From positions 280,520 to 344,519 of the forward strand of contig NW_005201551.1 in the NCBI RefSeq assembly GCF_000372725.1: 64,000 nucleotides of DNA, written 5' to 3'. Source of the DNA: Emiliania huxleyi CCMP1516. Its lineage: Eukaryota. A program made the position numbers and the translations under genes. This document shows positions 1 through 64,000 of the stretch, piece after piece. Within the stretch, counting starts at the first letter, position 1, and the number at the start of each line of letters is the position of its first letter. The notes beneath the pieces are model-generated. The model searched no databases. It was not told where the DNA came from and saw only the letters and a list, made by a program, of their open reading frames with translations.

Positions 1-309
1 AGCGTCCGAGTCGACACCGGCCTGCGCCGAATAGATGATGAAGCACACCCGGAGATTAGACCCGCAATTTAACGGCACGGCACCTGGCGGCGGCGTGTTC
101 AAATCGCGGGGCTCGCCCTCGCTCTCAATGAGTAGCTCATTTCTCTCTAGTCAACCCCTTACGCACTCTTCACACAGGAGCACTCACAGCAGAAGGCTCA
201 CGGGGCCGACTACAGTGTACAGCGGGGAGGAGTGCTCTCTAGTTAATGATCTCTGGCCACGCGAGTGTGAATTCGTAGTCAACGATCTCTCGCCACGCTC
301 GCCGTCAAA

Positions 310-392
310 GGTAGGTAGGCAGGTAGGTGTTACCTGACACTGTCTAGGCAGAGGCAGGGAGGGACCCCCGCACACACGAACCCACACATACA
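310..392 (-). mobile_element. 5'-truncated non-LTR retroelement 3' end with (CCTA)n tail
   Basis: 13-bp direct repeat GCTCGCCGTCAAA at 297-309 and 393-405. Reverse complement ends GGTAACACCTACCTGCCTACCTACC and is homologous to 48300-48431. Confidence 0.75.
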
Positions 393-455
393 GCTCGCCG
401 TCAAAACTATGCATGCTGCATGCACTCAACTTCACATCCAGTCAACGCTCTCCCC

Positions 456-3400
456 AGGCCTCGCCACGCTCGCCCTCGCCCTCTCCATCGCGTGCGCGGG
501 CCTCCTCCACTTCTTCGGCCGCGCGATGCGACGGCGGCGCGGCCCTCGCTCTTCCGAGGCGCGGAGGCGGCGCAAGGCAAAAGCCTTGCTAGGAGATTGC
601 ACGAGATTGCACGAGATTGCACGAGATTGCATGATACAAAAGCCTTGCTTGGCGGCGACGGAGCCACCGTGCGTGGTTCTTTGCTAATGAGCTAGAGGTT
701 TGAGTGGCTCCTTAGGCTACTCGTCTGGTGGCGAAGGCGCGCCGCTGCGGCAGCAGTGACCCTCTGTGTGAACGGCGCCTCTTCACACCGCCAGCTGTGA
801 GCAGGTGTGTACCGCGTGCTGGCGGCGTCCTAATGAATCATTCCGTACTCTCATCATCGAGTAACAATTAATTAGGCGCACCGCGTGTTGGCGGCGGGCG
901 ACGCGGCTGCTGCTCCCCCGGCGGTGCCAGAGTGGCAGAGCGGTGTGGTTGCTATTGGCGCGTTGGCCGCGGGCGGCGGCGCCCCCCCCACTCTCGTCGG
1001 CACCGGGTTTGTGGTCTACCTTCCGCCGGCCGAGGAGGAGGTGGTTGCACGAGATTGCACGAGATTGCACCAGTCTGCGGCGAGATCGCACAAGATTGGA
1101 GCGAGATTGCACGGGATACGACGCGGGTAGTTTCTTCTTTTAGGCTGCGCGGACAGTCCCGGCGATGTGCAGTGGCGAGGGCGGCGGGGAGGGCGGCGGG
1201 GAGGGCGGCGCAGAGGGCGGCGGAAAAGGCGGCGGAAAAGGCGGCGGAAAGGGCGGCGGAAAGGGCGGCGTGGAGGCGGCGGGTTCGGTGGTGGTGGTGG
1301 CGGCGCATGCGGCTGAGGCTCCTGCGGTTGACGAGAGATGCGTGGAGGTGACCTGAGAGATTGCCCGAGATGATCCGAGGTTCTCCGAGATGATCCGAGA
1401 TTGCACGAGATGCTCCGAGATTCACAGGCAGGGTCGGGACGTGCAATCTCGTGCAATCTCGTGCAATCTCGTGCAATCTCGTGCAATCTCCTAGGCGGAC
1501 GCCATATGGGGAGATCTGGGGGAGGTATGGGGAGGTACGGGGAGATACGGGGAGATACGGGGAGATATTGGGAGATACGGGGAGGTATGGGGAGGTATGT
1601 GTGTCCTCTAGGCGGGCGCCGTGATCTCTACTTGCGCGCATGTGCTTGACGACATCCGGCAGCACGCCGCACACGCGCCGGCCGGCGCCGCCGCAGCGTC
1701 ACCGAGGCGAAGCACGCTTCTCGACCCATATGACCACGGCGAGCCTTACCCGAACCCGAACCCGAACCCGAACCCGAACCCTACCCCTACCCCTAACCCC
1801 AACCCTAACCCTAACCCCAACCCTACCCCTACCCCTACCCCCTAGTCCTATGCTTCTCGGCCCGTATGAACACGGCGTGGCGGTCCCACCGTCCACCCAC
1901 CGCCGACGACTCGGCTCGTACTCATCTGTCTCTGGCGCATCGATCACTCACCGCTCACGACTCGGCTCGTACTCATCTGTCTCTGGCGCATCGATCACTC
2001 ACCGCTCACGACTCGGCTCGTACTCATCTGTCTCTGGCGCATCGATCACTCACCGCTCACGACTCGGCTCGTACTCATCTGTCTCTGGCGCATCGATCAC
2101 TCACCGCTCACGACTCGGCTCGTACTCATCTGTCTCTGGCGCATCGATCAGGCGTGGCGATCCCGCATATCTCCCCATATCTCCCCATATCTCCCCCTAG
2201 GCGTGGCGATCGGCCTCGGTTCGCCCGCTGGGTGGCGGCTACAGGGGAGGAGAAAAAGAAATCGAGCTGGAGAGTTGTTTGTTTAGGTTCGCCCGTCGAG
2301 TGGCGCTGCAGAGGCGATGAGAAAAAAGAAACACCCGTACAGGATTTCTTTTTTAGGTTCGCCCGTTGAGTGGCGCTACGTGGCGGTGGTTCGGCGCGTG
2401 TCCCCCCCTCCTGCGCCGCGGGACGAGAGGAACGGGCTGGATTTGGTGCTGCTCGAAGTGGCGTTCCGACTCCCGCCCCCCTCCTCCTCCTCCACCTCCT
2501 CCTCCTCCACCTCCTCCTCGTCCACCGCCTCCTCCTCCTCCTCCTCGCCCGCCTCCTACGCCGCTTGGCGATCCCTCTACCCTCCTCCCCCTCCGCCGCC
2601 GCCGCCAAAGCGCTGCGGCAGATCGATCGATCTCGAGGCCTGTTGCGCGTCGCCGGCCCGCAGCAGCGGCAGCGAGGTGTCGGAGGCCGCGCTCCTTTCG
2701 CCGCGCCGCCTCGCCGCCCTTCCTCTGGGGAACGAGCTGCGGCTTCGGCTCGGAGACGACCTGGTGCGAACGAGATTGCGCGAGATTGGAATCTGAAGCT
2801 CCTCATCGAGTTAGTTAACGGACTGCCTTAATGCACTTGCCTTCGTGAGGTCCTTCTCGGCTACTCCAAGACCAGCCGCGCCCAGCGCCCCTCCGCAACA
2901 AACACGCGCGGCGTCTTTGCGGGCCGGCTCGACGACGAGCGCACAGGCGCCAGGCCGCGCACCGCTTCTGAGGAAGAAGAAGTGATAACCATATCTAACG
3001 CCGCGTCCTTTTTCTCAGGCGGGCCACTTCTGATGAGCGCTTTAGAAGAATAAGCTTCACCCCTCACGCCCTGATTCATCAGGCGCCTGGCTGCGCACGG
3101 ACGCGCTGATGCTCAGCGGCCACTCCGGCGGACCCCTCCTCAACTGCTTGGGCGAGGTGGTGGGGGGAGTCATCTGCAGTTAATTACTATCAGGCGGCCC
3201 TCTCCTCAACTGCTTGGGCGAGGTTGTGGGGTGGTCGGTGCGCTCTAACTTTGACCCGGTGGTCGCGGGTGCCGGCTACTACGCCGCCGGCCTGAACGAG
3301 GTTCGGCTCTGGCATGCCTCCGGGTTGCGCCCGAAGAAACAGAACTCACCTTTCTACTCCGGTCAATTTCTGTTTTAGGTGCGGCCGGTCTCGGGGCTGC

Positions 3401-4442
3401 GCGCAGAGCTGCTCGCGCTGCTTGGGCCGGAGGCGCCTAAAATCTCGGCTGATCTCGGCCAGTCTCTCGCTCCACTCGGCGCGTCTATCAGCTGCTGCTC
3501 GGCTAATCTCGACGACCCCGCCCCCTCCCCCCCCTCCCCCCCAAAAGGCTTTGGCGGCGGGCTGCAGCCGCTTGCCTGATGCTCGTTCGCTAACCGGCGC
3601 CGCAGCCGCCAGCAAGGCGAGATCGCACGAGATCGCACGAGATCGCACGAGATCGCACGAGATCACACGCGAGTGCACGAGATTGCACGAGATCGCACGA
3701 GATTGCACGAGGTGGCCCGACGCAGCCGAGACCATGCGATCGAGATTGGGCCTGGCTGCGACGATCGCCGCCCTCGAGACGGCGCTGTGGTGTGAACGGC
3801 GCCTCTTCACACCTCAGCTATGAATCAGGCGATGGCAGCGCTGGAGGCGGCGCTGGCCCTGCAGAGCGGGGGACCCCGCCCCCACCCCCCCTCCCCCTCC
3901 TCCCTCTCCTCCTCCTCGTCCTCCTCCTCCTCTTCCGAGGCGGACGAGGAGGACCCCGGCACGCCTCCGCACCACTCCCGCCGCCCCCGCCACTACCCGA
4001 CCACCGCCGCCGCCGCCGCCGCCGCCGCATCTCTCGGTGTCGTTGGCGGCGGCGGCGGCGCGGGCAGCGCAAAGAGCCTCCGCCCCCTCCGCCTCCCCCG
4101 CCGCCTCCCCCACCGCCTCCACGCCGCCTCCTCCTCCGCCGCCGCCTCTACCTCCGCCGCTTCCGCCACCGCCTCCTCCTCCGCCTCCCCCGCCTCCTCC
4201 GCCCCGCCATCAACGATCCGCTCCCCCCTCCGCCTCCTCTCCTCCCGCTCCCAGCACACTCCCCGCCCTCCTCCGCCGCCTCCTCCTCCTCCTCCTCCGC
4301 CTCCGCCTCCGCCGCCGCCGCCGCATCACCCTCCCCTTCCGCGTCCGCCGCCGCCGCCGCCGCCGCCGCCTCGCTTTGCCCTCCCCGCGGCCATCGCCCC
4401 AGCGGCAGCCGATGCGTCGGTGCCGCCAGGACGGAACAATAA
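456..4442 (+). CDS. Multi-exon trypsin-like (Trypsin_2/S1) serine protease with N-terminal hydrophobic segment; ends uncertain, may start upstream
   Basis: Exons give GVVAIG..VGTGFVV (~940-1020), CAHV (His, ~1640), GLDLVLL (Asp, ~2435), LPLG..LRLGDDL, VLLGY, and LRTDALMLSGHSGGPLLNCLGEVVG (Ser motif, 3085-3230). Confidence 0.8.
1748..1845 (+). repeat. Intronic telomere-like (CCCGAA)/(CCCTAA)/(CCCCTA) run
   Basis: Hexamer run ending in TAG; similar runs at 62711-62745 and 63031-63050. Confidence 0.85.
1907..2150 (+). repeat. 51-bp tandem repeat, about 5 units, intronic
   Basis: Unit CGACTCGGCTCGTACTCATCTGTCTCTGGCGCATCGATCACTCACCGCTCA; last unit ends at a CAG acceptor. Confidence 0.9.
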
Positions 4443-5201
4443 CCGTCCAAGTACTTCGCAGTTAGTTCATCAGCGCTCGTTGTTAATTAGGCGGGGCGGC
4501 GCAGCGGCCGGCTGTCTCGGGTTGCTCTGCTTGCGCGCGGCGCCGAGGCGTCCCACTTTGGAGGAGGGTCGGCAGACGAAGGGGAGGAGGAGAAGGAGGA
4601 GGAGGAGGAGACGGAAGGGCAGGGCACCTACCTGATCTGATCGCGGGCGACAGGTGAAGCGCTCGTAGAGCGACGCTGTCTGCTGTCCCATGCTATCCAG
4701 GGCTTATCGATGGCAAGGGAGAGCGAGAGCGAGAGGGCGGGCCGGGCGACCGCGCTCGCAATTCGTGTCGCATCGCGTGGCGGCACGCGTATGTTTATTT
4801 TGCGACAACTTTCTTGGTAAAGAGAGCTGTGTCGTGCACAGTCCCTGCTGTTCCCGCCCTGTCGCAACCCGTCGGTACCCCATCCACTCTCTACATCCTG
4901 AGGGGCGACCGCCACACTGGGGCGTGTTTCTTACGCTCGAGTCTCGACTCACGAACCGCCCTCCCCCGCGGCCTCGGCGCCTCGATGAAGGGGGCGCTAG
5001 CCTCCTTGGACTGCGTGTCCGACAGAACCCCCCACCCCCCCAAGCCCCATCCCCCATCCCGCCAAACCCGCGCGCGCCCCCACCGTCGCCTCTCGCTGTA
5101 CGTCATGCTTCGCAGCCGCAAGGGCTGTTGCTCTCTGTCATACTCGTGCGGCCATCCCGCCGGGCCCCGCGCCCTCGCCGCCCGGCCGGGGCTGGAGAGG
5201 C

Positions 5202-6625
5202 TCATTCGAGGTAGATACCGCGCTCCTCGCACACGGCCACCAGCTCAGGCTGCTTCTTGTTGTCCACCCAGAGCGTCTGCACGCGAGGGGATGTGCGATG
5301 AGCATTGGGTGGGGGAGGGGCGTGTGGCGAGGGGTGGCGTCTCGCGCCTTCAAGCTCGGGGCGGCCCCCTCCTTGAGGGCGGCGGCCAGCGCCTTGCAGC
5401 CCTCGTCGCCAAGCTTGTTTTCGCCGAGAGTGAGCTCCTCGAGCCGCGGCGCTGCCCCCTCCTTGCCGAGGGCGGCGGCAAGCGCCTTGCAGCCCTCGTC
5501 GCCAATCTGGTTGTCGTAGAGGTAGAGCTTCTCGAGCCGCGGCGCTGCCCCGCTCGCGAGGACCTCCGCCAGCTGCGCCGCCTCCGCGTCGCCCCAGCCG
5601 AGGTTGGCGTAGCTCAGCTTGGTCGCCTTGCCAAACTGCTCCTCGAAGGCGGCCTCGTACAGCTGCTTCACAAGCGGCTTGTCGTCCTTGCCGTTGGTGA
5701 AGCTCTTCGACTCCAGCTCCGCCGCGAACGCAGACGGCAGCAGCGGAGGGCGCCGGCCGCCGTCCTTTCTGCAGTCGTCGACGAGGCGGCCGCAGTCGTA
5801 CTCCGTGCCGGCGCGCATCTTGCCGAGGTCGAGCGAGAGGAAGCCAGCCTTTGTCAGGCCCGCCCAGCTCTGCTCGGTGAAGCACCAGCCACGGTCAAAG
5901 TACTTGGCCACGTTGGTGCCCTCGGCCTGCTCCTCCGCCTTGTGGCCGTCCGGGAAGGAGGTCAGCCGCAGCACGAAAGTGTACTTGTGGGAGTAGAGCG
6001 TGCCGAGGCAGCCCAGCCCCTGCTTGAAGAGCGCGTTCTGCTCCTCGGTGCGCAGGACGCCGTTGGCGGGGTCGGGGTGCTGGTGCAGCGAGCCGAAGTC
6101 CCAAAACACGCCGAGCCGCGGGATGAGGGGTTTGCCGAGCGAGGGATGGTCGCTGAGCAGGGCCTTGAGCGCCCTTGCGACGCGGGAGAGGTTGGCTCCG
6201 CGCGGGTCGGGGTGGTCCTTGGTCAGCCACGGGTAGGAGAGCGCGGCGACGGGAAGGCTGCCATACTCGGTGGTCGCCTCGACGAGGTCGGCGAGGGAGA
6301 GGAAGGCCTCTTTGGGCAGCGCCTGGCGGTGGGCGAGGACGCCGCCCGCCTCGGCGTGGCGGATGATCCACTGCGCGTCGAGGAGGGCGGCGGCGCCGCT
6401 CGTGAGGACCGGCTCTAGGTCGCCGCCGCCCCACTTGCGCCACCCCTCCAGCATCGTCTCGCTCACGCCGAGATCGGTGGCAGAGGCCAGGGCGGTGGCC
6501 GGCTCCGCTTCGGCATTGGCTGGGATGGGTCCCTCTGCCCGCTCTTCCTGGAGTCCGCTGCTGATGGTACTAGCAAGACCGGCAAGGTCGTCGTATTCCT
6601 GCGGCCTGCTCGCATGGCAGCCCAT
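5202..6625 (-). CDS. HET/TIR-like domain + RI-type LRR protein, copy 1 (about 450 aa, N-terminal MGC)
   Basis: Exon 6625-5348, GC-AG intron 5347-5277, exon 5276-5202. Motifs ALSYPW, VFWDFGSLHQ, LGTLYSH, YFDRGWCFTE; LRRs such as LEKLYLYDNQIGDEGCKALAAAL. Confidence 0.85.
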
Positions 6626-6866
6626 TCCGCAACGCCGATGTAGCACTGGGAGGCGAGGGCGTTTCCGGCGTACAATGTAACGGCTTCACGACGCGCCTCG
6701 GTTTCTTATGTTTCGTGTGTCTTTCGTGCTTTTTTATATTACCCAAAAGCTAGGCCCACAACGCCCTCGTGCTTTTTTTCTTGGTGAGGACGCTGCAGAA
6801 TTTCTTTTTCTTCATCACCTGCAGGCCGCGCCGCCGCCTGTCGCCGCTCGCCGCACTCCGCCACCG

Positions 6867-7471
6867 ATGGACGAGGACGACGACTGCGACTGCAGCCCCG
6901 CCCGCGCCGACTGGACAAAGGGCGCCGCCGCTCTCGCCCTCGCCTCGGTCCTCCTCTTCGCCAGGCGTGCTGCAGCCCCGCCGCGCCCTCGCCGCCGCTG
7001 CCGCCTCCTCCTCCGCCTCGGCCGCTGCTGGACTCGTGCGCGGGCAAGCACACGCACCCATTCACCGCGCCGCCGCACTGATGGCCGGCACGCGGAAGAC
7101 AGTCCCACCGGCTGCCGTTCCTCTGTGTTGACCCGCCGCTTCGTCGCCTGCTGCCCCTTTGCAGCTCGTGGGACGTGCTCGAGCCGACCGAGTGGGGCGT
7201 CGTCCAGAACGGCTTCACCGGGTGCGCCGGCTCCTCAGTAGCGACTCTCATTAGCCCGCGAATGCACTCGGCCGCACCTTGTGTCAGCAGCGATCCGCCG
7301 TGCTCTGCGGCCGGCGCTCCCCCAGAAGCTCACGGCAGCCAGTCAGTCACGTTGTGACATACCTCCTAGAGGACGGGGCGGCCGGAGCTTGGACGGGCAC
7401 GGAGGACGGGAGGCACCTCCACGGAGGACGGGCACGCACACACACAACACACACACACACGCACACACACA

Positions 7472-7555
<84 letters not shown>

Positions 7556-10500
7556 CACACGCACGCGCGCGCGCACGCACTCACGCACGCACGCGCGCGC
7601 GCACGCACTCACTCACTCACTCTCACGCTGCGCACGACTGGCTCGGGAGCCGGCACGAGGCACGCGGTGTGACGGGCCGCATCGCTGGGTCCCGGACTGC
7701 TGCACACAATAGTTCCGCTCACAAGGGAGATGTTGGGAGATGCGGGGAGATGTTGGGAGATGTGGGGAGATATGGGCCCCGGACGATGGCACACACAAGA
7801 GCTCACAAGGGAGATGTGGGGAGATGTGGGGAGATGTGGGGAGACATGGGTCCCTGACTGCTGGACACAATCGCTCACAAGGGGCAGCTCGCGAGGTGGA
7901 TGGACGGCGCTATAGCCAGGGCGCTACACAGAGGGCGAAGCTCGCGCGGGCGCCGCAGTCTTGCCTCGAGCCCCCCCCCTCCCCCCCCCCTTTTGGCCCC
8001 TGCAGGTACGTGGAGCTCGACCCGGAGCGCGTGTTTGAAGGCGGCCGCCTGATATGGGGAGATCTGGGGAGATCTGGGGAGATGGAGCTCGGCGGCCTCC
8101 GACCCCGCCACCTATTAGTCGTTAATTCTGAAGGTGGTCATTAGCTGATAAGCCACCTCCGCCGCCCCCTCCCTCTCCAGCCTTCAGCCCGCCCCTGCGC
8201 CGCCGCCGCCCATCCCTCCGCCGCCGCCGCCCGCCCCTCCGCCGCCGCCTCTCTCTCGCCGCCTCCTGCCTCCCCACCACTCCCCTCCCGCATCTAGAGA
8301 GTGCTGCGCAGCGCCGAGGTCTCATTCACTTCTGCCCGCTCGCGAGGTCTCGAACACACTTCTCTAGCACGTATATGACGCGCCTCAGCATGAGTTCTTT
8401 CTTTCGTTTGATCAACCGCTTGGACGGTGCCATGACTAGAGCCGATCGAGCTGACGAGTGTTTGGGGAGATGATGGGGAGATATGGGGAGATATGGGCGC
8501 AGCTGCGACCGAATGACGAGCGCTATCGACGGAGAGTTGGGCGCCATCAGTTCAGGCGCGGGTTCAACTACTTCCACCACGCAAATNNNNNNNNNNNNNN
8601 NNNNNNNNNNNNNNNNNNNNNNNNNNNNNNNNNNNNNNNNNNNNNNNNNNNNNNNNNNNNNNNNNNNNNNNNNNNNNNNNNNNNNNATATGGGGAGATGT
8701 GGGGAGATATGGGGAGATCCAGCTGACGAGCGTTTGGTTGGAGTCAGGCGGGCGGCACTTCATCTGGCTGCGCCACTCCTTCATCAAGTTCCCGCGCCGG
8801 CACGTCAAACTCGAGATCTCCCCCATATCTCCCCATGTCTCCCCATATCTCCCCATATCTCCCGCACCGGCACGTCAAACTCGAGATCTGCTCTCCGGCC
8901 TGATAAAAACAGGGGAGTGAGATTGTCGTCGCCCCGATGATTCTCAGGCTCGCCAACCTCGAGTTCACTGTGTCAACGCGGAATTAATTTTAATTAGCTT
9001 AGCTCGTGAATCTCAGGCTCGTCAACCTCGAGTTCACTGTGTCAACGCGTAATTAGTTTTAATTCGTTTAGCTCGTGAATCTCAGGCTCGTCAACCTCGA
9101 GTTCACTGTGTCAACGCGTAATTAATTTTAATTAGTTTAGCTCGTGAATCTCAGGCTCGTCAACCTCGAGTTCTCCTTTTTTAACGACGAGCCGATGAGT
9201 AAACTATTGAATTCACGGGCCTCAGGCTCGTCAACCTCGAGTTCTCCGATTTTGGGCGCGGCGAGTCGGACCAGGCCGCCGCCGCCGCCCTCGCCTCCGC
9301 CTCCCTCGCCACCGCCCCCTTCCCCGCCTCCGCCCTCGCCTCCGCCTCCTTCGCCTCCTCCTCCCTCGCCTCCTCCTCCCTCGCCGCCTCCGCCTTCGCC
9401 TCCTCCCTCGCCGCCGCCCCAGCCAGCCTTTCAACTCGTACAGACCAGGCGGGAGGCTCTCATCGCCCTGTTACCATTCTTACTTACTCTCGTGAGGCTG
9501 TGAAAGCACGCCCAACCTAGCGCACTTGCACCCGAAGGCAAGTGCGTCTGTTCACAGCTCACGAGAGTAATGCTTACTAGGCTCCCATCTCGGCGCGCAC
9601 CGGCCCCGACCCCGACGACAAGGAGTCGGGCGGCCAGCCGATCCGGCGCTCGAGACTAGCCGAGATCCGCCGAGATCCGCCGAGGGTAGCCGAGGGTAGC
9701 CGAGGGTAGCCGAGGGTCGCCGAGAGGTTCGTCGAGATTTGTCGAGATTGGGCGGCTGCCAGTTCGCGCAAGCTCAAAACGACAGCCAGCTCATACTTAC
9801 CCTGCCCACTCTTCTCTTTGCACCCAATGCCACGGAGGGGCCGCCAGCTTGCTGACAAGGGAGATGCGGGGAGATGTGGGGAGATATGGGGAGATATGGG
9901 CCCCGGACGATGGCACACACAAGAGCTCACCAGGGAGATGTGGGGAGATAGGGGAGATATAGATCCCGGACTGCTGGACACAATAGCTCACGAGGTTAGC
10001 TGATTCTCACCCAGGCTCTGCGTCGCCTTCCAGTACCAGATTGCGAGGCGCGACGTGCCTCGGATCTACCAGACGTTTGGCGCGCCGCACGCGGCTGTCG
10101 CACGAGGCTGCCCCGCTGTGAACGGCGTTTCTTCACGGGTGGACGGTGCCGAAACAGGCGCGTTGCATGAGGCTTCGTACCTGCGCTTCGCCCAGCAGGC
10201 CGTTGCGCCGAGCAGCTTGCGGGCGCGCCTCTGAGCGTGCATCGAGAGCGGGCAGTTTTTTCTGTGTTTCAGGCCATCACAAACGAGGCGCAGATGTTCA
10301 CTCCGCGCGCGTTTTGGACGGACCGCAAGAAGGTGGAGGGGCAGCTGCTGGGCAAGGTGGCATGTCGCCGAGACGCCGCCAGAGATGCCGCCGAGAGCGG
10401 GAGGAGGGCAGCCGTGCGCATCGGAGTGGGCGAGGAGACGCCGCCGAGCCGGCGGCTCGGCAGCTTCCTTTTCTGCAGCCAAGTGGAGCCGTCGTCTCGG

Positions 10501-11446
10501 TGGGGCGGCCTTTGACCCTCACTGCCGAGGTGCTTCCAGTTTGCCATGGAAGGAAGCTGTCGCTTCTCTCGCTGCGCCCCCGCGGTGGTCCACGACTCAC
10601 CAGACAAAAAGACCCCCGAGAGGCGTGGCAGTGTTTCGCCGGCCTGATCGGCCCTCTTTCCGCCTCTTTCCGGCAGGTCAACGAGACGCTGTACCGCCAA
10701 GGCTACGCCACTGTCCACGACCTGCAGCTGCTGCGCGTCGACTTCAACTCAAACTACGAGGAGAGCCCGCTGCAGCGGAGGGCTGCAAGGCAGCGCTGTG
10801 TGCAAGAGGAAATCACACAGCTGCGTGGTGTGAACAGGACACCATCACCAACATCCAGCTGCAGGAGCAGCTCAAGGTGCTCGAGAGGGGCGATGCCGGA
10901 GGCGGACTTCGCCGCCCGCTCCGTCTTCATTCACAGCCTCCGTTCACAGGTGACCAAGACGTACCAGCTCGAAGTGACGCGGGTGAGCAAAGAGGTCGAC
11001 ATCCTGTCGGCAGAGGCGGAGGCGGCCATCGCGCGCATCAACGCGCAGGCGCAGCGCGAGGCGAGCGTCACGATCAACCAGGCGAGCGCTTAATTATTAA
11101 TTAGCTGTTAATTATTAATTAAGGCGTCACGATCAACCAGGCGAGCCCAATTAATGGTTCATTGAGCGAGCCTAAGTAATTAAAGCGTCACGATCAACCA
11201 GGCGAGCGCGGCGGCGATTCAGATGGAGCAAGGCGCAAAGGCGACATGGTGCGCCGCCCGGGCTTGTGAGTACGCGGCGCTGCGACGACGGCGCGGTCAC
11301 AGCGCGCCGTCGCGAGCAGGTATGCCAAGCTCAAGGCGACGCTCGGCTGGAGCAACGACGACTTTTTGCGCTACGTCAAGATCAAGTCGCTCAACGCGCA
11401 GCCGGGCGGTTCAGTGGTCATCGGCGTGGACGCTGTCGGGGGGTGA
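6867..11446 (+). CDS. SPFH/Band-7 (prohibitin/stomatin-like) membrane protein, multi-exon, spans N gap
   Basis: N-terminal hydrophobic stretch, then SSWDVLEPTEWGVVQNGFTG, HFIWLRHSFIKFP, ARTG..GQP, SVAFQYQI, AITNEAQMFTPRAFWTDR, LQLLRVDF, Ala/Glu coiled coil and YVKIKSL..VVIGVDAVGG*. Confidence 0.8.
8587..8686. other. Assembly gap (100 N); others at 29476-29575, 32163-32262, 42149-42248
   Basis: Runs of N. Confidence 1.
8944..9245 (+). repeat. Acceptor + exon-start tandem array, about 69-bp period, 5 copies
   Basis: TCAG|GCTCGTCAACCTCGAGTTC repeated with AT-rich spacers inside the SPFH gene. Confidence 0.85.
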
Positions 11447-12869
11447 GCCTCTCGCGGGGAGGTCACGAGGTTCGAGGACCGAGCGACCGCGCGCGCACCC
11501 CCCCCCCTCGCCTACTGACTGAGTACTGTCCTCTCATCCACGGAACTACAGAGGACAGTACTCAATCTAGCGCGGGAGAGCTTCCTGCTGTTTTATGCTA
11601 TATGCACATGTGTACCGTGTACGCGGCTACGCGCTCGCGAGTAGCCGATACATCAGTACTCAACCCCGCTCTGGCTAGTTCCATTTCACTCTGACACGCT
11701 AATCTTGAAAACGTCCAACGGAGCTCCGTGTTGCTCCCAGCGCCCTCCCCCGCGCTTCCTGCGGCCATGGCCGATGATACTAGTATGAGAGGTCATCTGG
11801 CTACCGCGAGCGCGACTCAACTCGCCGACGTCGTCCGATGATTGTGCCTCAAAGTCAGCCTCCGGAGGCTATCGTGGGGTCGAGCCGGCAGTAGCCGTGA
11901 CATGTGGTTCCACCACCCCTCGTATGCTTTGCCTCTGACCGCCACCGTTCCCAGGCTGCCAAATGGGATGGAAAGGAAGGCTCGGCGAGCGTATAGAAGC
12001 GTGCTCGACCTCGTCGTGGCAACCTGCACGGCAGCGCTGGTAGGCGCGATGAGCGTCGTGCCACCTGACCCGAGACGGGTCGCAGGCGTCGTACCGAGCG
12101 TGTCGAGACCGTGTCCTGATGTGATCTGCACGGGTGAGTCACGTCGGCGTCAAAGGAGCGACGTGCGACCTGTCAGAGCTTGATCTCCGATCTCAGCGGC
12201 GTCGAGTCGTCTCCGGCGCGCGACAAAGGTACATCCCCAGGACGCGCAGAGGCAGGTGCGACCCAGGTCAAAGTATGCGGCGCCGCAGTCCTCGGCGCAA
12301 GAAGTGGGCTGGTGCGCCGGAGCAGCTCTTGGTGGCTGCCAGTGGTTCGGCCCGCTTGCGTTGAGACGTAGCTGTGAACAGGTATATCGAGCCTCTCGTG
12401 CCGCCCAACCCGCGCTTCAACCACAAGCTTGTGCTCGGTGGAATATAGTAGCTACCAGCCGGAGATCAGCCGTCAGCATGACCCGAGATTTGCCGAGAGC
12501 AGCCAAAAACAATGGCGTGCCGACGGCACGCCCTGCCAAGCCACCGTCAATGTGACGGCGTCGCTCACACTGCTTTTGTAGGCGACGCGACGAAATTCGC
12601 CGAGAACTACTCGTTAAAGAGCGCCGGTGAAAGAACGCTTGCGTCGGGTCCTGGTTGCGAGAGTCGCGCGATCCCGTTGTGTCACTCCGCCTGCTATGGT
12701 GCCTGTCAGGCGAGCACATGTTCCACGGGAAGTCTGGCAAGTACTTGCGGTTCTGAGGTCGAAACGGCGGGTCGGACAGGGAGGCCGGCCGCGGCCGGGC
12801 GCCGCCGGGCCAGCAGTCCGTGATGGAGGACGCCCGCCGTGGAGCGTGGTGGAGGGGATTGTTCGAGTT

Positions 12870-13377
12870 AATCGAGAGTCCTTAGGCGACCCGGTTTCTT
12901 TTTTTGAGCGGAGCTCCGTGGCGCTGGCGTACGGCTTTACGTAAGAGCGTGGGTCGTGTATATCGTTAATGAACATGCACCCTCCCGCGCCCTCCCTCTC
13001 GGATCGAAACGACAAAGCAAGAAGCAACGCACGCGAGAAAGCGCAAAGCCAAACGGGCAACAAACCACCCGCACCGCCTCCCCAGAAAACACGCGCCTTC
13101 CCACGAAAACACTCGCTTGCGCCACCTGCCTCTATCCGGTATTGCTGCGCGTCGTGCCGCGAGAAGAGGAAGGCTTCGGAAGGTTTCAGAAGGTTGGCCG
13201 GCCCACGCTCCTCGGTGGCGCCGCGGCGGCCGCCTAAGGAAGGTACGGCAGACTTCTCCACACACACACACAAGGGAGGTGGGGCAAGGGCCAGGGCGAC
13301 CGTGTGTGCGTGTGTGTGTGCGTGCGTGCGTGCGTGCGTGTGTGTGTGTGTGTGTGTGTGCGTGCGTGCGTGCGTCC

Positions 13378-13440
<63 letters not shown>

Positions 13441-16400
13441 AAAGCAAGAGAAGGCGCGGCCGCCTCGCGGTCCGCCGCCAGCTGCGCGATTGAGAGCCGC
13501 TGGTACGCAGCGGCGGCGGCCAACCCGTCGCACAAAACGCGGACCACCTCGACAGGCGAGATGCCGGCGAGGTTAGCCGAGATACAGGCGAGATGCAGGC
13601 GAGATGTAGCCGAGATGCAGCCGAGATGCAGCCTGGATGTCGCCGAGATGTCGCCGAGATTAGCCGAGATGAGCCGAGATGCAGCCGGGGTGAACAGCCT
13701 TCACAGGGGCCCTCTCGCCGCGCACAACTTCTGAATAATAATATACTAATATTGTTACCTTGACCGGCGCCCTCTCGCCGCGCACAACCTCGCAGCGAAT
13801 CTCGGCGAATCTCCTCTCATCTCGGCGAATCTCAACCAAGAGTATTACCTTCACCGGCGCCCTCTCGCCGCGCACAACCTCGCAGCTAATCTCGGCGAAT
13901 CTCCTCTCATCTCGGCGAATCTCAACCAAGAGTATTACCTTCACCGGCGCCCTCTCGCCGCGCACAACCTCGCAGCGCAGCTTGGCGCTGCCGACGCTGG
14001 CGAGTGTCTCGCCCAAGTACTCGCAGAGCGGCTTGTTCGCCTGGCGGGAGATCGTGGGAGATCGTGGGAGATCGTGGGAGATTGTTCGCCTGGCGGGCAC
14101 TGTGTCCCCTCAGTCTCGAATCTCGCCTCAATCTCGCCTCAATCTCGTCTCAATCTCGTCTCAATCTCGCCTCAATCTCGCCTCAATCTCGCCTCAATCT
14201 CGTCTCAATCTCGTCTCAATCTCGCAGAGCGGCTTGTTCGCCTGGCGGGCTATTCACAGCTGCTATTCACAGCAGAGCGGCTTGTTCGCCTGGCGCAACG
14301 GCCGGGGCGATCTCCCACGATCTCCCACGATCTCCCACGATCTCCCACAGAGCGGCTTGTTCGCCTGGCGGGCACTGTGTACCCTCAGCCTCGTCTCTAC
14401 CCCGTCGCTACCTCGTCTGTATCTCGCCTGTATCTCGCCTGTATCTCGCCTGTATCTCGCCTGTATCTCGCCTGTATCTCGCCTGTATCTCGCCTGTATC
14501 TCGCCTGTATCTCGCCTGTATCTCGCCTGTATCTCGCCTGTATCTCGCCCCAATCTCGCCTCAATCTCGCCTCAATCTCGCCTCAATCTCGTCCCAATCT
14601 CGCCTCAATCTCGCCTCAATCTCGCCTCAATCTCGCCTCAATCTCGCCTCAATCTCGTCCCAATCTCATCTCAATCTCGCCCCAATCTCATCTCAATCTC
14701 GCCCCAATCTCGCCTCAATCTCGTCCCAATCTCATCTCAATCTCGCCCCAATCTCGTCCCAATCTCGCCTCAATCTCGTCTCAATCTCGCCTCAATCTCG
14801 CCTCAATCTCGTCCCAATCGCGCCCAAATACTCGCAAGTTCGCCTGGCGCAACGGCCGGGGCGATCTCCCACGATCTCCCACCATCTCGTATCCACCTCG
14901 CCTCAATCTCATCGCAATCTCGCTTCAATCTCGTCTCTACCTCGCCTCAATCTCATCGCAATCTCGCTTCAATCTCGCCTGTATCTCGCCTCAATCTGTG
15001 TCCTCTCATCTCAACTCTACCTCGTCTCTACCTCGTCTGTATCTCGTCCAAATCTCCGCGCGCCTCGGAGTCCTTTGCCTTGACCTCCATGCCAATCGAC
15101 CGCGCCGAGACGGCCTTCACCCTGGCAGTGGCAGTAATGGACAAGACTGACAAGATGGATACGAGCGGTGAGAATGACAAGATAAGAATCATAAACACTG
15201 CATGAAGCCGTCTCATTCTCGTTCTTGTCACCTCGTCTGCCGCGCGCTCGCCGAGCAGTAGCACTCCAGCGCCAGCTCCAGCCCCTGCGGCACCTGAGCC
15301 GAGATTGAGCGCCAGATTGAACCGAGATTGAGCCCAGATTGCGCCCAGATTGATCCCAGATTGAGTCCAGATCGAGCCGAGATCGAGCCGAGATTGAGCC
15401 CAGATTGAGCCCTCCTCCGCCCCCCAGCGGCGCACCTCTTTCACCGACGTGCAGCCGGCCGGCAGCGGCGGCGGCGGCGCGGCGGCGGCGGCGGCGGTGG
15501 CGGCAGCAGCGGCGGCGGCGGCTGGCGGCGGCGCCGCTGCTGCGGCGGCGGAGGAGGAGGAGGAGACGAAGTGTTCGGACTTGGCTTTCTTTTTCGGCAC
15601 GAGGTGCGGCGCCTGTTGGCGCGTTACGGAGCTGCTCAGGCGTGGGCAACGGTGCATTGAGCGCGCACTGGTTGAAGGTGCGGAGCGCTCTCTCTCCCTC
15701 TCGCTCTCCCTCCCTCCCTCCCTCCCCCTCCTACCCGCTCCCGCCCCTCCTACCCCCAAGCTGGCGAGTAGAGACCACCCCTGCTATTCACAGCTGCGAT
15801 TCACAGCACACGCCCCTTGCCTGGCGGCCTCGGCATGTGCAGCGGAAGGCAACGGATCACCCCGTGTGTGAAAAAGTGAGGCGTGGTCTCTACTCGCCAG
15901 CCCCCCAAGCCCCCGTTCTCGGCTCCATCCCGAGAACACCTCGTCGGCGCCCTCCTCCTCGTCCTCCCCCCCAAACGACAGCGCCCCTTGCGCCACCTTC
16001 TTCTTCTTCTTCTTTTTTGGCGCCTACGGGACATGTCTCGGACATGTCCTGAAAGTGCTCCGCACGTCTTCCTCTTCTTCTTCTTCCTTTTTGTACCGGC
16101 GCCTCTGCAGCCGCCACCTCGCCTCCGCCGCCGCCGCCGCCACCGCCACCGCCGTCGCCGCCGCCGCCGTCGCCGCCTCCCCCCCCGCCGCCGCTCTCCA
16201 GCTCCTGGCGCCGCCTCGCGAACTCCGCGGCGCTGACGAGCCCGACGGTCGCTTTGGCGAGCTGTCCCTCGACGCCGTTGGTGGAGGAGGAGAACTTGTC
16301 GTCGACGCCGCCGAGGCGGTACGCCTGCCGAGGCGGCGCGGTGGGTGCGTGCCTTGGCGCGGGCCTTTGGCTGCCCACGGCTCGCAGCGCGCAAGGTGGC

Positions 16401-16612
16401 TGCTCTCAGTGCTCTCAGGGTGCGCGGTCGCCCGGCGCCGCGGGGTGCAACCGCTGCGGCCGCTGGTGCCGGCGCGCCTTTGTCTCCTCCGCCAGCCGCT
16501 CGCGCTCGGCGCGCGCCTCGTCCAGCGCGTCCTTGCGCGCGCGCTCGCCCGCCGCTGCGCGGAGCGCGTCCGCGCCCGCGTTGCCGTGCCCGCGGTGCGC
16601 CGTCTGAGCCAT
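12870..16612 (-). CDS. XAP5/FAM50-like N-terminus followed by DUF167 (YggU/UPF0235)-like domain; 3' end uncertain
   Basis: ATG 16612 MAQTAHRG..; [29 protein letters not shown] and [16 protein letters not shown] resemble FAM50/XAP5. [47 protein letters not shown] resembles DUF167. Confidence 0.6.
14110..15050. repeat. Large intronic 10-11 bp satellite block (CTCGCCTCAAT / CTCGCCTGTAT / CTCCCACGAT)
   Basis: Directly visible tandem 11-mers; explains the spurious [13 protein letters not shown]s. Confidence 0.95.
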
Positions 16613-16679
16613 CTGTGTACCCGGGTAGCAAAAAAAGAATTTACTCGAACCACGCGAATGAGACAACTTGGGCACTGGA

Positions 16680-17160
16680 ATGCTCGCCTTGCTCGCCCTC
16701 GCTCTGCCCACTGCCGCCGCCGCGCACAGACACCACCTAGCTGTAGTTCCCAGCCGGCGTGAGATGCCCGCCCTTCGGGCCGGAGCACCCGTTGCGGCTG
16801 GGCCAACCGCAGTACAGCTGCCGGCGGGCTGCCGCCACCTGCTGCTGGTTGGCGCTCAACGCCTGGCATGGCGAGAAGAACGGCCGCGGTTGCCACCGAC
16901 GGGCGCAGAGCGTGCCGGCGGAGCGGCGCGTCGGCGAGGCCGCGAGCAAAACGATCCGCGCCGCGTGCTCCTCGGGCTCCAAGCAGCCGAGGCTGCCGAG
17001 GCTGCCGAGGAGGCCGAGGAGGCCGAGGAGGCCGAGGAGGCCCCCCCCTCCCCCCCGGGGTCTCGAATCCGGGACCACGCGATGCTCGGGCGAGACGCGT
17101 GCGCACGTGCAGCGCTGGACATGGCGGTCCGCAGCGGCGCTCAGCTGGTGGCTCATATAC
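16680..17160 (+). CDS. Possible small secreted protein, head-to-head with the XAP5-like gene
   Basis: Signal-peptide-like MLALLALALPTAAAA at 16680; a Cys-containing frame from ~16760. Structure unresolved. Confidence 0.3.
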
Positions 17161-17322
17161 AGTGGATTTTATTTGATTGTTTGCTGTCATCACTGGCGCC
17201 TCTGTGTGGAGTGAGGTGGTGGATAGGGTGGGCGCTCGCAGCCGTGGCGAGTGTCGCCCTCGCCGTGCGTCACGTGAGGATGGGTCGAGGAAGGCCACCG
17301 CGCACGTCGGCCCCACGACACA

Positions 17323-17545
17323 GTGACCGGCGGGGGCCTCGAGAGCATAGAGGGGGCGATGGAGCAAATCCGGGAACTAAAGGAGGGGGGAGGCGCACCG
17401 ATCCGCAACACGGGACGGGAGGCAACAAAGAAGTTGGTGGAGATCATCAGATACATCAAGGAGGGAGGGGTGTGGCTCGCCACGCTGGCGGACACGCACC
17501 TCGGGGAGGAAGAAATGCGCGAAGTGATAGAATTCTACGAAACAA
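17323..17545 (+). mobile_element. Fragment resembling the start of a LINE AP-endonuclease domain
   Basis: NTGREATKKLVEIIRYIKEGGVWLATLADTHL resembles the N.RG..K..EI...I..LQETHL pattern; purine-rich and intronless. Confidence 0.45.
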
Positions 17546-17607
17546 GCCCCTCTCACAGCAGACTGGCACGAACTAGCACCACAAAAGGCACAGCAGACAA
17601 CGGCCCC

Positions 17608-19552
17608 TTATGGGCCGTCGAAGAGGCCGTCATACTCCTCCGGCCTCGCCCCCCCTTCCCAACCCTCCCCTGGCTCAGGCTCCTCATCCTCGCGGCGCGC
17701 AGTGCGCACCCCGCCCCGCGAAGACGAACCCTTCCGCCGGCGTGCCTCGCGGGACTGCCGCCCGCTGCCGCCGCCCTTCCCCCCCTCCGCTGCCCGCGCC
17801 GCCTTCTCCGCCGCCCGCGCGGCCGCCTTCGCCTCCTCCGCCGCTAACAGCGCCTCCCTCCGCGTGACCCCTATGGGCCCCTTGCGCATCCAGGAGAGGT
17901 CGCGCGAGCGACCTATCCAGGGGTTACTCGGATACGGCGCAACGTAGCCGCTGCGCAGCTCCGAGTAGTCGCCGAAGCCCCCCCCCAAATAGCCCTCCAG
18001 GCAAGCATCGCAGACCCACTCGCCTAGCTGAGAGATCTCAGAACTCTCGCCGCGCCAGATCTCCTTCTCCGCCGCCTCCATCTCCTCTCTCGACCAGCCC
18101 CCCAGCTCCGACCAGCCCTCACGCAACGCCCGGCGCCACAGCCACGGCTCCACGCCAAACTCGTCGTAAAAGCTCCCAAAGCACTGCTGACACTCGAGGC
18201 CTGGGCCTCGAGCGTCCGCCGCGGAAAGCTCGAGTGTGGGCGATGGCGCGAGCTGGGCCATGTACTGATTGCGTGTGACTGTTTCTGCCGTCTTTGAGGG
18301 GGCGTGGGCGTAGGAGTGGCGCTCTGCTACCCTTGCAGCCGAGCGCCTTCTCTCAGCTCCATTGCCTCTAGGGGGTTGTGGCCGTGGATTTGGCCCCCTA
18401 GCCCCCCTCTCCGAGAGCAGGCCTGTCCAGACTAGCGGAGTGTGGTGGCGTGTGTTTGTCGTGGCTCGCCTTGTGGTGGGAAGGTCGGGTGTCAGTGTGA
18501 GTGGGGTCGGTGGGACCTCATTCCTCGTCGCTTGCGCCATCGTGGCGGTGCCATTTGCTTTTGGCGGCCTCTGCTGAGCCGGGCGTGCCGGCGGCGGCCC
18601 GCTTTGCTGCTGAAGCAGGGCCCTTGCTCGGGACCGGAGTCGATGGCGCCTCGAGGTCCGACGATGGTACGCCTCGAGCCGCGCGCTCGGCGCGTGCCGC
18701 GCGCGCCGCAGCCATGCGCTGGGCGAGGTTGCTCTTCGGAGGCGACGCAGGCGCCACTCCCGAGCCGTCGTGCACGTAGAGGCAGCCAGAGCCGTTCGCG
18801 CATTTGGCGCCTGGGTCGAGCTCGAGCAGCGCTTCCGTCGCCGGCCCGAAGGCGCAGTTCGGGTACGGCATGCTGTGGACGCGGGCGCATCGGGGGGCGT
18901 CCAGCGAGGCGTTGGGGCATCGGCCCGCGAGGTGGTAGGGGCAGTCCCCTGCTCCAAGGGCCAGAGCGGACGGGATCACCCTCGCCTTTTTGGGTGGGCG
19001 AGAGCTGGGGTTGCGCTGCGGCTTGCAGCGGCCGCCTCCTCCTGCCAGGCAGAGACGGGCCTCTTTGTCTGAGGCGAGGCCTGCTGGCGGCGCGAGGTAG
19101 CCCTTGCAGCGGTGGCAGATCTTCTGTCCCGCCTCCCCCAGCACCTTGTAGCGGTGGTACCGCCCGCCGATGATGAGGAAGTCGGGCCAGGACGCTATCG
19201 CCGTGGTCTCGAAGTTGGCGAACCAGTTCGACCCATTACCGAGAGTAGGGACGAAGGTGATCTTGCCACTGCGTGGGTCCGTCTCTGCGCGTTTGAGCGA
19301 GTCCCGGGTGGGAGCGCGCACCACGTGCAGGCCGATGCTTTTGAGCGCGTCGGAGATGTTGTTGGCGTTGAGCAGGCGGGCCTGCTCAATGGTCTCTGAG
19401 AAGATGATCAGAGGTGTGGTCGGGGTCCGGACCTGGGCCGTCCTGGCATGCGCGACTCCGAATTCTCTGGCCGGCGGCCTCTCGACCAGCTCCACCGAGA
19501 GGGAGGTGCTCTTGATCACCGGCGGGTTGCCCTCGGCGGGGCCCTTGACTTG
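17608..19552 (-). mobile_element. Retroelement-like remnant: ORF1/gag-like ORF (19552-18518) with CxxC and two CCCH-like fingers, then a CxxC..CxxC ORF (18262-17608)
   Basis: Intronless; ICHRCKG, CPYHLAGRC..CARVH, CANGSGCLYVH; then CQQC..WVCDAC. No RT visible. Confidence 0.5.
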
Positions 19553-20147
19553 CACGTCACGCGATTTTTTGCAAAAATCTGGCGATATCTGTTCGGTATC
19601 TCGTGATATCTGTTTGTATCTCCCTGTACCTCCATATCTCGCTGTATCCCCGCATATCCCTGCAGTGGATACAAGCAAAAAATCCGGCCAGTGGAGGGGT
19701 GCTGTGAAGTTGAACCTTGAAGCGACGTGCCGCCATGCCCAAACATTTGGGCGCGGCACACGTGACCGCGCCAGCACACAGGACACATCGTTCATCGACA
19801 TGCAGCGCTACTGTACCTCCAGTCTCAGAACTCATCGCAGACTGGATAGCACTTTCCCAGTCACGAGTCCCATACTTCCCATCACTTGTACTCGGTGTGT
19901 GGTCTTCCGTCTTGCAGGCGCTCCGCGACTCGCGACTTGCGAGGAAGCGCCGCCCCCCGGGGTCTCGTCTCTCCGAACGGCGAACCTCTCGTCGGTCGTC
20001 GCTCGTGCAGGCCGTGCTATTTCGATCCCAGCGAGATCTCGCCTCACTCCCATCCTGTCGAACGCCCTCTCCATGCTTCTCTCCATGCTTCTCTCGCTGG
20101 ACGCTGCGATTCGAGGCCCTCCCGTCCCTCTCGCGCCCCCGTCTCTC

Positions 20148-21260
20148 TCAAGCGGGCGGCTGCCGAAGGGCGAGTGCCAAGCGCACGCGCCCATCGACGC
20201 CAGGCGCGCACGCCGCGCCCACGACCGCCTCAACCGTGTCGGCCGTTTCGACCGTTTCGGCGGCCTCGGAGGGGCGCGGCATCGCCTCGTCCGCATCCGG
20301 GGGCGCCTCGAGCGCGTGGGCGGGCTGCGGATTGCCCGAGGCCGCGGCGGGCGTGCTGCCCGCAGCGCACGGCGGCGGCGCGGCCGCGCTGGGCGCGCCG
20401 CCGAGCCGGAGGGGAGCGAGGGCGGCGGCGGCGTGCGACCAGCTGTTGCAGCCGCTCTCCGCGAAGGGCGCGAGCGCGTCGAGGAACGCCGAGGTGTCGC
20501 GATCAAGGCCTGTCGACGGCACGCGTGGGTGTATGGAGATGCCGCGATGCGAGCGGTGGAGATCGGGCGTGGTGGTGGCGAAGGCCTCACCGGCGAGCGT
20601 GTCGCGCAGCGCGTCGCTCCCGCGCACGTCGGACGCGCCCGCCTCGACGGCGCTCCGCTCGGCCGTGACGGCAGGGACGGTGAGCTCCAGCCTGCGGCGC
20701 GCTGAGCAACGCTCCAAGTGGGGCGGCGTGGCGCAAGTGGAGCTCGTCTGTTGGGGTGTGGGAGCTCTCGCGTGCTCCTCCTTTGAGTGCGGGGCGCCGC
20801 ACGCACTTGAGGATGCCATTCCGCAGGTAGCCGTAGCGGCGGAGCGCCGGCCGGCCGCGGTGGGCGAGGACTCGCCCGAGCACGAGCGCCCACACGTCCG
20901 AGGGGAGGGCCGGCGCGATCCGTCGGCCGAGCAGACAGAGAAAGTGCACCGCTTGCTGCAGCCCGAGGTAGAGGCTCGCCTCGAGCGGCCGCTCCGTCTT
21001 GGCGAAGAGCTGCCAGCGGTGCGACGCCAGCAGCCGGCGCACGTCGTCGCTCGTATCGGTAACGTCGTCGAGCAGCCGCTCCAGCGTGCGCGCGCGCACG
21101 TGGCGCTTGCTCGCCAGTGCGCCGCAGATACGACGCGCCGCCGCGACGCTCCGCACCCACGAGCAGATGCAGTCCCAGTCCTCGGCGAACAGATCGACCG
21201 GCGAGCCCTCGAGCGCGGCGATGCAGAGCAGCGTCTGCCCCGTGACGACGACGTGACGAC
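20148..21260 (-). CDS. Hypothetical protein or gene remnant
   Basis: Protein-like frames (TGQTLLCIAALEGSPVDLFAEDWDCICSW..LPSDVWALVLG; DTLAGEAF..FLDALAPF); no family recognised. Confidence 0.35.
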   Translation of the reverse strand, partial: VVTSSSRGRRCSASPRSRARRSICSPRTGTASARGCGASRRRVVSAAHWRASATCARARWSGCSTTLPIRATTCAGCWRRTAGSSSPRRSGRSRRASTSGCSKRCTFSVCSADGSRRPSPRTCGRSCSGESSPTAAGRRSAATATCGMASSSACGAPHSKEEHARAPTPQQTSSTCATPPHLERCSARRRLELTVPAVTAERSAVEAGASDVRGSDALRDTLAGEAFATTTPDLHRSHRGISIHPRVPSTGLDRDTSAFLDALAPFAESGCNSWSHAAAALAPLRLGGAPSAAAPPPCAAGSTPAAASGNPQPAHALEAPPDADEAMPRPSEAAETVETADTVEAVVGAACAPGVDGRVRLALALRQPPA

Positions 21261-21741
21261 GACGTGACGGAGCGCCGCCGAAGATGCACGTGCTCTACAG
21301 AGACTTCTGCCTGGCCCACACGATGTCCCACCCGAAGGGACTCGTTTGCAAGAGGCACGAGCACAAGCTCAAGAGCCTCCGCACGGGTCTCGAGAAGAAA
21401 CGGGACTCGGTCAAGCACAAGGACATGATGCACGGGTCGACGTACGCACAGAAGCTTATGGCGAAGGGACAGTCGGCCCTCTACAAACTCGGAGAAAGCT
21501 CGTCGGCCCGGAAATGAGATCGGAAAAAGGGAGGAGGGAACCAAACCCAAGTGTGTTAGGTGGGCCTCGCGTACTACACACTGACACGGACGGGGACAGT
21601 CTAGCACTCACGGCGGGAGCCTTACTGACGGGATTGATCGTGATTTGTACACTCAGGAAAGGCGCAAAAAAGCATGGCCAGAGCGGCACAGAACCAACAG
21701 GCACTCGCCTCGACACCCTTACACCGCGAAAGGCGACCACC

Positions 21742-22110
21742 GCGCACTACCAGGCGCACCAGCTCGTCACAGAGAGCGCTACCACGAGGAGATTGGACGG
21801 CAAAACGCGCCCAGAACGGTTCACACTGCACCCGGACCACCAGGCAAACTCCCCGGACCGCTCTAGTGCCCCCTGCAGGGCGCCCTACCGATCGAGACTA
21901 CGCGAGATTGCTACAGAGAGCAGTACAGCGCGCTACCAGGCGCACCAGCTCGTCACAGAGAGCGCCACCACGAACACACGTCTAGGTGAGACGCCCCAAA
22001 ATCGGACCAGACAGCACCTAGGCCCCCAGCTGCCCCCCTCAGACAGTCTACGATCTGCATACAAGGGCCACTACCGATCGAGATCACGCGAGATTACTGC
22101 AGAGAGCGAC
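21742..22110 (+). repeat. About 186-bp imperfect tandem duplication
   Basis: CTACCAGGCGCACCAGCTCGTCACAGAGAGCGC near 21747 and 21933; CTACCGATCGAGA..CGCGAGATT near 21886 and 22071. Confidence 0.8.
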
Positions 22111-22501
22111 GAGAGGACCCTTAGGCTTGCGGACTCCCCCAGCAGCTCGCGCCCAGGGGCTGCGCCTCAAGTTGCCTGTGAAGCAGCGTCAGAAGCAGCG
22201 GCGCATGGTCGACGATGAGTACCTCCGGGTACCGGGCCCGCCAATGCCCTCCCGAGACAAGCTGCGCGATCTGGTGAGCTCTGGCGCGCGCGGTCTCTGT
22301 CTCGCGCCACACCGCTCGCCACCACTGAGCGTTCGCCTCCCGCCGCTCCTCCCGCTGCTGGCGCTCACGCGCTCGCCGCTCCTCCTCCGCACGCAGCCTC
22401 TCCTGCTCGGCCTCCGCCTGCTCACCCGAGGCCTCCGACGACGGCCCCTCGGGCGGCTGCGCGTGCCCGGCGTTTTTTTTTGCGACCGGGTGTGTATCGA
22501 C

Positions 22502-25241
22502 ATGCGAGCTGCCTTCGCCTCAGCGTCGCCGCGCTCGCTCGCGGCCTCGGCGCTGCGCCGCACCGCGCCGCTGCACACCGAGGCCCGCATCAAGTGAGCT
22601 GCGCCCGCCCACACGGCCGTGCGAGCGCCCAACCACGTCGGAGGACGTGTGCATAGCGGCCAGCGCCGCCGGCGCTCTGCCACTGTCCCATGCCTGAGTC
22701 GCAGCCCTCCGCGCCAGCCGCAGACCTTAGACCCGTGCGGCACAGCGAGCGTGAGTGGATCGAGAGAGCGGCGTGCCACTGCTGGCCGCCGACGGCGCTG
22801 CTGACTGCCAATCGCGCCACGCCCCGCCGCAGGGAGCTCGGCCTGACTCTGCCGGCGGCGGGGACACCAAAGGCGAACTACACCATCGCCTGCTGGGAGA
22901 GCCCCACGCGCCTCTACCTCTCCGGACATCTTCCGATCAAGTGAGCATCCGAGACGCCTCCGAGACGCTTCCGAGACGCTTCCGAGACGCTTCCGAGACG
23001 CTTCCGAGATGCTGCCGAGATCCTACCTTTCCCGCCTCGCACTTCGAGACACCTCCGAGACACGTCCGAGACGCTTCCGAGATGCTTCCGCGACACTGAT
23101 GCCGCTTCTTGAGACAGTGCCGGAGTGTGTGCACCTTGAATGGCGAGGCCGGATGGATAATCATCTGATTAATTAGTTGAGGAACGAATTAATTAGTTTA
23201 AACACAAATTGTTCGTGGGCAGGCCGGACGGCAGCATGGCGACGGTTAATCATTAATTCGTTAATTAATCAAAGAAAAGAAACTGTTCATGCGCAGGCCG
23301 GACGGCAGCATGGCGACGGGCACTGTCGGCGGCGAGGGCGGTCTATCGCTGGAGGAGGCGCAGGAGGCGGCAAAGTGGTGGGAGGGAGCCGAGAGATCGC
23401 CGAGAGATGGCCGGGAGATGGCCGAGAGATGGCCGGGAGATCGCCGGGAGATCGCCGGGAGATCGCCGGGAGATCGCCGGGAGATCCGCCGAGATGTCGC
23501 CGAGGTGTCGCCGAGGCAAGATCTCGGCTGATCTCGGCTAGATCTCGGCGAGATCTCGGGAGATCTCGACAGGTGCGGGCTCGGTCTGCTCGCCACGATC
23601 CAGGACCAGCCGCAGCCGAGATGCCGCCGAGATGTGTCGGAGATGCCGCGAGATGCCGCAGGGATGCAGCCGAGACGCCGCCGAGGGCTGGATCTCGGCT
23701 GACCTCGGCTGACCTCGGCTGAATCTCGGCTGAATCTCGGCTGAATCTCGGCTGACTTCGGCTGATCTCGGACGATCTCGGCTGGCCTCGGCTGATCTCG
23801 ATCTCGGACGATCTCGGCTGAATCTCGGTTGTGTATCTCGCTGCCAGGACCAGCTGGGCGGCGACCTCGACCGCGTGGAGCAGGCGAGATCTCAGTTAGA
23901 TCTGGAGCATATCTCGGGCAGATCTCAATCTCTCTCGACCAGATCTCGGCAGATCTCGGGCAGATCTCAGTCATATCTCGACCGCGTGGAGGAGGCGAGA
24001 TCTCAGTTAGATCTCAATTCGATCTCGGGCGGATCTCAATTCATTTTGATCCGATCTCGGGCAGATCTCAACTCGATCTCGGGAAGATCTCGGCTGCATC
24101 GGCGAGAGACCGCTTGTTGAAACACGTTGTTGAAAGAAGTGGTTCGCTGTCATAGGTCGTGAACCTGTTTGGCATCGTCGCGAGATATGGTTGAGATCGA
24201 GATCCGATCGAGATTGCCCGCAATAGGTCGTGAAGCTGTTCGGCATCGTCGCGAGATATGGTTGAGATCGAGATCCGATCGAGATTGCCCGCAATAGGTC
24301 GTGAAGCTGTTCGGCATCGTCGCGAGATATGGTTGAGATCGAGATCCGATCGAGATTGCCCGCAATAGGTCGTGAAGCTGTTCGGCATCGTCGCGTCCGC
24401 GCCCGAGTTCAAACAGCAGCACCTCGTGTTGAATGGCGCGAGAGAGAGGGGAGATCTCGCCGAGATCGTCGCCGAGATCTCCCCGAGATCTCCGCCGAGA
24501 TTCTCGCCGAGATCCAGCCGAGATCAAGCGGACACATGCCGCTGAGGTGCAGCCGAGGTGCAGCCGAGATCTAGCCGAGATCTCACCGGGTCCAATCTCG
24601 GCGAATCTCGGCGAATCTCGGCGAATCTCGGCGAATCTTGGCTGAGGGTAATCTCTAGCCGAGAGGCGATGAGGCTGCAGCAGAGAGGCGTTGCCGCGAT
24701 TTCGCGATCTCGATCTCGATCTCGATCTCGATCTCGCGCGATCTCGGCCGTAGGCTGCTCTGACGTGATGATGGCGGTGCTTGGCGGGAAGAGAGGCTAC
24801 CACGCTCGCTCCGCCATCGGCGAGATCTAGCCGAGATACAGCCAAGAAAAGAAAAGAATGTAGCACGCTCGCTCCGCCATCGGCGAGATCTAGCCGAGAT
24901 ACAGCCGAGATACAGCTGAGATCGAGTCACCGCGCACGTAGCAGTGTTGCGTGACTCTGCTTTCTGGCTGTGAATTAATTCGTTGTTAATTAGTTGTTAA
25001 TTAGTTAATTACTTTGCGGGGCACTGCTCTTCTCGCGGATGGCTATCACGCTGACTGCGGCGTCGTGGGCGGCTGGACAGACGGCGCAGAGATGCCCCGT
25101 GCACGAAGAGATCCCCTTGATCCGACGACTGAGTTCGTTTTCTTTCATACCTGCGGTGTCGTGGTGTACGCAGGCACCAACACGCTGCCGCTCGACTCGC
25201 CGGTGGAGGTGGAGGCGATCATCACCGTCAAGCCCGCCTGA
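22502..25241 (+). CDS. RidA/YjgF/YER057c/UK114-family protein with mitochondrial-type presequence
   Basis: MRAAFASASPRSLAASALRR..LHTEARIK / ELGLTLPAAGTPKANY..LYLSGHLP / LSLEEAQEAAK / LGGDLDRV / VVKLFGIVAS..QHLVLNG / CSDVM..HARSAIG / TNTLPLDSPVEVEAII. Confidence 0.92.
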
Positions 25242-25414
25242 CTCGACTACGGCTTTACGCGAGAGTGCCGAGGGATTGGCCGAGTGCCGAGAGAGACCTG
25301 TCTCCGGCAATACAGTATCCGTCTACCCCGTCAAGCTGACGCGTGGGGGGGCGTGCGCTCCCGCCTCCTCGGTTGTTGGAGGTGAAATGTGAGCTAACCA
25401 CCAAACCAGAGGGT

Positions 25415-25492
25415 CGGGTAAGGTAAGGTAAGGTAAACTTCTCCACACACTCGAGGTGGTGGGGCAAGGGGGGGCGACCCTCGCGTCTCCAC
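25415..25492 (-). mobile_element. Non-LTR element 3' end with (CCTTA)n tail; related copy at 13235-13300
   Basis: Reverse complement GGTCGCCC..CTTGCCCCACC..GTGTGTGGAGAAGT followed by TTACCTTACCTTACC. Confidence 0.6.
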
Positions 25493-25551
25493 GTCTAACG
25501 ACAGGAGCCCCACGGCATTTAAAGTGCAAGGCCCGGTGCGCGTGGGTGAGC

Positions 25552-26328
<777 letters not shown>

Positions 26329-26351
26329 ACGTCACTGCATCCTCTGCCGGC

Positions 26352-26919
26352 ACCTTGTGATTTTGGGGTCAAAATCGTCCCGATTTCATAATGTTCGTTC
26401 GTACGTGCATCCGCGGCGCCCAGCGCGGTGCCAGCGGCTCCCATACCTCTAAGAGGCCACCCACCTCCGTATAGACCCTTATATCCGCGGTTTACGCCCA
26501 ATAGAGGCAGCTGCAAGAGGGCCCGGACGGGCACTGCGGCACACACTGCTCGCTGCTCGGCCATGCGGTAGCGTCTGGTGATGCCGCCCCTGCGCGGGCG
26601 GGGGCGTCTCGCTCGGCAGCAACTGCGCCGCGCAGCGCAGGTTCGAGGGTCGCGGTGGGTGGGTACACTGGAAGACGTAGCGGTCGAGAAAGCGCTCAGC
26701 GACCGCTACGTCTCGAGGATGGAGCCGTCGCGCGGACCCGACCGGCCGACCGGCAGTAGCAGCAGGCGCCGGAGGGCGCGGGAGGCAGCGGCGACACCTC
26801 GGGCCAGAAGCGCGAGCCCTAGGCTGGTGAGGGGGCCCGCTCATGCGTAAACGGCTCTGGGACTTAGCTAAATCGCGCATCGAAATCGGGACGATTTTGC
26901 CAGGGCACCGTCACAAGGT
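26352..26919. mobile_element. Second putative TIR element (568 bp)
   Basis: ACCTTGTGA..CAAAATCGTCCCGATTTC (26352-26387) is inverted against GAAATCGGGACGATTTTG..TCACAAGGT (26882-26919); no TSD seen. Confidence 0.65.
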
Positions 26920-27073
26920 CGCCTCTTCTTTGTTCGTGGTGTGCCGGTGATAGTACTAGCACGCGCCAGTTCGCACCTGTGTCGAGCCTGTCTGCTGTGA
27001 GAGAGAGTTGTTTTGTTTAAATTCTTTGTTCGAATGTTTTTCAATCCATCCTTCACGAAGCCCTCCCATGTAG

Positions 27074-28841
27074 CTAGCGTTCTTTGCGAATGTCTCGAGG
27101 TGGCCAGCAGGCGCTGTCTGCTCGCGGCCTGTGCGGGTCGCTCGTCCTCCTCGCGCTTCTTTCGTCCTCCCGTCCCTCCCCTCCACCATGGCCTCCTCGG
27201 CACTTCTTTCTCCATCCGCCTCGCCCTGCCTTTTCGTATCGTGCCGTTCGCCCTCCATTCGGTGACCTCCATGGCTGTCCGACTCTGTTTGGGTGGCGCT
27301 CTCGATACCGTTGCGTCAACCTCGACGTCGCTGTCGCCCTCCCCGTCCCCGTCGTCGCCCGTGCCTCGGTTCGCGTCATTGGTAGCGTTTCCGTTGCCCC
27401 CTCGTGTTCCGCCGTCGCCCTCTCTGCTCTGGCCGTTCGCGATTTTGAGGGTCGGGGGGCGAGACCGACACGCACCGTGTCGACGAAGATCGTCCCGAGG
27501 TGGTTCAGCTTGATCTGTGGGATGCCCTTGGGGTTGGTGTTGAAGGCGTCCACAAAGGCGTTCTTCTGGAGCTGCATGCGGTGGTGGGTGTTGGGAGTGT
27601 GGTGAGTTGAGAGGGTAGAGGGGGGGGGGGGGTAGCGCAGAAAAAGAAACCTCGTTGTGGAAGCCGAAGTAGGTCTTCGTCCTGTCGAGCTGGACGCCGT
27701 TGCGGTAGGCCATCGCGATGCCGTAGTGCTCGCAGAGGACGTACAGCCCCTTATTCAGGGACTCGCTCACGGACTGGTAGGTCTCGCCTTGGCCTGGGGC
27801 GGAGACGCGCTCGAAGTAGATCAGCGTCCCCTCCTCCGAGGATTTCGACTGGTCCATGGCCCATTTGACGGCGGGGGCGCACCTTGCCCGGATCTGCGGG
27901 AGGATCTCGACCATGAGCTTGGCGCCGCAGCCCGTCGTGATCATCTTGGAGGGCTTTGCGATGGCGATGGGGTCCTGCGCGTGGATTTGGTACGTTGTGA
28001 GTAGGGGATGGGTTCGGCCACTTGTGGGTATGGTGTGATTCGGCTTTTTGTGGGTGTGGCGGATTGAGAGTCTTAGTAGGTGGAGGGTATGGGCGTTCCT
28101 GTTTGACGCCGCCGCGGTCGACGTGGATCTCGCAGTAGTACGTCTGGGAGGAAAGCTGCAGGGCCTCGCCTCCGAACGCCTTGATCACGTTCTTGCGCAG
28201 GTTGGCGATCCCGAGCGAGCAGCCGCGCGGCACCTTGAACTGGCTCACGAGCGCGTTGTGGACCTCGCCCTCGTCGATGGACCCGAGAAGGGCGCCCGGC
28301 TGGGGTGGGGCGGACAGGCGAAGGTGGAGGTCGTAGGGGTCGGGCTTGTTTCGGTCGATCTTGACGGGGACCGAGTCGTCCACGGCGTCGTCGACGTCGG
28401 CGACCGAGAAGACGATCGTGCCGCCGTCCGGGATGTCGTTGGGGTCCCCTGCGGGAAGGGGGGCGGGGAGGGGGGGGGGGAGAGAGGGGGGGTGAGGAGA
28501 GAAGAAAAGAAACCGAAGGGCAAGTGGTTTGGCTGTCCGCCTCCCAGGAACTTCTCGACGAAGTAGGAGTTGATCGTCGTCGTGGCCCCGATGGTGGCGA
28601 TGGAGGAGGCCATGGACTCAAACGTAAATCCGTCCGGGAGGTCGCCGAGAAGGTAGAAAGTGGAGTTCCTGCCATGCTGCAGCATGAGCTTGTGCTCGAA
28701 CTCGTCGTGGCCCGCCTCGATGAACATCGCGGAGACGATCGTGGCGACGTGCTCGGCGTTGATGCCGTTGCCGGTCTTCATCACCAGCATCTTCTCCTTG
28801 AAGGGCGTGTCGGGGACGTCGAGATTCATGTCCTGACACAT
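27074..28841 (-). CDS. Orphan multi-exon protein with short simple introns, possibly TE- or virus-borne; 3' end uncertain
   Basis: Frames join via introns 28540-28449, ~28100-27975 and 27650-27572 (..VEKFLG|GDPND.., ..FHNE|LQKN..); balanced amino-acid composition and high GC3. Confidence 0.7.
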
Positions 28842-29575
28842 GCAGGGTGGAAACTATATGAGTTGCCAGGAGTGAGGTTTGTAGGAGAGCCGCGTGGCGC
28901 GGCGGTTCGGGGCTCGGTTTTGGGTGGATGGGCCTGGGTTCGAATCGGGCTCGCGGAGCGTCGCGGGCGCGTGGGTGCGTGGTGCGTGTGCAGTGCAGCG
29001 AGCGAGCGAGCGAGAGAGAGAGAGAGAGAGCAGGGCTTCTCTCTTTTGTCTCGCCGCGGCTGTTTCCTCTACCGCGTGTCGGTCGTCATCTCGGGGTCTG
29101 TTTGGTGAGGGCATTGGCGGGCGTCGGAGTGTAGGTGGGCTCTGGTGGAGCTGTGTATTTGGTCTGTGCACAGGCGCTTTTTGTCGTGTGCGCGGCACGC
29201 GTGCACTGCGGGCGCGCGCGCCTTGAAGATGCCCGTCGGATAGCCGACGCCGGCCGTCTCGTCGGTGCGGGAGCGCTTCGGCGAGGTTGGTTCGCTGCGC
29301 GACATTGGGAAGGTGCCCGAAGGCAGGGTCCAGGGAGGTTTAGTCCGCCTCGCGGAGCGAGACTTAGAGAAAACCTCGGAGATGTGAATTTAACATATAT
29401 TTTCCATAGACACCACGTACGCTCGAGTCTCGAAGCTCACGACTGCCCTCCCCCGCAGCCTCGGCGCCTCAGTCGNNNNNNNNNNNNNNNNNNNNNNNNN
29501 NNNNNNNNNNNNNNNNNNNNNNNNNNNNNNNNNNNNNNNNNNNNNNNNNNNNNNNNNNNNNNNNNNNNNNNNNNN

Positions 29576-30663
29576 TCGCCAATCTTGTTGTTGCCGTTGA
29601 GATAGAGCACCTCGAGCCGCGGCGCTGCCCCGCTCGCGAGGACCTCCGCCAGCTGCGCCGCCTCCGCGTCGCCCCAGCCGAGGCCGGTGTAGTCCAGCTC
29701 GGTCGCCTTGCCAAACTGCTCCTCGAAGGCGGCCTCGTACAGCCCCTTCACCAGCGGCTTGTCGTCCTTGCCGTTGGTGAAGCTCTTCTTCTCCAGCTCC
29801 GCCGCGAACGCAGACGGCAGCAGCGGAGGGCTCCGGCCGCCGGCCTGGGTGCAGTCCTCGATGAGGCTGCCGCAGTCGTACTCCACGCCGTCGCGCGTCT
29901 TGCCGAGGTCGAGCGAGAGGTAGGCGGCCTTTGTCAGGCCAGCCCAGCTCTGCTCCGTGTAGCACCAGCCGCGGTCAAAGTACGCGGCCACGTTGGTGCC
30001 CTCGGTCTGATCCTCCGCCTTGTGGCCGTCCGGGAAGGAGGTCAGCCGCAGCACCCAAGTGTGCTGGTGGGAGTAGAGCGTGCCGAGGCAGCCCAGCCCC
30101 TCCTTGAAGAGCGCGTTCTGCTCCTCGGTGCGCATGACGCCGTTGGCGGGATCGGGGTGCTGGTGCAGCGAGCCGAAGTCCCAAAAGACGCCGAGCCGCG
30201 TGATGGAGCTGAGCAGGGCCTTGAGCGCCCTCGCGACGCGGGAGAGGTTGGCTCCGCGCGGGTCGGGGTGGTCCTTGGTCAGCCACGGGTAGGAAAGCGC
30301 TCCGACGGGAAGCCAGTCATACTCGGTCGCCTCGACGAGGTCGGCGAGGGAGAGGAAGGCCTCTTTGGGCAGCGCCTGACGGTGGGAGAGGACGCCGCCC
30401 GCCTCGGCGTGGCTGATGATCCACTGCGCGTCGAGGAGGGCGACGGCGCCGCTCGCGAGGACCGGCTCGAGGTCGCCGCCGCCGAGCTTGCGCCACAGTT
30501 CCAGCTTCTCCTCATCGACGCCGAGATCGGTGGCGGAGGGGAGGGCGGCGGCCGGCTGCGTCGGCGCGGCGGTGTCGGCGGGCGTCGGGGCGTCGAGTTC
30601 GACGGCGGGAGGGCCGGGCAGCTCCTCGGTCGGGGCCTCGACGCGGCTGGAGACGCAGCCCAT
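29576..30663 (-). CDS. HET/TIR-like + LRR protein, copy 2 (runs into N gap)
   Basis: ATG 30663 MGCVSS; same motifs as copy 1; appears identical to copy 3. Confidence 0.8.
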
Positions 30664-31390
30664 CGTGAGAAGTCGATCGACTTTGACAAGGACACAGGTG
30701 GAAAAGAATTCAACGCGGCACGCGACAGTACCAAAAGAGGAACACTCGATCGCGTCGCCTACACGAAGGCGTCGAGGGGGGGACAGTTTATTTCTTTTTT
30801 TGAGCTTAGCCTTCGATGTTAGGAAACAAAGCAAGGCGGGACATGGCATATCGCTCTCGGGCTCACAGACATCCCTCACACCCGCCGCCCCCGCGCGCGC
30901 CCCACCCCGGCCGGGAGAGAGGGGAGTGACAGTTTGGGACGGCGACAGCCCGAGTATGTTGAGTCCTGGCTCAACAACGCAGGGTTCAAGAGGGGGTGGT
31001 CCGGCTCACAAGTCCGGCTCACGCGCCTCGAGCTGACCATCTACCGCACTGAGCACTTCCGCCCCCTCGCTCCCAACCCATCCACCCCGCCCCGGGCCGC
31101 GCCGCGCGATCTCGGGCGATCTCGGGCGATCTCGGGCGATCTCGGGGCCGCGCCGCGCTATCTCGGGTGATCTCGGAGCGTCGCTCGCGCGGCGTCACAC
31201 CTGCTCAAAAAGGAAGGAGGTTGGAGGCAGGAGGTCACGCCCCATCCAGAGCGCCGTCGTCGCCGGGTTTTTGGCCCCCGGGTCGTCGCCTGACGGTTGC
31301 TGCGCGGGGCAGCAGACCATCGGACGGCGCGACGACGCCCCGTCCGGCACGCTCCCCCCTCCACCCGGCTATTGCCGCACGAGTGCCCTA

Positions 31391-31691
31391 GAGATCCCCT
31401 TGATCCGACGACTGAGTTCGTTTTCTTTCATACCTGCGGTGTCGTGGTGTACGCAGGCACCAACACGCTGCCGCTCGACTCGCCGGTGGAGGTGGAGGCG
31501 ATCATCACCGTCAAGCCCGCCTGACTCGACGACGGGGCTACGGCTTTACGCGAGAGTGCCGAGGGATTGGCCGAGGGCCGAGAGAGACCTGTCTCCGGCA
31601 ATACAGTATCCGTCTACCCCGTCAAGCCGACGCGTGGGGGGGCGTGCGCTCCCGCCTCCTCGGTTGTTGGAGGTGAAATGTGAGCTAACCA
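31391..31691 (+). pseudogene. Duplicated last-intron end, last exon and 3' flank of the RidA-like gene
   Basis: Near-identical to 25108-25400 (TNTLPLDSPVEVEAIITVKPA*). Confidence 0.9.
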
Positions 31692-32058
31692 TGTATGTAT
31701 GTAGGAAGGTGAAGAACAGTCAGGCTCGGACTGGACACCAACGCGGTATGGGTGGACGCAAGACAGATGATGACGACACGCACGAACGACACACAGACAC
31801 AAACAAGCTCACAAGACACACAGCCAGCTGGCTGCCACACACCCTGAGTTGGCGTACACGTAACTCAGGGCCACATTCCTCCTGTCGCCCCCCCCAGCAC
31901 TCCAAGGTGCCAAGAGAAACAAACAAGGGCACAACATCACAACAGACGACAGGAGGTAATATGCGAGGCTAGAGCAGGCTTGCTCCACCTCTAGCAATCT
32001 CGCCGGCCGGCGAGGCACGGACGAGACCGTGTGTGGGGTTAGTGAGGTGTCTATGGTC
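31692..32058 (-). mobile_element. 5'-truncated LINE/SINE insertion with (TACA)n tail
   Basis: 9-bp TSD AGCTAACCA at 31683-31691 and 32059-32067; empty site at 25392-25405; homologous segments at 53720-53830, 54010-54110 and 54720-54800. Confidence 0.88.
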
Positions 32059-33748
32059 AGCTAACCACCAAAGGCTAGTTCCATTTCACTGTGGCACAGC
32101 TCGCGTTACAAAACCTTGATTTTGACCATTGCGCGAAAAAGGTACATCTCGGTGCCTTCCAGNNNNNNNNNNNNNNNNNNNNNNNNNNNNNNNNNNNNNN
32201 NNNNNNNNNNNNNNNNNNNNNNNNNNNNNNNNNNNNNNNNNNNNNNNNNNNNNNNNNNNNNNGGGCGCGGCGGCAGCGGCGGCAGCGCGCGCGCGCGGCG
32301 CGCGCGACGGAGGGGCGGAGCAGCGACCGCGCGCGCGGTCGCTGCTCCGTCTGTCCCGGAGCGCCGTCTGCGCGGGGTGCGCGTCAGGAGAGGGGGCAAG
32401 CGTGGCGGCGCGGGACGCGCGGCGGCGGCGGCGAGCAGCCGAGCGCTCCGTGCGCGGTGAGGCGGCCGGGCGAGGGCGCGGCGGGTGACGGGGGAAGGGA
32501 GCAGCCGGGCGACGAGAGGTAGGAGGTGCTCGCCGGCGAGCGCTCCCGCGCCTGCGGAGGGGCAAGGCCTGAGGGCGGGCGGGCGGGCGGGCGGGCGCGG
32601 GGGGGGGGGGGGATAAAAGCTGCGCCGCCCCCGCACCAGGGACACCGGGCGCGGCTCGCCTCCACGCGCCGGCTCGGAAGAGGGGCTGTCGGCGGCGCAG
32701 CAGAGCGGCTCGCCTCGGCGCTCGAGCCGCCAACAGCCCCAATCCTCGACGTGACGGCCGTTCCCAGGGCCGTCCGGTGCGCGCCCGACCCACGCCCCCT
32801 CTCGCACCCCTCCGACCCCCCCTGCGCGGCGCACCTATCCGCTGTGCGCCGGCTCGAGCGCCTATCGCCAAATCGCGACGTTTGAGCGCAGCGCACGCGT
32901 CCCACACGTCACGCGCGCGCAGGAGAGCGTGCGGCACAGCAGTAGCGTGTGCGCGCCGAGGGCATCGCGCCGCAAACCCCGCGCGTTCCGCCCCAGCAGA
33001 GGCTGCAGCCTCTGCACAAGCTACACCACTGTAAGAATGGTGAGTACTTGGGGTTGAGTGGGCTTGCTTGCTCCCTTAGCCGGGAGCAAAAATGCAAGAA
33101 TAAAAATGCCTCTGACGGCGGGAGAGAGAGAGCGAGAGACAGACAGAGAGAGTATGAGGTGACACCACGCACATCCATTCCAGGAGGAGTGATCATGGCC
33201 GCCGGCTCGGTCGCGGCCGCCGGCTCTCGCAGCTCATCGGCGCTGTCCAACTACATCAGACACTCTGCGCAGCGCAGCCTCGCCACTGCCGCTGCCGCCG
33301 CCACTGCTGCCACGGCCCTCTCCCCCACACCGCCGGCCTCCTCGTCGCCGCCTCCGCCGCTGCCCTTTTCTGGCAAACCTCGGCCCCACAATAGGAGCAC
33401 CTGTGACGGGTCAGCCGTGGGTTAGTTTGCAGGCACGGTGGGAATGGCGTGCGGCGGAGCCGTTGTGGTGCAGCCAAACCGCTACGAAGGGTCTCTAATT
33501 GCCTTCCCCAAACCCAAATTCTTCTAACCCCTTCACCGCCGAAAATGGCTCCACGCGGTGGCGCTCGCTGCTGGGTCTCTCTCTGGATGGAGAGACGGTC
33601 TCGCTGCATGGCCTGCTGCAAGATCTCGCCCGCACCGTCGCTGTGCGTCGTGCTCCGCAGCCGCAGGGTCTGTTGCTCTCTCTGCCGTGCTCGCACGGCG
33701 GTCCCGCCGGGCCCCGCGCCCTCGCCGCCCGGCCGGGGCTGGAGAGGC

Positions 33749-35040
33749 TCAGCAGAGGTTGATGCCGCGCTCCTTGCACACGGCCACCAGCTCAGGCTGC
33801 TCCGTGTTGTCCACGTAGAGCTTCTGCACGCGAGGGGAGGAGCGATGAGCATTGGGCGGGGGAGGGGCGTGTGGCGAGGGGGAGCGTCTTGCGCCTTCAA
33901 GCTCGGGGTGCCCCCCTCCTTGAGGGCGGCGGCCAGCGCCTTGCAGCCCTCGTCGCCAATCTTGTTGTTGCCGTTGAGATAGAGCACCTCGAGCCGCGGC
34001 GCTGCCCCGCTCGCGAGGACCTCCGCCAGCTGCGCCGCCTCCGCGTCGCCCCAGCCGAGGCCGGTGTAGTCCAGCTCGGTCGCCTTGCCAAACTGCTCCT
34101 CGAAGGCGGCCTCGTACAGCCCCTTCACCAGCGGCTTGTCGTCCTTGCCGTTGGTGAAGCTCTTCTTCTCCAGCTCCGCCGCGAACGCAGACGGCAGCAG
34201 CGGAGGGCTCCGGCCGCCGGCCTGGGTGCAGTCCTCGATGAGGCTGCCGCAGTCGTACTCCACGCCGTCGCGCGTCTTGCCGAGGTCGAGCGAGAGGTAG
34301 GCGGCCTTTGTCAGGCCAGCCCAGCTCTGCTCCGTGTAGCACCAGCCGCGGTCAAAGTACGCGGCCACGTTGGTGCCCTCGGTCTGATCCTCCGCCTTGT
34401 GGCCGTCCGGGAAGGAGGTCAGCCGCAGCACCCAAGTGTGCTGGTGGGAGTAGAGCGTGCCGAGGCAGCCCAGCCCCTCCTTGAAGAGCGCGTTCTGCTC
34501 CTCGGTGCGCATGACGCCGTTGGCGGGATCGGGGTGCTGGTGCAGCGAGCCGAAGTCCCAAAAGACGCCGAGCCGCGTGATGGAGCTGAGCAGGGCCTTG
34601 AGCGCCCTCGCGACGCGGGAGAGGTTGGCTCCGCGCGGGTCGGGGTGGTCCTTGGTCAGCCACGGGTAGGAAAGCGCTCCGACGGGAAGCCAGTCATACT
34701 CGGTCGCCTCGACGAGGTCGGCGAGGGAGAGGAAGGCCTCTTTGGGCAGCGCCTGACGGTGGGAGAGGACGCCGCCCGCCTCGGCGTGGCTGATGATCCA
34801 CTGCGCGTCGAGGAGGGCGACGGCGCCGCTCGCGAGGACCGGCTCGAGGTCGCCGCCGCCGAGCTTGCGCCACAGTTCCAGCTTCTCCTCATCGACGCCG
34901 AGATCGGTGGCGGAGGGGAGGGCGGCGGCCGGCTGCGTCGGCGCGGCGGTGTCGGCGGGCGTCGGGGCGTCGAGTTCGACGGCGGGAGGGCCGGGCAGCT
35001 CCTCGGTCGGGGCCTCGACGCGGCTGGAGACGCAGCCCAT
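33749..35040 (-). CDS. HET/TIR-like + LRR protein, copy 3 (about 406 aa)
   Basis: Exon 35040-33895, GC-AG intron 33894-33824, exon 33823-33749 (KLYVDNTEQPELVAVCKERGINLC*). Confidence 0.85.
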
Positions 35041-35727
35041 CGTGAGAAGTCGATCGACTTTGACAAGGACACAGGTGGAAAAGAATTCAACGCGGCACGC
35101 GACAGTACCAAAAGAGGAACACTCGATCGCGTCGCCTACACGAAGGCGTCGAGGGGGGGACAGTTTATTTCTTTTTTTGAGCTTAGCCTTCGATGTTAGG
35201 AAACAAAGCAAGGCGGGACATGGCATATCGCTCTCGGGCTCACAGACATCCCTCACACCCGCCGCCCCCGCGCGCGCCCCACCCCGGCCGGGAGAGAGGG
35301 GAGTGACAGTTTGGGACGGCGACAGCCCGAGTATGTTGAGTCCTGGCTCAACAACGCAGGGTTCAAGAGGGGGTGGTCCGGCTCACAAGTCCGGCTCACG
35401 CGCCTCGAGCTGACCATCTTGCCCGCTCCCGCCCGCTACACGCGGTCCAATATTACCTGAGATTACCCGAGATTACCCGAGATTGCCCGAGATTACTCGA
35501 TATCGCCCGAGATCGCGAGTAGTGTTTGTTTGTGTTTGTGTGCGCGCGTGTGTGCGTGTGTGTTTGCGTGTGTGTGTGTGTGTGTGTAAGTGCCCACACT
35601 CCCCGACTACACGAGGTCCAATATTACCTGAGATCACCCGAGATTACCCAAGATAACCCGAGGTACAGATCACCCGAGATCTCCCAAGATTACCCGAGAT
35701 TACCCGAGGTTACTATCAGTGCGTGTG

Positions 35728-35798
<71 letters not shown>

Positions 35799-35931
35799 GT
35801 CTGTCTTTCCCTGTGTGTGTGTGTGTGTGTGTGTCCATGCGTGCGCGTGTTGCGTCACATGTGAATGTTGTACAACAGCCACTATCGCGGGGGCGCCTAC
35901 ACGAAGGCGGGCAACATTCTTTTTTTCGGAA

Positions 35932-38900
35932 ATGCTGCTCTCCTGTTTGGCGCTGTCGCCGTCCGACGCCTCGCCGACGCCGGCAGGCCGCGGTGAGCCA
36001 TCAACCACGCCTCCGCGCGCCGCGCTGCCGCTGCTGCTTCCAGAAGCCGCCTCCACCAAATTGGTGCCAAAGTCCCGCCGTAGTAGCCGCGGGCGATGTT
36101 TGCAACACTGGACGTAGAGCGGCACGGCGGCGATGACCCGGGCGCTTCAGAGGGCCTCTGGCCACCGTACACACACACATTCACAAGCAAGTACACACAG
36201 GCACCGCGCCTCAGCCGCGTCGGTACATGCAGGCGCTGCAGCCCGAGGCGCTGGACTACGTCGCTGGCCTGCGCGGGCCGGTGGCGGTGGTGGCAGCGAT
36301 CGGCCAGTACCGGAGCGGCAAGTCGTTTCTGCTCAACCAGCTGATGCGGCTCAACTGCAGCGAGGGCTTCCAGGACACTTTCATAGACATGTCACAACAA
36401 CCGCGGCTCCAGGACACTTAAAAACATAGACAGCTCACAAAGCACCGCGGCTCGAGGCCACTCTCGTAGACAGTTCACACTCCAGTCACACACACGTGCG
36501 GGACCGGTCACGCGCACATGTACATGTGAGGCGCCTCCGGTGCACGCCTCCATTGCCCAATGCATCCCTCATCCGTCTCTTCACACGCCGGTGGCCGCGA
36601 GCAGGTCGGGCACCGGCGGGATTACCCGAGATTACCCGAGATTACCCGAGATTACCCGAGATTACCCGAGCAGGTCGGGCACCGGCGGGACGCGCAGACC
36701 AAAGGAGTGTGGCTGTACGGGCAGCGCGCCGAGGCGTTCGGAGGCCCCGGAGGCGCCACGGTCCTCTTTCTTTAATTGTTTAACGAGTCGCACTTGACTA
36801 ACCACAGGGGAATTGAGTACAGGCGCCACGGTTCTCTTTCTCGACTCCGAGGGGTTCGAGGGGACGGGGAAGGCGGCTGCGTACGACGACCGCATCTTTG
36901 CGTTTGCGGCGCTGTCCGCTGCGGCTCGGGTAATCTCGGGCAATCTCGGGTAATCTCGGGTAATCTCGAGCAGGTGCTGTCCGCGGCGGCGGTGCTCATT
37001 CTAGGAACCTTCTAGGAACCTTCAGGAGCCTTCTAGGGTACTTCTAGGTGCTGTCCGCGGCGGCGGTGCTCTACAATCTGGTGGAGGGCCGTCCGAGAGG
37101 CGGCGCTTTCAATGATAACCAATGAATGAGTTCGTTTTCATTGTATGAAAGGTGGAGACTACTCGAGAGGGGCGGCGCCCTTTTAGTTCACTCTCAAGTA
37201 ACGAATCGCCTTTCCTTAAATGAAAGGTGGAGACCATCCGAGAGGCGGACATCGCGAAGCTGGCCTTCGCTGTTAATTAATAATTAGTTAAAGGCTCTGA
37301 TAATTAATTACAGGCGGACATCGCGAAGCTGGCCTTCGCCGCGCAGCTGGCGTCGGAGTTCTGGCGCCGCACTAGCGGCGAGGCGGGCGGAGGAGGCGGG
37401 GGAGAGGGCGAGGGCGGCGGCGGCGAGGGGAGCGACAGTGGCGATGGCGGCGGCGGCGAGGAAGGCGGAGGGAAGGGTCGCGGCACGGCGCGGCGGCGGT
37501 GGGCTCCTCCTGCAATGCTCTGGCGTGTGCAGCGCCGACGTCTTTAAGTCATTAACGAATCGTGATGAATTAATTGGAGGGAATTGAGTCCAGGCGTGTG
37601 CGACGTCTTTAATTAGTTAAACCAATCGTCCCTATCTAATCAGAGGTGGTTAGTCACAGGCTTGTGCAGCGCGACTTCTTGCAAGGAGGGTCGGTGGAGG
37701 AGTATCTGCGGCAGGCGCTTAGTTATTACTAAGGGTAATGAATTAAGGGTCATGAATTAAGGGGAATTAATTAAGGTCGGTCGAGGAGTCCTTGCGGCAG
37801 GCGGCTCAATGAACTAATTACTACCCCTCCATTAAGGGTACTTAATTGAGGTGGAGGAGTCCTTGCGGCAGGCGCTGCAGCCGGTCTAGCCGCCTAGAAG
37901 CAGACATACGTATTCTTACACTCCAACAAGCGCTCGAGAGACGTACTCAGCCGTATGATTCGGCCGTGTTCACTGTAGTCGCCCCCCTCGTATTCAAACG
38001 GTGCTCTGAAGACGCTGCACAGTACCGCCTTCCCGCCCCCGAGGTTGTTGGCGGATTCGTGACTTGTAGGTCGAGCACGCTCCGACGGACGCGCAGGCGG
38101 GGCAGCCGAGAGTACCCGAGAGGACCCGAGAGGACCCGAGAGGACCCGAGAGGACCCGAGAGGACCCGAGAGGACCCGAGATTACCCGAGAGTACCCGAG
38201 AGGAGCCGAGAGTACCCGAGAGTACCCGAGAGTACCCGGGATTGTCCGAGACGCCCAGGCGAGGCAGCTCTGACTCGGTGTTAGCTAGCTGTGAACTCGT
38301 TGTGAACTCGTTGTGAATTCGTTGTGAACTCGTTGTCAACTCGTTGTCAACTCGTTGTCAACTCGACGCGCAGGCGGGGCAGCTCAACGCCATCCGCCGC
38401 ACACTGCGCTCCTTCGGCGGCATGCGCGGCCTCGGCTTACCGCAGCCCCACCCTTCCCGAACGTCCCTCTGCGACCTCCCGCCCGATCAGCTAGCGGCAG
38501 AGTACCGGGCGGGCATGCAGGCTGTGCGGGAGTGGGTCGGTTCTGTTGCGCAACGGCGGAGGAGGCGGGCGCCGGCGGCGGAGGCGGAGGCGGAGGCGGA
38601 GGCGGAGGCGGAGGAGGCGGAGGAGGCGGAGGCGGCGGAGCGGCCAGTTGCGTCACGCGTTGGGACGACTGCAGCAGACGCGATGGCGATGGCAAATGGG
38701 AATGGGAGGGTGTGGGGCAGTGGCAAGGAGCTGGCGGGGGCGGTGCGGAAGCTGGTGGAGGCGCTCAACGCCAACGCCATCCCGACGGCCGGCTCCGTCA
38801 TCGACTCTTTCAACAACGAGGCGATCCCGTTGATTAATTATTGATTACAGAGGCAGTGATGAAATGATCAACAGATTGACTCGTTCAACAACGAGGCGAC

Positions 38901-39648
38901 CCCGTTGATGAATTATTGGTTACAGAGGGCAGTTATGAAATGATCAACAGATTGACTCGTTCAACAACGAGGCGATCCCGTTGATGAATTATTGATTACA
39001 GAGGCAGTTATGAAATGATCAACAGATTGACTCGTTCAACAACGGGGCGATCCCGTTGATGAATTATTGATTACAGAGGCAGTTATGAAATGATCAACAG
39101 ATTGATCTCCTTCATTGTCAAGACGAGTTGTGAAGAGTCGATGGCTGATTAACTACTCACTGACGCCTTCCACAACGAGGCACTCGTTGTTAAGATTCGA
39201 CGACGCACTAACTCACCCCTACTGGCGCCGTCCACAACCAGGCCCGCGCGACGGCGCTGGCGACGCTGCGGGCGGATGCCGAGAAGAGCGTTCCGCTGCA
39301 GCCCGACGAATTGTGGTCGTTCACGCCGCCGGTCGTTCACACACAGGCGGATGCGGAGGCGCTCCCGCTGCCGATGGTCGAGGCTCGGCTCGCCTCCTCC
39401 CTCGCCGCCTCCGTCGCCGCCGCCGAGCGGGCGCTGCGCCGGCGCGTGTTTGGCGGGGGGGCGGGGGGGGGGGGGGGGCCCCTGAAATTAATGAATATTA
39501 ACTCCTACCCCTTTTAATTCATAGGCCCCTGTTTGGCGGGGGGGCGGGGGGGCGGCTGGCGGCGGCAAACATGGCGGCGGTCCCTAAAGCGGCCGGCGAG
39601 AGGTAGCCGAGATGGCGTCGAGATATAGCGGGGATTGAGGAGGGGAGG

Positions 39649-39682
<34 letters not shown>

Positions 39683-39707
39683 CAGAGAGAGAGAGAGACA
39701 GAGAGAC

Positions 39708-39764
<57 letters not shown>

Positions 39765-42147
39765 CAGAGAGACAGAGAGACAGAGAGACAGAGAGACAGA
39801 GAGACAAACAGTTATTGAAACGTATTCAGGCGACGCCAACTTCCGCGCGTCACACGCCCAGTGCCGCCTGCTCTGGTCTCGCTGCGCCGCCTCCCTCGCC
39901 GCCCTCCGCGCCGTGTTGCTGCCCTCCCGCCGCCGCTTCCACGCGCGCGTCGAGCGCTGCAACGACACATTGAGGTTTATTATTATCATTGCTACTGTTG
40001 TTGTTGTTGTTGTTATTACTATTATGATTAGTGGCATCACTATTTCTTATCATCGCTGTTTATTGGTATTCATGAGCATCGCTACTTACTATTGCCATTA
40101 CTCTACTGTGATTGTGATCCTCACTGTTGTTGTTATATTGTTACCATTCTGATTGTTGTCATTCCTACTTTAGCGGCTGCGTTGGGCCGGCGGCGGCGGA
40201 GTATCACGAGAGGCTGGCGCTGGAGGCGGGGAAGGGCGAGGAGGAGTTCAATGCGCGCTTCCACGGCCAGCTGTCCCACGCCCTCTTCCTGTTGTGCGTT
40301 GGCGGCATCCTCACCTTCTGCGACGTGGTCGTGAGCGCACTGATGAATCTTAACTAATAATTAATGAGTATTAATTCATAGGCATCCTCACCTTCTGCGA
40401 CGTGGTCGTGAGCGCACTGATGAATCTGAACTAATAAGTAATGAGTATTAATTCATAGGCATCCTCACCTTCCGCTACGTGGCCGTGAGCGCCTTAATGA
40501 ATCTTGATTAATATCAATTAGTATTCATGCATAGGCATCCTCACCTTCCGCTACGTGGCCGTGAGCGCATTAAATAATCTGAAGATTGATCTTAATAATT
40601 CAATTCATAGGCATCCTCACCTTCCGCTACGTGGCCGTGAGCGCCTTAATGAATCTTGATTAATATCAATTAGTATTCATTCATAGGCATCCTCACCTTC
40701 CGCTACGTGGCCGTGAGCGCATTACACAATCTGAAGATTGATCTTAATAATTCAATTCATAGGCATCCTCACCTTCCGCTACGTGGCCGTGAGCGCCCTC
40801 GCCGAGGTGGGCTGCCGGCTGCTGCTGCCTTAAGAGCTGGGGCCGCGTCCTGTGACCGCGTGATCCGGTGTGATCTGGTGTGACCACAGGTCGGCTGCTG
40901 GCTGCTGTTAATTAATAGCAATCAAGATGAACTAATCTCGGCCGATCTCGCGGAGGTGGGCTGCTGGCTGCTGCTGGCGTCGGTGGAGCTGCTGCCCAGG
41001 CTGGCCAAGCTTTAAATAAATAAATAAAAACGGACACCTCTCTACTGTGAGATGGGTAAAAAGGAACAGGTCCCCGCCCTTGCGATCTTTGTGCAGGGTT
41101 CTTTGTTGGCCAAGCCAAGTTTTGCTTCTCAGATAGATTGGCATCCATAATCACTATGATACGAGTTAATGAGCTCAAGCTGCGTCTTCGCAGGCTGGCT
41201 GCGCTCGCCCAGTTCTCGCCCGTCGCCGCAGCTACTGCGTCGGTCTGGGAGATATGGGGAGATATGGGGAGATACGGGGAGATAGTGTCCCCCCATCCCC
41301 AGGGCCTTCAGGGCTCACACCTCACCCTCTCACAGACCAGCTCGCAGCGCCATAGGACGTATTTCCTTCTCAACAACAAGGCGTGTGAATAGGTCTGGGA
41401 GACGGCGGCGGGGAAGGTGGCTGTCGATTGGTACGAAGGCGATTAATTAATTGGGCGATGAATTCAGATTTATCAATTAAAGGCGGCTGTCGAGTGGTAC
41501 GAGGCGATTAAATCAGTGAATTGGGCGATGAATTCATATGTGTCAGTTAAAGGCGGCTGTCGAGTGGTACGAAGGCGATTAATTAATTGGGCGAGTAATT
41601 CAGATTTATCAATTAAAGGCGGCTGTCGAGTGGTACGAGGCGATTAAATCAGTGAATTGGGCGAGTAATTCAGATTTCTCAGTTAAAGGCGGCTGTCGAG
41701 TGGTACGAGGCGGTGGTGTTCAATCCGGTGGCGGATTTGGACAACCTGCTGCTGCCGCTGGCCGCCGGCCTCCTCGCCGTCTGCACTGCGCGATACTGCC
41801 GCCGCTGCGCGCGCGCCACGCGCCGCTGGCGAGGGCGATCAGCTGGCGAGATGCAGCCGAGATGCAGCCGAGATGCAGCCGAGATGCAGCCGAGATGCAG
41901 CCGAGATGCGGGCGAGATGCGGCCGAGATGCAGCCGAGATGCAGCCGAGATGCGGCCGAGATGCAGCCGAGATACACCCGTTGCAGCCGATGTACGCCCG
42001 CCCGAGAACGCCCGAGATGATCCGAGATCACCCGAGATTTCCGAGCTCAGGCAGCTACCGGCACGTCGGCGGCGGCGACGACGACGACGACGAGGAGGAG
42101 GAGGACGATCTCTCGGGGTCGAGGCACGTCTCCGGTCGCTGGCCTGA
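35932..42147 (+). CDS. Guanylate-binding protein/atlastin-family GTPase with C-terminal TM segments
   Basis: PVAVVAAIGQYRSGKSFLLNQL (G1), QTKGVW (G2), FLDSEGF (G3), DDRIFAFAAL, LWLVQRDF, LPQP; hydrophobic segments at ~40280, 40770 and 41750. Confidence 0.9.
37884..38069 (+). mobile_element. Introner-like intron, copy A (GBP gene)
   Basis: GCCTAGAAGC..AGCGCTCGAG..CGGTGCTCTGAAGAC.CTGC..CCCGCCCC..TAG; starts GTCTAGC, next exon starts GTCGAGC. Confidence 0.8.
38803..39110 (+). repeat. About 75-bp tandem array, 4 copies, intronic
   Basis: GACTCGTTCAACAACGAGGCGATCCCGTTG plus AT-rich spacer. Confidence 0.9.
40304..40797 (+). repeat. Acceptor + exon-start array, 7 copies, 76-77 bp period
   Basis: GGCATCCTCACCTTC..ACGTGG.CGTGAGCGC at 40304, 40381, 40458, 40534, 40610, 40686 and 40762; spacers end CATAG. 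Confidence 0.92.
41414..41712 (+). repeat. Acceptor + exon-start array, 5 copies, 66/70 bp alternating period
   Basis: AAGGCGGCTGTCGAGTGGTACGA repeated with AT-rich spacers. Confidence 0.9.
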
Positions 42148-43106
42148 CNNNNNNNNNNNNNNNNNNNNNNNNNNNNNNNNNNNNNNNNNNNNNNNNNNNN
42201 NNNNNNNNNNNNNNNNNNNNNNNNNNNNNNNNNNNNNNNNNNNNNNNNTTTCCCCCCCCCCTTTTTTCCCCCCCCCCCCCCCCTCCCTCCCCCCCCCCAT
42301 CCTCCTCCAGCCCTTTCCCCGCCGAGGAACAACATTCACTTAGCGGCGCGCTAAATTCTTAACGACTCGACTACTGCGCAGGACGACGGGATGTGGACAA
42401 GATGTGGTCGAAGCTCCTCGAACATCTCCCCTCCCAGTCAAAGCGGGTTGAGCCCCCTTCCCTTAATTCACAGCTCGAGGCTCGGTGGCTCTTGACACGT
42501 CCTGGGAGTCTCTCGGAGTAACTCTCGTCCATCTCTCAATAGGCCAGCTGTCGCGGCTCGAGCGGGCCTCCCGCCCCACCAGCCCGGGAGAGGTGGAGCT
42601 GCTGCCTCGCGCGGCGTGAGGCTACACACCACGGCTTTACACCATGCGAGGTCACTCGAGAGTACACATACGCGACGAGTACGCGGGAGGATGGTGCGTC
42701 GTTATCCGATGACGACCGAGCGACCGGCACCCTCCCGGCGCACCGGTGCCGGTGCCGGTCCGCGCGCTGCAGCGCACCTCCTCGCCCTCCCCCCTCTCTT
42801 TCCGATGTCTGGTACGATTACAAAAAGTCTGGTTTGTAGAGTGTTGGTACGCCACGTCTCCCTCGCCCCTCGGCCTCCCTCCCCCGCGCGCACGCGCGCC
42901 AAAGATGAATGGCAATATGGCCAATGCGCACAAGCCACAACACATCTGGGCAACGCGCAAGCAATGAAGGTTCATCTGTGCATGATTGTGGGTGACTCTG
43001 ACTAGCTGCACACGCGGCCGTGCCGGTCTGTGACGCTCTCTGCCGAGCTCGCACGGCGGTCCCGCCGGGCCCCGCGCCCTCGCCACCCGGCCGGGGCTGG
43101 AGAGGC

Positions 43107-43895
43107 TCAGCAGAGGTCGATGCCGCGCTCCTCGCACACGGCCACCAGCTCAGGCTGCTTCTTGTTCGGGTAGCCCACCTCGAGCTTCTGCACGCGACGG
43201 GAGGCGCGATGAGCATTGGGCGGGGGAGGGGCGTGTGGCGAGGGGGGGAGGCGTCTCGCGCCTTCAAGCTCGGGGCGGCCCCCTCCTTGAGGGCGGCGGC
43301 CAGCGCCTTGCAGCCCTCGTCGCCAATCTTGTTGCCGCCGAGATAGAGCGTCTCGAGCCGCGGCGCTGCCCCGCTCGCGAGGACCTCCGCCAGCTGCGCC
43401 GCCTCCGCGTCGCCCCAGCCGAGCATGCCGTAGCCCAGCACGGTCGCCTTGCCAAACTGCTCCTTGAAGGCGGCCTCGTACAGCCGCTTCACCAGCGGCT
43501 TGTCGTCCTTGCCGTTGGTGAAGCTCTTCGTCTCAAGCTCCGCCGCGAACGCAGACGGCAGCAGCGGAGGGCGCCGGCCGCCGTCCTGGATGCAGTCGGT
43601 GATGAGGTTGACGAAGTCGTACTCCACGCCGGCGCGCATCTTGCCGAGGTCGAGCGAGAGGGTCCAGGCCTTTGTCAGGCCAGCCCAGCTCTGCTCGGTG
43701 TAGCACCAGCCGCGGTCAAAGTACTTGGCCACGTTGGTGCCTTCGGCCTGGTTCTCCGCCTTGTGGCCGTCCGGGAAGGAGGTCAGCCGCAGCACCCAAG
43801 TGTGCGGGTGGGAGTAGAGCGTGCCGAGGCAGCCCAGCCCCTGCTTGAAGAGCGCGTTCTGCTCCTCGGTGCGCAGGACGCCGTTGGCGGGGTCG
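43107..43895 (-). pseudogene. HET/TIR-like + LRR protein, copy 4, 5'-truncated
   Basis: Homology begins at DPANGVLRTEEQ; upstream is replaced by repeat sequence (43896-43930, matches 53688-53720); same terminal GC-AG intron. Confidence 0.8.
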
Positions 43896-44983
43896 TGGCA
43901 AATCAAGACACAGAGCTCACACAGAATCACAGCGGGAGGAAAGCGGCGAGTCGCAATTCCAGGGGTCGTTGTGGCGGGCCACCCTGTCTTCTTTGCCGTG
44001 TTAGTGGCAAAGTCGCGTCGATCTTTTTCTTGACCCAGTATCGTAGTCTTTGTTAGTATCGAGGTCTCGCGAGTTTTGGGGGTTCTCGGCGCCGCGACAG
44101 CGCTGCGAGCGGCGCGATGCCACGGCGCTTGGCCTGCTGAGAGAAGAGCTTCCCGGACGGCAGTGACAAGTTACCCGACATCAATCGTCGACGGCAACCT
44201 CGAGAACTGCGCCTCCAAAGTCGCCCAGATTCGCCTCTCGCGGCGCGCTGAGTTAGTATCGCCGGTGCGCCAGCAGGCTCTGCTCCACAGCAGGGCATGC
44301 CCGACTGGCTCCTGCTAGCCGTGCGTCCTGGTGGCATCCATTGCCAGCTCAGGTAGCCTCAGGAGGTCGCCTCGCGCACGACGCGGCGTCGCACAGCACC
44401 GCTCAGCGTTACTACCGAGTTAGTATCGTCGACCCACAGAGACTGCTCTTCTGTAGGTGGAGCCGACAAACGCCGGCCGGATCGGCGCCGCCGCCCCCAT
44501 CGCCGCCGCCGGGGCGGCGGCGGCCTCGGCGGACCATCCGGCGCGCCGCGCGCCCGTCGGGGAGGTGTTCACCACCCCTGGCTCCTCACCCCGCCACGCC
44601 TTCGTGCGGACGCCGTGGCACCCACCTCAGGCGCCGCTCGGACTCGGTTGACGGCCACCCAAGTGCTTGGCTCGTGCCAAGCCGACCGGCAGGCGATTCC
44701 CAGTCACTGCTAGGCTAATCTCGGGCTGTCCTGCGTCAGTGTGGTGCCGTGAGGGGCGCCGCCCCCAAAACTACGATCGTTAGTACCGTGTAGGGGCAGT
44801 GCATTTAATTCTGTCACAAATCCAAATCTGCTCCGTGGAGCTTATTGGGCTAGGATCATACGTCCGGGAGGCCCCCCATGCGTGCCGTAACGATCGACAG
44901 CGATCTGGCTACTCTGTTCACGTTCACACCTCGAAACCCCCCATAACCCCGATACAGGAGGTAGCCGGCCCGGCACCCGCTCG

Positions 44984-47900
44984 ATGACAGCGCTCGCTCG
45001 CTCGCTGCTGCTCTTCACCGCCCTCCTCTCGCCTTCCCTGGCCGTCGCAGCGGTTAGCGGCGTCGCGCCCTCCAATCCTCCCTCCGCGTGCGTCGACGGC
45101 GGCGACGGCAAACTGAGGGTGCTCCTCATCGCTCCCGCGTGGCCGTGGGGATTTGGCGCCTACCAGAGCCAACTCTCGACGCTCGGCGCCGCCCTCGTCG
45201 ACCTCGGTTACGCCGTGGTGTGGAACGCGGCGTTTCGGCCCGGAGTGCTCCCCGACCCGGACAGAGTCTACACCTTCTCCGAGGCGTCGCTGCTCGCAGC
45301 GGGCGGCGACGGCCGACTGCCGACGGAGAGCGCGCCGTCCGCCGCCACCGCCGCCCGCTCGTCGCGGTTCGGCTTCATCGACGTGCCGCTTCCCGAGGCG
45401 TACTGGGGCCGCGGCAACGGCGTCCTCGTCTCGGCCGTCGATGCGGCGGCGAGACGACACGCCATCGACGCCGTGATCCTCTTGCTCGACGCAAACCTGG
45501 CATCTCGCGATATCTCGCCACATCTCCTCGTATCTCCATCTCTCCATCTCTGACCGTCTCTCCCCATATCTCCCCACCTCTCGCCATCAAGACAGTGCCG
45601 AGGCTACCTCGTCGGCCGCGCGAGTGTGAGCTGGCTTCGCCGCGCTGTGAATAGGTGCTGAGCGACGTGGACCGCACCCGGCCCTACTCCGTCTTTTGGT
45701 TCCCGTCGCACTTTGACGCGTTTGTCCCGTCGCAGCGGCGCGCGCCTTAATTGATTAATTCGAAACTCCTTATTAATTTATAAAGAGGCATTGAGCGGAG
45801 GCACCCACGCGCAGCACACCGGCGAGGGGCTCCAGCACACCCGACGCCGCGGGGCTAGCGCGCACAGATGGCAACACGCACAGATGGCCTGAGACGGCCG
45901 AAAGCTGCGACCGACACCCGCCCGGTAGGCGCGCGCTGTTAAATTGATGATGAATCAATCAATATCTGACCGACACCCGCCCGGTACGCAGGCGAGCGCT
46001 CTCCGCTTTCGACGCCATCGCTGCGCTGGCGCCGTCGGCAGAGCAGCCTAGAAGCGCAAGGCGTACTCATCGGTTCCCACTAGCGCTCGAGCGGACACGT
46101 ATTCAGCCGTACTCGCAGCCCCTCGTACTCACGCGGTGCTCCAAATACACTGCACAACACCGTCCTCCCGCCCCGAGGTTGACGCACTCAGCACGTAGGC
46201 GGAGCAGATGCTTCGCGAGTCGCCGGCCGAGAGCGGTGAGTTTGACCCGGCCAGCAAATGGGTCGGCACCATCCCGCATGTGGCGGAGCCGCCGCCAGGG
46301 CTGCACGAGGCCTTCTACGGGGATGGCCTCGGTGGGATCGACGCGCTCCGCCCGTCGCTGCGCCGCAAGCACGGTATGCCGACCGCCGCGTTTGTCGCGC
46401 TGGTCAACTGTGGCAACTACGACGCGGTGAACCGAAAGGCGCTGGATGTGGCGGTGCTGGCGTTCAAGGCGCTGCGAGAGACGGTGGCGGGGGCGCACCT
46501 CTTTCTCAAAGTGATGTCTACCGCGCACATCCTCGCTGCCGAGGGCAACGGGCTGCCGGAGCAACACACCGCCGACCCCGCAATCAGCCTGGCGGGGCTG
46601 CTGCGGGCCGCAGGGCTGCCAGCAGGCTCCTTCACAGTGGAGGACCGGGTGCTGGACTGGAGTGCCTCGTGGGAGATGCTGGCAGCAGCGGACGTCCTGC
46701 TGATGCCATCGAAGAGCGAAGGGTTCGGCTTGCCGCTGCTCGAGGCGCAGCGCGTTGGCACACCCGCCGTCACCACCGCGTTCGGCGCTATGGCGGACTA
46801 CACGTGGCATGGCCTCTCTGTTCCGTTTGTGCAGCGCAGCTTTCTCAGCGACGGCTTCGCCGCCACGCCGAGTGTGGCCGGTACCGCGGACGCACTGCGC
46901 AGGGTCGCAGCTGGAGAGTTGTCAGCATCGACGCGGGAGGCTGCTGCCCGCCGCATACGCGCCGAGCTCTCTTCGGCGGCGGTGGGGCGGCGGTTTCACG
47001 AGCTGCTGCTGCGGGGCGTCTGTGGGGAGGGGGGCGAGGAGGAGGGGTTGGGCGAGGCGGAGGCGGGGAAGGAGGAGGAGGAAGCAGCGGCGGCGGAGGA
47101 GGAGGCGGCGGAGGGAGAGCAGGAGGAGGAGGAGGCGGAGGCCGAGGCGGGGCAGGAGGGCGAGGGCGAGGAGGAGGAGGAGGAGGAGGCAGCGGCAGGG
47201 CAGGAGGGCGAGGGTGAGGAGGACGAGGGCGAGGGGTCGTCCGTGTCGATCAGCGAGTGGCTGCCATCGCCCGGGCGCGGCAGCCGCGTCGCCTCCGCCG
47301 CCGACCCCGCCGCCGCCAACGCGCCGCCGCCACCCTCCACCACCACCACCGCCGCCGTCACTGCGGTTGCGCGTCACTCGGAGTGCACAGGGGAGAACGC
47401 GCTTCTGATGCGGACTCGGGAGGACGGCGTGTGCAGCAACGACGGCGCAGGAGCAGGAGCAGGTGGGGAAGCAGGAGCAGGGGGCGAATGGGGAGCAGCA
47501 GCAGCAGCAGGAGGAGGAGGAGGAGGAGGAGGAGGCGGCGGAGACGGAGGAGCAGGAGGAGGAGGAGGAGGAGGAGGCGATGTTGGTGTTTGGGTGGTGG
47601 CGGCTCCAGTCACTATCATTAACTGAGTAATAGGTGTTGATGGAGTGACTGGGTGGAGTTTGGTCGGAGGAGGCGGCGCAGGGGATTTGCCCCCGGCCCG
47701 AGTCCATGGGTGCTCAATAACTAATCATTAACCACGTACCGAACAGGCGAGGGGGCGGCCGCCGACGCGAGTCCATGGGTGGTCAATTAATTGATCGTTA
47801 ACAACTGATAGGAGGGGGCGGCCCCCGTCCCGAGTCCGTAGGGGATGCGTTCGTGATCAGTAACTAGTCATTAACAATTGGTAGGCGAGGGGACGGCCGC

Positions 47901-50900
47901 CGACGCGAGGGACTCGCAGGAAAGCTGGGACGCCTCCGAGCTGGACTGGTTCGTCAAAGCACGCGAGCAGGAGTGGGGAGATACAGGGAGATATGGGGAG
48001 ATATGGGGGGATATGGGTTCGTCAAAGCGCGCGAGCAGGAGACTAATGAGTGAGTAATGAGCCACTTACTAATGAATGAGAATAAACAGCCACTTATTAA
48101 TGAGTGAGAATGAACAGCCACTTGCCAATGAGAGCACGCAGTGCTAATGACCACGAGAACACGTTAACTTGCTGATGACTGGTTGTGGAGAAGAACACGA
48201 ACAGTCTTCAGCCCGCGGGCAGGATACGAGCGCGGAGGCGAAAGAATAGTTAACTACGTCATGGTTAGTGAACTAACTACCGGTGCAGGACGCCGGCGCT
48301 CCCACTGCTTGATCCAACCCTTGGCCCTCTGATGTCCAGTGCAGCACATGCACTCTTGGTGTGTGTGTGCTGTGGGCCCTCCTTGTCTTTGCAGTAGACC
48401 GTGTGGGGTAACACCTACCTACCTACCTACCTGCAGGACGCCGGCGCGGTGGCGGCGCTGCTGAAGCGAGACCGGCAGCGCCTGTCGGCGGAGGCGCGCG
48501 GGCTGAGTACGGAAGTAAAGACGGGTCATAGCCAATCATACCAGCCCACTCTTTCCTTTGCACCTGGCCATATCTCCCCATATCTCCCCACTCTTTCCTT
48601 TGCACTTGGTGCTACAGAGGGCCGCCAGCACGCTGACATCTCCCCTCATCTCCCCATATCTCCCCATATCTCCCCATATCTCCCCATATCTCCCCATGTC
48701 TCCCCGTATTTCCCCATATCTCCCCACATCTCCCCATATCTCCCCATATCTCCCCATATCTCCCCATATCTCCCCGTATCTCCCCATATCTCCCCACATC
48801 TCCCCATATCTCCCCATATCTCCCCATATCTCCTCGTATCTCCCCGTATCTCCCCATTTTCCCATATCTCCCCACATCTCCCCATATCTCCCCGTATCTC
48901 CTCATATCTCCCCATCTCCCCGCGGGAGGTATACCAATCGCACCGCCAGGTGGAAGAGAAGTCATGGGGGCTGCAACCATAGTAGCACTGTTTAGTCAGG
49001 CGGGCGGGCGGGTTGTGGCGGGCGCCGAGGAGATGCACCGCCAAAGCGTAATGTGGCATACCGGAGCGGCGTAGGCGCCGAGGGCTGGGCGGCGGCGGGC
49101 GGAGTGACGAGGCAACCACTCACGTTTAGCAAGGCTGGACTTAAGGCGGCGCCGACGGAACCAACAGCCGGCGTCGGAGTTCGCGTCCTGAAGCGTACCA
49201 TGCTATGGGATCAGGCGCGAGGACTGGCGGCGTCGGACCCGCTGCCAGCGTGGGCGCTCGCCTGCTCGGACAACACACTAAGTCATCAGTGCTCAGAAGC
49301 CTACTCACACGGGTCGTGTGTTAGGTGCTTGTCTGCTCGGACGGAGCCTCGCGCTGTGAACGGCGTCTCTTCACACCTGCTGCTGTGAACAGGTGCTCGT
49401 CTGCTCGGACAGAGTGGTGCTGCGAGAGGGCGCGAGCTAGCCGAGATGCAGCCGAGATGAGCCGAGATGCAGCCGAGATGCAGCCTAGATGCAGCCGAGA
49501 TGCAGCCGAGATGCAGACGAGATGCACCCGAGATGCAGCCGAGATGCAGCCTAGATGCAGCCGAGATGCAGCCTAGATGCAGCCGAGATGCAGCCGAGAT
49601 GCAGCCTAGATGCAGCCGAGGACGTTGCGGCGGCGGCGAGGCGCGTGTGAACGGCGTCTCTTCACACCTGCAGCTGTGAACAGGCGAGAGGACGAGCTAG
49701 AGGACAGCTCTGGTGTGAACGGCGTCTCTTCACACCTGCAGCTGTGAACAGGCGAGAGGACGAGCTAGAGGACAGCTCTGGTGTGAACGGCGTCTCTTCA
49801 CACCTGCAGCTGTGAACAGGCGAGAGGACGAGCTAGAGGACAGCTCTGGTGTGAACGGCGTCTCTTCACACCTGCAGCTGTGAACAGGCGAGAGGACGAG
49901 CTAGAGGACAGCTCTGGTGTGAACGGCGTCTCTTCACACCTGCAGCTGTGAACAGGCGAGAGGAGGAGCTAGAGGACAGCTCTGGTGTGAACGGCGTCTC
50001 TTCACACCTGCAGCTGTGAATAGGCGCGCTGGCCGTGCTGAAGCGCGGCGGGTGGCACTTTAAGTTCCCAGACACCAACGTCTTCTTCCTGCTGACGCGC
50101 CACGCCGACGGTGCGCCACCCCCCCCCCCCTTCCCCCTTCCCCCCCCCCCCCCCCTTTTTTTAACGGAGGCTGTTTTGCAGTGAGGGGTGCTCTGCGTGA
50201 GAACTAATGGTTAATTAATGGTTCACAACAGCCCCCCCCCCCCCCCACCACCCCCCGCAAGAGCGGAGATTTGCTTCATCCGTAATGTGGTTCGTCGTTC
50301 CTGACAGGCACCCCAAAAGAAGCTAAAAAAGGAGCTTCAATGAATAGTCAACGATGAATTTAATGACTATCAGGCGCCGTCACCCCGAAAGAAGCAGATC
50401 TGCAGCGAGGGAAACTGCCGCAGCACGCCGTCGTACTGGCGCGCACCTCTGGCGCTCCCTCGCCGCTACCATCTCTGTCTGTGAGAGAGCCGTCCGCTTT
50501 GAGTTTACTGCAGGTGCGCACCTCGCGCTACCTCGCCGCCGCGCGCGCCCTCTCTGTGCCGCCCAGGAAGCCGTCGGAGATATAGCCGAGATGTGGCCGA
50601 GGTGCAGTTGAGACATCATCCAGGTCGCCGTCGGAGACATAGCCCCGCGTTATCTCAGCGACATCGATATTGATAGTGATGCTACAGGTGAACGGAAGCC
50701 CGTCGGAGATCCGCGCGATTGAGAGCGTTAAGACAAAGGTGAACAATCATGCTGACGACTCTTGTGATTGGCAACAGGAAGCCGTCGGAGCTCCACGTAC
50801 GCGAGGCGCTCAGAGCGCGACGCTGCGCCCCGTGTGTGTGCGCGCGGCGTCTCTTCACAGCTGCAGCTGTGAACAGGTGCTGGAGGCGACGCTGCGCGGC

Positions 50901-50940
50901 GTCGGCGCCACCCTCGGCGCCACCCTCGCCGCGATACAGC
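44984..50940 (+). CDS. Secretory-pathway GT-B/GT4-family glycosyltransferase with long C-terminal extension (end uncertain)
   Basis: Signal peptide; KLRVLLIAP..WGFG; RKALDVAVLAF; ADVLLMPSKSEGFGLPLLEAQRVGTPAV (EX7E motif). Exons after 47600 only tentatively assigned. Confidence 0.8.
46038..46198 (+). mobile_element. Introner-like intron, copy B (GT4 gene)
   Basis: GC-AG; starts GCAGAGCAG, next exon starts GCGGAGCAG; removal gives in-frame APS|AEQML. Confidence 0.85.
48300..48431 (+). mobile_element. 5'-truncated non-LTR insertion with (CCTA)n tail
   Basis: 16-bp TSD TGCAGGACGCCGGCGC at 48284-48299 and 48432-48447; homologous to 310-392. Confidence 0.85.
49646..50023 (+). repeat. 68-bp tandem array, 6 copies, of the TGTGAA..TTCACA hairpin acceptor module
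   Basis: TGTGAACGGCGTCTCTTCACACCTGCAGCTGTGAACAG at 49646, 49714, 49782, 49850, 49918 and 49986. Confidence 0.92.
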
Positions 50941-51232
50941 CGAGATGTTTTCTTAATGCTGATAACAATCTAGGCTGTGTTAACAGGCACGCTGGGGATG
51001 AAGCTCAAGCACGACGTGATGGCCGACCACATCCCGAGCTAGTAGCTGCTCGAGGCAGCGCTATTGGGCCTGCTCTCCGGCAGGCTCTCCTACTGTAAAT
51101 TCTTTTCTTTTCTCGCACGCGCCTTGCCTGTCGAATCGTGTTCGTGTGTGTGAGTGACAATTCTTGATACGAAACCACGACGACACTCGACACACACCCA
51201 GTTGACTCGCATCGGTTGCCTCCATGACACAC

Positions 51233-51284
<52 letters not shown>

Positions 51285-51561
51285 GAGAGAGATTTTAGAT
51301 CTTCTTCACATCTCTTCTCAAAATGAACTCGGGGGTACACCAACAGGCACGGGCTGCCTCGTCTGTGGGGGGGACCCCCCCATCTTTGTTTACCGAATGC
51401 GTCTCTGGATTAGAGTGCGTCTAGTAGGCGTCCTACTTAACCCTGGTAGGTGGACAAAAGTATGCGTTTTTTGGCCTCCCCTCCCTAACATTAGCCGGCC
51501 AAAATGTGCTCCTACCGGCTAATATTAGGGAGGGGGGGGCGGTCGGGTGTCAGACCTAGCG

Positions 51562-53560
51562 CTAGGCGTGCGAGGCTGGTTGGTGGTGCGGAACTGGTTG
51601 TAGCCCGGCTCGGGCGGCAGCGTGGGGTCGTAGCTCATCGTATTGCGTGGCTACAGTACAGACAAATGGTCTAAGCAGCGACTGCTCAATCACATGGCGC
51701 TGCGGTGCTGCGGTGCTGCGGTGCTGCGGTGCTGCGGTGCTGCGGTGCTGTGGGGCTATTAGGCTGTTAGGGGTTGCGCGGCTGCAAGCTGTGACGGTGT
51801 CTCCCTGTTGCAAGGGAGGCGGCCGGCTGGCGGGACGAGGTGGGCGGAACCTTGCAGAATCGCCGGTACGGAACCACATCCGGGACCTGGAGAGGGGTGC
51901 AAGTAGGGGTTGGCGAGCTAAGTTCTATGCGCGACAGTTGGCATGGGCAAGGCTGGCGCTGGGGCACGGCAGAACAGCCCGCCTTCGACGGTCTCCTCCA
52001 GTCCACGGAGCACCTCGTCCAGCTTGCTGGGCCGGCTTTCGCTGTGCTCCCCAAAGGCGTGACTCATCGAGCCGTGTGCGATCGCGGCCTCATCCGCCGC
52101 CACAGTCGGCGATGCAACGGCCGCAGCTGCTGCCGCTGCCGCTTCTGCCGCCTGAGCGATCTCCGCCGCCTTCCGAGCCACATCCACCTCGCGCCGCAGC
52201 GCTGCAGCCTCCTCCGATGCGCTGCGCCGAAGATCCGCGTCCGCAACGCGCGCCTCTTCCAGCGCCGCCCTCAGCTCGTCGCACTCCTCGCGCATCGCTG
52301 CCGCCGCCGCCTCGCCCTCTGCCGCCCGCTCGTCCGCCGCCGCCGCCGCCGCCGCCGCCTCGGCGAGCTGTGCGACTGCCGCAGCCACCGCCTTTGAGTC
52401 GCGGCTCGCCGCAGCGGCCGCCTCCGCGTCGCGGGCCCGCTGTTCTGCCGCCTCCACGGCCGCCGCGAGGGTCGCCTGCTGCTCCTCAGCGGCGACGACC
52501 GCCGCGTTAAAGTCGCGTTGCGCCGCCCGCGCCTCCGCAGCCGTCGCCTCTGCAGCCGCAGTCTCCTTCTTCGCCTGCCTCACCTGCTCCGCCGCCCGAC
52601 GGAGCCGGTCGTCCGACGCGGCCGCAGCCTCGTGCAAGGCCGCGTCGCGCTCGCCTCGCGCCACGGCCGCCTCCTCCTTCCGGAGCTCGAGCTCCGACCG
52701 CGCAGCCGCCGTCTCGGAGGCCTGAGCAACCACCTCCTCTTGCAAGGCCTCCGCCTCGGCCCTCGCCGTTGCCGCCTCGGCCGCCCGCGCCGCAGCCTCC
52801 TGCCGCACCACCTCCACCTCTACTCTCGCCGCCGCAACGTCTGTCGTCAAATCCGAGAGCGCCTCTCGCAGCCCCGACGTCTCACTCATCGCCGCCATGG
52901 CCTCCGCCGCCGCGCGATCCGCCTCGGCTCGGGAAAACTCTGCGCTCTGCTCAGCTCGCTCGGCGGCCAAAAGCGCCTCTTCGTGCTCCTCCCTCGCCGC
53001 CGCGAGGCGGGCCGCTAGCATGTCCCTCTGCGTCTCCGCGATGGCCGCCTCCGCCCTCGTCGCCGTCGCGATCGCTACGTCCAGCTCCGCCTCCGCCTCC
53101 TCCGTCTCGGAAGCAGGCACGTCAGGGATCGCCATCTTTGCCGCTGCCTGCCTCGCCGCCACTCGCGCGGCGCGGCGCGCCTTCTCCAGCTGCTGCCCAA
53201 GCCGCGCTGCCTCTGCCTATCAACACACGCGCTTCGCCTCAGGCGAGCTGTGGCACGCACCGCCCGGAGGGCACCGCCCCCGAGCGTCACCTCTGAAAGG
53301 TCGAGCTGCCGCCTCGCGTCAACCTCTCGCTCCTCCGCGTCGCGCGCCGCCGCCGCGATCGCCGCTGCTGCGTCCGCCCTTGCCGCCCGCGCCGCCGCCT
53401 CGGCCGCCACGGCCGATCCCGCAACCACCTCTGCAGCGGCGGCCTCCTTGGCAATGGCTGCAGATGCGGCCCGGTCGGCAGCGTGCGTGGCCCGCGCCGC
53501 CTCTCTCGTCGTCGCCGACGCCGCGCGGCACCCGTCGCCGCGGACGTGGGCCGCATTACT
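51562..53560 (-). CDS. Ala/Glu-rich coiled-coil protein; start not resolved
   Basis: Long heptad-like ORF 53162-51918, upstream exon to ~53290 and probable small 3' exons. Confidence 0.65.
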
Positions 53561-53687
53561 CGCGCGCGGCGCCGGCCCGGTCGCGAGGGACTTTCCGTTT
53601 CATCGGTCGTTGGATAGACAACCGTCGATGGACGCGTCCCCCCGGGGGGGTCCGCGAGCGAGTGTTTCTTGTTTTTAGGTTTGTTTA

Positions 53688-54110
53688 GCAGATCAAGACA
53701 CAGAGCTCACACAAAATCACTGTGTGTCTTGTGAGTTTGTGTGTCTGTGTGTCGCTCCAGCGTGTGCCGTCATCTCTCCCCTGGCCTTGCGTCCATGTCC
53801 AGTCCGAGCCTGGCTGTTCTTCGCCTTCCAGTGAATCAATCCCCAGTGTCCACTTGGCAAGCCTCTGGCGCACTTGGAGCACTTGGAGTGCGGTCATTAA
53901 CCTCACGCCCAGGACCGATTGGTTGAGAAGCTGCCGAGCCCAAATCACTCTGGTGCCACATTTCTTGCTTGGTTGATGGATAGAAAGGCGAAGAAAGGCG
54001 AAGAAAGGCGAGGAAACAGTCGGGCTCGGACTGGTCTCCAGCGCGGTATGGGTGGACGCGGGACAGATGATGACGACACGCACGAGCGACACACAGACAC
54101 AAACAAGCCG
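53688..54110. mobile_element. Two tail-to-tail copies of the retroelement 3' region seen at 31692-31820
   Basis: CCAGTCCGAGCC..CTGTT on + at ~53800 and its reverse complement at ~54015, followed by CGCGGTATGGGTGGACGC..GACACACAGACAC. Confidence 0.75.
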
Positions 54111-54229
54111 GGGAGCTAAGAAGCGCGCCCAGGTAAATCATTTATTTCGCTGCTCGACAGCGTCTTGACCTGGTCGACGGTCTTTACCTCGAGCAGCGCA
54201 CAAGTCGCCCACAGGCCCCGTCTCGCGCC

Positions 54230-57200
54230 ATGTCGGCAAAGGGAAGCCTCCACGCCGCTGCGAAGTGAGCGCGCCGCCGCGCCCTCGCCTCCTCGCATTC
54301 GCATCTAGGACGCCGCATCACACAGCGCCTCGTGCGACGGGCGCAGCGCACTCGGGGATGCTTGGGTGAAGAGAGAGGAGGCCGCTGGGTGGGTAAGCGA
54401 ACACCAGGCCCTGCCACCGCCGCCGTGCCGCCAAATCACCGCCGCCGCCCGCCGCCGCCCGGCTGCCGCGCCTCACGATCTCACGGGCGCGCTATCTCAC
54501 GCCGTGGGGCGCCGTCGGGCGGGCCTCCCTCCATCTCCTCGGCAGCTCGCGCCTCCCTCGACGCCGCCCCTAGACTGAGCTCGAGCAGAGACACGCGCGC
54601 CACACACCGTGACTGTGCACACACACAGACACAGGCTCTGATGGGGTCTGAGCGATGGGAGCCTCGTGTGGACACAGCGACACAGACACAGAGACACGCT
54701 CGTGTGGATGCATGTCTCCCGACACCAGCGCGGTATGGGTGGACGCGGGACAGGAGAGGACGGCACGCCCTGGAGCGACACACAGACACGCAGACACTCG
54801 CGCAAGACCCAGCGAGGTCGGCTGCCACACATACCGAGAGTAAGATATCACCGCACACACCGCGCGCACGCGCCGCGGCGGCAGTTCCTCCTTCTGTGCA
54901 ACTGATGCTCGCTCGGCCTGAGAGAGCTCCACACGCCTCTCGCCGCAGGGCCAAGCCGAAGCCGGACTGGTCGCTGACGCCCAAGGCGAGCGCCAGCGGG
55001 AGATTGTATCGCGGAGATTCGGAGATTTCTAGTGGTTGTTTTCTTCTCCAGGCGAGCGCCACTCGATGCTTGACCTCGCCGCTAATTAATAATTAATCAT
55101 TCGTTTCTTCTGTCTTCAGGCGAAGCGGAACTCGATGCTTGACTTCGCCAAGGCCATCGCCAGCGGCGAGGAGGAGCAGGCACGCAAGTTAGTGCATACA
55201 CAACGGACGGTCACTCCTGAACTAGTTGATGGGTAGAAAGGAACAGGGGCCCGCCTGTTGTATACTTTGGAGACAACGCACACCGCTCATTAGTTTCCTT
55301 ACCTTACCGTGCCTTACCTTGCCTTACTTTGCCTCAACTTGCCGTTAGGGCGCGGCGCCGGAGAAGTCGCAAGGGTTCGCGATGCGGCCGGAGTCGTCCT
55401 TCTACCAGGCGATGAATCTCATGTATTTAATTACTCCTCTATTTTAGTTATTTATTAGATGCGGCCCGTCCTATCGAATCGAATGAAGAAATCACATTTA
55501 GTTCATTCTCCTCCTCCTTCTCCTTACCTTACCTTCTACCCGCAGGCGATGTCGGACGTTGAGGCGCTCGCCGACTGCCCCTTCTCCTCCTCGGGCGACA
55601 GTCACGAATTACCATTCTAACTCGTCATTGATTCATCGATACCTCAGGCGCCCGCGGACTCCAAGTCTGCCCTCGTGAACCTCGACACACTAACGCATGA
55701 TTAATCATTCATCAACTGATCACTTCAGGCGCTCGCGGACTCCAAGTCTGCCCTCGTGAACCTCGACACACTAACGCATGATTAATAACTCATCAACGGA
55801 TTACTTCAGGCGCTCGCGGACTCCAAGTCTGCCCTCGTGAACCTCGACACACTAACGCATGATTAATAACTCATCAACGGATTACTTCAGGCGCTCGCGG
55901 ACTCCAAGTCTGCCCTCGTGAACCTCGACACACTAACGCATGATTAATCATTCATCAACGGATTACTTCAGGCGCTCGCGGACTCCAAGTCTGCCCTCGT
56001 GAACCTCGACACACTAACGCATGATTAATCAGTCATCAACTGATTACTTCAGGCGCTCGCGGACTCCAAGTCTGCCCTCGTGAACCTTGCGGACAACTTC
56101 GAGGCTTTCCCGGGGTCGATGCTGGTGGACGAGAAGGGAGCGCCTAGGGGGAGATCTGGGGAGATATGGGGAGATATGGGGAGATATGGCGAGATATGGC
56201 GAGATGTGGGGAGATGTGGGGAGATGTGGGGAGATGTGGGGAGATGTGGGGAGATGTGCGGAGATATGCGGAGATAGGGGGAGATCAGTGCGGCAGCCCG
56301 AGCATCGCATTCGCGCGCCTACCTCCCCACATGTCGCTGCTGCTGGACAGTCGAGAAGGGAGCAGCGCCGACATTGTGTGTGGGCGGGGCATGGACGTTG
56401 TGTTGGGCGGGGGCATGGACCCGGCGGAAGGACTTAGTATTCGGAGGGGGTTAGTCGATTGTTGGCGGGAGCCGGCGCGGTGGCGGGGGTGGAGAGGCGA
56501 AGGAATGATTCTTAATTCCAGTGAATACCATCTTAGGCGCGTCGCGTTCCTTTTGTGTACCCCATCGCCAGGCAGCTCTGCCCGGTTTCTTTACGTCTGC
56601 TGTGTTTATGCAGGCGCGGACGCGGTGGCGGGGGTGGAGAGGCGAAGGAAGGAGTCTTAACCTCAATGAATTTATACCATCTCAGGCGCCGACGCGGTGG
56701 CCGGGGTCAAGGCGAAGTACGACGTGTCTCCGGACGGCGAGCTGCTCCACTCCTCGCCCGTCATCAATTATTAGTTGTCAATTGGCGAGATGAGTATTGA
56801 TTGATTAGGCGACCTCTTCCTCCTCGCCCAGATCACTTCTGCGAATCAATGTTAATTCTCCACTCTTTCTAATATGAACTAGGCGACCTCTTCCTCCTCG
56901 CCCAGATCGAGATTGCCTGCCCGAAAGAGACGGCGAGAATGCAGCGAGATTGGAGCGAGATCGAGACGAGGGGTCGAGATCGCCTGCCCGCGCAAGAGAC
57001 GGAGATGGAGCTGCTTTGGGGCGGATATGGTTGTCTCATTAGTTCATCACCTTCCTACCAGTTCACAGTTTCTTAATAAATAAGTTAGTCAGCCAGTCCA
57101 ATTCGCAGGCGATGGACCTCCTCTGGGACGGGCGCGCGCCACGACTGCCTGCGCACGATCTGGAAGAGCCTCCCTCAGTTAACAGGCAGCTCAGAATGAG

Positions 57201-59762
57201 TTAGGCGCGCTACGACCGTCTGCAAGATCTGGAAGAGTCTGGTCGGGTCTCACGAGGTCATCCACGAGTACGCGCTCGCCGCCTCTGCCTGTCATTAAGC
57301 TCTACCTAGCGAATACTCTCATGGTTTAATGAAACAGGTACGCGCCCGCTCGCCGCCTCTGCCTGTCATTAAGCTCTACCTAGCGAATACTCTCATGATT
57401 TAATGAAACAGGTACGCGCCCGCTCGCCGCCTCTGCCTGTCATTAAGCTCTACCTAGCGAATACTCTCATGGTTTAATGAAACAGGTACGCGCCCGCTCG
57501 CCGCCTCTGCCTGTCATTAAGCTCTACCTAGCGAATACTCTCATGGTTTAATGAAACAGGTACGCGCCCGCTCGCCGCCTCTGCCTGTCATTAAGCTCTA
57601 CCTAGCGAATACTCTCATGGTTTAATGAAACAGGTACGCGCCCGCTCGCCGCCTCTGCCTGTCATTAAGCTCTACCTAGCGAATACTCTCATGGTTTAAT
57701 GAAACAGGTACGCGCCCGCTCGCCGCCTCTGCCTGTCATTAAGCTCTACCTAGCAAATACTCTCATGATTTAATGAAACAGGTACGTGCCCGCTCGCCGC
57801 CTCTGCCTGTCATTCAGCTCTACCTAGCAAATACTCTCATGATTTAATGAAACAGGTACGTGCCCGCTCGCCGCCTCTGCCTGTCATTAAGCTCTACCTA
57901 GCGAATACTCTCATGATTTAATGAAACAGGTACGCGCCCGCTCGCCGCCTCTGCCTGTCATTAAGCTCTACCTAGCGAATACTCTCATGATTTAATGAAA
58001 CAGGTACGTGCCCGCTCGCGCCGCACTCTGCACATTAAGCTCTCATTAGCAATGAACGAGTCATTGATTACCGACTCAGGTACACGCCAACCTGCCGCAT
58101 CCTGCACATCAAGTTCGCGCCGCCCTCCCTCGGCGCCGCCTCCGCCGCCGCCACGCCCGAACGAGAGGCACCCGGCCTTGGAGTGAGCAGCCAGTTCTAT
58201 ACTTGATCAGGCGCCGCCGCCGCCGCCGCCGCCACGCCCGCGCGAACGCAAAAGTGGCTCTTTAATTCAGAGTTCTTTTAAAGAGTTATTTTTAGGCGCC
58301 GCCGCCGCCACCTCTGCGCGCGACACGTCCGTCATCGCAAACAAGTGAGATCTAGCCGAGAGAGCGAGCCGAGAGAGCGAGCCGAGAGAGCTAGCCAAAA
58401 GGCAGCCGCGGTCTAGCCGAGGTCTAGCCGAGGTCTAGCCGAGATCTCACTAGCCGAGGTCTAGCCGAGAGAGCTAGCCGAGAGAGCTAGATAGCCGAGG
58501 TCTAGCCGAGGTCTAGCCGAGGTCTAGCTGCGTCGATCGCCCGAAGAGACGACCTCGGCCGAAGCTCGGCCCAATCTCGCGCAATCTCGCGGAAGGTACT
58601 CGAAGACCATCGTCTGCCACTCGATCGTCTCGTCGCACATCCCGCCGGTGCGAATTAGTTAATTAATAACGAGATTTTGATTAACAATTACTGGTGTCGT
58701 CTCGTCGCACATCCCGCCGGTGCGAATTAGTTAATTAATAACGAGATTTTGATTCACAATTACTGGTGTCGTCTCGTCGCATATCCCGCCGGTGCGCGAA
58801 AAACACGATGAGTTAACACTATGACTTATTGATTAACCATTCACAGTAGTAGTACTCAGGGAGGAGTCAGTAATCCCCCGCCCTTACCCCCGCCCTTACC
58901 CCGCGCTGACCCCGCGCTGACCCCAGGTCGACGGCTCGGAGAACAAGAAGGTGCAGTACGTGCGAGGGGACACCAAGGTCCTCGGGTTTGTCGTCGAGCC
59001 GACCGGCGGCCCACACCCTCGCGCTCCGCCCCGATCGAGGGGGCTTGGCCCGAGCTGAATTAACGAGTCTCCGTGATGATGGCAACAGGCCCGAATTCGT
59101 GCTCCGTCTCGATCGCGTGCGACTTCGCGCTCAACGGCGCGCAGAGAGTCGTCGAGAGTCGTCGAGAGTCGTCGAGAGTCGTCGAGAGTCGTCGAGAGTC
59201 GTCGAGTCGTCGAGATTCGTCGAGATTCGTCGAGATTCGTCGAGATTCGGACGTCGCTCAACGAGCAACGGCAGGGAGAGTTACTTAGTGAAGGCTGCCC
59301 CCTGCAGGCGGGTTCGACTGGTGGGTGACGAAGCTCCTCTTCAAGTGCACAGGCGCTAATTACTCGATCAATTAGCTAATAATAATCAATTCGTTGCGAC
59401 CAAGTTCAAAGGCGCTGTTAATCACCGTTCCTTTTTTAAGTGCACAGGCGCCAATCACTAGTTTTAGTTGGTCATACTTGTACTCAATCCGTTACCAAGT
59501 TCAAAGGCGCTGTTAATCAACGTTCCTTTTTAAGTGCACAGGCGCCAATCACTTAATTAATTGGTCATATTTGTACTCAATCCGTTGCGACCACACGCTC
59601 CTCTTCAAGAGCGCTATTAGTCAACGCTCCTCTCAATGGATTCTTCTCGGAACCTTCTCGGAACCTTCCCCGTGCGCAGGCGTCGCGGAGATGGCGGCCA
59701 AGTCGACCGCGACGGATGTCGCAAAGTGCCTCAAGCGGCTCCGCACGGCCTGCGAGGCTTGA
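54230..59762 (+). CDS. START/SRPBCC lipid-binding domain protein, many short exons
   Basis: AMDLLWDG, RILHIKFAPP, RDTSVIANK, SKTIVCHSIVSSHIPP, YVRGDTKVLGFVVEPT, CSVSIACDFALNG, WVTKLLF and C-terminal helix ..LKRLRTACEA*. Confidence 0.72.
55645..56086 (+). repeat. Acceptor + exon-start array, 6 copies, 81-bp period
   Basis: CAG|GCGCTCGCGGACTCCAAGTCTGCCCTCGTGAACCT repeated. Confidence 0.92.
57268..58020 (+). repeat. 74-bp tandem array, about 10 copies, intronic
   Basis: AAACAG|GTACGCGCCCGCTCGCCGCCTCTGCCTGTCATTAAGC.. every 74 bp from 57335 to 58001. Confidence 0.95.
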
Positions 59763-61393
59763 GAGTAGCCGAAATGGGCCGAGAGAGTAGCCGAGAGATG
59801 CCGGTAGCCGAGAGTAGCCGAGAGATGGGCCGAGAGTAGCCGAGAGTAGCCGAGAGTAGCCGAGAGTAGCCGAGAGTAGCCGAGAGTAGCCGAGAAATGA
59901 GGTGATGTCTCATGTGGCTGTACCTGGCCACCCGGCGCCAAGGCCGGGGCGCCTTCTAAGAGGTTGCCTACTTCGAGTAGGCGTTGGCCAAGGGCGATGC
60001 CGACATCGCGATGTGACACCAAGCGTGTGAGGCGCAGCGATACAGTGGGGGCGCGAGCCTCCGGGGGGCGAGAGACGCGTCTCAGCTGAGCTGCACCTCC
60101 GAGCGTCCGCATGCAGAGAGCCTCAGGGGCCTCCGTGCGGCAACCGGCATCCAACCACATGCATGAATCGATTCGAAATACGCTGGGGCTTCTAAGTTCC
60201 TTCCCTCACCCTCCCAGTAAACGTGTTAAAGTTCTTCTCCCGTGTTGTTCAAGGTACGGCTTTAACCCCTAAACGGCGTTCCTGTCAGTACTGACAGGAG
60301 GCCGTCTATTTTATTCCTTTGCAGGAGGCGTGAATCCGTTAGGATTCTCGCCCGCTCTGCTGAGGGGAGGGGACGGTCGACTGGGCCGGTCGCTCGACCC
60401 GATTCTACTCTACTATCAGTCTTACCATTCATGGACAATAGTGTCTGTGACGGCGGTGACATTCACAGCGAGGTCAGTTCACAGCCGAGGCGCCGATCCT
60501 GACACGCTCCACTTTCGGCTCGCCGCGGCTCGAGCAAGGTCTATGTCGATCCGCATCTTGCCAGCTGTGGCTCGCCCGTCTACCGCTACCGCGCCTACCA
60601 GATACAGTCGCAGATGCAGGCTTGCGTTGGCTTGAGACGTCATTCGTCCACGCTGGCGCTTGCGGTGCCATTCTGTGCTGTGGTTCTCGTGCGGTTTTAT
60701 CGTTCTTCGTTGCGATTGCCGTGGTGGCGGTGGATGCAGCCGAGCCGAGTGTCGTCGTTGACGGCATCGCGCTCGTCTTTCGACTGCCTCGCTTCTTCTA
60801 CCGACACGGAGACACGTGGGTCAGCGCGCAGTCGAAGATCTGGTATGCGTTTATCTTCTGTTGTCGTCGAGATTTCCGGCTGGGTCAGCTCACCGATGCG
60901 GCCCCGACCGGCCTTTGCGACAGCATCTGCGACGCTGCTCAGCCGCTGACGCCGCGAGAGTGGATCGCCATGGCGTGGCCAGCAGTACGGCGAGCTATGT
61001 CAGTGTCATTACCGTTGCAGTGATGTGGGACCCTCTGGCCAGCCTCTGGCACCATCTTGGATGCCGGCGCGGGTCCCCACGTCAGGTTGTTTTGGGTTAC
61101 TGTAACTGAGGTGTGCACGACGCCCGCAAAGGAAGCAGCGCAGCCGCCAGCAGCGCCACGCGCGACATAGCCCCCAGCGTAGCTCGCGGCAGCGCAGCAG
61201 GAATGAAGGGTGGAGTCGTCCCGGATGCTCTTAGAGAGGCTGATACCGGTACGACAAGGACAGCGACAGAATGGCGTTGCGTCACAGGAGGAGCAGTGGC
61301 GGCAGCAGAGGGCAGAGACGGCAGAGGCAGGGGCGGCGGCTGCGGAGGTGGAGGGGGCGGAGGAGGTCGAGGCAAAGGCGGAGGCACAGGTGG

Positions 61394-61531
61394 GTTGCTG
61401 CTCAGGCTGCTGCTCAGGCTGCTGCTCGGGCTGCTGCTCGGGCTGCTGCTCGGGCTGCTGCTCGGGCTGCTGCTCGGGCTGCTGCTCGGGCTGCTGCTCG
61501 GGCTGCTGCTCGGGCTGCTGCTCGGGCTGCT
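61394..61531. repeat. 12-bp tandem repeat (GCTGCTGCTCGG), encodes EQQP on the - strand
   Basis: About 11 units within ORF 60939-61823; coding status uncertain. Confidence 0.85.
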
Positions 61532-61913
61532 GCGAGGCGAGCCTTGTGCCTGGAGGTCGGGCCGTGGCAGCAGCAGGAGGCTCGGGGACCAGGCTGTCGC
61601 GTCGCAGCGGCCGGCCGGGAGAGCTCTGTTGGGGTTGGCGCTGGTCTAGGGCACCAGAGCGTCGTCCATCAGAGCGTGGCCCACCGGCCGGCAGCGCGTG
61701 TACCGAGCTGAAGTCCGTGCGACTGGTGCCTTCGGCAGCGGCCGCGGGCGGCTCCAGGTCGCCAAAGAAAGCGCACAAGCACGCACACGCGCTAAGTCGC
61801 AGCGGCGCCGCGGGAGGCAGCACCGAGTGCCGACCGCCGGCAGAATTCGCAGCCCCGCAGGAGCGAGAGCGCCTAAAGCACGGGCTCGCCGGCCATTCAC
61901 TGGCGGCCGCGCG

Positions 61914-64000
61914 ATGCGCCTCGCCGTCCCGGCGCTCGCCCTCCTCTCACTGCTCGCGCTGCTCCGCGCACACGGCGCCACGGCTCCGAGCGTCGCGGGC
62001 AGCGACCACCTAGGTCTGGAGCGCGCGTCAACCGGTGCGCAGACGCTCGCGGCGGAGGCGGCAGTCGCTGCGGCTGAGGCGGCAGTCGCTGCGGCGGAGG
62101 CGGCGGCCGCTGTGGCGGAGGAGCGCAGGCTCAACCCCGACGCCTCGTCGACTGCGGAGGTCGCCAGAGAACAGGGCGGGGCTACGCCCGAGGCGAGCCA
62201 CAGCGGCAGCGTGCACGCGGCGCCGGACAGCTCCACGCGGCGGGCGACGGACGGCGGCGGCGGGACGCGCTCCCACTCCCACGGCGAGGTGCGCGGCCGA
62301 TCCGACGGCGGCGTGTTGCCCGGGCGGCGCTTCCCTGGAGCCTTCCGGGAGCCTTCCCGGAGCCTTCCCTGCAGGTGCGCCCCAAGGGGGAGGAGGAGTG
62401 GAAGGTGCCGCTAAAGCCTTCGGTGGTGGCGCGGGCGCCGAGCATCGGCGGCGTCGACCGGCGCGAGTCCGCGCTGGCGAAGCGGCTGAGGTTGCAGCAG
62501 TTTCACGACTTGGTCATGGAGCCTAGAAGCTGCTAGAAGCCGAGTACGTATTCGTGTACTCCTAGTAGCGCTCGAGAGGACACGGACTCAGCTGTACTCG
62601 GCCGCATTCAGCTGTCGTCGCCTCCCTCGTATTCACGCGGTGCTCTGAAGACACTGCGCTATACCGTTTTCCCGCCCTCATGTTGGCGTATTCAGCACCG
62701 CGTGGTCAATCTAACCCTAACCCAACCCTAACCCTAACCCTAACCGTAGGTAATGGACAATCTCGGGCCGCTCGCCGCGATTGGCTGGGCAATCTCGCCC
62801 CTGCTCGCCCTCGCCTGTCGCCGTTGACCGTGCCCTCAAAAGACGGACGCTCGCTTCCTGGCGTAGGTAATGGGCAATCTCCCGCAATCTCCCCGCAGTC
62901 TCCCGCAATCTCCCGCCGTCGCTCCCTCGCGTAGGACGCCCTCCTTCTCTGAGCCGCCTCCTCTCCCCCTCCACACGTCCACAATCACTCACGGGTCGAG
63001 TTGCGCACGACAGGCCAACTCCTTCTTCCTCCCTAACCCTAACCCTAACCCGTCAGGCCTTCTCCTTCTTCCTCATCTTCGCGTACTGCGCGCAGCGCTA
63101 GACGCGGAATGCGCATTCTTGTATCCCCGCCCTCACCACTGCACTCGCCGCCTTCGTCGCCGCCCCCGCCCTCACCGCTTCCCTCACCCCCCTCGCCGCC
63201 GAGCCCACCTCCCTCGCCGCCCCCACCCTCACCACCGCCCTCGCCGCCGCCGTCACCGGTCCCGCCCTCGCTGCCTACCTCAATGTGCATGCGCAGTCGT
63301 GTATCCCAAGTAGCGCTCGAGGAGGACACGCATTCAACTGTACCCCGCCGTATTCGGTTGTGTTCACTGTGTTCGTACCCCCCCGTATGCACGCGGTGCT
63401 CTGAATGGCACTGCGCAATACCGCACAATACCCTAAGGTTGGCGTACTCATCACCGCGCAGGCGCGCAGCGGTTCCTTTCGCGGAGCGTGCTGGTGACGC
63501 TGCTGTACACGATGCTCTACCTCATCGCCTCCCCCGTGGCCATCATGGCCAACAAGATCCTGATGAAGGACAAGGGCTTCGGATACCCGGTGATGGTGTC
63601 TGCGATGGGGCAGGTATTCCACGCCTAGAAGCAGAAGATCTCCCCATATCTCCCCCGTATCTCCCCCATATCTGGCAGCGCAGCCTAGGAGCGGAGTACG
63701 TGTTCTTGCATCCCAACTAGCGCTCGAGGGGGCACGCACTCGACTCTGTTCAGCCGTGTTCGGCCGCGTTGGCTGGACTCGTAGCCCCTCACATTCACGC
63801 GGTGCTACGAATGCACTGCACAGTACCGTCTCCCCGCCCTGATGTCGGCGCATTTCACCGGGCACGGTGGACCCCACTGCTACCACACCACCCACGGGAC
63901 TGAACCCACACTGGGTTCGATGCTCTGGAGGTGCGGCATTTCACCCCGCAGGTTGCCACCGCCTTGTGCGCCGCCGTCGTCGTCTTCATCACGGGCGAGA
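61914..64000 (+). CDS. TPT/nucleotide-sugar transporter family protein with long N-terminal extension (5' part)
   Basis: Signal-like MRLAVPALALLSLL; spliced FAYC|AQRFLSRSVLVTLLYTMLYLIASPVAIMANKILMKDKGFGYPVMVSAMGQ|VATALCA (NK..F.YP motif). Confidence 0.78.
62513..62704 (+). mobile_element. Introner-like element, copy C (TPT gene)
   Basis: Same core; starts GTCATGGA, echoed as GTAATGGA after the downstream TAG; own acceptor decayed (CGCGTGG). Confidence 0.75.
63088..63461 (+). mobile_element. Introner-like intron, copy D, with internal SPPP-type insert
   Basis: Perfect 10-bp duplication GCGCGCAGCG (63088-63097 and 63462-63471); removal restores the frame. Confidence 0.82.
63614..63951 (+). 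mobile_element. Introner-like intron, copy E, with 10-mer satellite and extra insert
   Basis: GT-AG; GCCTAG..TAGCGCTCGAG..CACGCGGTGCT..CTGCACAGTACCG core. Confidence 0.78.

Follow-up and report, generated by a model that had tools for sequence, protein, structure and literature searches.

The origin of new spliceosomal introns is a long-open question, and several described systems resemble the one analysed here. In the portions of the published accounts drawn on below, Introners carry terminal inverted repeats, make up the whole intron and leave a 4-bp duplication (3–9 bp in earlier families; PMC9860276); new introns of Daphnia pulex are attributed to the repair of staggered double-strand breaks, with repeats of 4–12 bp and fillers mostly without a known source (PMC4202315; review PMC3443670); and introns can be gained by tandem duplication of an exon segment containing AGGT (PMC3443670). 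For Emiliania huxleyi CCMP1516 itself, the consulted parts of the published Introner tables list three families averaging length 37 (2022 supplement), as well as fam4 and fam3 (2025 supplement, PMC12130899). Fam4 has 45 GT-AG copies, columns 113–150, a "4-bp TSD" score of 0.756 and an automated consensus of 360 bp (PMC12130899). The tables give class as LTR/unknown, "co-opt both" or TSD "?".

We analysed a 38-nt cassette that recurs in a 64-kb stretch of E. huxleyi DNA (the window), and our best reading is that of an introner-like cassette supplying acceptors, accompanied by variable duplications of unusual length. The full explanation, to which we give a probability of roughly 55%, is that the cassette provides the acceptor and an exon copy the donor, the pair being created by repair synthesis that copies the cassette into an exon.

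Cassette copies in the window and beyond

A 21-nt core, allowing at most 3 mismatches, matched the window 11 times, always on the plus strand, with starts at 767, 3791, 10117, 49355, six positions within 49646–49986, and 50839; 100 shuffles of the window gave 0 matches. The recurrence described in an initial annotation was thereby borne out, as was an orientation bias, for which it had suggested a check. Its partial copy at 10117 is a degenerate cassette, with an AG that ends at 10157. The six-copy array at 49646–50023 has a period of 68, a 5'-truncated copy absent from that annotation lies at 36573–36604, and acceptor-only ends (TGTGAAYAG) occur at 10829, 12373, 41384 and 45646. The features are as follows, read from the DNA letters unless RNA is mentioned.

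737–804, plus: predicted 68-nt unit (GC..AG), its 3' half a full cassette at 767–804
805–875, plus: second unit, 71 nt, AT-rich filler, directly adjoining the unit 737–804
3791–3828, plus: full cassette ending CTATGAATCAG; splicing putative
10080–10157, plus: 78-nt GC-AG intron of a Band-7 (SPFH) gene, seen in RNA contigs; degenerate cassette at 10117–10157
36573–36604, plus: 5'-truncated cassette
36605–36673, plus: 69-nt duplicate-plus-microsatellite unit, directly after the preceding cassette
49325–49354, plus: 5' half of a 68-nt unit, a copy of the downstream exon start with a GT donor
49355–49392, plus: full cassette; acceptor use predicted
49393–49429, plus: predicted 37-nt exon that begins with the duplicated target (also from reading frame)
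49646–50023, plus: six cassettes with 30-nt spacers, the 3' end of a predicted stacked intron 49430–50023
50806–50876, plus: 71-nt GC-AG intron with an RNA joint; diverged exon-start copy plus 5'-truncated cassette at 50845–50876

A diverged copy of the downstream exon start also precedes the 3791–3828 cassette (~3758–3785), and the half-unit 49325–49354 adjoins an older AG directly upstream. In DNA run X2, the 49355–49392 unit adjoins one more cassette copy. The summed contig depth of X2 over the cassette was ~2,400x that of the flank, which is not a copy number; likewise, high cassette depth in RNA runs cannot demonstrate a cassette RNA.

The cassette is a genome-wide family of E. huxleyi, found in at least 124 metagenome stretches. 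The locus counts given here (104 copies, 127 contexts) come from loci picked for carrying the cassette, among the matches listed. Of the 127 distinct contexts listed, 110 ended in a same-strand YAG resembling an acceptor, with an exon G next in 108 of these 110. Copies averaged 91% identity to the majority sequence, the middle varying freely, so that, as with Introners, a near-identical intron sequence recurs at many unrelated sites. Several other loci also carry 5'-truncated cassettes. A virus scan returned 4 contigs with one unrelated context and no acceptor, taken as chance. Locus L041 resembles a chance, non-haptophyte match, yet is counted within the 104.

Pairing of TGTGAA with TTCACA had been proposed as a stem. 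The arms can pair, but folding was ordinary (z-scores of −1.76 to +0.60 over 8 stretches), the TTCACA arm paired instead with the 3' TGTGAA in 2 of 6 single copies, and 8 of 9 variable positions lacked covariation, the scan pattern having fixed the core itself; the ninth consisted of two adjacent bases, unable to pair. With no extra stability, a competing stem and no covariation, a working hairpin has no support.

An acceptor half and a donor half

Among the matches listed, 60 of 104 copies lay directly behind a 25–39-nt copy of the downstream exon start, duplications being called where the match exceeded the 99th percentile of a cross-locus null; the rate was 2% and 0% in two same-locus controls. 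The ~22-bp duplication noticed at 49324–49415 is present (49325–49346 versus 49393–49414, 20/22 identical), but it is the usual anatomy rather than a one-off, and it supplies the donor. Donors of the 60 duplicated copies were GC in 36 and GT in 17, and their introns totalled 63–77 nt. The alignment started at exon base 1 in 46 of the 60, a G stood before the duplicate in 52, and local alignment was mismatch-free in 17. Across 25 well-aligned loci, the match began at the −1 G (0.96, against 0.36 at −2) and dropped from 0.60–0.96 to 0.20 exactly at cassette base 1; the duplicate match already weakens across the final 6 nt before the cassette. The target end was G in 17 of these 25 loci (p=0.001) and C in 14 (p=0.02), in agreement with the GC that precedes most cassettes. 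Because the exon ended in AG in only 15 of 60 cases, the acceptor is supplied by the cassette. Unit lengths were evenly spread modulo 3 (22/18/20), so units within coding sequence must be spliced.

At 3 of 3 copies tested, RNA contigs from three studies used the cassette AG as the splice acceptor. Contigs of X10, X11 and X14 skip the 78 nt at 10080–10157, a joint that resolves to GC..AG, and the transcript-derived protein P0005 runs across it unbroken; run X6 reads through. The array's last AG (50023) is an acceptor at which contigs of three RNA runs start; their continuations of 30, 46 and 79 letters lie outside the stretch rather than in the cassette. Three runs had a joint into 50875 with 13 letters between, a segment that fits 50791–50803 by letter count alone. 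The RNA-supported introns here are 71–78 nt long, GC-AG, and start inside duplicated exon sequence; only one of the 10 RNA joints resolved had a strong 5' duplicate (score 36, the others 10–17). The closing AG is not always a final acceptor: another intron-like unit starts immediately 3' of it at 804, at 36604 and in the array's first five copies, which makes these AGs internal.

We conclude with high confidence that, in many introns of 63–78 nt, the cassette is half an intron, its acceptor half, and that the exon-start copy is the donor half. The repeated element accounts for 38 of the ~70 nt and the locus-specific duplicate for the remainder, unlike the Introner that is a whole intron. The portable splice-acceptor cassette of the initial annotation thus stands as a recurrent acceptor cassette, whose portability as a self-contained transposon is at most putative: no empty site was seen among the loci searched, and unrelated fillers follow the same plan. 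The other 44 of 104 copies listed had no significant duplication; they may have decayed, be chimeras of the assembly at the repeat, or have arisen in another way. At L094 and L099, the upstream side is common and the downstream side is not.

Cassette insertion probably created these introns. A search for empty sites among cassette-selected loci gave 5 candidates, all self-hits in arrays; no intron-less orthologue was seen, and X6 retains the 10080 intron. The argument for gain thus comes from the duplications only. Homologues of the 46199–47020 exon were too distant for exon mapping.

Duplications varied in length (mean 31.7, sd 3.3), which speaks against an integrase with a fixed stagger. This variation also weighs against the idea of a tiny non-autonomous DNA transposon, a MITE-like Introner in which TGTGAA/TTCACA would act as inverted repeats for a transposase. 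Sharp ends and a target preference would suit such an element, and Introners that bring the 3' site while the duplication gives the 5' site are described in the consulted part of PMC9860276. Against it, both cassette ends are TGTGAAC direct repeats and the inverted arms are internal, stem covariation was not seen, insertion is not nucleosome-spaced, and duplications of 25–39 nt contrast with 3–9 bp for such Introners as given there; we disfavour it as very improbable. Nucleosome-linker targeting was itself rejected, 29 spacings showing no periodicity (p=0.26 at 178 bp; 0.56 at the best period) and targets no CpG excess (0.144 versus 0.159 and 0.149).

Where the two halves may come from

The plan of duplicate plus filler also occurs with unrelated fillers, namely AT-rich sequence, 10–11-mer repeats and telomere-like repeats, while total intron length stays at ~70 nt. 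Of 478 sense YAG|GY sites, 93 had duplicates, compared with 95 of 3641 control sites, as counted over loci after removal of arrays, which on either strand had dominated a first scan of the window. Units stack behind older acceptors at 804, 36604 and 49324. These observations would also suit a route without intron creation, in which ectopic gene conversion puts the cassette in place of the 3' filler of duplicate-plus-filler introns that already exist, and the cassette persists because it makes a good branch point and acceptor, its freely varying middle being likewise compatible. That route leaves the origin of the duplicates unexplained and sits poorly with the exact abutment, the lack of residual filler and the mismatch-free duplicates, and we hold it improbable.

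The cassette core is also present in a 178/356-bp satellite, the closest match being 33 of 36 nt. The opposite strand of the satellite is matched by intron L030, at 92% over 51 nt, and also by the L067 intron. The 10 "reverse" contexts comprise 6 satellite loci, two clear introns (L030, L067), one likely intron (L005) and a nested copy (L012), and loop inversion was rejected. The cassette probably descends from this satellite; against that direction, satellite copies lack the forward AG and, in four of six cases, match at only 25–27 of 36 nt.

The satellite also bears on target-primed reverse transcription, whereby a short RNA (a satellite transcript or intron 3' end) would be reverse-transcribed from a nick, the enzyme being of non-LTR, Penelope-like or telomerase-like type, and a second nick ~30 nt away would give the duplication. 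The satellite contains a T7 run, telomere-like and 10–11-mer fillers share the plan, the 3' end is fixed with 5'-truncated copies at 36573, 50845 and several loci, and duplication length is variable, as for SINE and non-LTR insertions. The usual target duplication of these elements is 7–20 bp, shorter than the 25–39 nt of the cassette. Moreover, there is no poly-A or simple 3' tail, all 103 of 103 scanned copies share a start base (which the scan pattern forces), the satellite shows no head derived from tRNA, 5S or 7SL (the tRNA scan of its 6 loci found 0 tRNAs, their Rfam scan one chance match only, E=0.99), and enzyme and template RNA are both hypothetical. We consider this route unlikely.

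For the copying step in the repair explanation, template switching is our tentative choice, at slightly under even odds. Within an exon, a nascent strand that had stalled or been nicked, in many cases with GC at its end, would switch to another cassette copy at GC|TGTGAAC, copy through AG-G and return to a G|GY site ~30 nt upstream, leaving exon-X-cassette-X. Splicing from the first X to the cassette AG would restore the mRNA exactly, selection would spare only units close to 70 nt, the usual intron length of the genome, and slippage between the two X copies would yield arrays. The two-letter microhomology would also fit an enzyme with a target preference, and random switching does not explain the fixed cassette 5' end well.

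All fillers might instead belong to one process: E. huxleyi would run an active, genome-wide intron-writing system unlike described Introners, in which ~30 nt of exon from G|GY is duplicated and dedicated templated-synthesis machinery writes interchangeable 3' half-introns behind it (satellite-derived cassette, telomere-like, 10–11-mer or AT-rich). Stacked 70-nt units would be removed singly by recursive splicing with zero-length exons, and the system would be the source of most GC-AG introns. We regard this joint reading as possible but doubtful.

Comparison with described intron gains

Published Introner tables probably list the cassette family as a 37-nt GT-AG intron, although the identity is circumstantial and a search of the supplements (the 2022 one in part) did not turn up the cassette motif. 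Cassette bases 2–38 read GT...AG and measure 37 nt in 70 of 103 copies; an internal repeat, ACGG versus ACAG, gives a TSD-like score of 0.75 in the majority sequence (0.67 over copies), against 0.756 for fam4, whose 360-bp consensus is close to the 356-bp satellite unit (PMC12130899, the part consulted). The tabulated GC content is 54–57%, compared with 60% over the cassette copies here, and where those tables have a 37-nt GT-AG intron, RNA here gives 71–78-nt GC-AG introns that begin in duplicated exon. Gene models blind to GC donors would thus retain ~30 nt of false exon, an error that would carry over into Introner catalogues based on such models and lead to misclassification of the family.

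A new intron can be seen here in both its halves, each with a likely source: the gene's own exon for the donor and a satellite-matching cassette for the acceptor. Since some copies are perfect and others decayed, and many strains of E. huxleyi have been sequenced, gain, loss and array growth are open to direct testing.

Set beside the described systems, as far as the consulted parts of those papers go, the cassette resembles Introners in that the repeat brings the AG, the duplicated exon gives the donor and splicing restores the mRNA, but its duplication is 25–39 nt, variable and nearly half of the intron (PMC9860276). It shares with the Daphnia break-repair type a direct repeat of the adjacent exon end at the intron's far end, seen in 60 of 104 copies, whereas its repeats are longer than the 4–12 bp there and a single filler with fixed ends recurs genome-wide at >100 sites instead of being site-unique (PMC4202315; PMC3443670). 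As in AGGT tandem duplication, duplicated exon supplies a splice site and the gain is precise, but cassette introns draw only their donor from the duplicate (PMC3443670).

A spliced acceptor cassette in the window and across metagenome contigs

The cassette, a module of about 38 nt ending in an acceptor AG, is a real, spliced, genome-wide acceptor module. Its 21-nt core, used as scan pattern, matched the window 11 times, always on the + strand, against 0 matches in 100 shuffled sequences, bearing out the recurrence seen in the initial annotation and showing an orientation bias. The six copies placed within 49646-50023 were confirmed as an array with a 68-bp period built of six cassettes, and the duplication said to bracket the copy within 49324-49415 was recovered, with 49325-49346 and 49393-49414 identical at 20/22 positions. 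Four acceptor-only ends were found in addition to the copies listed earlier, and the window scan added a truncated copy:
36573-36604, truncated cassette

An exact core scan of metagenome contigs gave at least 124 stretches. Among the matches listed, 127 non-viral contexts were left after repeat removal, and the same-strand end was an acceptor-like YAG in 110 of them, the rest being of the reverse class (10), without YAG (5) or cut off (2). Among these listed YAG-ended contexts, 74/110 had the 38-nt length and 108/110 were followed directly by G (GC 67, GT 34, GA 6, GG 1). Neighbouring profile hits lay on the same strand in 42 cases and on the opposite strand in seven, three of which were shadows of the cassette's own palindrome; a control search of reversed sequence returned 0 hits. 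As for the proposed TGTGAA/TTCACA hairpin, the stem is able to form, but folding z-scores of cassette stretches were ordinary (-1.76 to +0.60), the TTCACA arm has a rival pairing with a 3' TGTGAA, and no covariation appeared at variable cassette positions, the core being invariant by the scan pattern.

Use of the cassette AG as a splice acceptor, also claimed initially, was supported by RNA contigs (one per run, without strand) for 3/3 tested copies, through joints at 10080-10157, 50023 and 50875. At 10080-10157, contigs of three metatranscriptome studies (runs X10, X11 and X14) skip 78 nt with GC..AG ends; run X6 reads through it, and P0005, a transcript-derived Band-7 (SPFH) protein, is continuous across the junction. 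Contigs of the same three runs run from 50023 on and then off the stretch rather than into the cassette, and they also join into 50875, leaving 13 intervening letters that fit exon sequence 50791-50803 and a 71-nt GC-AG intron at 50806-50876. Transcript-derived proteins match an exon close to 10950 at 98%, and cluster members of these are named Emiliania huxleyi Band-7 proteins.

At 804, at 36604 and within the array, the AG is directly followed by another unit, that is, a copy of the downstream exon start (donor half) and then the cassette or another filler (acceptor half). RNA removes a two-unit stack whole (120 nt). In DNA run X2, a 49325-type unit adjoins a further cassette copy, suggesting that unit number varies. 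Two further stretches were seen in the window:
10761-10837, 77-nt RNA-supported intron with a GA donor and TGTGAACAG at its end
50566-50790, short exon start GCCGTCGGAG four times, each behind a different AG-ended filler, the stack being removed in RNA

Anatomy of the duplicate and its filler

We kept 104/110 YAG-ended contexts (five dropped for a missing flank, one as a near-duplicate), a few of which are alleles of one locus, and compared the 60 nt upstream with the downstream 40 nt, taking the 99th percentile of a cross-locus null as cut-off. An upstream duplicate of the downstream exon start exceeded it in 60/104 cassette copies, with rates of 2% and 0% in two same-locus controls. Exon base 1 was the duplicate start in 46/60, the starts were donor-like (GC 36, GT 17), and a G directly preceded the duplicate in 52/60; identity averaged 94%, with 17/60 mismatch-free. 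Duplicates measured 25-39 nt (mean 31.7) and the putative cassette introns 63-77 nt (median 70), with lengths even modulo 3. At 25 well-aligned, non-array loci, the match sets in at the G preceding the donor and ends exactly at the cassette's first base. The duplicated target itself tends toward a GC ending. A significant duplicate was absent in 44/104 copies, some of which may be assembly chimeras. Loci L094:200-520 and L099:200-520 share upstream exon and cassette with unrelated downstream sequence, either because they recombined there or because the assembly is chimeric. Some old duplicates, such as 3758-3785 compared with 3829-3855, diverge from their exon mostly at apparent third codon positions, judged by eye.

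A wider scan retained 101 loci; the other 27/128 were set aside because they were satellite or reverse-class loci, duplicates or chance matches. Upstream duplicates at 50-95 nt accompanied 93/478 sense YAG|GY sites, against 95/3641 non-AG and 14/297 antisense control sites (Fisher p=3e-40). The non-cassette filter passed 47 rows, about 39 after eight were removed by eye; their fillers were AT-rich, 10-11-mer repeats, telomere-like or unique, and total unit lengths clustered near 70 nt. Because single RNA-supported introns in two genes measure 70-78 nt, splicing rather than the cut probably determines intron length. The plan is likewise visible in the window, where the following arrays of 66-81-nt units with other fillers may be spliced recursively, through exons of zero length:
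8948-9225, 24156-24368, 40305-40762
41483-41688, 55648-56052, 57338-58003

Satellite link and manner of copying

At six metagenome contig loci, the core is also part of a dispersed tandem repeat whose 178-bp monomers come in 356-bp pairs:
L008, L044, L072, L074, L076, L116, satellite with core, short dispersed arrays with ragged ends (T7 run)

Over the cassette's first 36 nt, the satellite is identical at 33 and 32 positions (two loci) or, ungapped, at 25-27 (four loci). The paired monomers can be aligned from end to end and have the 3' part of the core in common, so the core stretch is native to the satellite. A forward AG is absent from the satellite copies at all six loci, and the window has no satellite sequence other than the cassette. 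The opposite strand closes with a separate TATGAACAG-type acceptor, and introns L030 and L067 use this strand. From these sequence comparisons, we infer a probable descent of the cassette from the satellite, the alternative being the opposite direction, from cassette to satellite.

Template-switching repair fits cassette copying best, because the duplicate is long and variable, short ends match at both junctions (GC and G|GY), and the fillers are interchangeable. Of its rivals, retrotransposition at a nick ranks first, spread by conversion of existing intron ends second, and movement by a DNA transposon third. A search for an empty site among cassette-bearing loci found none and no enzyme was identified, so we infer the intron gain and the copying step.

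Other repeats in the window were as follows:
37889-38070, 46075-46194, 62533-62702, 63297-63458, 63680-63854, second dispersed repeat of about 165-180 nt, copies 70-78% alike, which appears to form intron 3' parts
5093-6514, 29576-31042, 33638-35419, 43025-43898, - strand, an apparently intron-poor gene present four times, its ends resembling leucine-rich repeats as judged by eye; 29576-31042 agrees with 33953-35419 at 100% of 1467 bp, beside assembly gaps
25607-25734 and 26028-26165, MITE-like inverted repeat, 93% over 138 bp, with TGTAGAG units and GT microsatellite flanks
25107-25400 and 31390-31691, duplicated last exon and 3' region, 97% over 302 bp, 6 kb apart

Relation to described introns

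Introners with a donor taken from a short duplication have been described (PMC9860276), as have Daphnia introns with 4-12-bp repeats (PMC4202315). Published E. huxleyi tables (2022 supplement; PMC12130899 supplement) include 37-nt families whose donors are GT and whose duplications are unclear. Compared by their tabulated descriptions, these agree with the cassette in length, in a spurious 4-bp duplication and in a consensus of 360 bp, and on these grounds suggest a cassette misread as a whole intron, probably catalogued already but misdescribed. A full-text literature search, with most subscription papers and the E. huxleyi genome paper outside its scope, found no account of an anatomy with such long duplicates or of a connection to the satellite. 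The cassette is a variant within the Introner and break-repair intron kinds.

Follow-up and report, generated by a model that had tools for sequence, protein, structure and literature searches.

The source of most new introns is described as unknown (PMC4202315, PMC3443670). In Daphnia pulex, neointrons were traced to the repair of staggered double-strand breaks, and exon-intron repeats of 4–12 bp were found in 33 cases among 90 neointrons (PMC4202315). A cross-taxon survey of 213 introns reported direct repeats of 4–30 bp (mean 11.4 bp) near intron borders, which were read as scars of break repair (PMC11782384). Introners are sequence families with TSDs of 3–9 bp and often TIRs, in which the donor or the acceptor comes from the duplicated target and the length of the mRNA is kept (PMC9860276). 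Tandem genomic duplication at AGGT derives splice sites from the duplicated exon, in a model that has no filler (PMC3443670). For Emiliania huxleyi, published work describes intron positions without detectable conservation with other eukaryotes (PMC3174169), 56–65% GC donors with a few GA donors (PMC4028052), many non-canonical introns (PMC11347168) and, in a figure legend that cites the species as an example, dual-modal intron lengths (PMC6157073).

The introns of the window (the whole stretch of 64,000 nt of E. huxleyi DNA analysed here) have features of several of these systems. Like the Daphnia neointrons, they are polymorphic and AT-rich, carry a direct repeat of exon ends, and young introns are enlarged by repeated events. 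Unlike the 4–12 bp repeats of Daphnia (PMC4202315), the copies in E. huxleyi are 8–38 nt long, come mostly with GC donors and form modules of about 70 nt; they also appear in standing introns at high density. These sequences are best read as Daphnia-type intron gain in a variant with long repeats. The use of a duplicated target for donor or acceptor with unchanged mRNA length is shared with Introners, whereas the AT-rich fillers found here form no family; Emiliania is not mentioned in the main text of PMC9860276. Splice sites from a duplicated exon recall the tandem duplication model, whereas here unrelated filler is the rule and is often the source of the AG. The position of the repeats near intron borders resembles that in the cross-taxon survey, whose abstract reports neither a lineage with long in-register copies nor allele evidence (PMC11782384), both of which are present here. 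A full-text literature search did not find the copy-plus-filler design described in E. huxleyi, although the genome paper or its supplement (10.1038/nature12221) may already do so. The exon-copy feature is real and statistically strong, and it was confirmed once at the level of alleles.

This confirmation comes from a GC-AG intron of 66 nt (3128–3193) that interrupts a trypsin-like domain in its serine motif region; all modelled genes and their introns lie on the + strand. The gene (2203–4425) was modelled as a partial, stop-free spliced ORF with seven introns, supported by six RNA joints, and its match to Pfam Trypsin_2 (E=1.9e-5) had 25.9 bits, under the curated cut-off of 27.6. A 39-nt repeat at 3127–3165 comes back at 3193–3231, and the filler in between ends in AG. 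A preliminary description of this DNA was thus right that an exon start recurs after such a filler; it had counted two substitutions between the copies, and we found three, at 3132, 3135 and 3159 versus 3198, 3201 and 3225, all of them synonymous. Copy 1 (3128–3165, 38 nt) is now the 5′ part of the intron and the source of its GC donor. The filler (3166–3193, 28 nt, 61% AT) has no homology to the flanking exon and ends in the CAG acceptor, and copy 2 (3194–3231) is the start of the exon. The insert puts an in-frame TAA, the only stop of this intron, inside the trypsin-like domain; without the insert the frame is open.

Exactly 66 nt were skipped at this site in contigs of four out of four sequencing runs from three studies. 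These runs are RNA by guess only, the comparison was confined to contigs, and some sites differ from the window, so that alleles lacking the insert could likewise account for the skip. In three of the four runs the joint can be placed at GC..AG (3128–3193), and these carry the second-copy letters at 3198 and 3201; the fourth run skips 66 nt too and has first-copy letters as far as 3159. The filler was covered by none of the contigs listed for the four runs. Five GT-AG or GC-AG segments in the neighbourhood of 3128–3193 are skipped by the same contigs too. The preliminary description had named inclusion of the copies as exons in RNA as the outcome that would speak against it, and the opposite was seen at this site in these RNA-type contigs. 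Taken together, this supports the view that the segments behave as spliceosomal introns.

A scan of metagenome contigs for the same locus yielded one locus, L001, which is genomic since neighbouring introns are still present in it. L001 is without exactly the 66 nt of the insert and has an empty, unduplicated site (one site, one contig). It agrees with copy 1 at 38/38 positions, with copy 2 at 35/38 (the three synonymous differences) and with the flanking exons at 263/265. At the donor of the preceding GC-AG intron (2947–3082), which contains a decayed exon-start copy and is supported by RNA-type contigs, L001 has an extra module of 67 nt that is missing from the window; in it, the end of the upstream exon is duplicated and followed by a filler of 10-bp repeats. 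L001 lacks the insert at 3128 yet has its own extra module, and copy-plus-filler modules therefore vary between close relatives in both directions. These data support a presence/absence polymorphism between close relatives at one site, 3128–3193, in an alga that is available in culture and for which several studies offer public sequence data.

L001 may represent the ancestral or a reverted allele, as its sequence is compatible with both gain and loss. Gain would need an error-prone second copy, and loss by deletion between the repeats would yield the same L001 sequence. Copy 2 differs from L001 at 3/38 positions and the flanking exons at only 2/265, so L001 may be a revertant. In other introns, the first copy agrees with the RNA of three runs and with two distant homologues, P0001 and P0002 (at 39442), or likewise with the homologue (at 36909). 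The first bases of the second copy therefore seem to be the derived ones, a trace expected of imperfect re-priming, which we take as a hint for gain. At 37081, 37523, 40305 and 40807 it is the copy in the exon that agrees with the homologue, the one in the intron having decayed. The absence of one intron from the gene of a close relative suggests that introns are still being made or lost here, likely via DNA repair.

In five single-module introns the copy was 92–100% identical to the flanking exon and the filler 18–36%, which bears out the local duplication with filler that had been proposed for this DNA. The edge between filler and copy is sharp, and the filler resembles its own exon no more closely than it does other exons. 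No template for the filler was found within 150 nt in any of the five single-module introns. Comparison of 27 AT-rich 3′ ends in the window revealed no family homology over shuffles (best score 26; shuffled maxima with a median of 23 and a 95th percentile of 27), and AT-rich fillers match reverse complements equally well. One similar pair of fillers, sharing 40 of 67 columns, was found in a guanylate-binding-protein-like (GBP) gene. Other filler types consist of 10-bp repeats or of CCCTAA-type repeats, the latter presumably telomere-like. Capture of telomeric repeats at breaks has been reported for mammals (PMC7215372). The CCCTAA-type repeats occur as intron filler at 1716–1877 (between direct repeats), 62700–62764 and 63030–63056. 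The 10-bp repeat pattern gave no matches in viral contigs, and Rfam gave none at gathering scores.

What we observed is an exon copy next to filler of unrelated sequence, a segment skipped in RNA-type contigs, its presence or absence in different alleles, and a match between donor and exon start; on this basis we consider it on balance probable that introns and intron segments in this region arose by repair-type duplication plus filler and were kept where they could be spliced. A staggered break or stalled fork would be repaired in such a way that a stretch of flank (10–40 nt) is re-copied and 25–60 nt of filler, TAATTA-rich or made of 10-bp or CCCTAA-type repeats, are added. An exonic G|GC or G|GT of the first copy would turn into the donor, and either the filler or the copy would contribute the AG of the acceptor, so that the length of the mRNA would be unchanged. 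The insert would presumably survive only where a splice site allows its clean removal. If the spliceosome tolerates GC and GA donors, such rescue would be common, and the GC majority might be due to this. Repeated events and tandem amplification at one junction would stack modules of about 70 nt, and the flanking repeats would permit exact reversion by deletion. The repair mechanism is read from scars, as neither a repair enzyme nor a break was observed.

To see how far the feature extends, we counted copies in 64 introns modelled in five stop-free spliced ORFs, with all counts taken from this window; genes at 44950–51050 (glycosyltransferase; an exon search gave two distant proteins), 13430–16600 and 61900–64000 are outside this set. 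The supported set comprises 28 introns of two genes, of which at least 19 lie under RNA joints and 9 were placed by contig ends and P0001, and the predicted set comprises 36 introns placed by frame continuity only. The intron start was a copy of the start of the next exon (score of at least 8) in 18/64 introns, at a null of about 0.0002 of mismatched pairs. Such anchored copies were present in 14/28 supported versus 4/36 predicted introns, and the other 46 of the 64 were without an anchored long copy. The mirror match of intron end and upstream exon end (score of at least 5) was seen in 6/64 at a null of 0.0097. When copies of a flanking exon at 13/16 were allowed anywhere in the intron, 26/64 introns contained one versus 24 of 3,604 control pairs; in about 40% of the modelled introns the source can be read off the sequence. 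Internal exon-start copies are preceded by AG in 13 of 14 cases. The comparison of intron 5′ ends with downstream exons against controls, which had been put forward as a check, came out clearly in the window: none of 20,000 permutations retaining the splice consensus reached the observed similarity, so that the excess is not produced by this consensus. An annotation-free scan for a GC-rich repeat with AT-rich filler found 17 clusters versus none in each of eight block shuffles. Exon copies thus extend beyond the loci of the preliminary description. The general intron recipe proposed there overstated a single geometry, since the junction can lie at the left edge of the repeat, inside it or at its right edge, and since many modules do no more than enlarge existing introns. 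Differences between copies are distributed 7/7/9 over the codon positions, as expected of neutral decay, and 7/23 are synonymous. The three out of three synonymous differences at 3128 had raised the idea that both copies are kept under protein selection, which was rejected on this overall ratio (p=0.43 versus random). Where exon copies are in register, splice calls and read alignments in the E. huxleyi genome will be displaced.

The same design had been claimed at five further loci. Repeats are present at all five, and at most of them the design differs; among the six noted loci, those at 3128 and 37245–37313 are stand-alone introns of the kind described. The loci at 11064, 23224, 56608 and 56808 are known from gene models, and their introns are predicted. 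At 11064–11205, the simplest intron (11082–11201, 120 nt, three repeat copies) draws both splice sites from CAG|GC inside the repeat, in a stop-free model of a gene that we take to be SPFH-like. Homologues hold one copy of the segment repeated here and agree around the 11082 junction. P0125, a gene call with 98% identity (protein only), reads through the 11082 donor into residues unlike those of the window, hinting at a different filler at this junction in another allele. At 23224, 56608 and 56808 an AG stands before the first copy as well, which is internal to a larger predicted intron. The GT-AG intron 22941–23296, in a stop-free model of what is presumably a RidA/YjgF-like gene, contains a 74-nt module that duplicates the acceptor and the exon start (23210–23245). 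In a gene assumed to be START-like, also modelled without stops, the copy at 56608 lies with its preceding AG inside intron 56138–56685, and the copy at 56808 is the internal one of the two-module GC-AG intron 56737–56882 (146 nt). A PDB search with one RidA-like exon gave a single weak match (E=0.006). Near-identical copies of the last RidA-like exon, its acceptor and the downstream DNA were found at 25102–25690 and 31390–31690.

The GBP gene (35932–42151; Pfam GBP, homologue P0001) has 21 introns, at least 13 of them under RNA joints, and a stop-free spliced ORF of about 710 aa. It contains the noted repeat 37283–37340, which belongs to a GC-AG intron of 69 nt (37245–37313, RNA joint) with an exact 26-nt exon-start copy and AT filler. 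The GC-AG intron 36753–36822 (70 nt; RNA-type contigs, model) is built in the same way from a 19-nt exon-start copy, and a GC-AG segment of 83 nt lies at 39442–39524 (RNA joint 39446>39530; P0001/P0002). The mirror design is represented by two modules at 37715–37871, where a copy of the upstream exon end gives the acceptor; the RNA keeps the first copy, and the homologue agrees. Intron 40305–40762 (458 nt) is a tandem stack of modules of about 76 nt, and the GT-AG intron 41417–41688 (272 nt; RNA-type contigs, model) is a stack of four of about 68 nt. Micro-exons of 18, 12 and 24 nt (37227–37244, 37872–37883 and 41393–41416) lie between modular introns and are supported by the letters between RNA joints. 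Over the intronic region 41017–41140, which is without an Rfam match, contig depth added up to very high values in each of the four runs; a related 28-nt piece is found at 55228–55255. This region may be an abundant repeat or a small RNA.

Among the 64 introns we counted 39 GC, 21 GT and 4 GA donors, a GC share near the published 56–65% (PMC4028052). In 52/64 introns (35 GC, 15 GT, 2 GA) the exon that follows begins with the same two bases as the donor, and the association for GC and GT was significant in Fisher tests (p=4e-4 in the supported set, p=8e-9 in all introns). We know of no splicing rule that couples the donor and the start of the next exon intron by intron. As duplication would couple them, GC donors look exon-derived, in line with the earlier proposal that duplication could explain their frequency. 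Many introns without a long copy also have this match, which suggests that they have the same origin and are older. Point mutation makes GC donors too: a donor that reads GT in the window reads GC in L001. The agreement of donor and exon start would give the GC-AG majority of E. huxleyi a mechanistic cause; this majority has been put down to the GC content of the genome in a paper that, in the text seen, mentions neither exon copies nor a match of donor and exon start (PMC4028052). The agreement could also link two published oddities of the species, the two-peaked intron lengths (PMC6157073) and the lack of conserved intron positions (PMC3174169). The GA donor at 36374 lies under an RNA joint and those at 23604, 10761 and 56138 are predicted; two of the latter three face an exon beginning with GA.

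The preliminary description had also noted fillers dense in TAA, TGA and TAG and had suggested that stops in all frames send retained introns to NMD. TAA was indeed above shuffles (191 versus 128–164; TTA 249); TGA (238; TCA 273) corresponded to the dinucleotide expectation of 228, and TAG was depleted (130 versus 148–183). Stops were even over the frames (182/192/176 in 63 introns, p=0.93), and all three frames carried stops in 43/63 introns, as AT-rich words would give. Intron lengths were divisible by three in 22/64 cases, and in-frame stops were about equally common in introns of this kind (20/22) and in the others (35/41). Stops selected for NMD are thus unsupported, because there is neither a frame bias nor a sense-strand excess of TAA and TGA, which are no commoner than TTA and TCA. 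Two introns divisible by three are without an in-frame stop, 39272–39346, which is spliced in all four runs, and 10080–10157. The word bias of the introns is strand-symmetric (TAATTA 34 versus 2.4 expected; TATA 9 versus 33). Plain branch-point selection was also considered as the cause of the TAA and TGA richness and found weak, as the opposite strand has the motif just as often: YTRAY was present at −50 to −8 in 32/64 introns versus 21 for its reverse complement, with totals of 178 versus 172.

Module size and placement are what untargeted repair explains least well. Lags between repeats were 59–76 nt in 15 of the 17 clusters of the annotation-free scan, the extra module of L001 has 67 nt, and modules also pile up inside older introns. 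Intron lengths cluster at 66–86 nt (14 introns) and 134–150 nt (10), roughly the size of one and of two modules, and only two are 87–133 nt long versus 13–17 expected from smooth fits, with bins chosen after looking; the lengths did not follow a strict period of 70 nt, the best fit being 59 (p about 0.01). Intron-bearing gene bodies (34,688 nt) contained 35 non-periodic repeat clusters and the remaining DNA (28,912 nt) 3, TAATTA occurred 37 times versus once, and 19 of 24 repeat clusters in the five modelled genes pair directly with exon sequence. All this, together with the recurring filler types and their shared word bias, would fit a dedicated gene-directed process that places modules of about 70 nt on splice junctions or next to them and duplicates the target, coupled to transcription or splicing, or carried out in trans by a machinery related to reverse transcriptase or telomerase. 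Selection for spliceability together with a minimum intron size can yield much of the same pattern, however. The outlines of the gene bodies were set by eye and in part on the basis of these very features, so that the contrast in placement is partly circular, and the DNA outside is largely transposon-like or made up of recent intronless paralogues. We regard such a process as unlikely. Its modules would consist of a 10–40-nt target copy and newly made TAATTA-rich or repeat filler, and internal AG|GC sites could be spliced recursively. That E. huxleyi builds introns at junctions to this day without a transposon family, in quantised modules of about 70 nt, with stacking and repeat-mediated loss, is a tentative idea that we hold doubtful; if true, a junction-directed process alone would account for the majority of GC donors, the two-peaked lengths and the lack of shared intron positions.

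The fillers could also be decayed mobile elements of the Introner type, of which a TSD donated a splice site, the same logic by which Introners co-opt one; a family has been reported from Chrysochromulina (PMC9860276). Intron 37884–38069 belongs to a dispersed family of five copies, and the pair of GBP-gene fillers mentioned above shows some similarity. However, the five-copy family intron has no long duplication, the duplications of 8–38 nt are variable and exceed the 3–9 bp of Introners (PMC9860276), and near-identical copies flank unrelated fillers, the 27 AT-rich ones being without homology above shuffles, which leaves this origin with little probability. Plain tandem duplication of an exon segment of 60–80 nt with AG|GY, the middle of which later decays to AT-rich sequence, is an established model known as the Rogers model (PMC3443670). 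It would suit junctions that lie inside the repeat at CAG|GC (11082, 38097) and intron 39272–39346, which grades off without a sharp edge, and stacks of whole modules clearly amplify in this way. For the first events it is largely refuted by the sharp edge between copy and filler in all five single-module cases, and as a general explanation we consider it very improbable. Finally, the skips might be strain differences or assembly artefacts instead of splicing, considering that the runs are RNA by guess, are available as contigs only and stem from other strains, and that L001 and one run carry first-copy letters. Against this, the contigs skip each G(T/C/A)-AG segment in turn, even those present as DNA in L001, three runs have the second-copy letters at 3198 and 3201, some other contigs of the RNA-type runs span fillers as retained introns, and removal of the introns gives stop-free ORFs that match homologues. 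We give this explanation hardly any credit, and duplication plus filler during repair, followed by splicing, is the reading that we prefer.

Several other elements were noted in the window. The dispersed family of about 170–190 nt has five copies on the + strand inside genes (37884–38069, 46025–46198, 62520–62700, 63290–63460 and 63680–63840) with a mean column identity of 66%; one copy is an entire GT-AG intron. The family has no Rfam match and is possibly Introner- or SINE-like. A short repeat with inverted TGTGAA..TTCACA arms is found near intron 3′ ends of several genes (766–800, 3784–3825, 10114–10136 and 49355–50021). Coding stretches at 17300–19600 and 27400–28900 look transposon-like or gag-like by eye. 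An intronless family of LRR-containing genes is present in four copies on the minus strand (5138–6646, 29576–30660, 33700–35040 and 43050–43900), which contain no copy-plus-filler introns and have many paralogues in E. huxleyi. The intronless gene at 5300–6625 is 97% identical along its length to EMIHUDRAFT_114844 of E. huxleyi CCMP1516.

Follow-up and report, generated by a model that had tools for sequence, protein, structure and literature searches.

A 64,000-nucleotide stretch of the Emiliania huxleyi CCMP1516 genome (contig NW_005201551.1; hereafter the window) carries members of a protein family that is expressed and is rapidly diversifying. In these proteins an enzyme-like domain that is well conserved and likely belongs to the TIR/HET group is joined directly to a few leucine-rich repeats (LRRs) with a hypervariable exposed face. 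From their sequences, we classify them as probable TIR/HET-type immune proteins without a NOD, for which an enzymatic activity and a ligand are predicted. That they unite sensor and effector is a conclusion we hold with good confidence. The complete proposal, in which they serve E. huxleyi as one-chain immune sensors that cleave NAD+ through a conserved glutamate and bring about a defence outcome, is favored with more reserve.

The first-pass annotation described four paralogues in the window, and four family loci are indeed present, all on the minus strand (Table 1). However, they do not represent four independent intact genes. Over 1,467 bp, copy 2 matches copy 3 without a single mismatch (blastn, 29576-31042 versus 33953-35419), and it ends abruptly at a 100-N gap (29476-29575). 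It is therefore probably an assembly duplicate, although it may alternatively reflect a very recent duplication. Copy 4 begins downstream of the FWDFGSLHQ motif, behind unrelated sequence, so that the motifs with Ser, Trp, HPDP, Asp, and Gln are absent. With half of the conserved residues missing, it is a probable pseudogene. The unrelated sequence in place of its 5′ half (∼43900-44500) shows heavy contig coverage in four runs; a repeat or a mobile element is possibly responsible for the truncation. Because copy 2 is a duplicate and copy 4 a fragment, the window contains two distinct intact genes.

Table 1. Features of the family loci in the window
Feature	Position	Strand	Description
Copy 1 exon 1	5348..6625	-	426 codons: MGC start, low-complexity linker, HET/TIR-like domain, 3 LRRs
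Copy 1 HET/TIR-like domain	5645..6430	-	262 aa
E251 codon	5873..5875	-	predicted catalytic glutamate
Copy 1 LRRs	5348..5626	-	hypervariable exposed positions
Copy 1 intron	5277..5347	-	71 nt, GC-AG; joint 5276|5348 in contigs of runs X1, X2, X7
Copy 1 exon 2	5202..5276	-	25 codons, capping repeat and stop
Copy 2	29576..30663	-	ends inside second LRR at N gap 29476-29575
Copy 3	33749..35040	-	intact gene: exon 1 33895-35040, GC-AG intron 33824-33894, exon 2 33749-33823
Copy 4	43107..43898	-	5′-truncated fragment: exon 43262-43898, intron 43188-43261, exon 43107-43187

The best matches of the window proteins are E. huxleyi CCMP1516 proteins; the spliced copy 1 protein (450 aa) is 97% identical to EMIHUDRAFT_114844. 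Copy 3 has the same gene plan and encodes 406 aa. The stops at 5202, 33749, and 43107 each come after a GC-AG intron of 71-74 nt. An MGC start was confirmed in the three copies with intact 5′ ends (at 6625, 30663, and 35040). The same three copies carry the motifs ALSYPW, FWDFGSLHQ, LGTLYS, and RGWCxxE, of which copy 4 has only the last two. C-terminal LRRs had been assigned to every copy, and LRR_6 does match copies 1, 3, and 4, but the array is short (three repeats and a cap in copy 1, two and a cap in copies 3 and 4) and is interrupted by the N gap in copy 2.

The joint predicted for the copy 1 intron occurs in contigs of three of four runs. Many more joints use the same donor with other downstream sequence, as expected of spliced paralogues. 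The runs are presumed to be RNA and were matched at 92% likeness, and the evidence for splicing therefore applies at the level of the family; over the unique 5′ part of copy 1 there is a single contig of low depth. Multi-exon transcript joints also lie between copies 3 and 4 (∼35900-41700), at 36370|36671, 36750|36821, 39968|40172, 41252|41686, and other positions.

Elsewhere in the window, 28 of 30 neighboring ORFs have no Pfam match, and therefore no defence cluster is recognized there. An ORF on the plus strand (46199-47623) encodes a glycosyltransferase domain of family 4 (E = 3e-11 for Glyco_trans_1_4, with a weak GT4-conflict match). Two long minus-strand ORFs without a Pfam match (18521-19807 and 26871-28184) are possibly retroelement-derived, which is a guess. 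Minisatellite-like tandem arrays with units of ∼74-81 bp are located at 40304-40799, 55640-56087, and 57273-58101.

The conserved residues of the copy 1 domain are S130, W133, D140, D176, Q182, H213, R245, W247, and E251, and the Ser/Asp/Gln/Glu constellation is near-invariant. The glutamate of the WCxxE motif, expected to be conserved across the family, is kept in 136 of the 137 sequences of alignment A2 and in 281 of 285 family proteins. Model and alignment both display the feature typical of enzymatic TIRs, in which the helix that follows strand C carries a conserved Glu (helix 194-206 and strand 165-168 in the predicted structure). This Glu also aligns with the TIR Glu column in a profile alignment that is colinear but not significant (hhalign, 7.8-9.6%; 6 of 40 shuffles equally good). 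Structure comparison of the model gives a TIR/NDT-like fold at weak Z only. The domain and the TIR immune enzymes are probably related, though distantly.

Database searches returned no named family. PDB sequence searches, one with a protein and one with a profile, gave 0 matches at E ≤ 10, Foldseek against PDB and viral models gave nothing at E ≤ 0.001, and the ESM Atlas yielded unnamed haptophyte clusters only, with no named family when the LRRs were skipped. Pfam HET did not match the four window proteins (E ≤ 1), 35 members of alignment A1, or six distant members (both E ≤ 5), and was absent from the best 25 of 38 families for A4 and the best 25 of 88 for A5. Pfam TIR was likewise absent among the matches listed for the family proteins scanned. 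Because no Pfam HET match was among those listed, the HET part of the original assignment rests on the order of the motifs, which we take to be that of fungal HET domains. In copy 1 the domain also has variable patches (e.g., L167, F262, G279, D283, and D288), with up to seven residues in eight sequences, and these may extend the recognition surface.

The claim that the family lacks a NOD was borne out. A P-loop pattern occurs in one of 318 family proteins, no NACHT or NB-ARC family is among the Pfam matches listed for them, and the LRRs come directly after the domain without a central NTPase. An NLR with a hidden NTPase is accordingly rejected. The MGC start is not universal, being present in 13 of 36 core-complete E. 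huxleyi entries; an MG start is found in 15 of these 36 and in 9 of 17 Chrysochromulina-type genes.

The exposed LRR residues are under diversifying selection in two lineages. In the LxxLxLxxN repeats of 46-50 E. huxleyi-type proteins, the x positions, picked partly by regex, carry 2.3-3.6 bits of entropy, and the neighboring framework is nearly fixed. Codon alignments combined window copies 1, 3, and 4 with 13 metagenome loci (L064, a duplicate of L063, was dropped), a mix of alleles, paralogues, and strains. In these alignments dN/dS is 4.3 at nine exposed codons, a set chosen after the entropy had been viewed, and 0.43 at 43 framework codons. The ratio is 0.79 in the domain (eight full-length sequences) and 5.0 at the exposed codons of the three window copies alone. 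For eight disjoint pairs, taking the most-synonymous path, pN at the exposed codons is 0.557, compared with a pS of 0.359 at the same codons (p = 0.025) and a gene-wide pS of 0.156 (p = 6e-28). Exposed pS is thus raised too, and two or three bases differ in 37 of the 72 comparisons made between exposed codons; this pattern could stem from saturation, from local mutagenesis, or from short gene conversion. In the 17 Chrysochromulina-type genes, which have 2 to 10 repeats each, 40 unique repeats give dN/dS values of 2.2 and 0.24 for exposed and framework codons.

At least 42 database entries named E. huxleyi belong to the family, including 36 with the full core and 33 with all three motifs. The true number of loci may be lower because the assembly is known to contain allelic duplicates, and it may also be higher. 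The domain alone matched 2,496 clusters at 50% identity (E ≤ 0.001), and named relatives include proteins of the dinoflagellate Prorocentrum cordatum and of Chrysochromulina tobinii. A FastTree phylogeny of 63 selected proteins places 25 E. huxleyi entries (support 0.84) and 9 Chrysochromulina-type entries (support 1.0) in distinct, shallow clades, which argues for two independent, lineage-specific expansions. One Chrysochromulina-type contig carries two family genes in tandem (L051:766 and L051:2791). LRR_6 matches most distant members (47 of 67 in one set, 50 of 72 in another), and a few distant members have EF-hands, Sel1, ankyrin, PDZ, or kinase domains. Pattern scans of viral contigs found no family relative, nor did phage records contain one.

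Bacterial homologues were missed by an initial pattern scan of prokaryotes; the first lead was a weak tblastn match (E = 0.04). The Pseudanabaena plasmid protein WP_126390537.1 retains all motifs and aligns with the family at an hhalign value of 98% (E = 3.6e-13 in its record). Three further cyanobacterial loci were found. In Myxacorys (L084:4052-12966) the HET-like gene lies in a defence island, between a SLOG cluster 3 and ThsB/TIR pair and a PIN gene pair, followed by TPR, HSP90-like ATPase, and ThsB-TIR plus PDC-M50A genes. The TPR and ATPase neighbors recur in L080 and L082; in L082 they and a ThsB-like neighbor were assigned by translation. The four loci are close relatives and therefore count as one context rather than four. 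Such homologues are rare: among 401 sampled cyanobacterial genomes one was found, the seed itself, and PF06985 in none. Structure comparison with the cyanobacterial domain is weak because its model, built from 12 sequences, is poor (pLDDT 52).

The mechanism we propose begins with acylation of the N-terminal MG(C), which would hold many members at the membrane. The LRR face of each paralogue would bind a different foreign protein, probably a viral one (for example, from EhV). Binding would then release or cluster the domain without an ATPase switch, allowing E251 to cleave an N-glycosidic bond, most likely that of NAD+. The predicted outcome is a loss of NAD+ or an ADPR-type signal, by which infection would be limited or the cell would die. 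The immune reading offered by the first-pass annotation is partly supported and gains from the selection on the LRR face, the near-invariant Glu, the defence context of the bacterial homologues, and an infection-induced relative; the fold is TIR/NDT-like at weak Z, and HET membership is derived from motif order.

Expression during virus infection was seen for one relative. Transcript 373cFLNC_44630096, whose best match is EMIHUDRAFT_231496, is in virocell-upregulated cluster 3, with log2FC values of 6.84, 6.85, and 6.40 at T1-T3 and a baseMean of 13; uninfected controls show no significant change (PMC12489294, Table S2). EMIHUDRAFT_231496 is a family member (67% identity to copy 1, Glu intact). 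It does not belong to the fast-evolving clade, and within its cluster, cut at 90% identity, all eight members that cover the exposed positions have the same residues there. The other 34 of 35 family ids are missing from the infection table, in which a positive control was found.

That gap is compatible with an unlikely alternative, in which the same proteins recognize self and non-self (mating type, gamete fusion, or allorecognition in a haplo-diploid cycle), or bacteria or grazers, rather than viruses. Selection on the LRRs leaves the ligand unnamed, and allorecognition is a role of HET proteins in fungi, some of them non-NLR fusions in which specificity is determined by a variable C-terminal domain (PMC10890737). 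However, a constitutive sensor need not show induction, one member is the best match of an infection-induced transcript, and the bacterial homologues lie near anti-phage genes.

A second alternative keeps the sensor-effector design but makes the domain an N-glycosidase of the NDT/DNPH1/MilB type that destroys or modifies nucleosides or nucleotides instead of NAD+ and might, for instance, deprive a giant virus of precursors for its dNTPs. We consider this quite improbable: the NDT profile, built from only six sequences, gave no signal (score 9.4, with 36 of 40 shuffles higher), whereas the TIR alignment is colinear and the xxSY/SH, xxD, and WCxxE motifs fit the TIR pattern. Very improbable are non-immune membrane-anchored signaling or housekeeping enzymes multiplied in a repeat-rich, redundantly assembled genome, because, even with copy 2 a probable assembly duplicate, copy 4 a fragment, and some relatives bearing EF-hands, kinase, PDZ, or ankyrins, neutral copying alone cannot yield an exposed pN more than three times the gene-wide pS beside a nearly frozen framework in two lineages.

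If the antiviral sensor-effector reading is extended, then the family might form a thousands-strong, previously unnamed class of NOD-less receptors in haptophytes and dinoflagellates, each joining a HET/TIR-like NAD+-cleaving enzyme to a hypervariable LRR of 2-10 repeats. In E. huxleyi it would comprise variable sensors, dozens of them, and one conserved member induced by the virus. The class would share ancestry with a rare bacterial defence-island protein and form the specificity layer of the arms race between E. huxleyi and EhV. This extension is speculative and doubtful in its full extent. E. huxleyi blooms are ended by giant viruses. Among the TIR genes of a recent transcriptome study, none has a sensor domain (PMC12489294), and the family described here is a candidate recognition repertoire with an arms-race signature. 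The 9-14 codons per gene could be scored against virus host range. Moreover, small, confidently modeled proteins and a bacterial homologue are suited to asking whether HET-type domains are enzymes.

The family resembles fungal HET proteins (PF06985; HET-E, TOL, and BH1) in motif order. It differs in its extra HPDP motif, its N- and C-terminal extensions, its N-terminal MG(C), and the absence of Pfam HET among the matches listed for members scanned. The domain size is similar (220-240 aa versus ∼260 here; PMC12881547). Large, variable gene families are common to both, and non-NLR HET proteins fused to a variable C-terminal recognition domain are described (PMC10890737). HET-TIR similarity and HET homologues in Haptophyceae, with one E. 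huxleyi sequence aligned, have been reported earlier; RI-type LRRs, the partner here, are missing from fungal NLRs (PMC4986451). HET biochemistry and structure are called undetermined in PMC10197012, PMC10890737, and PMC12881547. The literature searched, whose coverage excluded most subscription papers, held no earlier account of a HET/TIR-like-LRR family, and the accessible portions of bioRxiv 10.64898/2026.09.21.753143 and 10.64898/2026.04.30.722052 do not mention it.

With plant TIR-NB-LRR proteins and enzymatic TIRs (SARM1, SpbK, and ThsB), the family shares a predicted TIR-like alpha/beta core whose third strand is followed by a helix bearing the Glu, and with the plant receptors an LRR face under diversifying selection. 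The 15 TIR genes of PMC12489294 come from the same organism (G. huxleyi) and have a proposed antiviral role. In contrast, those genes came out of a search for conserved domains, and according to the paper their products have neither an NBS nor an LRR; the present family is invisible to those models. The Ectocarpus ROCO-LRR and NB-ARC-TPR candidate receptors (PMC3341825) are likewise algal birth-and-death families whose repeats are under diversifying selection. However, they carry either a GTPase or an NB-ARC, and each repeat has its own exon, whereas here the repeats share one exon behind an enzyme-like domain.

What the first reader, a model, noticed from the sequence alone, without database searches (positions are those of the whole stretch)
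5202..5630. Hypervariability concentrated in exposed LRR beta-strand positions, plus LRR copy-number change
Seen: the scaffold (LGWGDAEAAQLAEVLASGAAPRLE, GDEGCKALAAAL, QPELVAVC) is invariant. The xLxLxx strands differ: KLSYAN/ELDYTG/VLGYGM; KLYLYD, ELTLGE/VLYLNGN/TLYLGG; TLWVD/KLYVD/KLEVGYP; IYLE/INLC/IDLC. Copy 1 has one extra LRR. Other patches also vary (KAGF/KAAY/KAWT; DCGRLVDD/DCGSLIED/DFVNLITD). Known: this is the pattern of plant NLRs and lamprey VLRs under ligand-driven selection. Inference: diversifying selection or a targeted diversification process.
Basis: partly seen in the sequence, partly recalled or inferred. Interest (0 to 1): 0.82.

Follow-up and report, generated by a model that had tools for sequence, protein, structure and literature searches.

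The report
Hypervariable TIR-like LRR receptors in coccolithophore
A bloom-forming alga carries dozens of near-identical genes whose predicted binding surface changes several times faster than silent DNA and is joined directly to a likely TIR/HET-like signalling enzyme, so they likely form a varied set of internal sensors for invaders.

Summary
The gene (minus strand, 6625-5202, one GC-AG intron) belongs to an Emiliania/Gephyrocapsa family with 35 named CCMP1516 gene models among the hits. In 42 proteins the exposed LRR strand positions carry 8-15 amino acids; the scaffold is almost fixed, even at silent sites. My codon models give dN/dS about 5-7 at these sites (2.7-5.2 when multi-base changes are allowed), against about 0.15-0.25 elsewhere. 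Repeat number runs from 1 to 8. Silent sites inside the strands are not hypermutated, so positive selection plus repeat duplication and exchange explains the pattern; a targeted mutator is not supported. The N-terminal 270 residues are a remote HET/TIR-like domain (weak fold and profile matches, near-invariant RGWCxxE) joined straight to the LRRs with no NACHT/NB-ARC. Many copies begin MGCxxS, a likely lipid anchor. Loops of that domain are also hypervariable. It works like the fungal HNWD receptors and brown-algal LRR-ROCOs but is neither. Function, ligand and enzyme activity are inferred, not shown. Seven literature searches found no description.

The parts
5348..6625 (-). Copy 1, exon 1 (426 codons): MGC start, linker, HET/TIR-like domain, LRR1-3
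   Evidence: 97% identical to P0002 (EMIHUDRAFT_114844)
5277..5347 (-). 71-nt GC-AG intron, phase 0
   Evidence: joint 5276-5348 in contigs of runs X10 and X7, absent in DNA run X2
5202..5276 (-). Copy 1, exon 2: last variable strand and capping helix (24 aa + stop)
   Evidence: spliced relatives P0021 and P0039
6608..6625 (-). MGCxxS start, likely myristoyl/palmitoyl anchor (motif meaning recalled)
   Evidence: 25 of 56 close proteins start MGC
5636..6442 (-). HET/TIR-like alpha/beta domain (aa 62-330)
   Evidence: model pLDDT 96; fold search; profile comparison with a HET set
5873..5893 (-). RGWCxxE motif; E251 is the candidate catalytic glutamate
   Evidence: R 87/87, W 87/87, E 86/87 in alignment A2
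5603..5620 (-). LRR1 hypervariable codons 336, 338, 340, 341
5507..5530 (-). LRR2 hypervariable codons 366, 368, 370, 371 (373 less variable)
5414..5437 (-). LRR3 (extra repeat) variable codons 397, 399, 401, 402, 404
6257..6271 (-). Hypervariable indel loop before domain strand 1 (aa 119-123)
6119..6154 (-). Hypervariable indel loop before domain strand 2 (aa 158-169)
5975..5983 (-). Variable codons 215/217 at the start of domain strand 3
5840..5848 (-). Variable codons 260-262 before domain strand 4
5762..5806 (-). Variable helix patch, aa 274-288
29576..30663 (-). Copy 2, cut by an N gap; identical to copy 3, probably an assembly duplicate
33749..35040 (-). Copy 3, complete: exon 1 35040-33895, intron 33894-33824, exon 2 33823-33749; one internal repeat
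43107..43898 (-). Copy 4, 5'-truncated (lacks the start and domain strands 1-2); intron 43261-43188

Best explanation
This is one member of a large haptophyte gene family whose exposed LRR strand codons are under strong diversifying selection, and whose proteins likely act as membrane-anchored intracellular non-self sensors: a variable surface would bind a pathogen molecule and likely switch on an attached HET/TIR-like glutamate-dependent enzyme, with no NACHT/NB-ARC module in between. Shown: the codon-precise variability, dN/dS above 1, the changing repeat number, the direct domain-to-LRR junction and splicing of family transcripts. Inferred: diversity arises in the germ line by point mutation kept by frequency-dependent selection, while tandem duplication and exchange between copies keep the scaffold uniform and remix patches; the domain cleaves an N-glycosidic bond (NAD+ or similar); the ligand comes from a virus or other parasite.
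For: Entropy is 2.5-3.5 bits at the 8 x sites against a median of 0.17 over 338 sites in 42 proteins. pN at 9 x codons is 0.57, against pS 0.10 at the other 295 codons and 0.11 in the adjacent intron. M2a beats M1a by 2dlnL 110 with omega 5.6 (15 sequences). With double and triple changes allowed, 2dlnL is 45 and 68, and omega at x sites is 2.7 and 5.2. 67 of 76 internal repeats in 30 E. huxleyi proteins have a distinct four-residue tuple, with 1-8 repeats per protein. PHI p is 0.002 and 0.007 at two of three window sizes on 10 DNA sequences; mosaic triplets are seen. 17 of the top 21 fold matches are titled TIR/SEFIR or nucleoside deoxyribosyltransferase. The four HET motif blocks align in register; score 36 against at most 23 in 60 shuffled controls. 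E251 is kept in 86 of 87. The same strand pattern recurs in a distant trio, P0115/P0117/P0118. No strongly hydrophobic segment in exon 1 (max KD19 1.09).
Against: Fold Z is at most 5.2 (rmsd 3.6, 110 aligned for SpbK TIR), within the range of unrelated matches, and tied with deoxyribosyltransferases; Foldseek found nothing at E <= 0.001. Pfam HET/TIR were not among the listed matches of 74, 87 or 40 scanned proteins. Untrimmed hhalign probabilities are only 17-35%. PHI on 23 CCMP1516 proteins is not significant (p 0.20-0.92), although 43% of site pairs are incompatible. Metagenome loci and the copy-1 mosaic may include assembly chimeras, and recombination inflates tree-based omega. None of 6 family gene ids appears in the differential-expression table of an EhV infection study. 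No ligand, activity or phenotype is known.
Confidence: 0.62

Rival explanations
1. The family recognises conspecific non-self or mating partners (allorecognition, gamete fusion), as fungal het genes do, rather than pathogens.
For: The closest domain relative is HET, a fungal incompatibility cell-death domain. Selection alone does not name the partner.
Against: Dozens of paralogues diversify within one genome, which fits many foreign ligands better than one partner. A passage in PMC10197012 says only 5 of 125 HET genes in Podospora act in allorecognition.
Confidence: 0.13
2. The proteins are variable binders or decoys (ribonuclease-inhibitor-like traps for pathogen proteins) and the domain is a scaffold, not a signalling enzyme.
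For: The LRRs are RI-type. Variable patches spread over the domain itself. Some TIRs are non-catalytic adaptors.
Against: S130, D176, Q182, R245, W247 and E251 stay near-invariant across 87 proteins of 35-87% identity, as expected of an active site.
Confidence: 0.13
3. A targeted process (templated micro-conversion, DGR-like or somatic hypermutation) rewrites the strand codons.
For: Multi-base changes improve the fit by about 70 lnL units in the whole-gene model. Silent divergence is mildly higher within 3 codons of hot sites (0.09-0.10 against 0.05-0.06). The codon shapes NNG/NNT/NNC resemble adenine-mutated templates.
Against: The leucine codons between the variable codons are unchanged in 30 of 30 and 28 of 30 repeats, and a silent adenine in the repeat is kept in 28 of 30. 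Silent change at x codons is 0.043. 68 of 74 codons have a one-step neighbour. No RT among 51 window ORFs and no cassette array in the window. Copy 1's strands equal those of P0002, although the two may not be independent.
Confidence: 0.08
4. The pattern is neutral (relaxed surface sites) or an assembly artefact.
For: Copy 2 is probably an assembly duplicate; metagenome contigs can be chimeric.
Against: Non-synonymous change exceeds silent and intron change about five-fold before correction. The pattern holds in the CCMP1516 models alone and in a distant lineage.
Confidence: 0.04

Closest known systems
Fungal HNWD/NWD NLRs (Podospora HET-D, HET-E, HET-R) with highly conserved repeats
   Same: N-terminal HET domain; near-identical repeats with about four positively selected interface positions per repeat; repeat-number change and exchange within and between genes (passages of PMC4986451).
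   Different: No NACHT; LRRs instead of WD40 (that paper found no LRRs in fungal NLRs); a domain below the Pfam HET threshold; variable loops on the effector domain; likely lipid anchor.
Brown-algal LRR-ROCO candidate receptors
   Same: Algal cytosolic LRR proteins with four positively selected concave-face sites and shuffled repeats (passages of PMC11378527).
   Different: No ROC-COR GTPase; repeats are not one per exon (LRR1-3 share exon 1); 31-aa RI-type unit.
Plant TIR-NB-ARC-LRR receptors and TIR NADases
   Same: TIR-like fold with a conserved Glu near Cys (PMC9153377 passages); selection on xLxLxx positions (recalled).
   Different: No NB-ARC; the domain is about 270 aa with insertions and abuts LRR1; repeats are near-identical at DNA level.
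Lamprey/hagfish VLRs (features recalled)
   Same: Fixed LRR scaffold, variable concave face rich in Y/N/D/G/S/W, variable module number.
   Different: VLRs are extracellular and somatically assembled from cassettes; here intact germ-line paralogues with no signal or TM segment seen and no cassette array in the window.

Membership tests
HET domain (PF06985) | Match to the Pfam HET model | tested here: not met
   Not among listed matches for 74 (25 of 31 families shown), 87 (25 of 33 shown) or 40 proteins.
HET domain (PF06985) | Motif blocks SYxW, WxD, Y..V.VL and RxWxxxE in order | tested here: met
   All four align in register with a 35-sequence HET set; probability 17-35% untrimmed or global, 78% trimmed local (first three blocks); score 36 against at most 23 in 60 shuffles.
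HET domain (PF06985) | Induces cell death | not testable with these tools
   Needs expression.
TIR NADases | TIR (flavodoxin-like) fold | tested here: inconclusive
   10 of the top 21 rows are TIR/SEFIR and 7 deoxyribosyltransferases; best Z 5.2, rmsd 3.6-3.9, 110-117 aligned.
TIR NADases | Catalytic Glu in helix alphaC | tested here: inconclusive
   E251 in a helix, kept in 86 of 87; residue-level superposition was not available.
TIR NADases | NAD+ cleavage on self-association | not testable with these tools
   Needs an assay.
NLR / STAND receptors (HNWD, TNL, NLRP) | Central NACHT or NB-ARC domain | tested here: not met
   The domain ends at aa 330 and LRR1 starts at aa 335; no NACHT/NB-ARC in 40 longer relatives or 12 long hits.
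High-internal-conservation repeat receptors | Near-identical repeats, number polymorphism, selected interface sites | tested here: met
   About 1.8 scaffold differences in 18 aa both within and between genes; 1-8 units; omega above 1. The published cut-off of 85% over 100 aa was not applied.
High-internal-conservation repeat receptors | Repeat exchange within and between genes | tested here: inconclusive
   3 identical within-gene tuples and one cross-gene pair at the same position; PHI significant on DNA, not on proteins.
Brown-algal LRR-ROCO | ROC-COR domain; one LRR per exon | tested here: not met
   No such Pfam match; LRR1-3 lie in one exon.
VLR | Secreted or GPI-anchored; cassette array flanking an incomplete gene | tested here: not met
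   MGC start, max hydropathy 1.09; only the four copies match in the window. The rest of the genome is not held.
VLR | Somatic assembly | not testable with these tools
   Only contigs were available for runs holding the gene.
Diversity-generating retroelement | Adenine-specific mutagenesis | tested here: not met
   Silent A in the repeat kept in 28 of 30; flanking A-bearing codons fixed.
Diversity-generating retroelement | Nearby reverse transcriptase and template repeat | tested here: inconclusive
   None among 51 of the 314 listed window ORFs scanned; introns could hide one.

The most novel reading that the evidence does not exclude
A single-celled alga runs an antibody-like repertoire: one-piece TIR-like/LRR sensors without a NOD module, whose binding strands are rewritten by codon-scale templated exchange within clonal lineages, and whose allele set decides which Emiliania huxleyi viruses a strain resists.
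Probability: 0.08. Interest if true: 0.95.

Novelty: new variant of a known kind. Interest (0 to 1): 0.72.

Why it matters
How Emiliania/Gephyrocapsa huxleyi recognises the viruses that end its blooms is open. A 2025 study states that TIR-based antiviral systems had not been described in microalgae, and it defined TIR genes by Pfam profiles that this domain did not match here. This family offers dozens of candidate sensors with a mapped, strongly selected surface and a single candidate catalytic residue, so strain-specific resistance becomes testable by genotype association and by a simple enzyme assay. It would also show a receptor design in which sensor and TIR-like enzyme are joined without a nucleotide switch, spread over haptophytes, a dinoflagellate, a diatom and Chromera.

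Tried and rejected
No whole genome is held, so the paralogue set rests on public protein models and metagenome contigs. Foldseek on the full model returned only LRR proteins, and on the domain nothing at E <= 0.001. A domain profile against PDB sequences gave 0 hits. NCBIfam and PADLOC gave nothing for the domain. The ESM Atlas gave only unnamed haptophyte clusters at scores of 0.85 or less, leads only. No viral relative; the one prokaryotic hit, L041, is a chance match on the strand opposite a membrane-protein gene. Laying runs at 99% likeness: run X1 holds copy 1's LRR1 strand exactly in a 56-base contig, other patches had no cover, and raw-read run X15 gave no reads, so this says nothing on rare variants. 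The pairwise longest-identical-tract test is confounded by clustered variation and was not relied on. No self-association model was obtained. In the supplement of PMC12489294, four LRR_6 rows carried ids not in my hit list and six family ids were absent; only 6 of 38 ids were tried. Earlier-findings look-ups returned nothing.

Full report
Locus. The window holds four minus-strand copies of one gene. Copy 1 runs from ATG 6625 through exon 1 to 5348, a 71-nt GC-AG intron, and exon 2 at 5276-5202. The intron is skipped in contigs of runs X10 (culture RNA-seq) and X7 (RNA by guess) and not in DNA run X2; several different exon-2 starts appear at the joint, so several paralogues are spliced. These are contigs, so they do not show that copy 1 itself is expressed. 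Copy 3 is complete with one fewer repeat. Copy 2 equals copy 3 over 1467 bp from an N gap, probably an assembly duplicate. Copy 4 lacks its 5' part.

Family. A search with exon 1 gave 133 proteins; 35 of the 120 listed carry E. huxleyi CCMP1516 gene-model names and 3 more are among 12 longer hits. Some may be haplotypes of one locus. The domain alone finds 2543 representatives at 50% clustering, 1127 at E <= 1e-10. Named distant members are from Gephyrocapsa and Prorocentrum cordatum, Prymnesium parvum, Seminavis robusta and Chromera velia. No viral or credible prokaryotic relative was found.

Where the variation is. I aligned copies 1 and 3 with 40 of the 50 best hits (3 set aside as broken, 7 lost by the trimming rule). 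Codons 336, 338, 340, 341, 366, 368, 370 and 371 have 2.5-3.5 bits and 8-15 residues; the median site has 0.17 bits and 231 of 338 sites are under 0.5. In the full-length model (pLDDT 95) these flank and alternate along the LRR strands. In 30 E. huxleyi proteins, 76 internal repeats give 67 distinct four-residue tuples, with 1-8 repeats in the 29 that had any; scaffolds differ by about 1.8 of 18 residues both within and between genes. Further hot patches at aa 119-123, 158-169, 215/217 and 260-262 each lie just before one of four strands of the N-terminal domain, and 274-288 covers a helix. Many LRR chains align to the model from residues 154-200 onward, which suggests that the domain's last strands continue the LRR sheet and that these patches adjoin the LRR face. 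That is inferred from ranges; I had no coordinates.

Selection. With 3 window copies and 19 of 40 metagenome loci, pN at the 9 x codons is 0.57, while pS at the other 295 codons is 0.10. The intron differs by 0.11 in a comparable set where x-codon positions 1 and 2 differ by 0.63. My own GY94 implementation (not PAML; scaled nucleotide tree; naive Bayes) on the 15 longest sequences gave M2a over M1a 2dlnL 110, omega 5.6 at 5% of sites, with posterior above 0.99 for 338, 340, 341, 368, 370, 371, 217, 262, 279, 283 and 72. Site 72 is a two-state change that probably reflects recombination. Fixed-site omega at x codons is 4.7 (whole gene) and 6.9 (LRR block, 18 sequences), and 2.7 and 5.2 when double and triple changes are allowed, still above 1 (2dlnL 27 and 60); other sites give 0.14-0.24.

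Selection or a mutator. In 30 distinct repeat units the leucine codons between the variable codons are CTC in 30 and 28, several four-fold sites are fixed, a silent adenine is kept in 28, and the second variable codon keeps a third-position T in 24. Silent differences are 0.043 at x codons, 0.069 at conserved strand codons and 0.073 in the domain. 68 of 74 observed x codons have a one-step neighbour. This fits stepwise mutation filtered by selection, not a blanket or adenine-specific mutator. Two things point the other way and remain unexplained: allowing multi-base changes improves the fit strongly, and silent change is about 1.7-fold higher within three codons of hot sites. Short conversion tracts or linked balancing selection could cause both.

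Exchange. PHI on 10 DNA sequences gave p 0.002, 0.007 and 0.07 for three window sizes. Copy 1 matches P0002 except for one block that matches P0018; this could also be a chimeric assembly. On 23 CCMP1516 proteins PHI was not significant, but 43% of low-state site pairs were incompatible and linkage was low at all distances. Identical repeats within P0001, P0003 and P0005 show tandem duplication.

The N-terminal domain. It models at pLDDT 96. Foldseek found nothing. The wide structural search put TIR/SEFIR domains (10 rows) and nucleoside deoxyribosyltransferases (7 rows) in the top 21, best Z 5.2, which is weak but coherent. Across 87 relatives S130 (87), W133 (85), D176 (84), Q182 (84), R245 (87), W247 (87) and E251 (86) are kept. 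I collected 35 PF06985 proteins from one bacterial seed; hhalign placed the four motif blocks in register, with probability 17% and 35% untrimmed, 35% global and 78% local when trimmed, against at most 9% in 60 column shuffles. That HET set is one subfamily. Pfam HET itself was not matched. Published passages say that HET is remotely TIR-like, shares the conserved glutamate and occurs in haptophytes. There is no NACHT or NB-ARC. 25 of 56 close proteins and 24 of 223 others start MGC; that this signals myristoylation plus palmitoylation is recalled. The distant trio P0115/P0117/P0118 (two of them 29-31% identical to copy 1) repeats the whole pattern, including MGC, loop variation and repeat-number change.

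Mechanism. Shown: variability, selection, architecture, splicing. Inferred: cytosolic-face membrane anchoring; binding of a foreign molecule on the variable face; activation of the TIR-like domain by clustering or release of inhibition; a nucleotide signal or cell death. EhV is the obvious driver, but nothing here names it, and six family ids were absent from one infection study's table.

Literature. Seven full-text searches found no description of this family; the library lacks most subscription papers. I saw search passages only of PMC4986451, PMC12489294 (plus matching rows of one supplementary table), PMC11378527, PMC3834299, PMC10197012 and PMC9153377. VLR, DGR and acylation features are recalled.

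Verdict. Real, strongly selected, and a new variant of a known kind: the evolutionary regime of fungal HNWD receptors in a NOD-less HET/TIR-like-LRR architecture in phytoplankton. Interest 0.72.

Noticed in passing
window 29576-31042 and 33953-35419: 1467 bp at 100% identity starting exactly at an N gap; probably an assembly duplicate rather than a fourth gene.
   Followed up: partly
window 43898-45000: Copy 4 starts abruptly inside the domain; the upstream DNA matches nothing else held except 33 bases at 53688-53720. Possible insertion or truncation.
   Followed up: partly
window 8938-9173, 38803-39114, 40304-40796, 41414-41712, 49645-50026, 55640-56087, 57273-58019, 58625-58796: Many tandem arrays of 68-81 bp, most with an AT-rich TTAAT-like core joined to a GC-rich, coding-like part; they could be repeated exon-intron units.
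   Followed up: no
window 1744-1841: Interstitial telomere-like CCTAAC/CCGAAC hexamer array, 16 copies.
   Followed up: no
window 46199-47626 (+): Glycosyltransferase family 4 match (PF13692, PF00534, GT4-conflict) near the cluster.
   Followed up: no
proteins P0045, P0135, P0143, P0204, P0236, P0118, P0202, P0159, P0322: The same domain occurs with EF-hands, PDZ, a kinase, Sel1 or ankyrin repeats, so it is a mobile module.
   Followed up: no
CCMP1516 models such as P0002, P0004, P0005: Many public gene models read through the GC-AG intron and so have a wrong C-terminus.
   Followed up: partly
L042:1306-2754: A bacterial HET-domain protein with about 35 relatives, a few of them fungal.
   Followed up: partly
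L006 and L028: Rearranged members: L006 has two LRR blocks around a divergent intron; L028 breaks off after LRR1 into unrelated sequence.
   Followed up: no

What the first reader, a model, noticed from the sequence alone, without database searches (positions are those of the whole stretch)
37884..63951. Introner-like family: five homologous introns in three unrelated genes, donor from target duplication, acceptor from element
Seen: 37884-38069 (GBP), 46038-46198 (GT4), and 62513-62704, 63088-63461, 63614-63951 (TPT) share a ~160-190 bp core (CCTAGAAGC..AGCGCTCGAG..CGGTGCT..CTGC..TACCG..YAG), all in gene sense. Each begins with a copy of the next exon start: GTCTAGC/GTCGAGC, GCAGAGCAG/GCGGAGCAG, GTCATGGA/GTAATGGA, GCGCGCAGCG twice; degenerate in copy E. 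Excision restores the frame for copies A, B, D and E. Known: Micromonas and Aureococcus introners co-opt one splice site from the TSD. Inference: an old, abundant intron-generating element that exploits tolerance of GC donors.
Basis: partly seen in the sequence, partly recalled or inferred. Interest (0 to 1): 0.85.

Follow-up and report, generated by a model that had tools for sequence, protein, structure and literature searches.

The report
Old mini-transposon that makes algal introns
Five introns in three unrelated genes of a marine alga, likely the coccolithophore Emiliania/Gephyrocapsa, are copies of one 181-base element with matched ends that likely jumped into genes long ago and turned itself into a removable intron, probably hundreds to thousands of times, a family that published intron surveys of that alga appear not to list.

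Summary
The five introns are real homologues (nhmmer E 1e-38 to 1e-52; no sixth copy). RNA contigs remove C, D and E. A and B rest on frame; A also aligns without gaps to homologues. C ends at 62749, not 62704. A metagenome scan gave about 45 further independent copies. On this reading the donor is a host G plus the first duplicated base, the element brings AG and a branch-like A, and its last G restores the exon. Copies lie in gene sense (Pfam hits: 14 of 25 loci sense, 0 of 24 antisense). Donors are GC, GT or GA, never GG, in about the proportions coding sequence offers. Copies average 76% pairwise identity on a star tree: an old burst. This is a MITE-type introner, a known kind. By length it is not among the 37-70-nt families listed for E. 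huxleyi. No transposase found; empty sites not tested. The scan earlier noted a different repeat-flanked intron family in another haptophyte, not this one.

The parts
37884..38069 (+). Intron A (186 nt, GT..AG, phase 0) in the GBP gene: host G 37884, target copy 37885-37892, element 37893-38070 (last G is exonic), second target copy 38071-38078 (5 of 8 match)
   Evidence: spliced model aligns over 84 aa with 0 gaps, 59.5% identity, to P0017; retention brings stops. No RNA laid.
46038..46198 (+). Intron B (161 nt, GC..AG) in the GT4 glycosyltransferase gene: target copy 46039-46046, element 46047-46199 with an internal deletion, second copy 46200-46207 (7 of 8)
   Evidence: excision opens the frame into the PF00534 exon; orthologous copies L028 and L045 are 160 nt and give the same frame. 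No RNA laid.
62513..62749 (+). Intron C (237 nt, GT..AG): target copy 62514-62521, element from 62522 with a doubled 5' end, core to about 62704 with decayed acceptor, (CCCTAA)n extension 62705-62749 with the AG in use; second copy 62751-62758 (6 of 8)
   Evidence: 237-nt skip inferred from RNA contig record coordinates in X10, X12, X15; spliced ORF open from ATG 61914
63088..63461 (+). Intron D (374 nt, GC..AG): target copy 63089-63096, element 5' end 63097-63128, low-complexity insert, remainder 63288-63462; second copy 63463-63470 (8 of 8)
   Evidence: RNA joint skipping 374 nt in X10, X12, X15
63614..63951 (+). Intron E (338 nt, GT..AG): degenerate target copy 63615-63623, doubled 5' end at 63624, decamer array 63638-63673, main element 63684-63855, nested 70-nt element core 63879-63938, repeated 3' end
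   Evidence: RNA joint skipping 338 nt in X10, X12, X13, X15
61914..64000 (+).
   Evidence: exons 61914-62288, 62375-62512, 62750-62788, 63057-63087, 63462-63613, 63952- give one open frame
36194..38550 (+). Host gene of A: guanylate-binding-protein family, part examined
   Evidence: PF02263 E 5e-08; homologue profile covers the junction
45655..47188 (+). Host gene of B: GT4 glycosyltransferase, part examined
   Evidence: PF13692 and PF00534 E 1e-11; frame test

Best explanation
The five introns are copies of one 181-nt element with an imperfect 17-bp terminal inverted repeat and an 8-bp target duplication, likely a non-autonomous cut-and-paste DNA transposon (MITE) that acted as an introner in an old burst. 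Shown: homology, ends, duplication length, sense orientation, and removal of C, D, E from RNA. Inferred mechanism: a transposase acting in trans inserted the element and duplicated 8 bp. Where the site was preceded by G and began with C, T or A, the host G plus the first duplicated base forms a GC, GT or GA donor. The element supplies a branch-like A 22 nt before its AG. Splicing removes G + first target copy + element except its last G, and that G replaces the host G, so the mRNA is unchanged. Insertions in the other orientation or at GG sites would not splice and were likely purged. Since then copies have diverged about 15% from consensus and collected duplications, decamer arrays and nested elements, which with GT-biased gene models likely hid the family from surveys.
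For: 49 of 65 metagenome loci are true copies; 38 remain after dropping 6 duplicates and 5 orthologues of window copies, holding about 45 copies. Duplication length: identity 0.618 at 8 nt against 0.316 shuffled (max 0.389 in 500); all other lengths 4-13 at chance; n = 35 copies with clean ends. Inverted repeat 13 of 17 in the consensus; 2 of 100,000 shuffles reach it. G before the target in 27 of 33 copies with at least 6 of 8 match, chosen without regard to that base (p 5e-8); most exceptions have a doubled 5' end or a 1-nt indel with the G nearby. The filter is one-sided, unlike a palindromic transposase preference: G before 27 of 33 against C after 11 of 33 (p 1e-4); first base G 0 of 33 against last base C 15 of 33 (p 8e-6). 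Sense orientation: Pfam hits next to the element in 14 of 25 loci scanned in sense, with D27 and ABC1 profiles continuing in register across it; 0 of 70 antisense segments from 24 loci; neighbouring copies share a strand in 10 of 10 loci (one is a duplicate, one an orthologue of the window). A158 kept in 39 of 40 copies. Age: mean pairwise identity 0.765, star tree (terminal branches 0.13, internal 0.02), while orthologous copies are 97-100% identical. Abundance: 7 extra copies in about 68 kb of flanks; summed DNA contig depth 60-190 times single copy at 90% likeness, 250-1,650 copies after a rough correction.
Against: No transposase or autonomous partner: none among 30 long ORFs of the window scanned, none in viral contigs. 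No empty orthologous site was seen: DNA run X3 carries the 5' part of the element at L061 and no outgroup genome could be searched. Because the G is constant, a 9-bp duplication starting GH with an element ending AG fits the letters equally well; only the register of the inverted repeat decides. Strict sense orientation also fits RNA-based spread. The GA donor at L061 was not bridged by any listed RNA contig. The RNA runs are from another strain or species, with no matched DNA laid on C-E. Loci were found with a pattern built from the window copies, which favours conserved copies. The depth figure is, by the tool's own note, no copy number. The organism is inferred, not shown.
Confidence: 0.85

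Rival explanations
1. Same introner, other boundaries: a 9-bp duplication beginning GH (Mutator-like length), with the whole donor from the duplication and the element ending at AG.
For: G is present on both sides in nearly all copies. P. glacialis classes 6, 8, 10 are described with GH-initial duplications serving as donor (10.1101/2020.10.14.339549, passages).
Against: The inverted repeat is flush with both ends only if the last G belongs to the element (13 of 17 against 4 of 17).
Confidence: 0.25
2. RNA-based spread: reverse splicing or target-primed reverse transcription of a spliced intron into new mRNA sites, like ascomycete introner-like elements.
For: No antisense copy found; the element has a branch-like A and an acceptor; no transposase found.
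Against: A fixed 8-bp duplication and a terminal inverted repeat; ascomycete families have neither (PMC9860276, section read). No A-rich tail; no Rfam or tRNA-family match in the window.
Confidence: 0.08
3. A repeat that inserted into existing introns, or filler copied in during the tandem duplications that flank many introns of this genome.
For: Non-element introns in the window also carry flanking direct repeats with AT-rich, telomere-like or decamer filler; the element's own ends are often doubled this way.
Against: Similarity reaches the acceptor; the duplicate is exonic and of fixed length; modal intron length is 189-190 nt, as 1 + 8 + 180 predicts.
Confidence: 0.04

Closest known systems
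Introner-like elements of Polarella glacialis classes 6, 8, 10 and of Aureococcus anophagefferens (10.1101/2020.10.14.339549, passages read; Huff et al. 2016 not held)
   Same: 8-nt cut, GH donors taken from the target side, one splice site carried by the element, GC, GT and GA donors, GA-to-GC conversion (one case here, L042).
   Different: Those classes make introns in both orientations; here only sense copies were found. Here the donor G is best read as outside the duplication. The family here is much older (15% from consensus; 0.9-3.8% terminal branches quoted for two P. glacialis classes). No sequence comparison was possible.
Symbiodinium microadriaticum introners (PMC9860276 Fig. 2B legend)
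   Same: TIR, target duplication, carry the 3' site, co-opt the 5' site.
   Different: 4-bp duplication; dinoflagellate host.
Introner families listed for Emiliania huxleyi CCMP1516 (PMC9860276 Table 6 rows; PMC12130899 file 8 rows)
   Same: Likely the same host. A second family met here (70 nt, 2-bp duplication, co-opt 5', carry 3') fits the row of their fam24 and uses the same G-swap.
   Different: Listed families average 37 or 70 nt (43.5 nt in one Emiliania MAG); none near 181-190 nt and none with an 8-bp duplication. Their sequences were not in the supplements held, so the comparison is by length and duplication only.
hAT / P / Merlin / Novosib MITEs (8-bp duplication superfamilies; features recalled)
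   Same: 8-bp duplication, short imperfect TIR, repeated internal GTAYTC hexamers (8 forward, 2 reverse) like transposase-binding repeats.
   Different: Ends are CC…GG, not the recalled hAT or P termini; no transposase to classify by.

Membership tests
Introner (criteria of PMC12130899 section 12) | Similar introns at unrelated loci, in at least 4 non-paralogous genes | tested here: met
   3 window genes plus 14 loci with different Pfam families
Introner | Similarity reaches the intron boundaries and not into exons | tested here: met
   alignment of 50 copies; flanks unrelated beyond the 8-mer
Introner | Removed from mRNA with the frame restored | tested here: met
   D, E by RNA joints, C by record coordinates; A by gap-free homology; B by frame only
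Introner | Intron absent at the orthologous position in relatives (gain shown) | not testable with these tools
   no eukaryotic genome collection; G000 not held; conspecific copies are occupied
MITE / TIR DNA transposon | Terminal inverted repeat | tested here: met
   13 of 17 in the consensus, 2 of 100,000 shuffles
MITE / TIR DNA transposon | Target duplication of fixed length | tested here: met
   single peak at 8 nt; 9 nt if the constant G is counted
MITE / TIR DNA transposon | Autonomous partner with the same ends | tested here: inconclusive
   none in the window or viral contigs; host genome not searchable
MITE / TIR DNA transposon | Copies in both orientations and outside exons | tested here: not met
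   0 of 70 antisense segments with Pfam hits; the sample is small and biased to assembled genic contigs; loss by selection is inferred
hAT superfamily | 8-bp duplication | tested here: met
hAT superfamily | TIR starting (C/T)A(A/G)NG (recalled) | tested here: not met
   ends read CCTA on both strands; not filed as hAT
hAT superfamily | hAT transposase | not testable with these tools
   no autonomous copy in hand
Known structured RNA (snoRNA, tRNA-derived SINE) | Rfam match | tested here: not met
   0 matches at gathering score in the whole window

The most novel reading that the evidence does not exclude
Emiliania/Gephyrocapsa introns are largely fossil introners: successive waves of CC…AGG MITEs (this 181-nt family, the 70-nt family, older ones now buried under decamer arrays) took G-N donors from GC-rich exons, and this, not genome GC content alone, produced the alga's majority of GC donors and its GA donors. 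This family alone would account for thousands of introns.
Probability: 0.3. Interest if true: 0.75.

Novelty: new member of a known kind. Interest (0 to 1): 0.55.

Why it matters
E. huxleyi has mostly GC donors (56% GC, 40% GT, 4% GA in hand-curated genes), explained so far by genome GC content (PMC4028052, section 15 and passages). An abundant introner that builds its donor from exonic G-N gives a mechanistic and testable alternative. The family also shows that old introners (76% pairwise identity, often interrupted) can escape all-against-all searches on GT-biased gene models, so introner counts may be underestimates. It offers many dated insertions for following how new introns decay: acceptor shifts, donor conversion, microsatellite invasion. 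The mechanism itself is of a known kind.

Tried and rejected
Whole-genome search: no genome held. Rfam: nothing. Viral contigs: 0 loci with the long pattern, 5 with a 17-mer, all chance by profile. Prokaryotic genomes: 5 loci, chance. 16 of 65 metagenome loci were chance hits and dropped. RNA test of a GA donor at L061: no listed RNA contig covered the junction, no verdict; GA donors at L004, L038, L040, L060 rest on frame, on Pfam for L004 and L060, and on the published RT-PCR-verified GA junction. Protein searches for a transcript-derived product across A or B: P0008 and P0202 begin downstream of the junctions; GT4 homologues are too distant to cover B. No named orthologue fixed the species; one homologue cluster includes Tisochrysis lutea. 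Helitron reading (CTAG end on the reverse strand) rejected: fixed duplication. Nucleosome-length link (element plus duplication is 189 nt) could not be checked: papers not held or not found. A codon-model strand test gave sense in 22 of 27 but was confused by copies with doubled ends and was superseded by Pfam. Literature searches that found no description of this family; motif search of two supplements: (the 2022 file was cut when stored; the introner sequences are deposited elsewhere and were not seen).
Full report
Observation. The five stretches align over about 175 nt, and a profile finds exactly these five in the window (E 1.3e-52 to 3e-38, repeated with a wider profile). No genome is held for the window. 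The host genes are a GBP-family gene, a GT4 glycosyltransferase and a membrane-protein gene whose family I could not confirm.

Splicing. Four RNA runs were laid on 59500-64000. Joints skip 374 nt at D (X10, X12, X15) and 338 nt at E (all four). For C the tool skipped the telomere-like repeat, but in three runs 66 record letters lie between the pieces 62373-62516 and 63462-63609, which is 34 + 32 nt of two small exons and requires a 237-nt skip. These junctions give one open frame from ATG 61914 to the window end. The runs are of a related strain and no matching DNA was laid here. For A, the spliced model aligns to a homologue over 84 aa without a gap, and retention brings stops. For B only the frame speaks, with the point that orthologous copies are one base shorter and give the same frame.

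More copies. A three-motif pattern found 65 metagenome loci; 49 are true by profile and 16 are chance. Dropping 6 duplicates and 5 orthologues of window copies leaves 38 loci with about 45 copies. Viral and prokaryotic collections gave only chance hits.

Anatomy. The consensus of 40 near-complete copies is 181 nt, starts CCTAG and ends TAGG. Its ends form an imperfect inverted repeat, 13 of 17, only if the last G is included. With these ends the flanks show one duplication length, 8 nt (0.618 against 0.316 shuffled). GTAYTC hexamers recur through the body. An A in a C-Y-S-A motif 22 nt before the AG is kept in 39 of 40 copies; reading it as the branch point is inference. The modal intron is 189-190 nt, as 1 + 8 + 180 predicts.

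How it makes an intron. Before insertion the exon reads G-N1..N8. After it: G-N1..N8-element(..AG-G)-N1..N8. The intron starts at the host G and ends at the element's AG; the element's last G replaces the host G. G precedes the target in 27 of 33 well-matched copies; the first target base is C 20, T 7, A 6, G 0. The mirror positions show no such bias, which points to a splicing filter and not to a palindromic target preference. The proportions follow coding composition after G without GG. One copy has GA in the exon copy and GC in the intron copy (L042). A 9-bp duplication starting with G fits the letters too; the inverted repeat favours 8.

Orientation. Exon pieces next to the element hit Pfam in 14 of 25 loci scanned in sense, in register across the element for D27 and ABC1. 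For the 24 loci without a sense hit, 0 of 70 antisense segments hit. Neighbouring copies share a strand in 10 of 10 loci.

Age and number. Copies are 84.5% identical to the consensus and 76.5% to each other, on a star tree with two weak variants; orthologous copies are 97-100% identical, like their flanks. The burst therefore predates the split of the strains seen. Seven unsought copies lie in about 68 kb of flanks. Summed contig depth in DNA run X3 is 60-190 times single copy, 250-1,650 copies after a rough correction; the tool warns that this is no copy number. Hundreds to a few thousand is my estimate.

Host. Inferred as Emiliania/Gephyrocapsa from about 63% GC, marine runs, GC donors, a homologue cluster with Tisochrysis, decamer intron repeats (recalled as typical), and a second element that fits a family listed for E. 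huxleyi. Not shown by a named orthologue.

Comparison. It works like the introners of Symbiodinium, P. glacialis classes 6, 8, 10 and Aureococcus (PMC9860276, parts 1-2 of the text read; 10.1101/2020.10.14.339549, passages; review PMC11282704, passages). It meets the introner criteria of PMC12130899 (section 12), except that gain against an outgroup was not testable. It is not filed under hAT: the recalled terminal motif is absent and there is no transposase. The E. huxleyi families in the supplements of both surveys are 37-70 nt (rows seen); their sequences were not seen, so novelty rests on length and duplication. Eight literature searches found no description; most subscription papers and Repbase are outside reach. 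PMC4028052 (section 15 and passages) reports 56% GC, 40% GT and 4% GA donors and high intron retention in E. huxleyi.

Verdict. A real, old and abundant MITE-type introner; a new member of a known kind, apparently unlisted for this alga. Confidence 0.85, interest 0.55. The wider claim that such elements explain the alga's GC donors is testable, at about 0.3.

Noticed in passing
L061 431-501 and 1141-1211; window 63879-63938; L008, L011: A second introner family, about 70 nt, CC…AGG ends with a short inverted repeat and a 2-bp CG duplication, spliced in RNA contigs (skips of 72 and 70 nt). It fits the row of E. huxleyi fam24 in PMC12130899. Its core sits inside the 3' end of three copies of the 181-nt element, including E.
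   Followed up: partly
window 63624-63683; L006, L008, L014, L027, L038, L058: Decamer arrays (ATCTCCCCAT-like) enter the element again and again near nt 14, with the 5' end doubled: a hotspot for the genome's intronic minisatellite.
   Followed up: partly
consensus columns: A and T in ApT diverge about twice as fast (0.32-0.37) as other A and T (0.15-0.22), CpG is not faster than other C or G, and changes run towards G+C. Adenine methylation at ApT or several master copies could explain it.
   Followed up: partly
window 37715-37871, 38097-38373, 62789-63056: Non-element introns are flanked by long direct repeats of the junction with AT-rich, decamer or (CCCTAA)n filler; (CCCTAA)n lies just before two acceptors and contains CTAAC, a branch-site-like word.
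   Followed up: no
window 37872-37883 and 38070-38096: Micro-exons of 12 and 27 nt flank intron A in the GBP gene.
   Followed up: yes
window 38803-39114, 40304-40797, 41414-41712, 55640-56087, 57273-58019, 58625-58796: Tandem arrays of 68-81-nt units, each a GC-rich exon-like piece plus an AT-rich piece, looking like repeated splice junctions.
   Followed up: no
window 29437-31005, 33256-35382, 42818-44170, 5138-6685 (minus strand): Several related long ORFs, two with LRR_6 hits; two start with the same sequence, a local duplication.
   Followed up: no
L004, L038, L040, L060: Copies whose only frame-keeping donor appears to be GA, in genes such as aldehyde dehydrogenase and a likely PP2A B'' subunit (label recalled); RNA test inconclusive.
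   Followed up: partly
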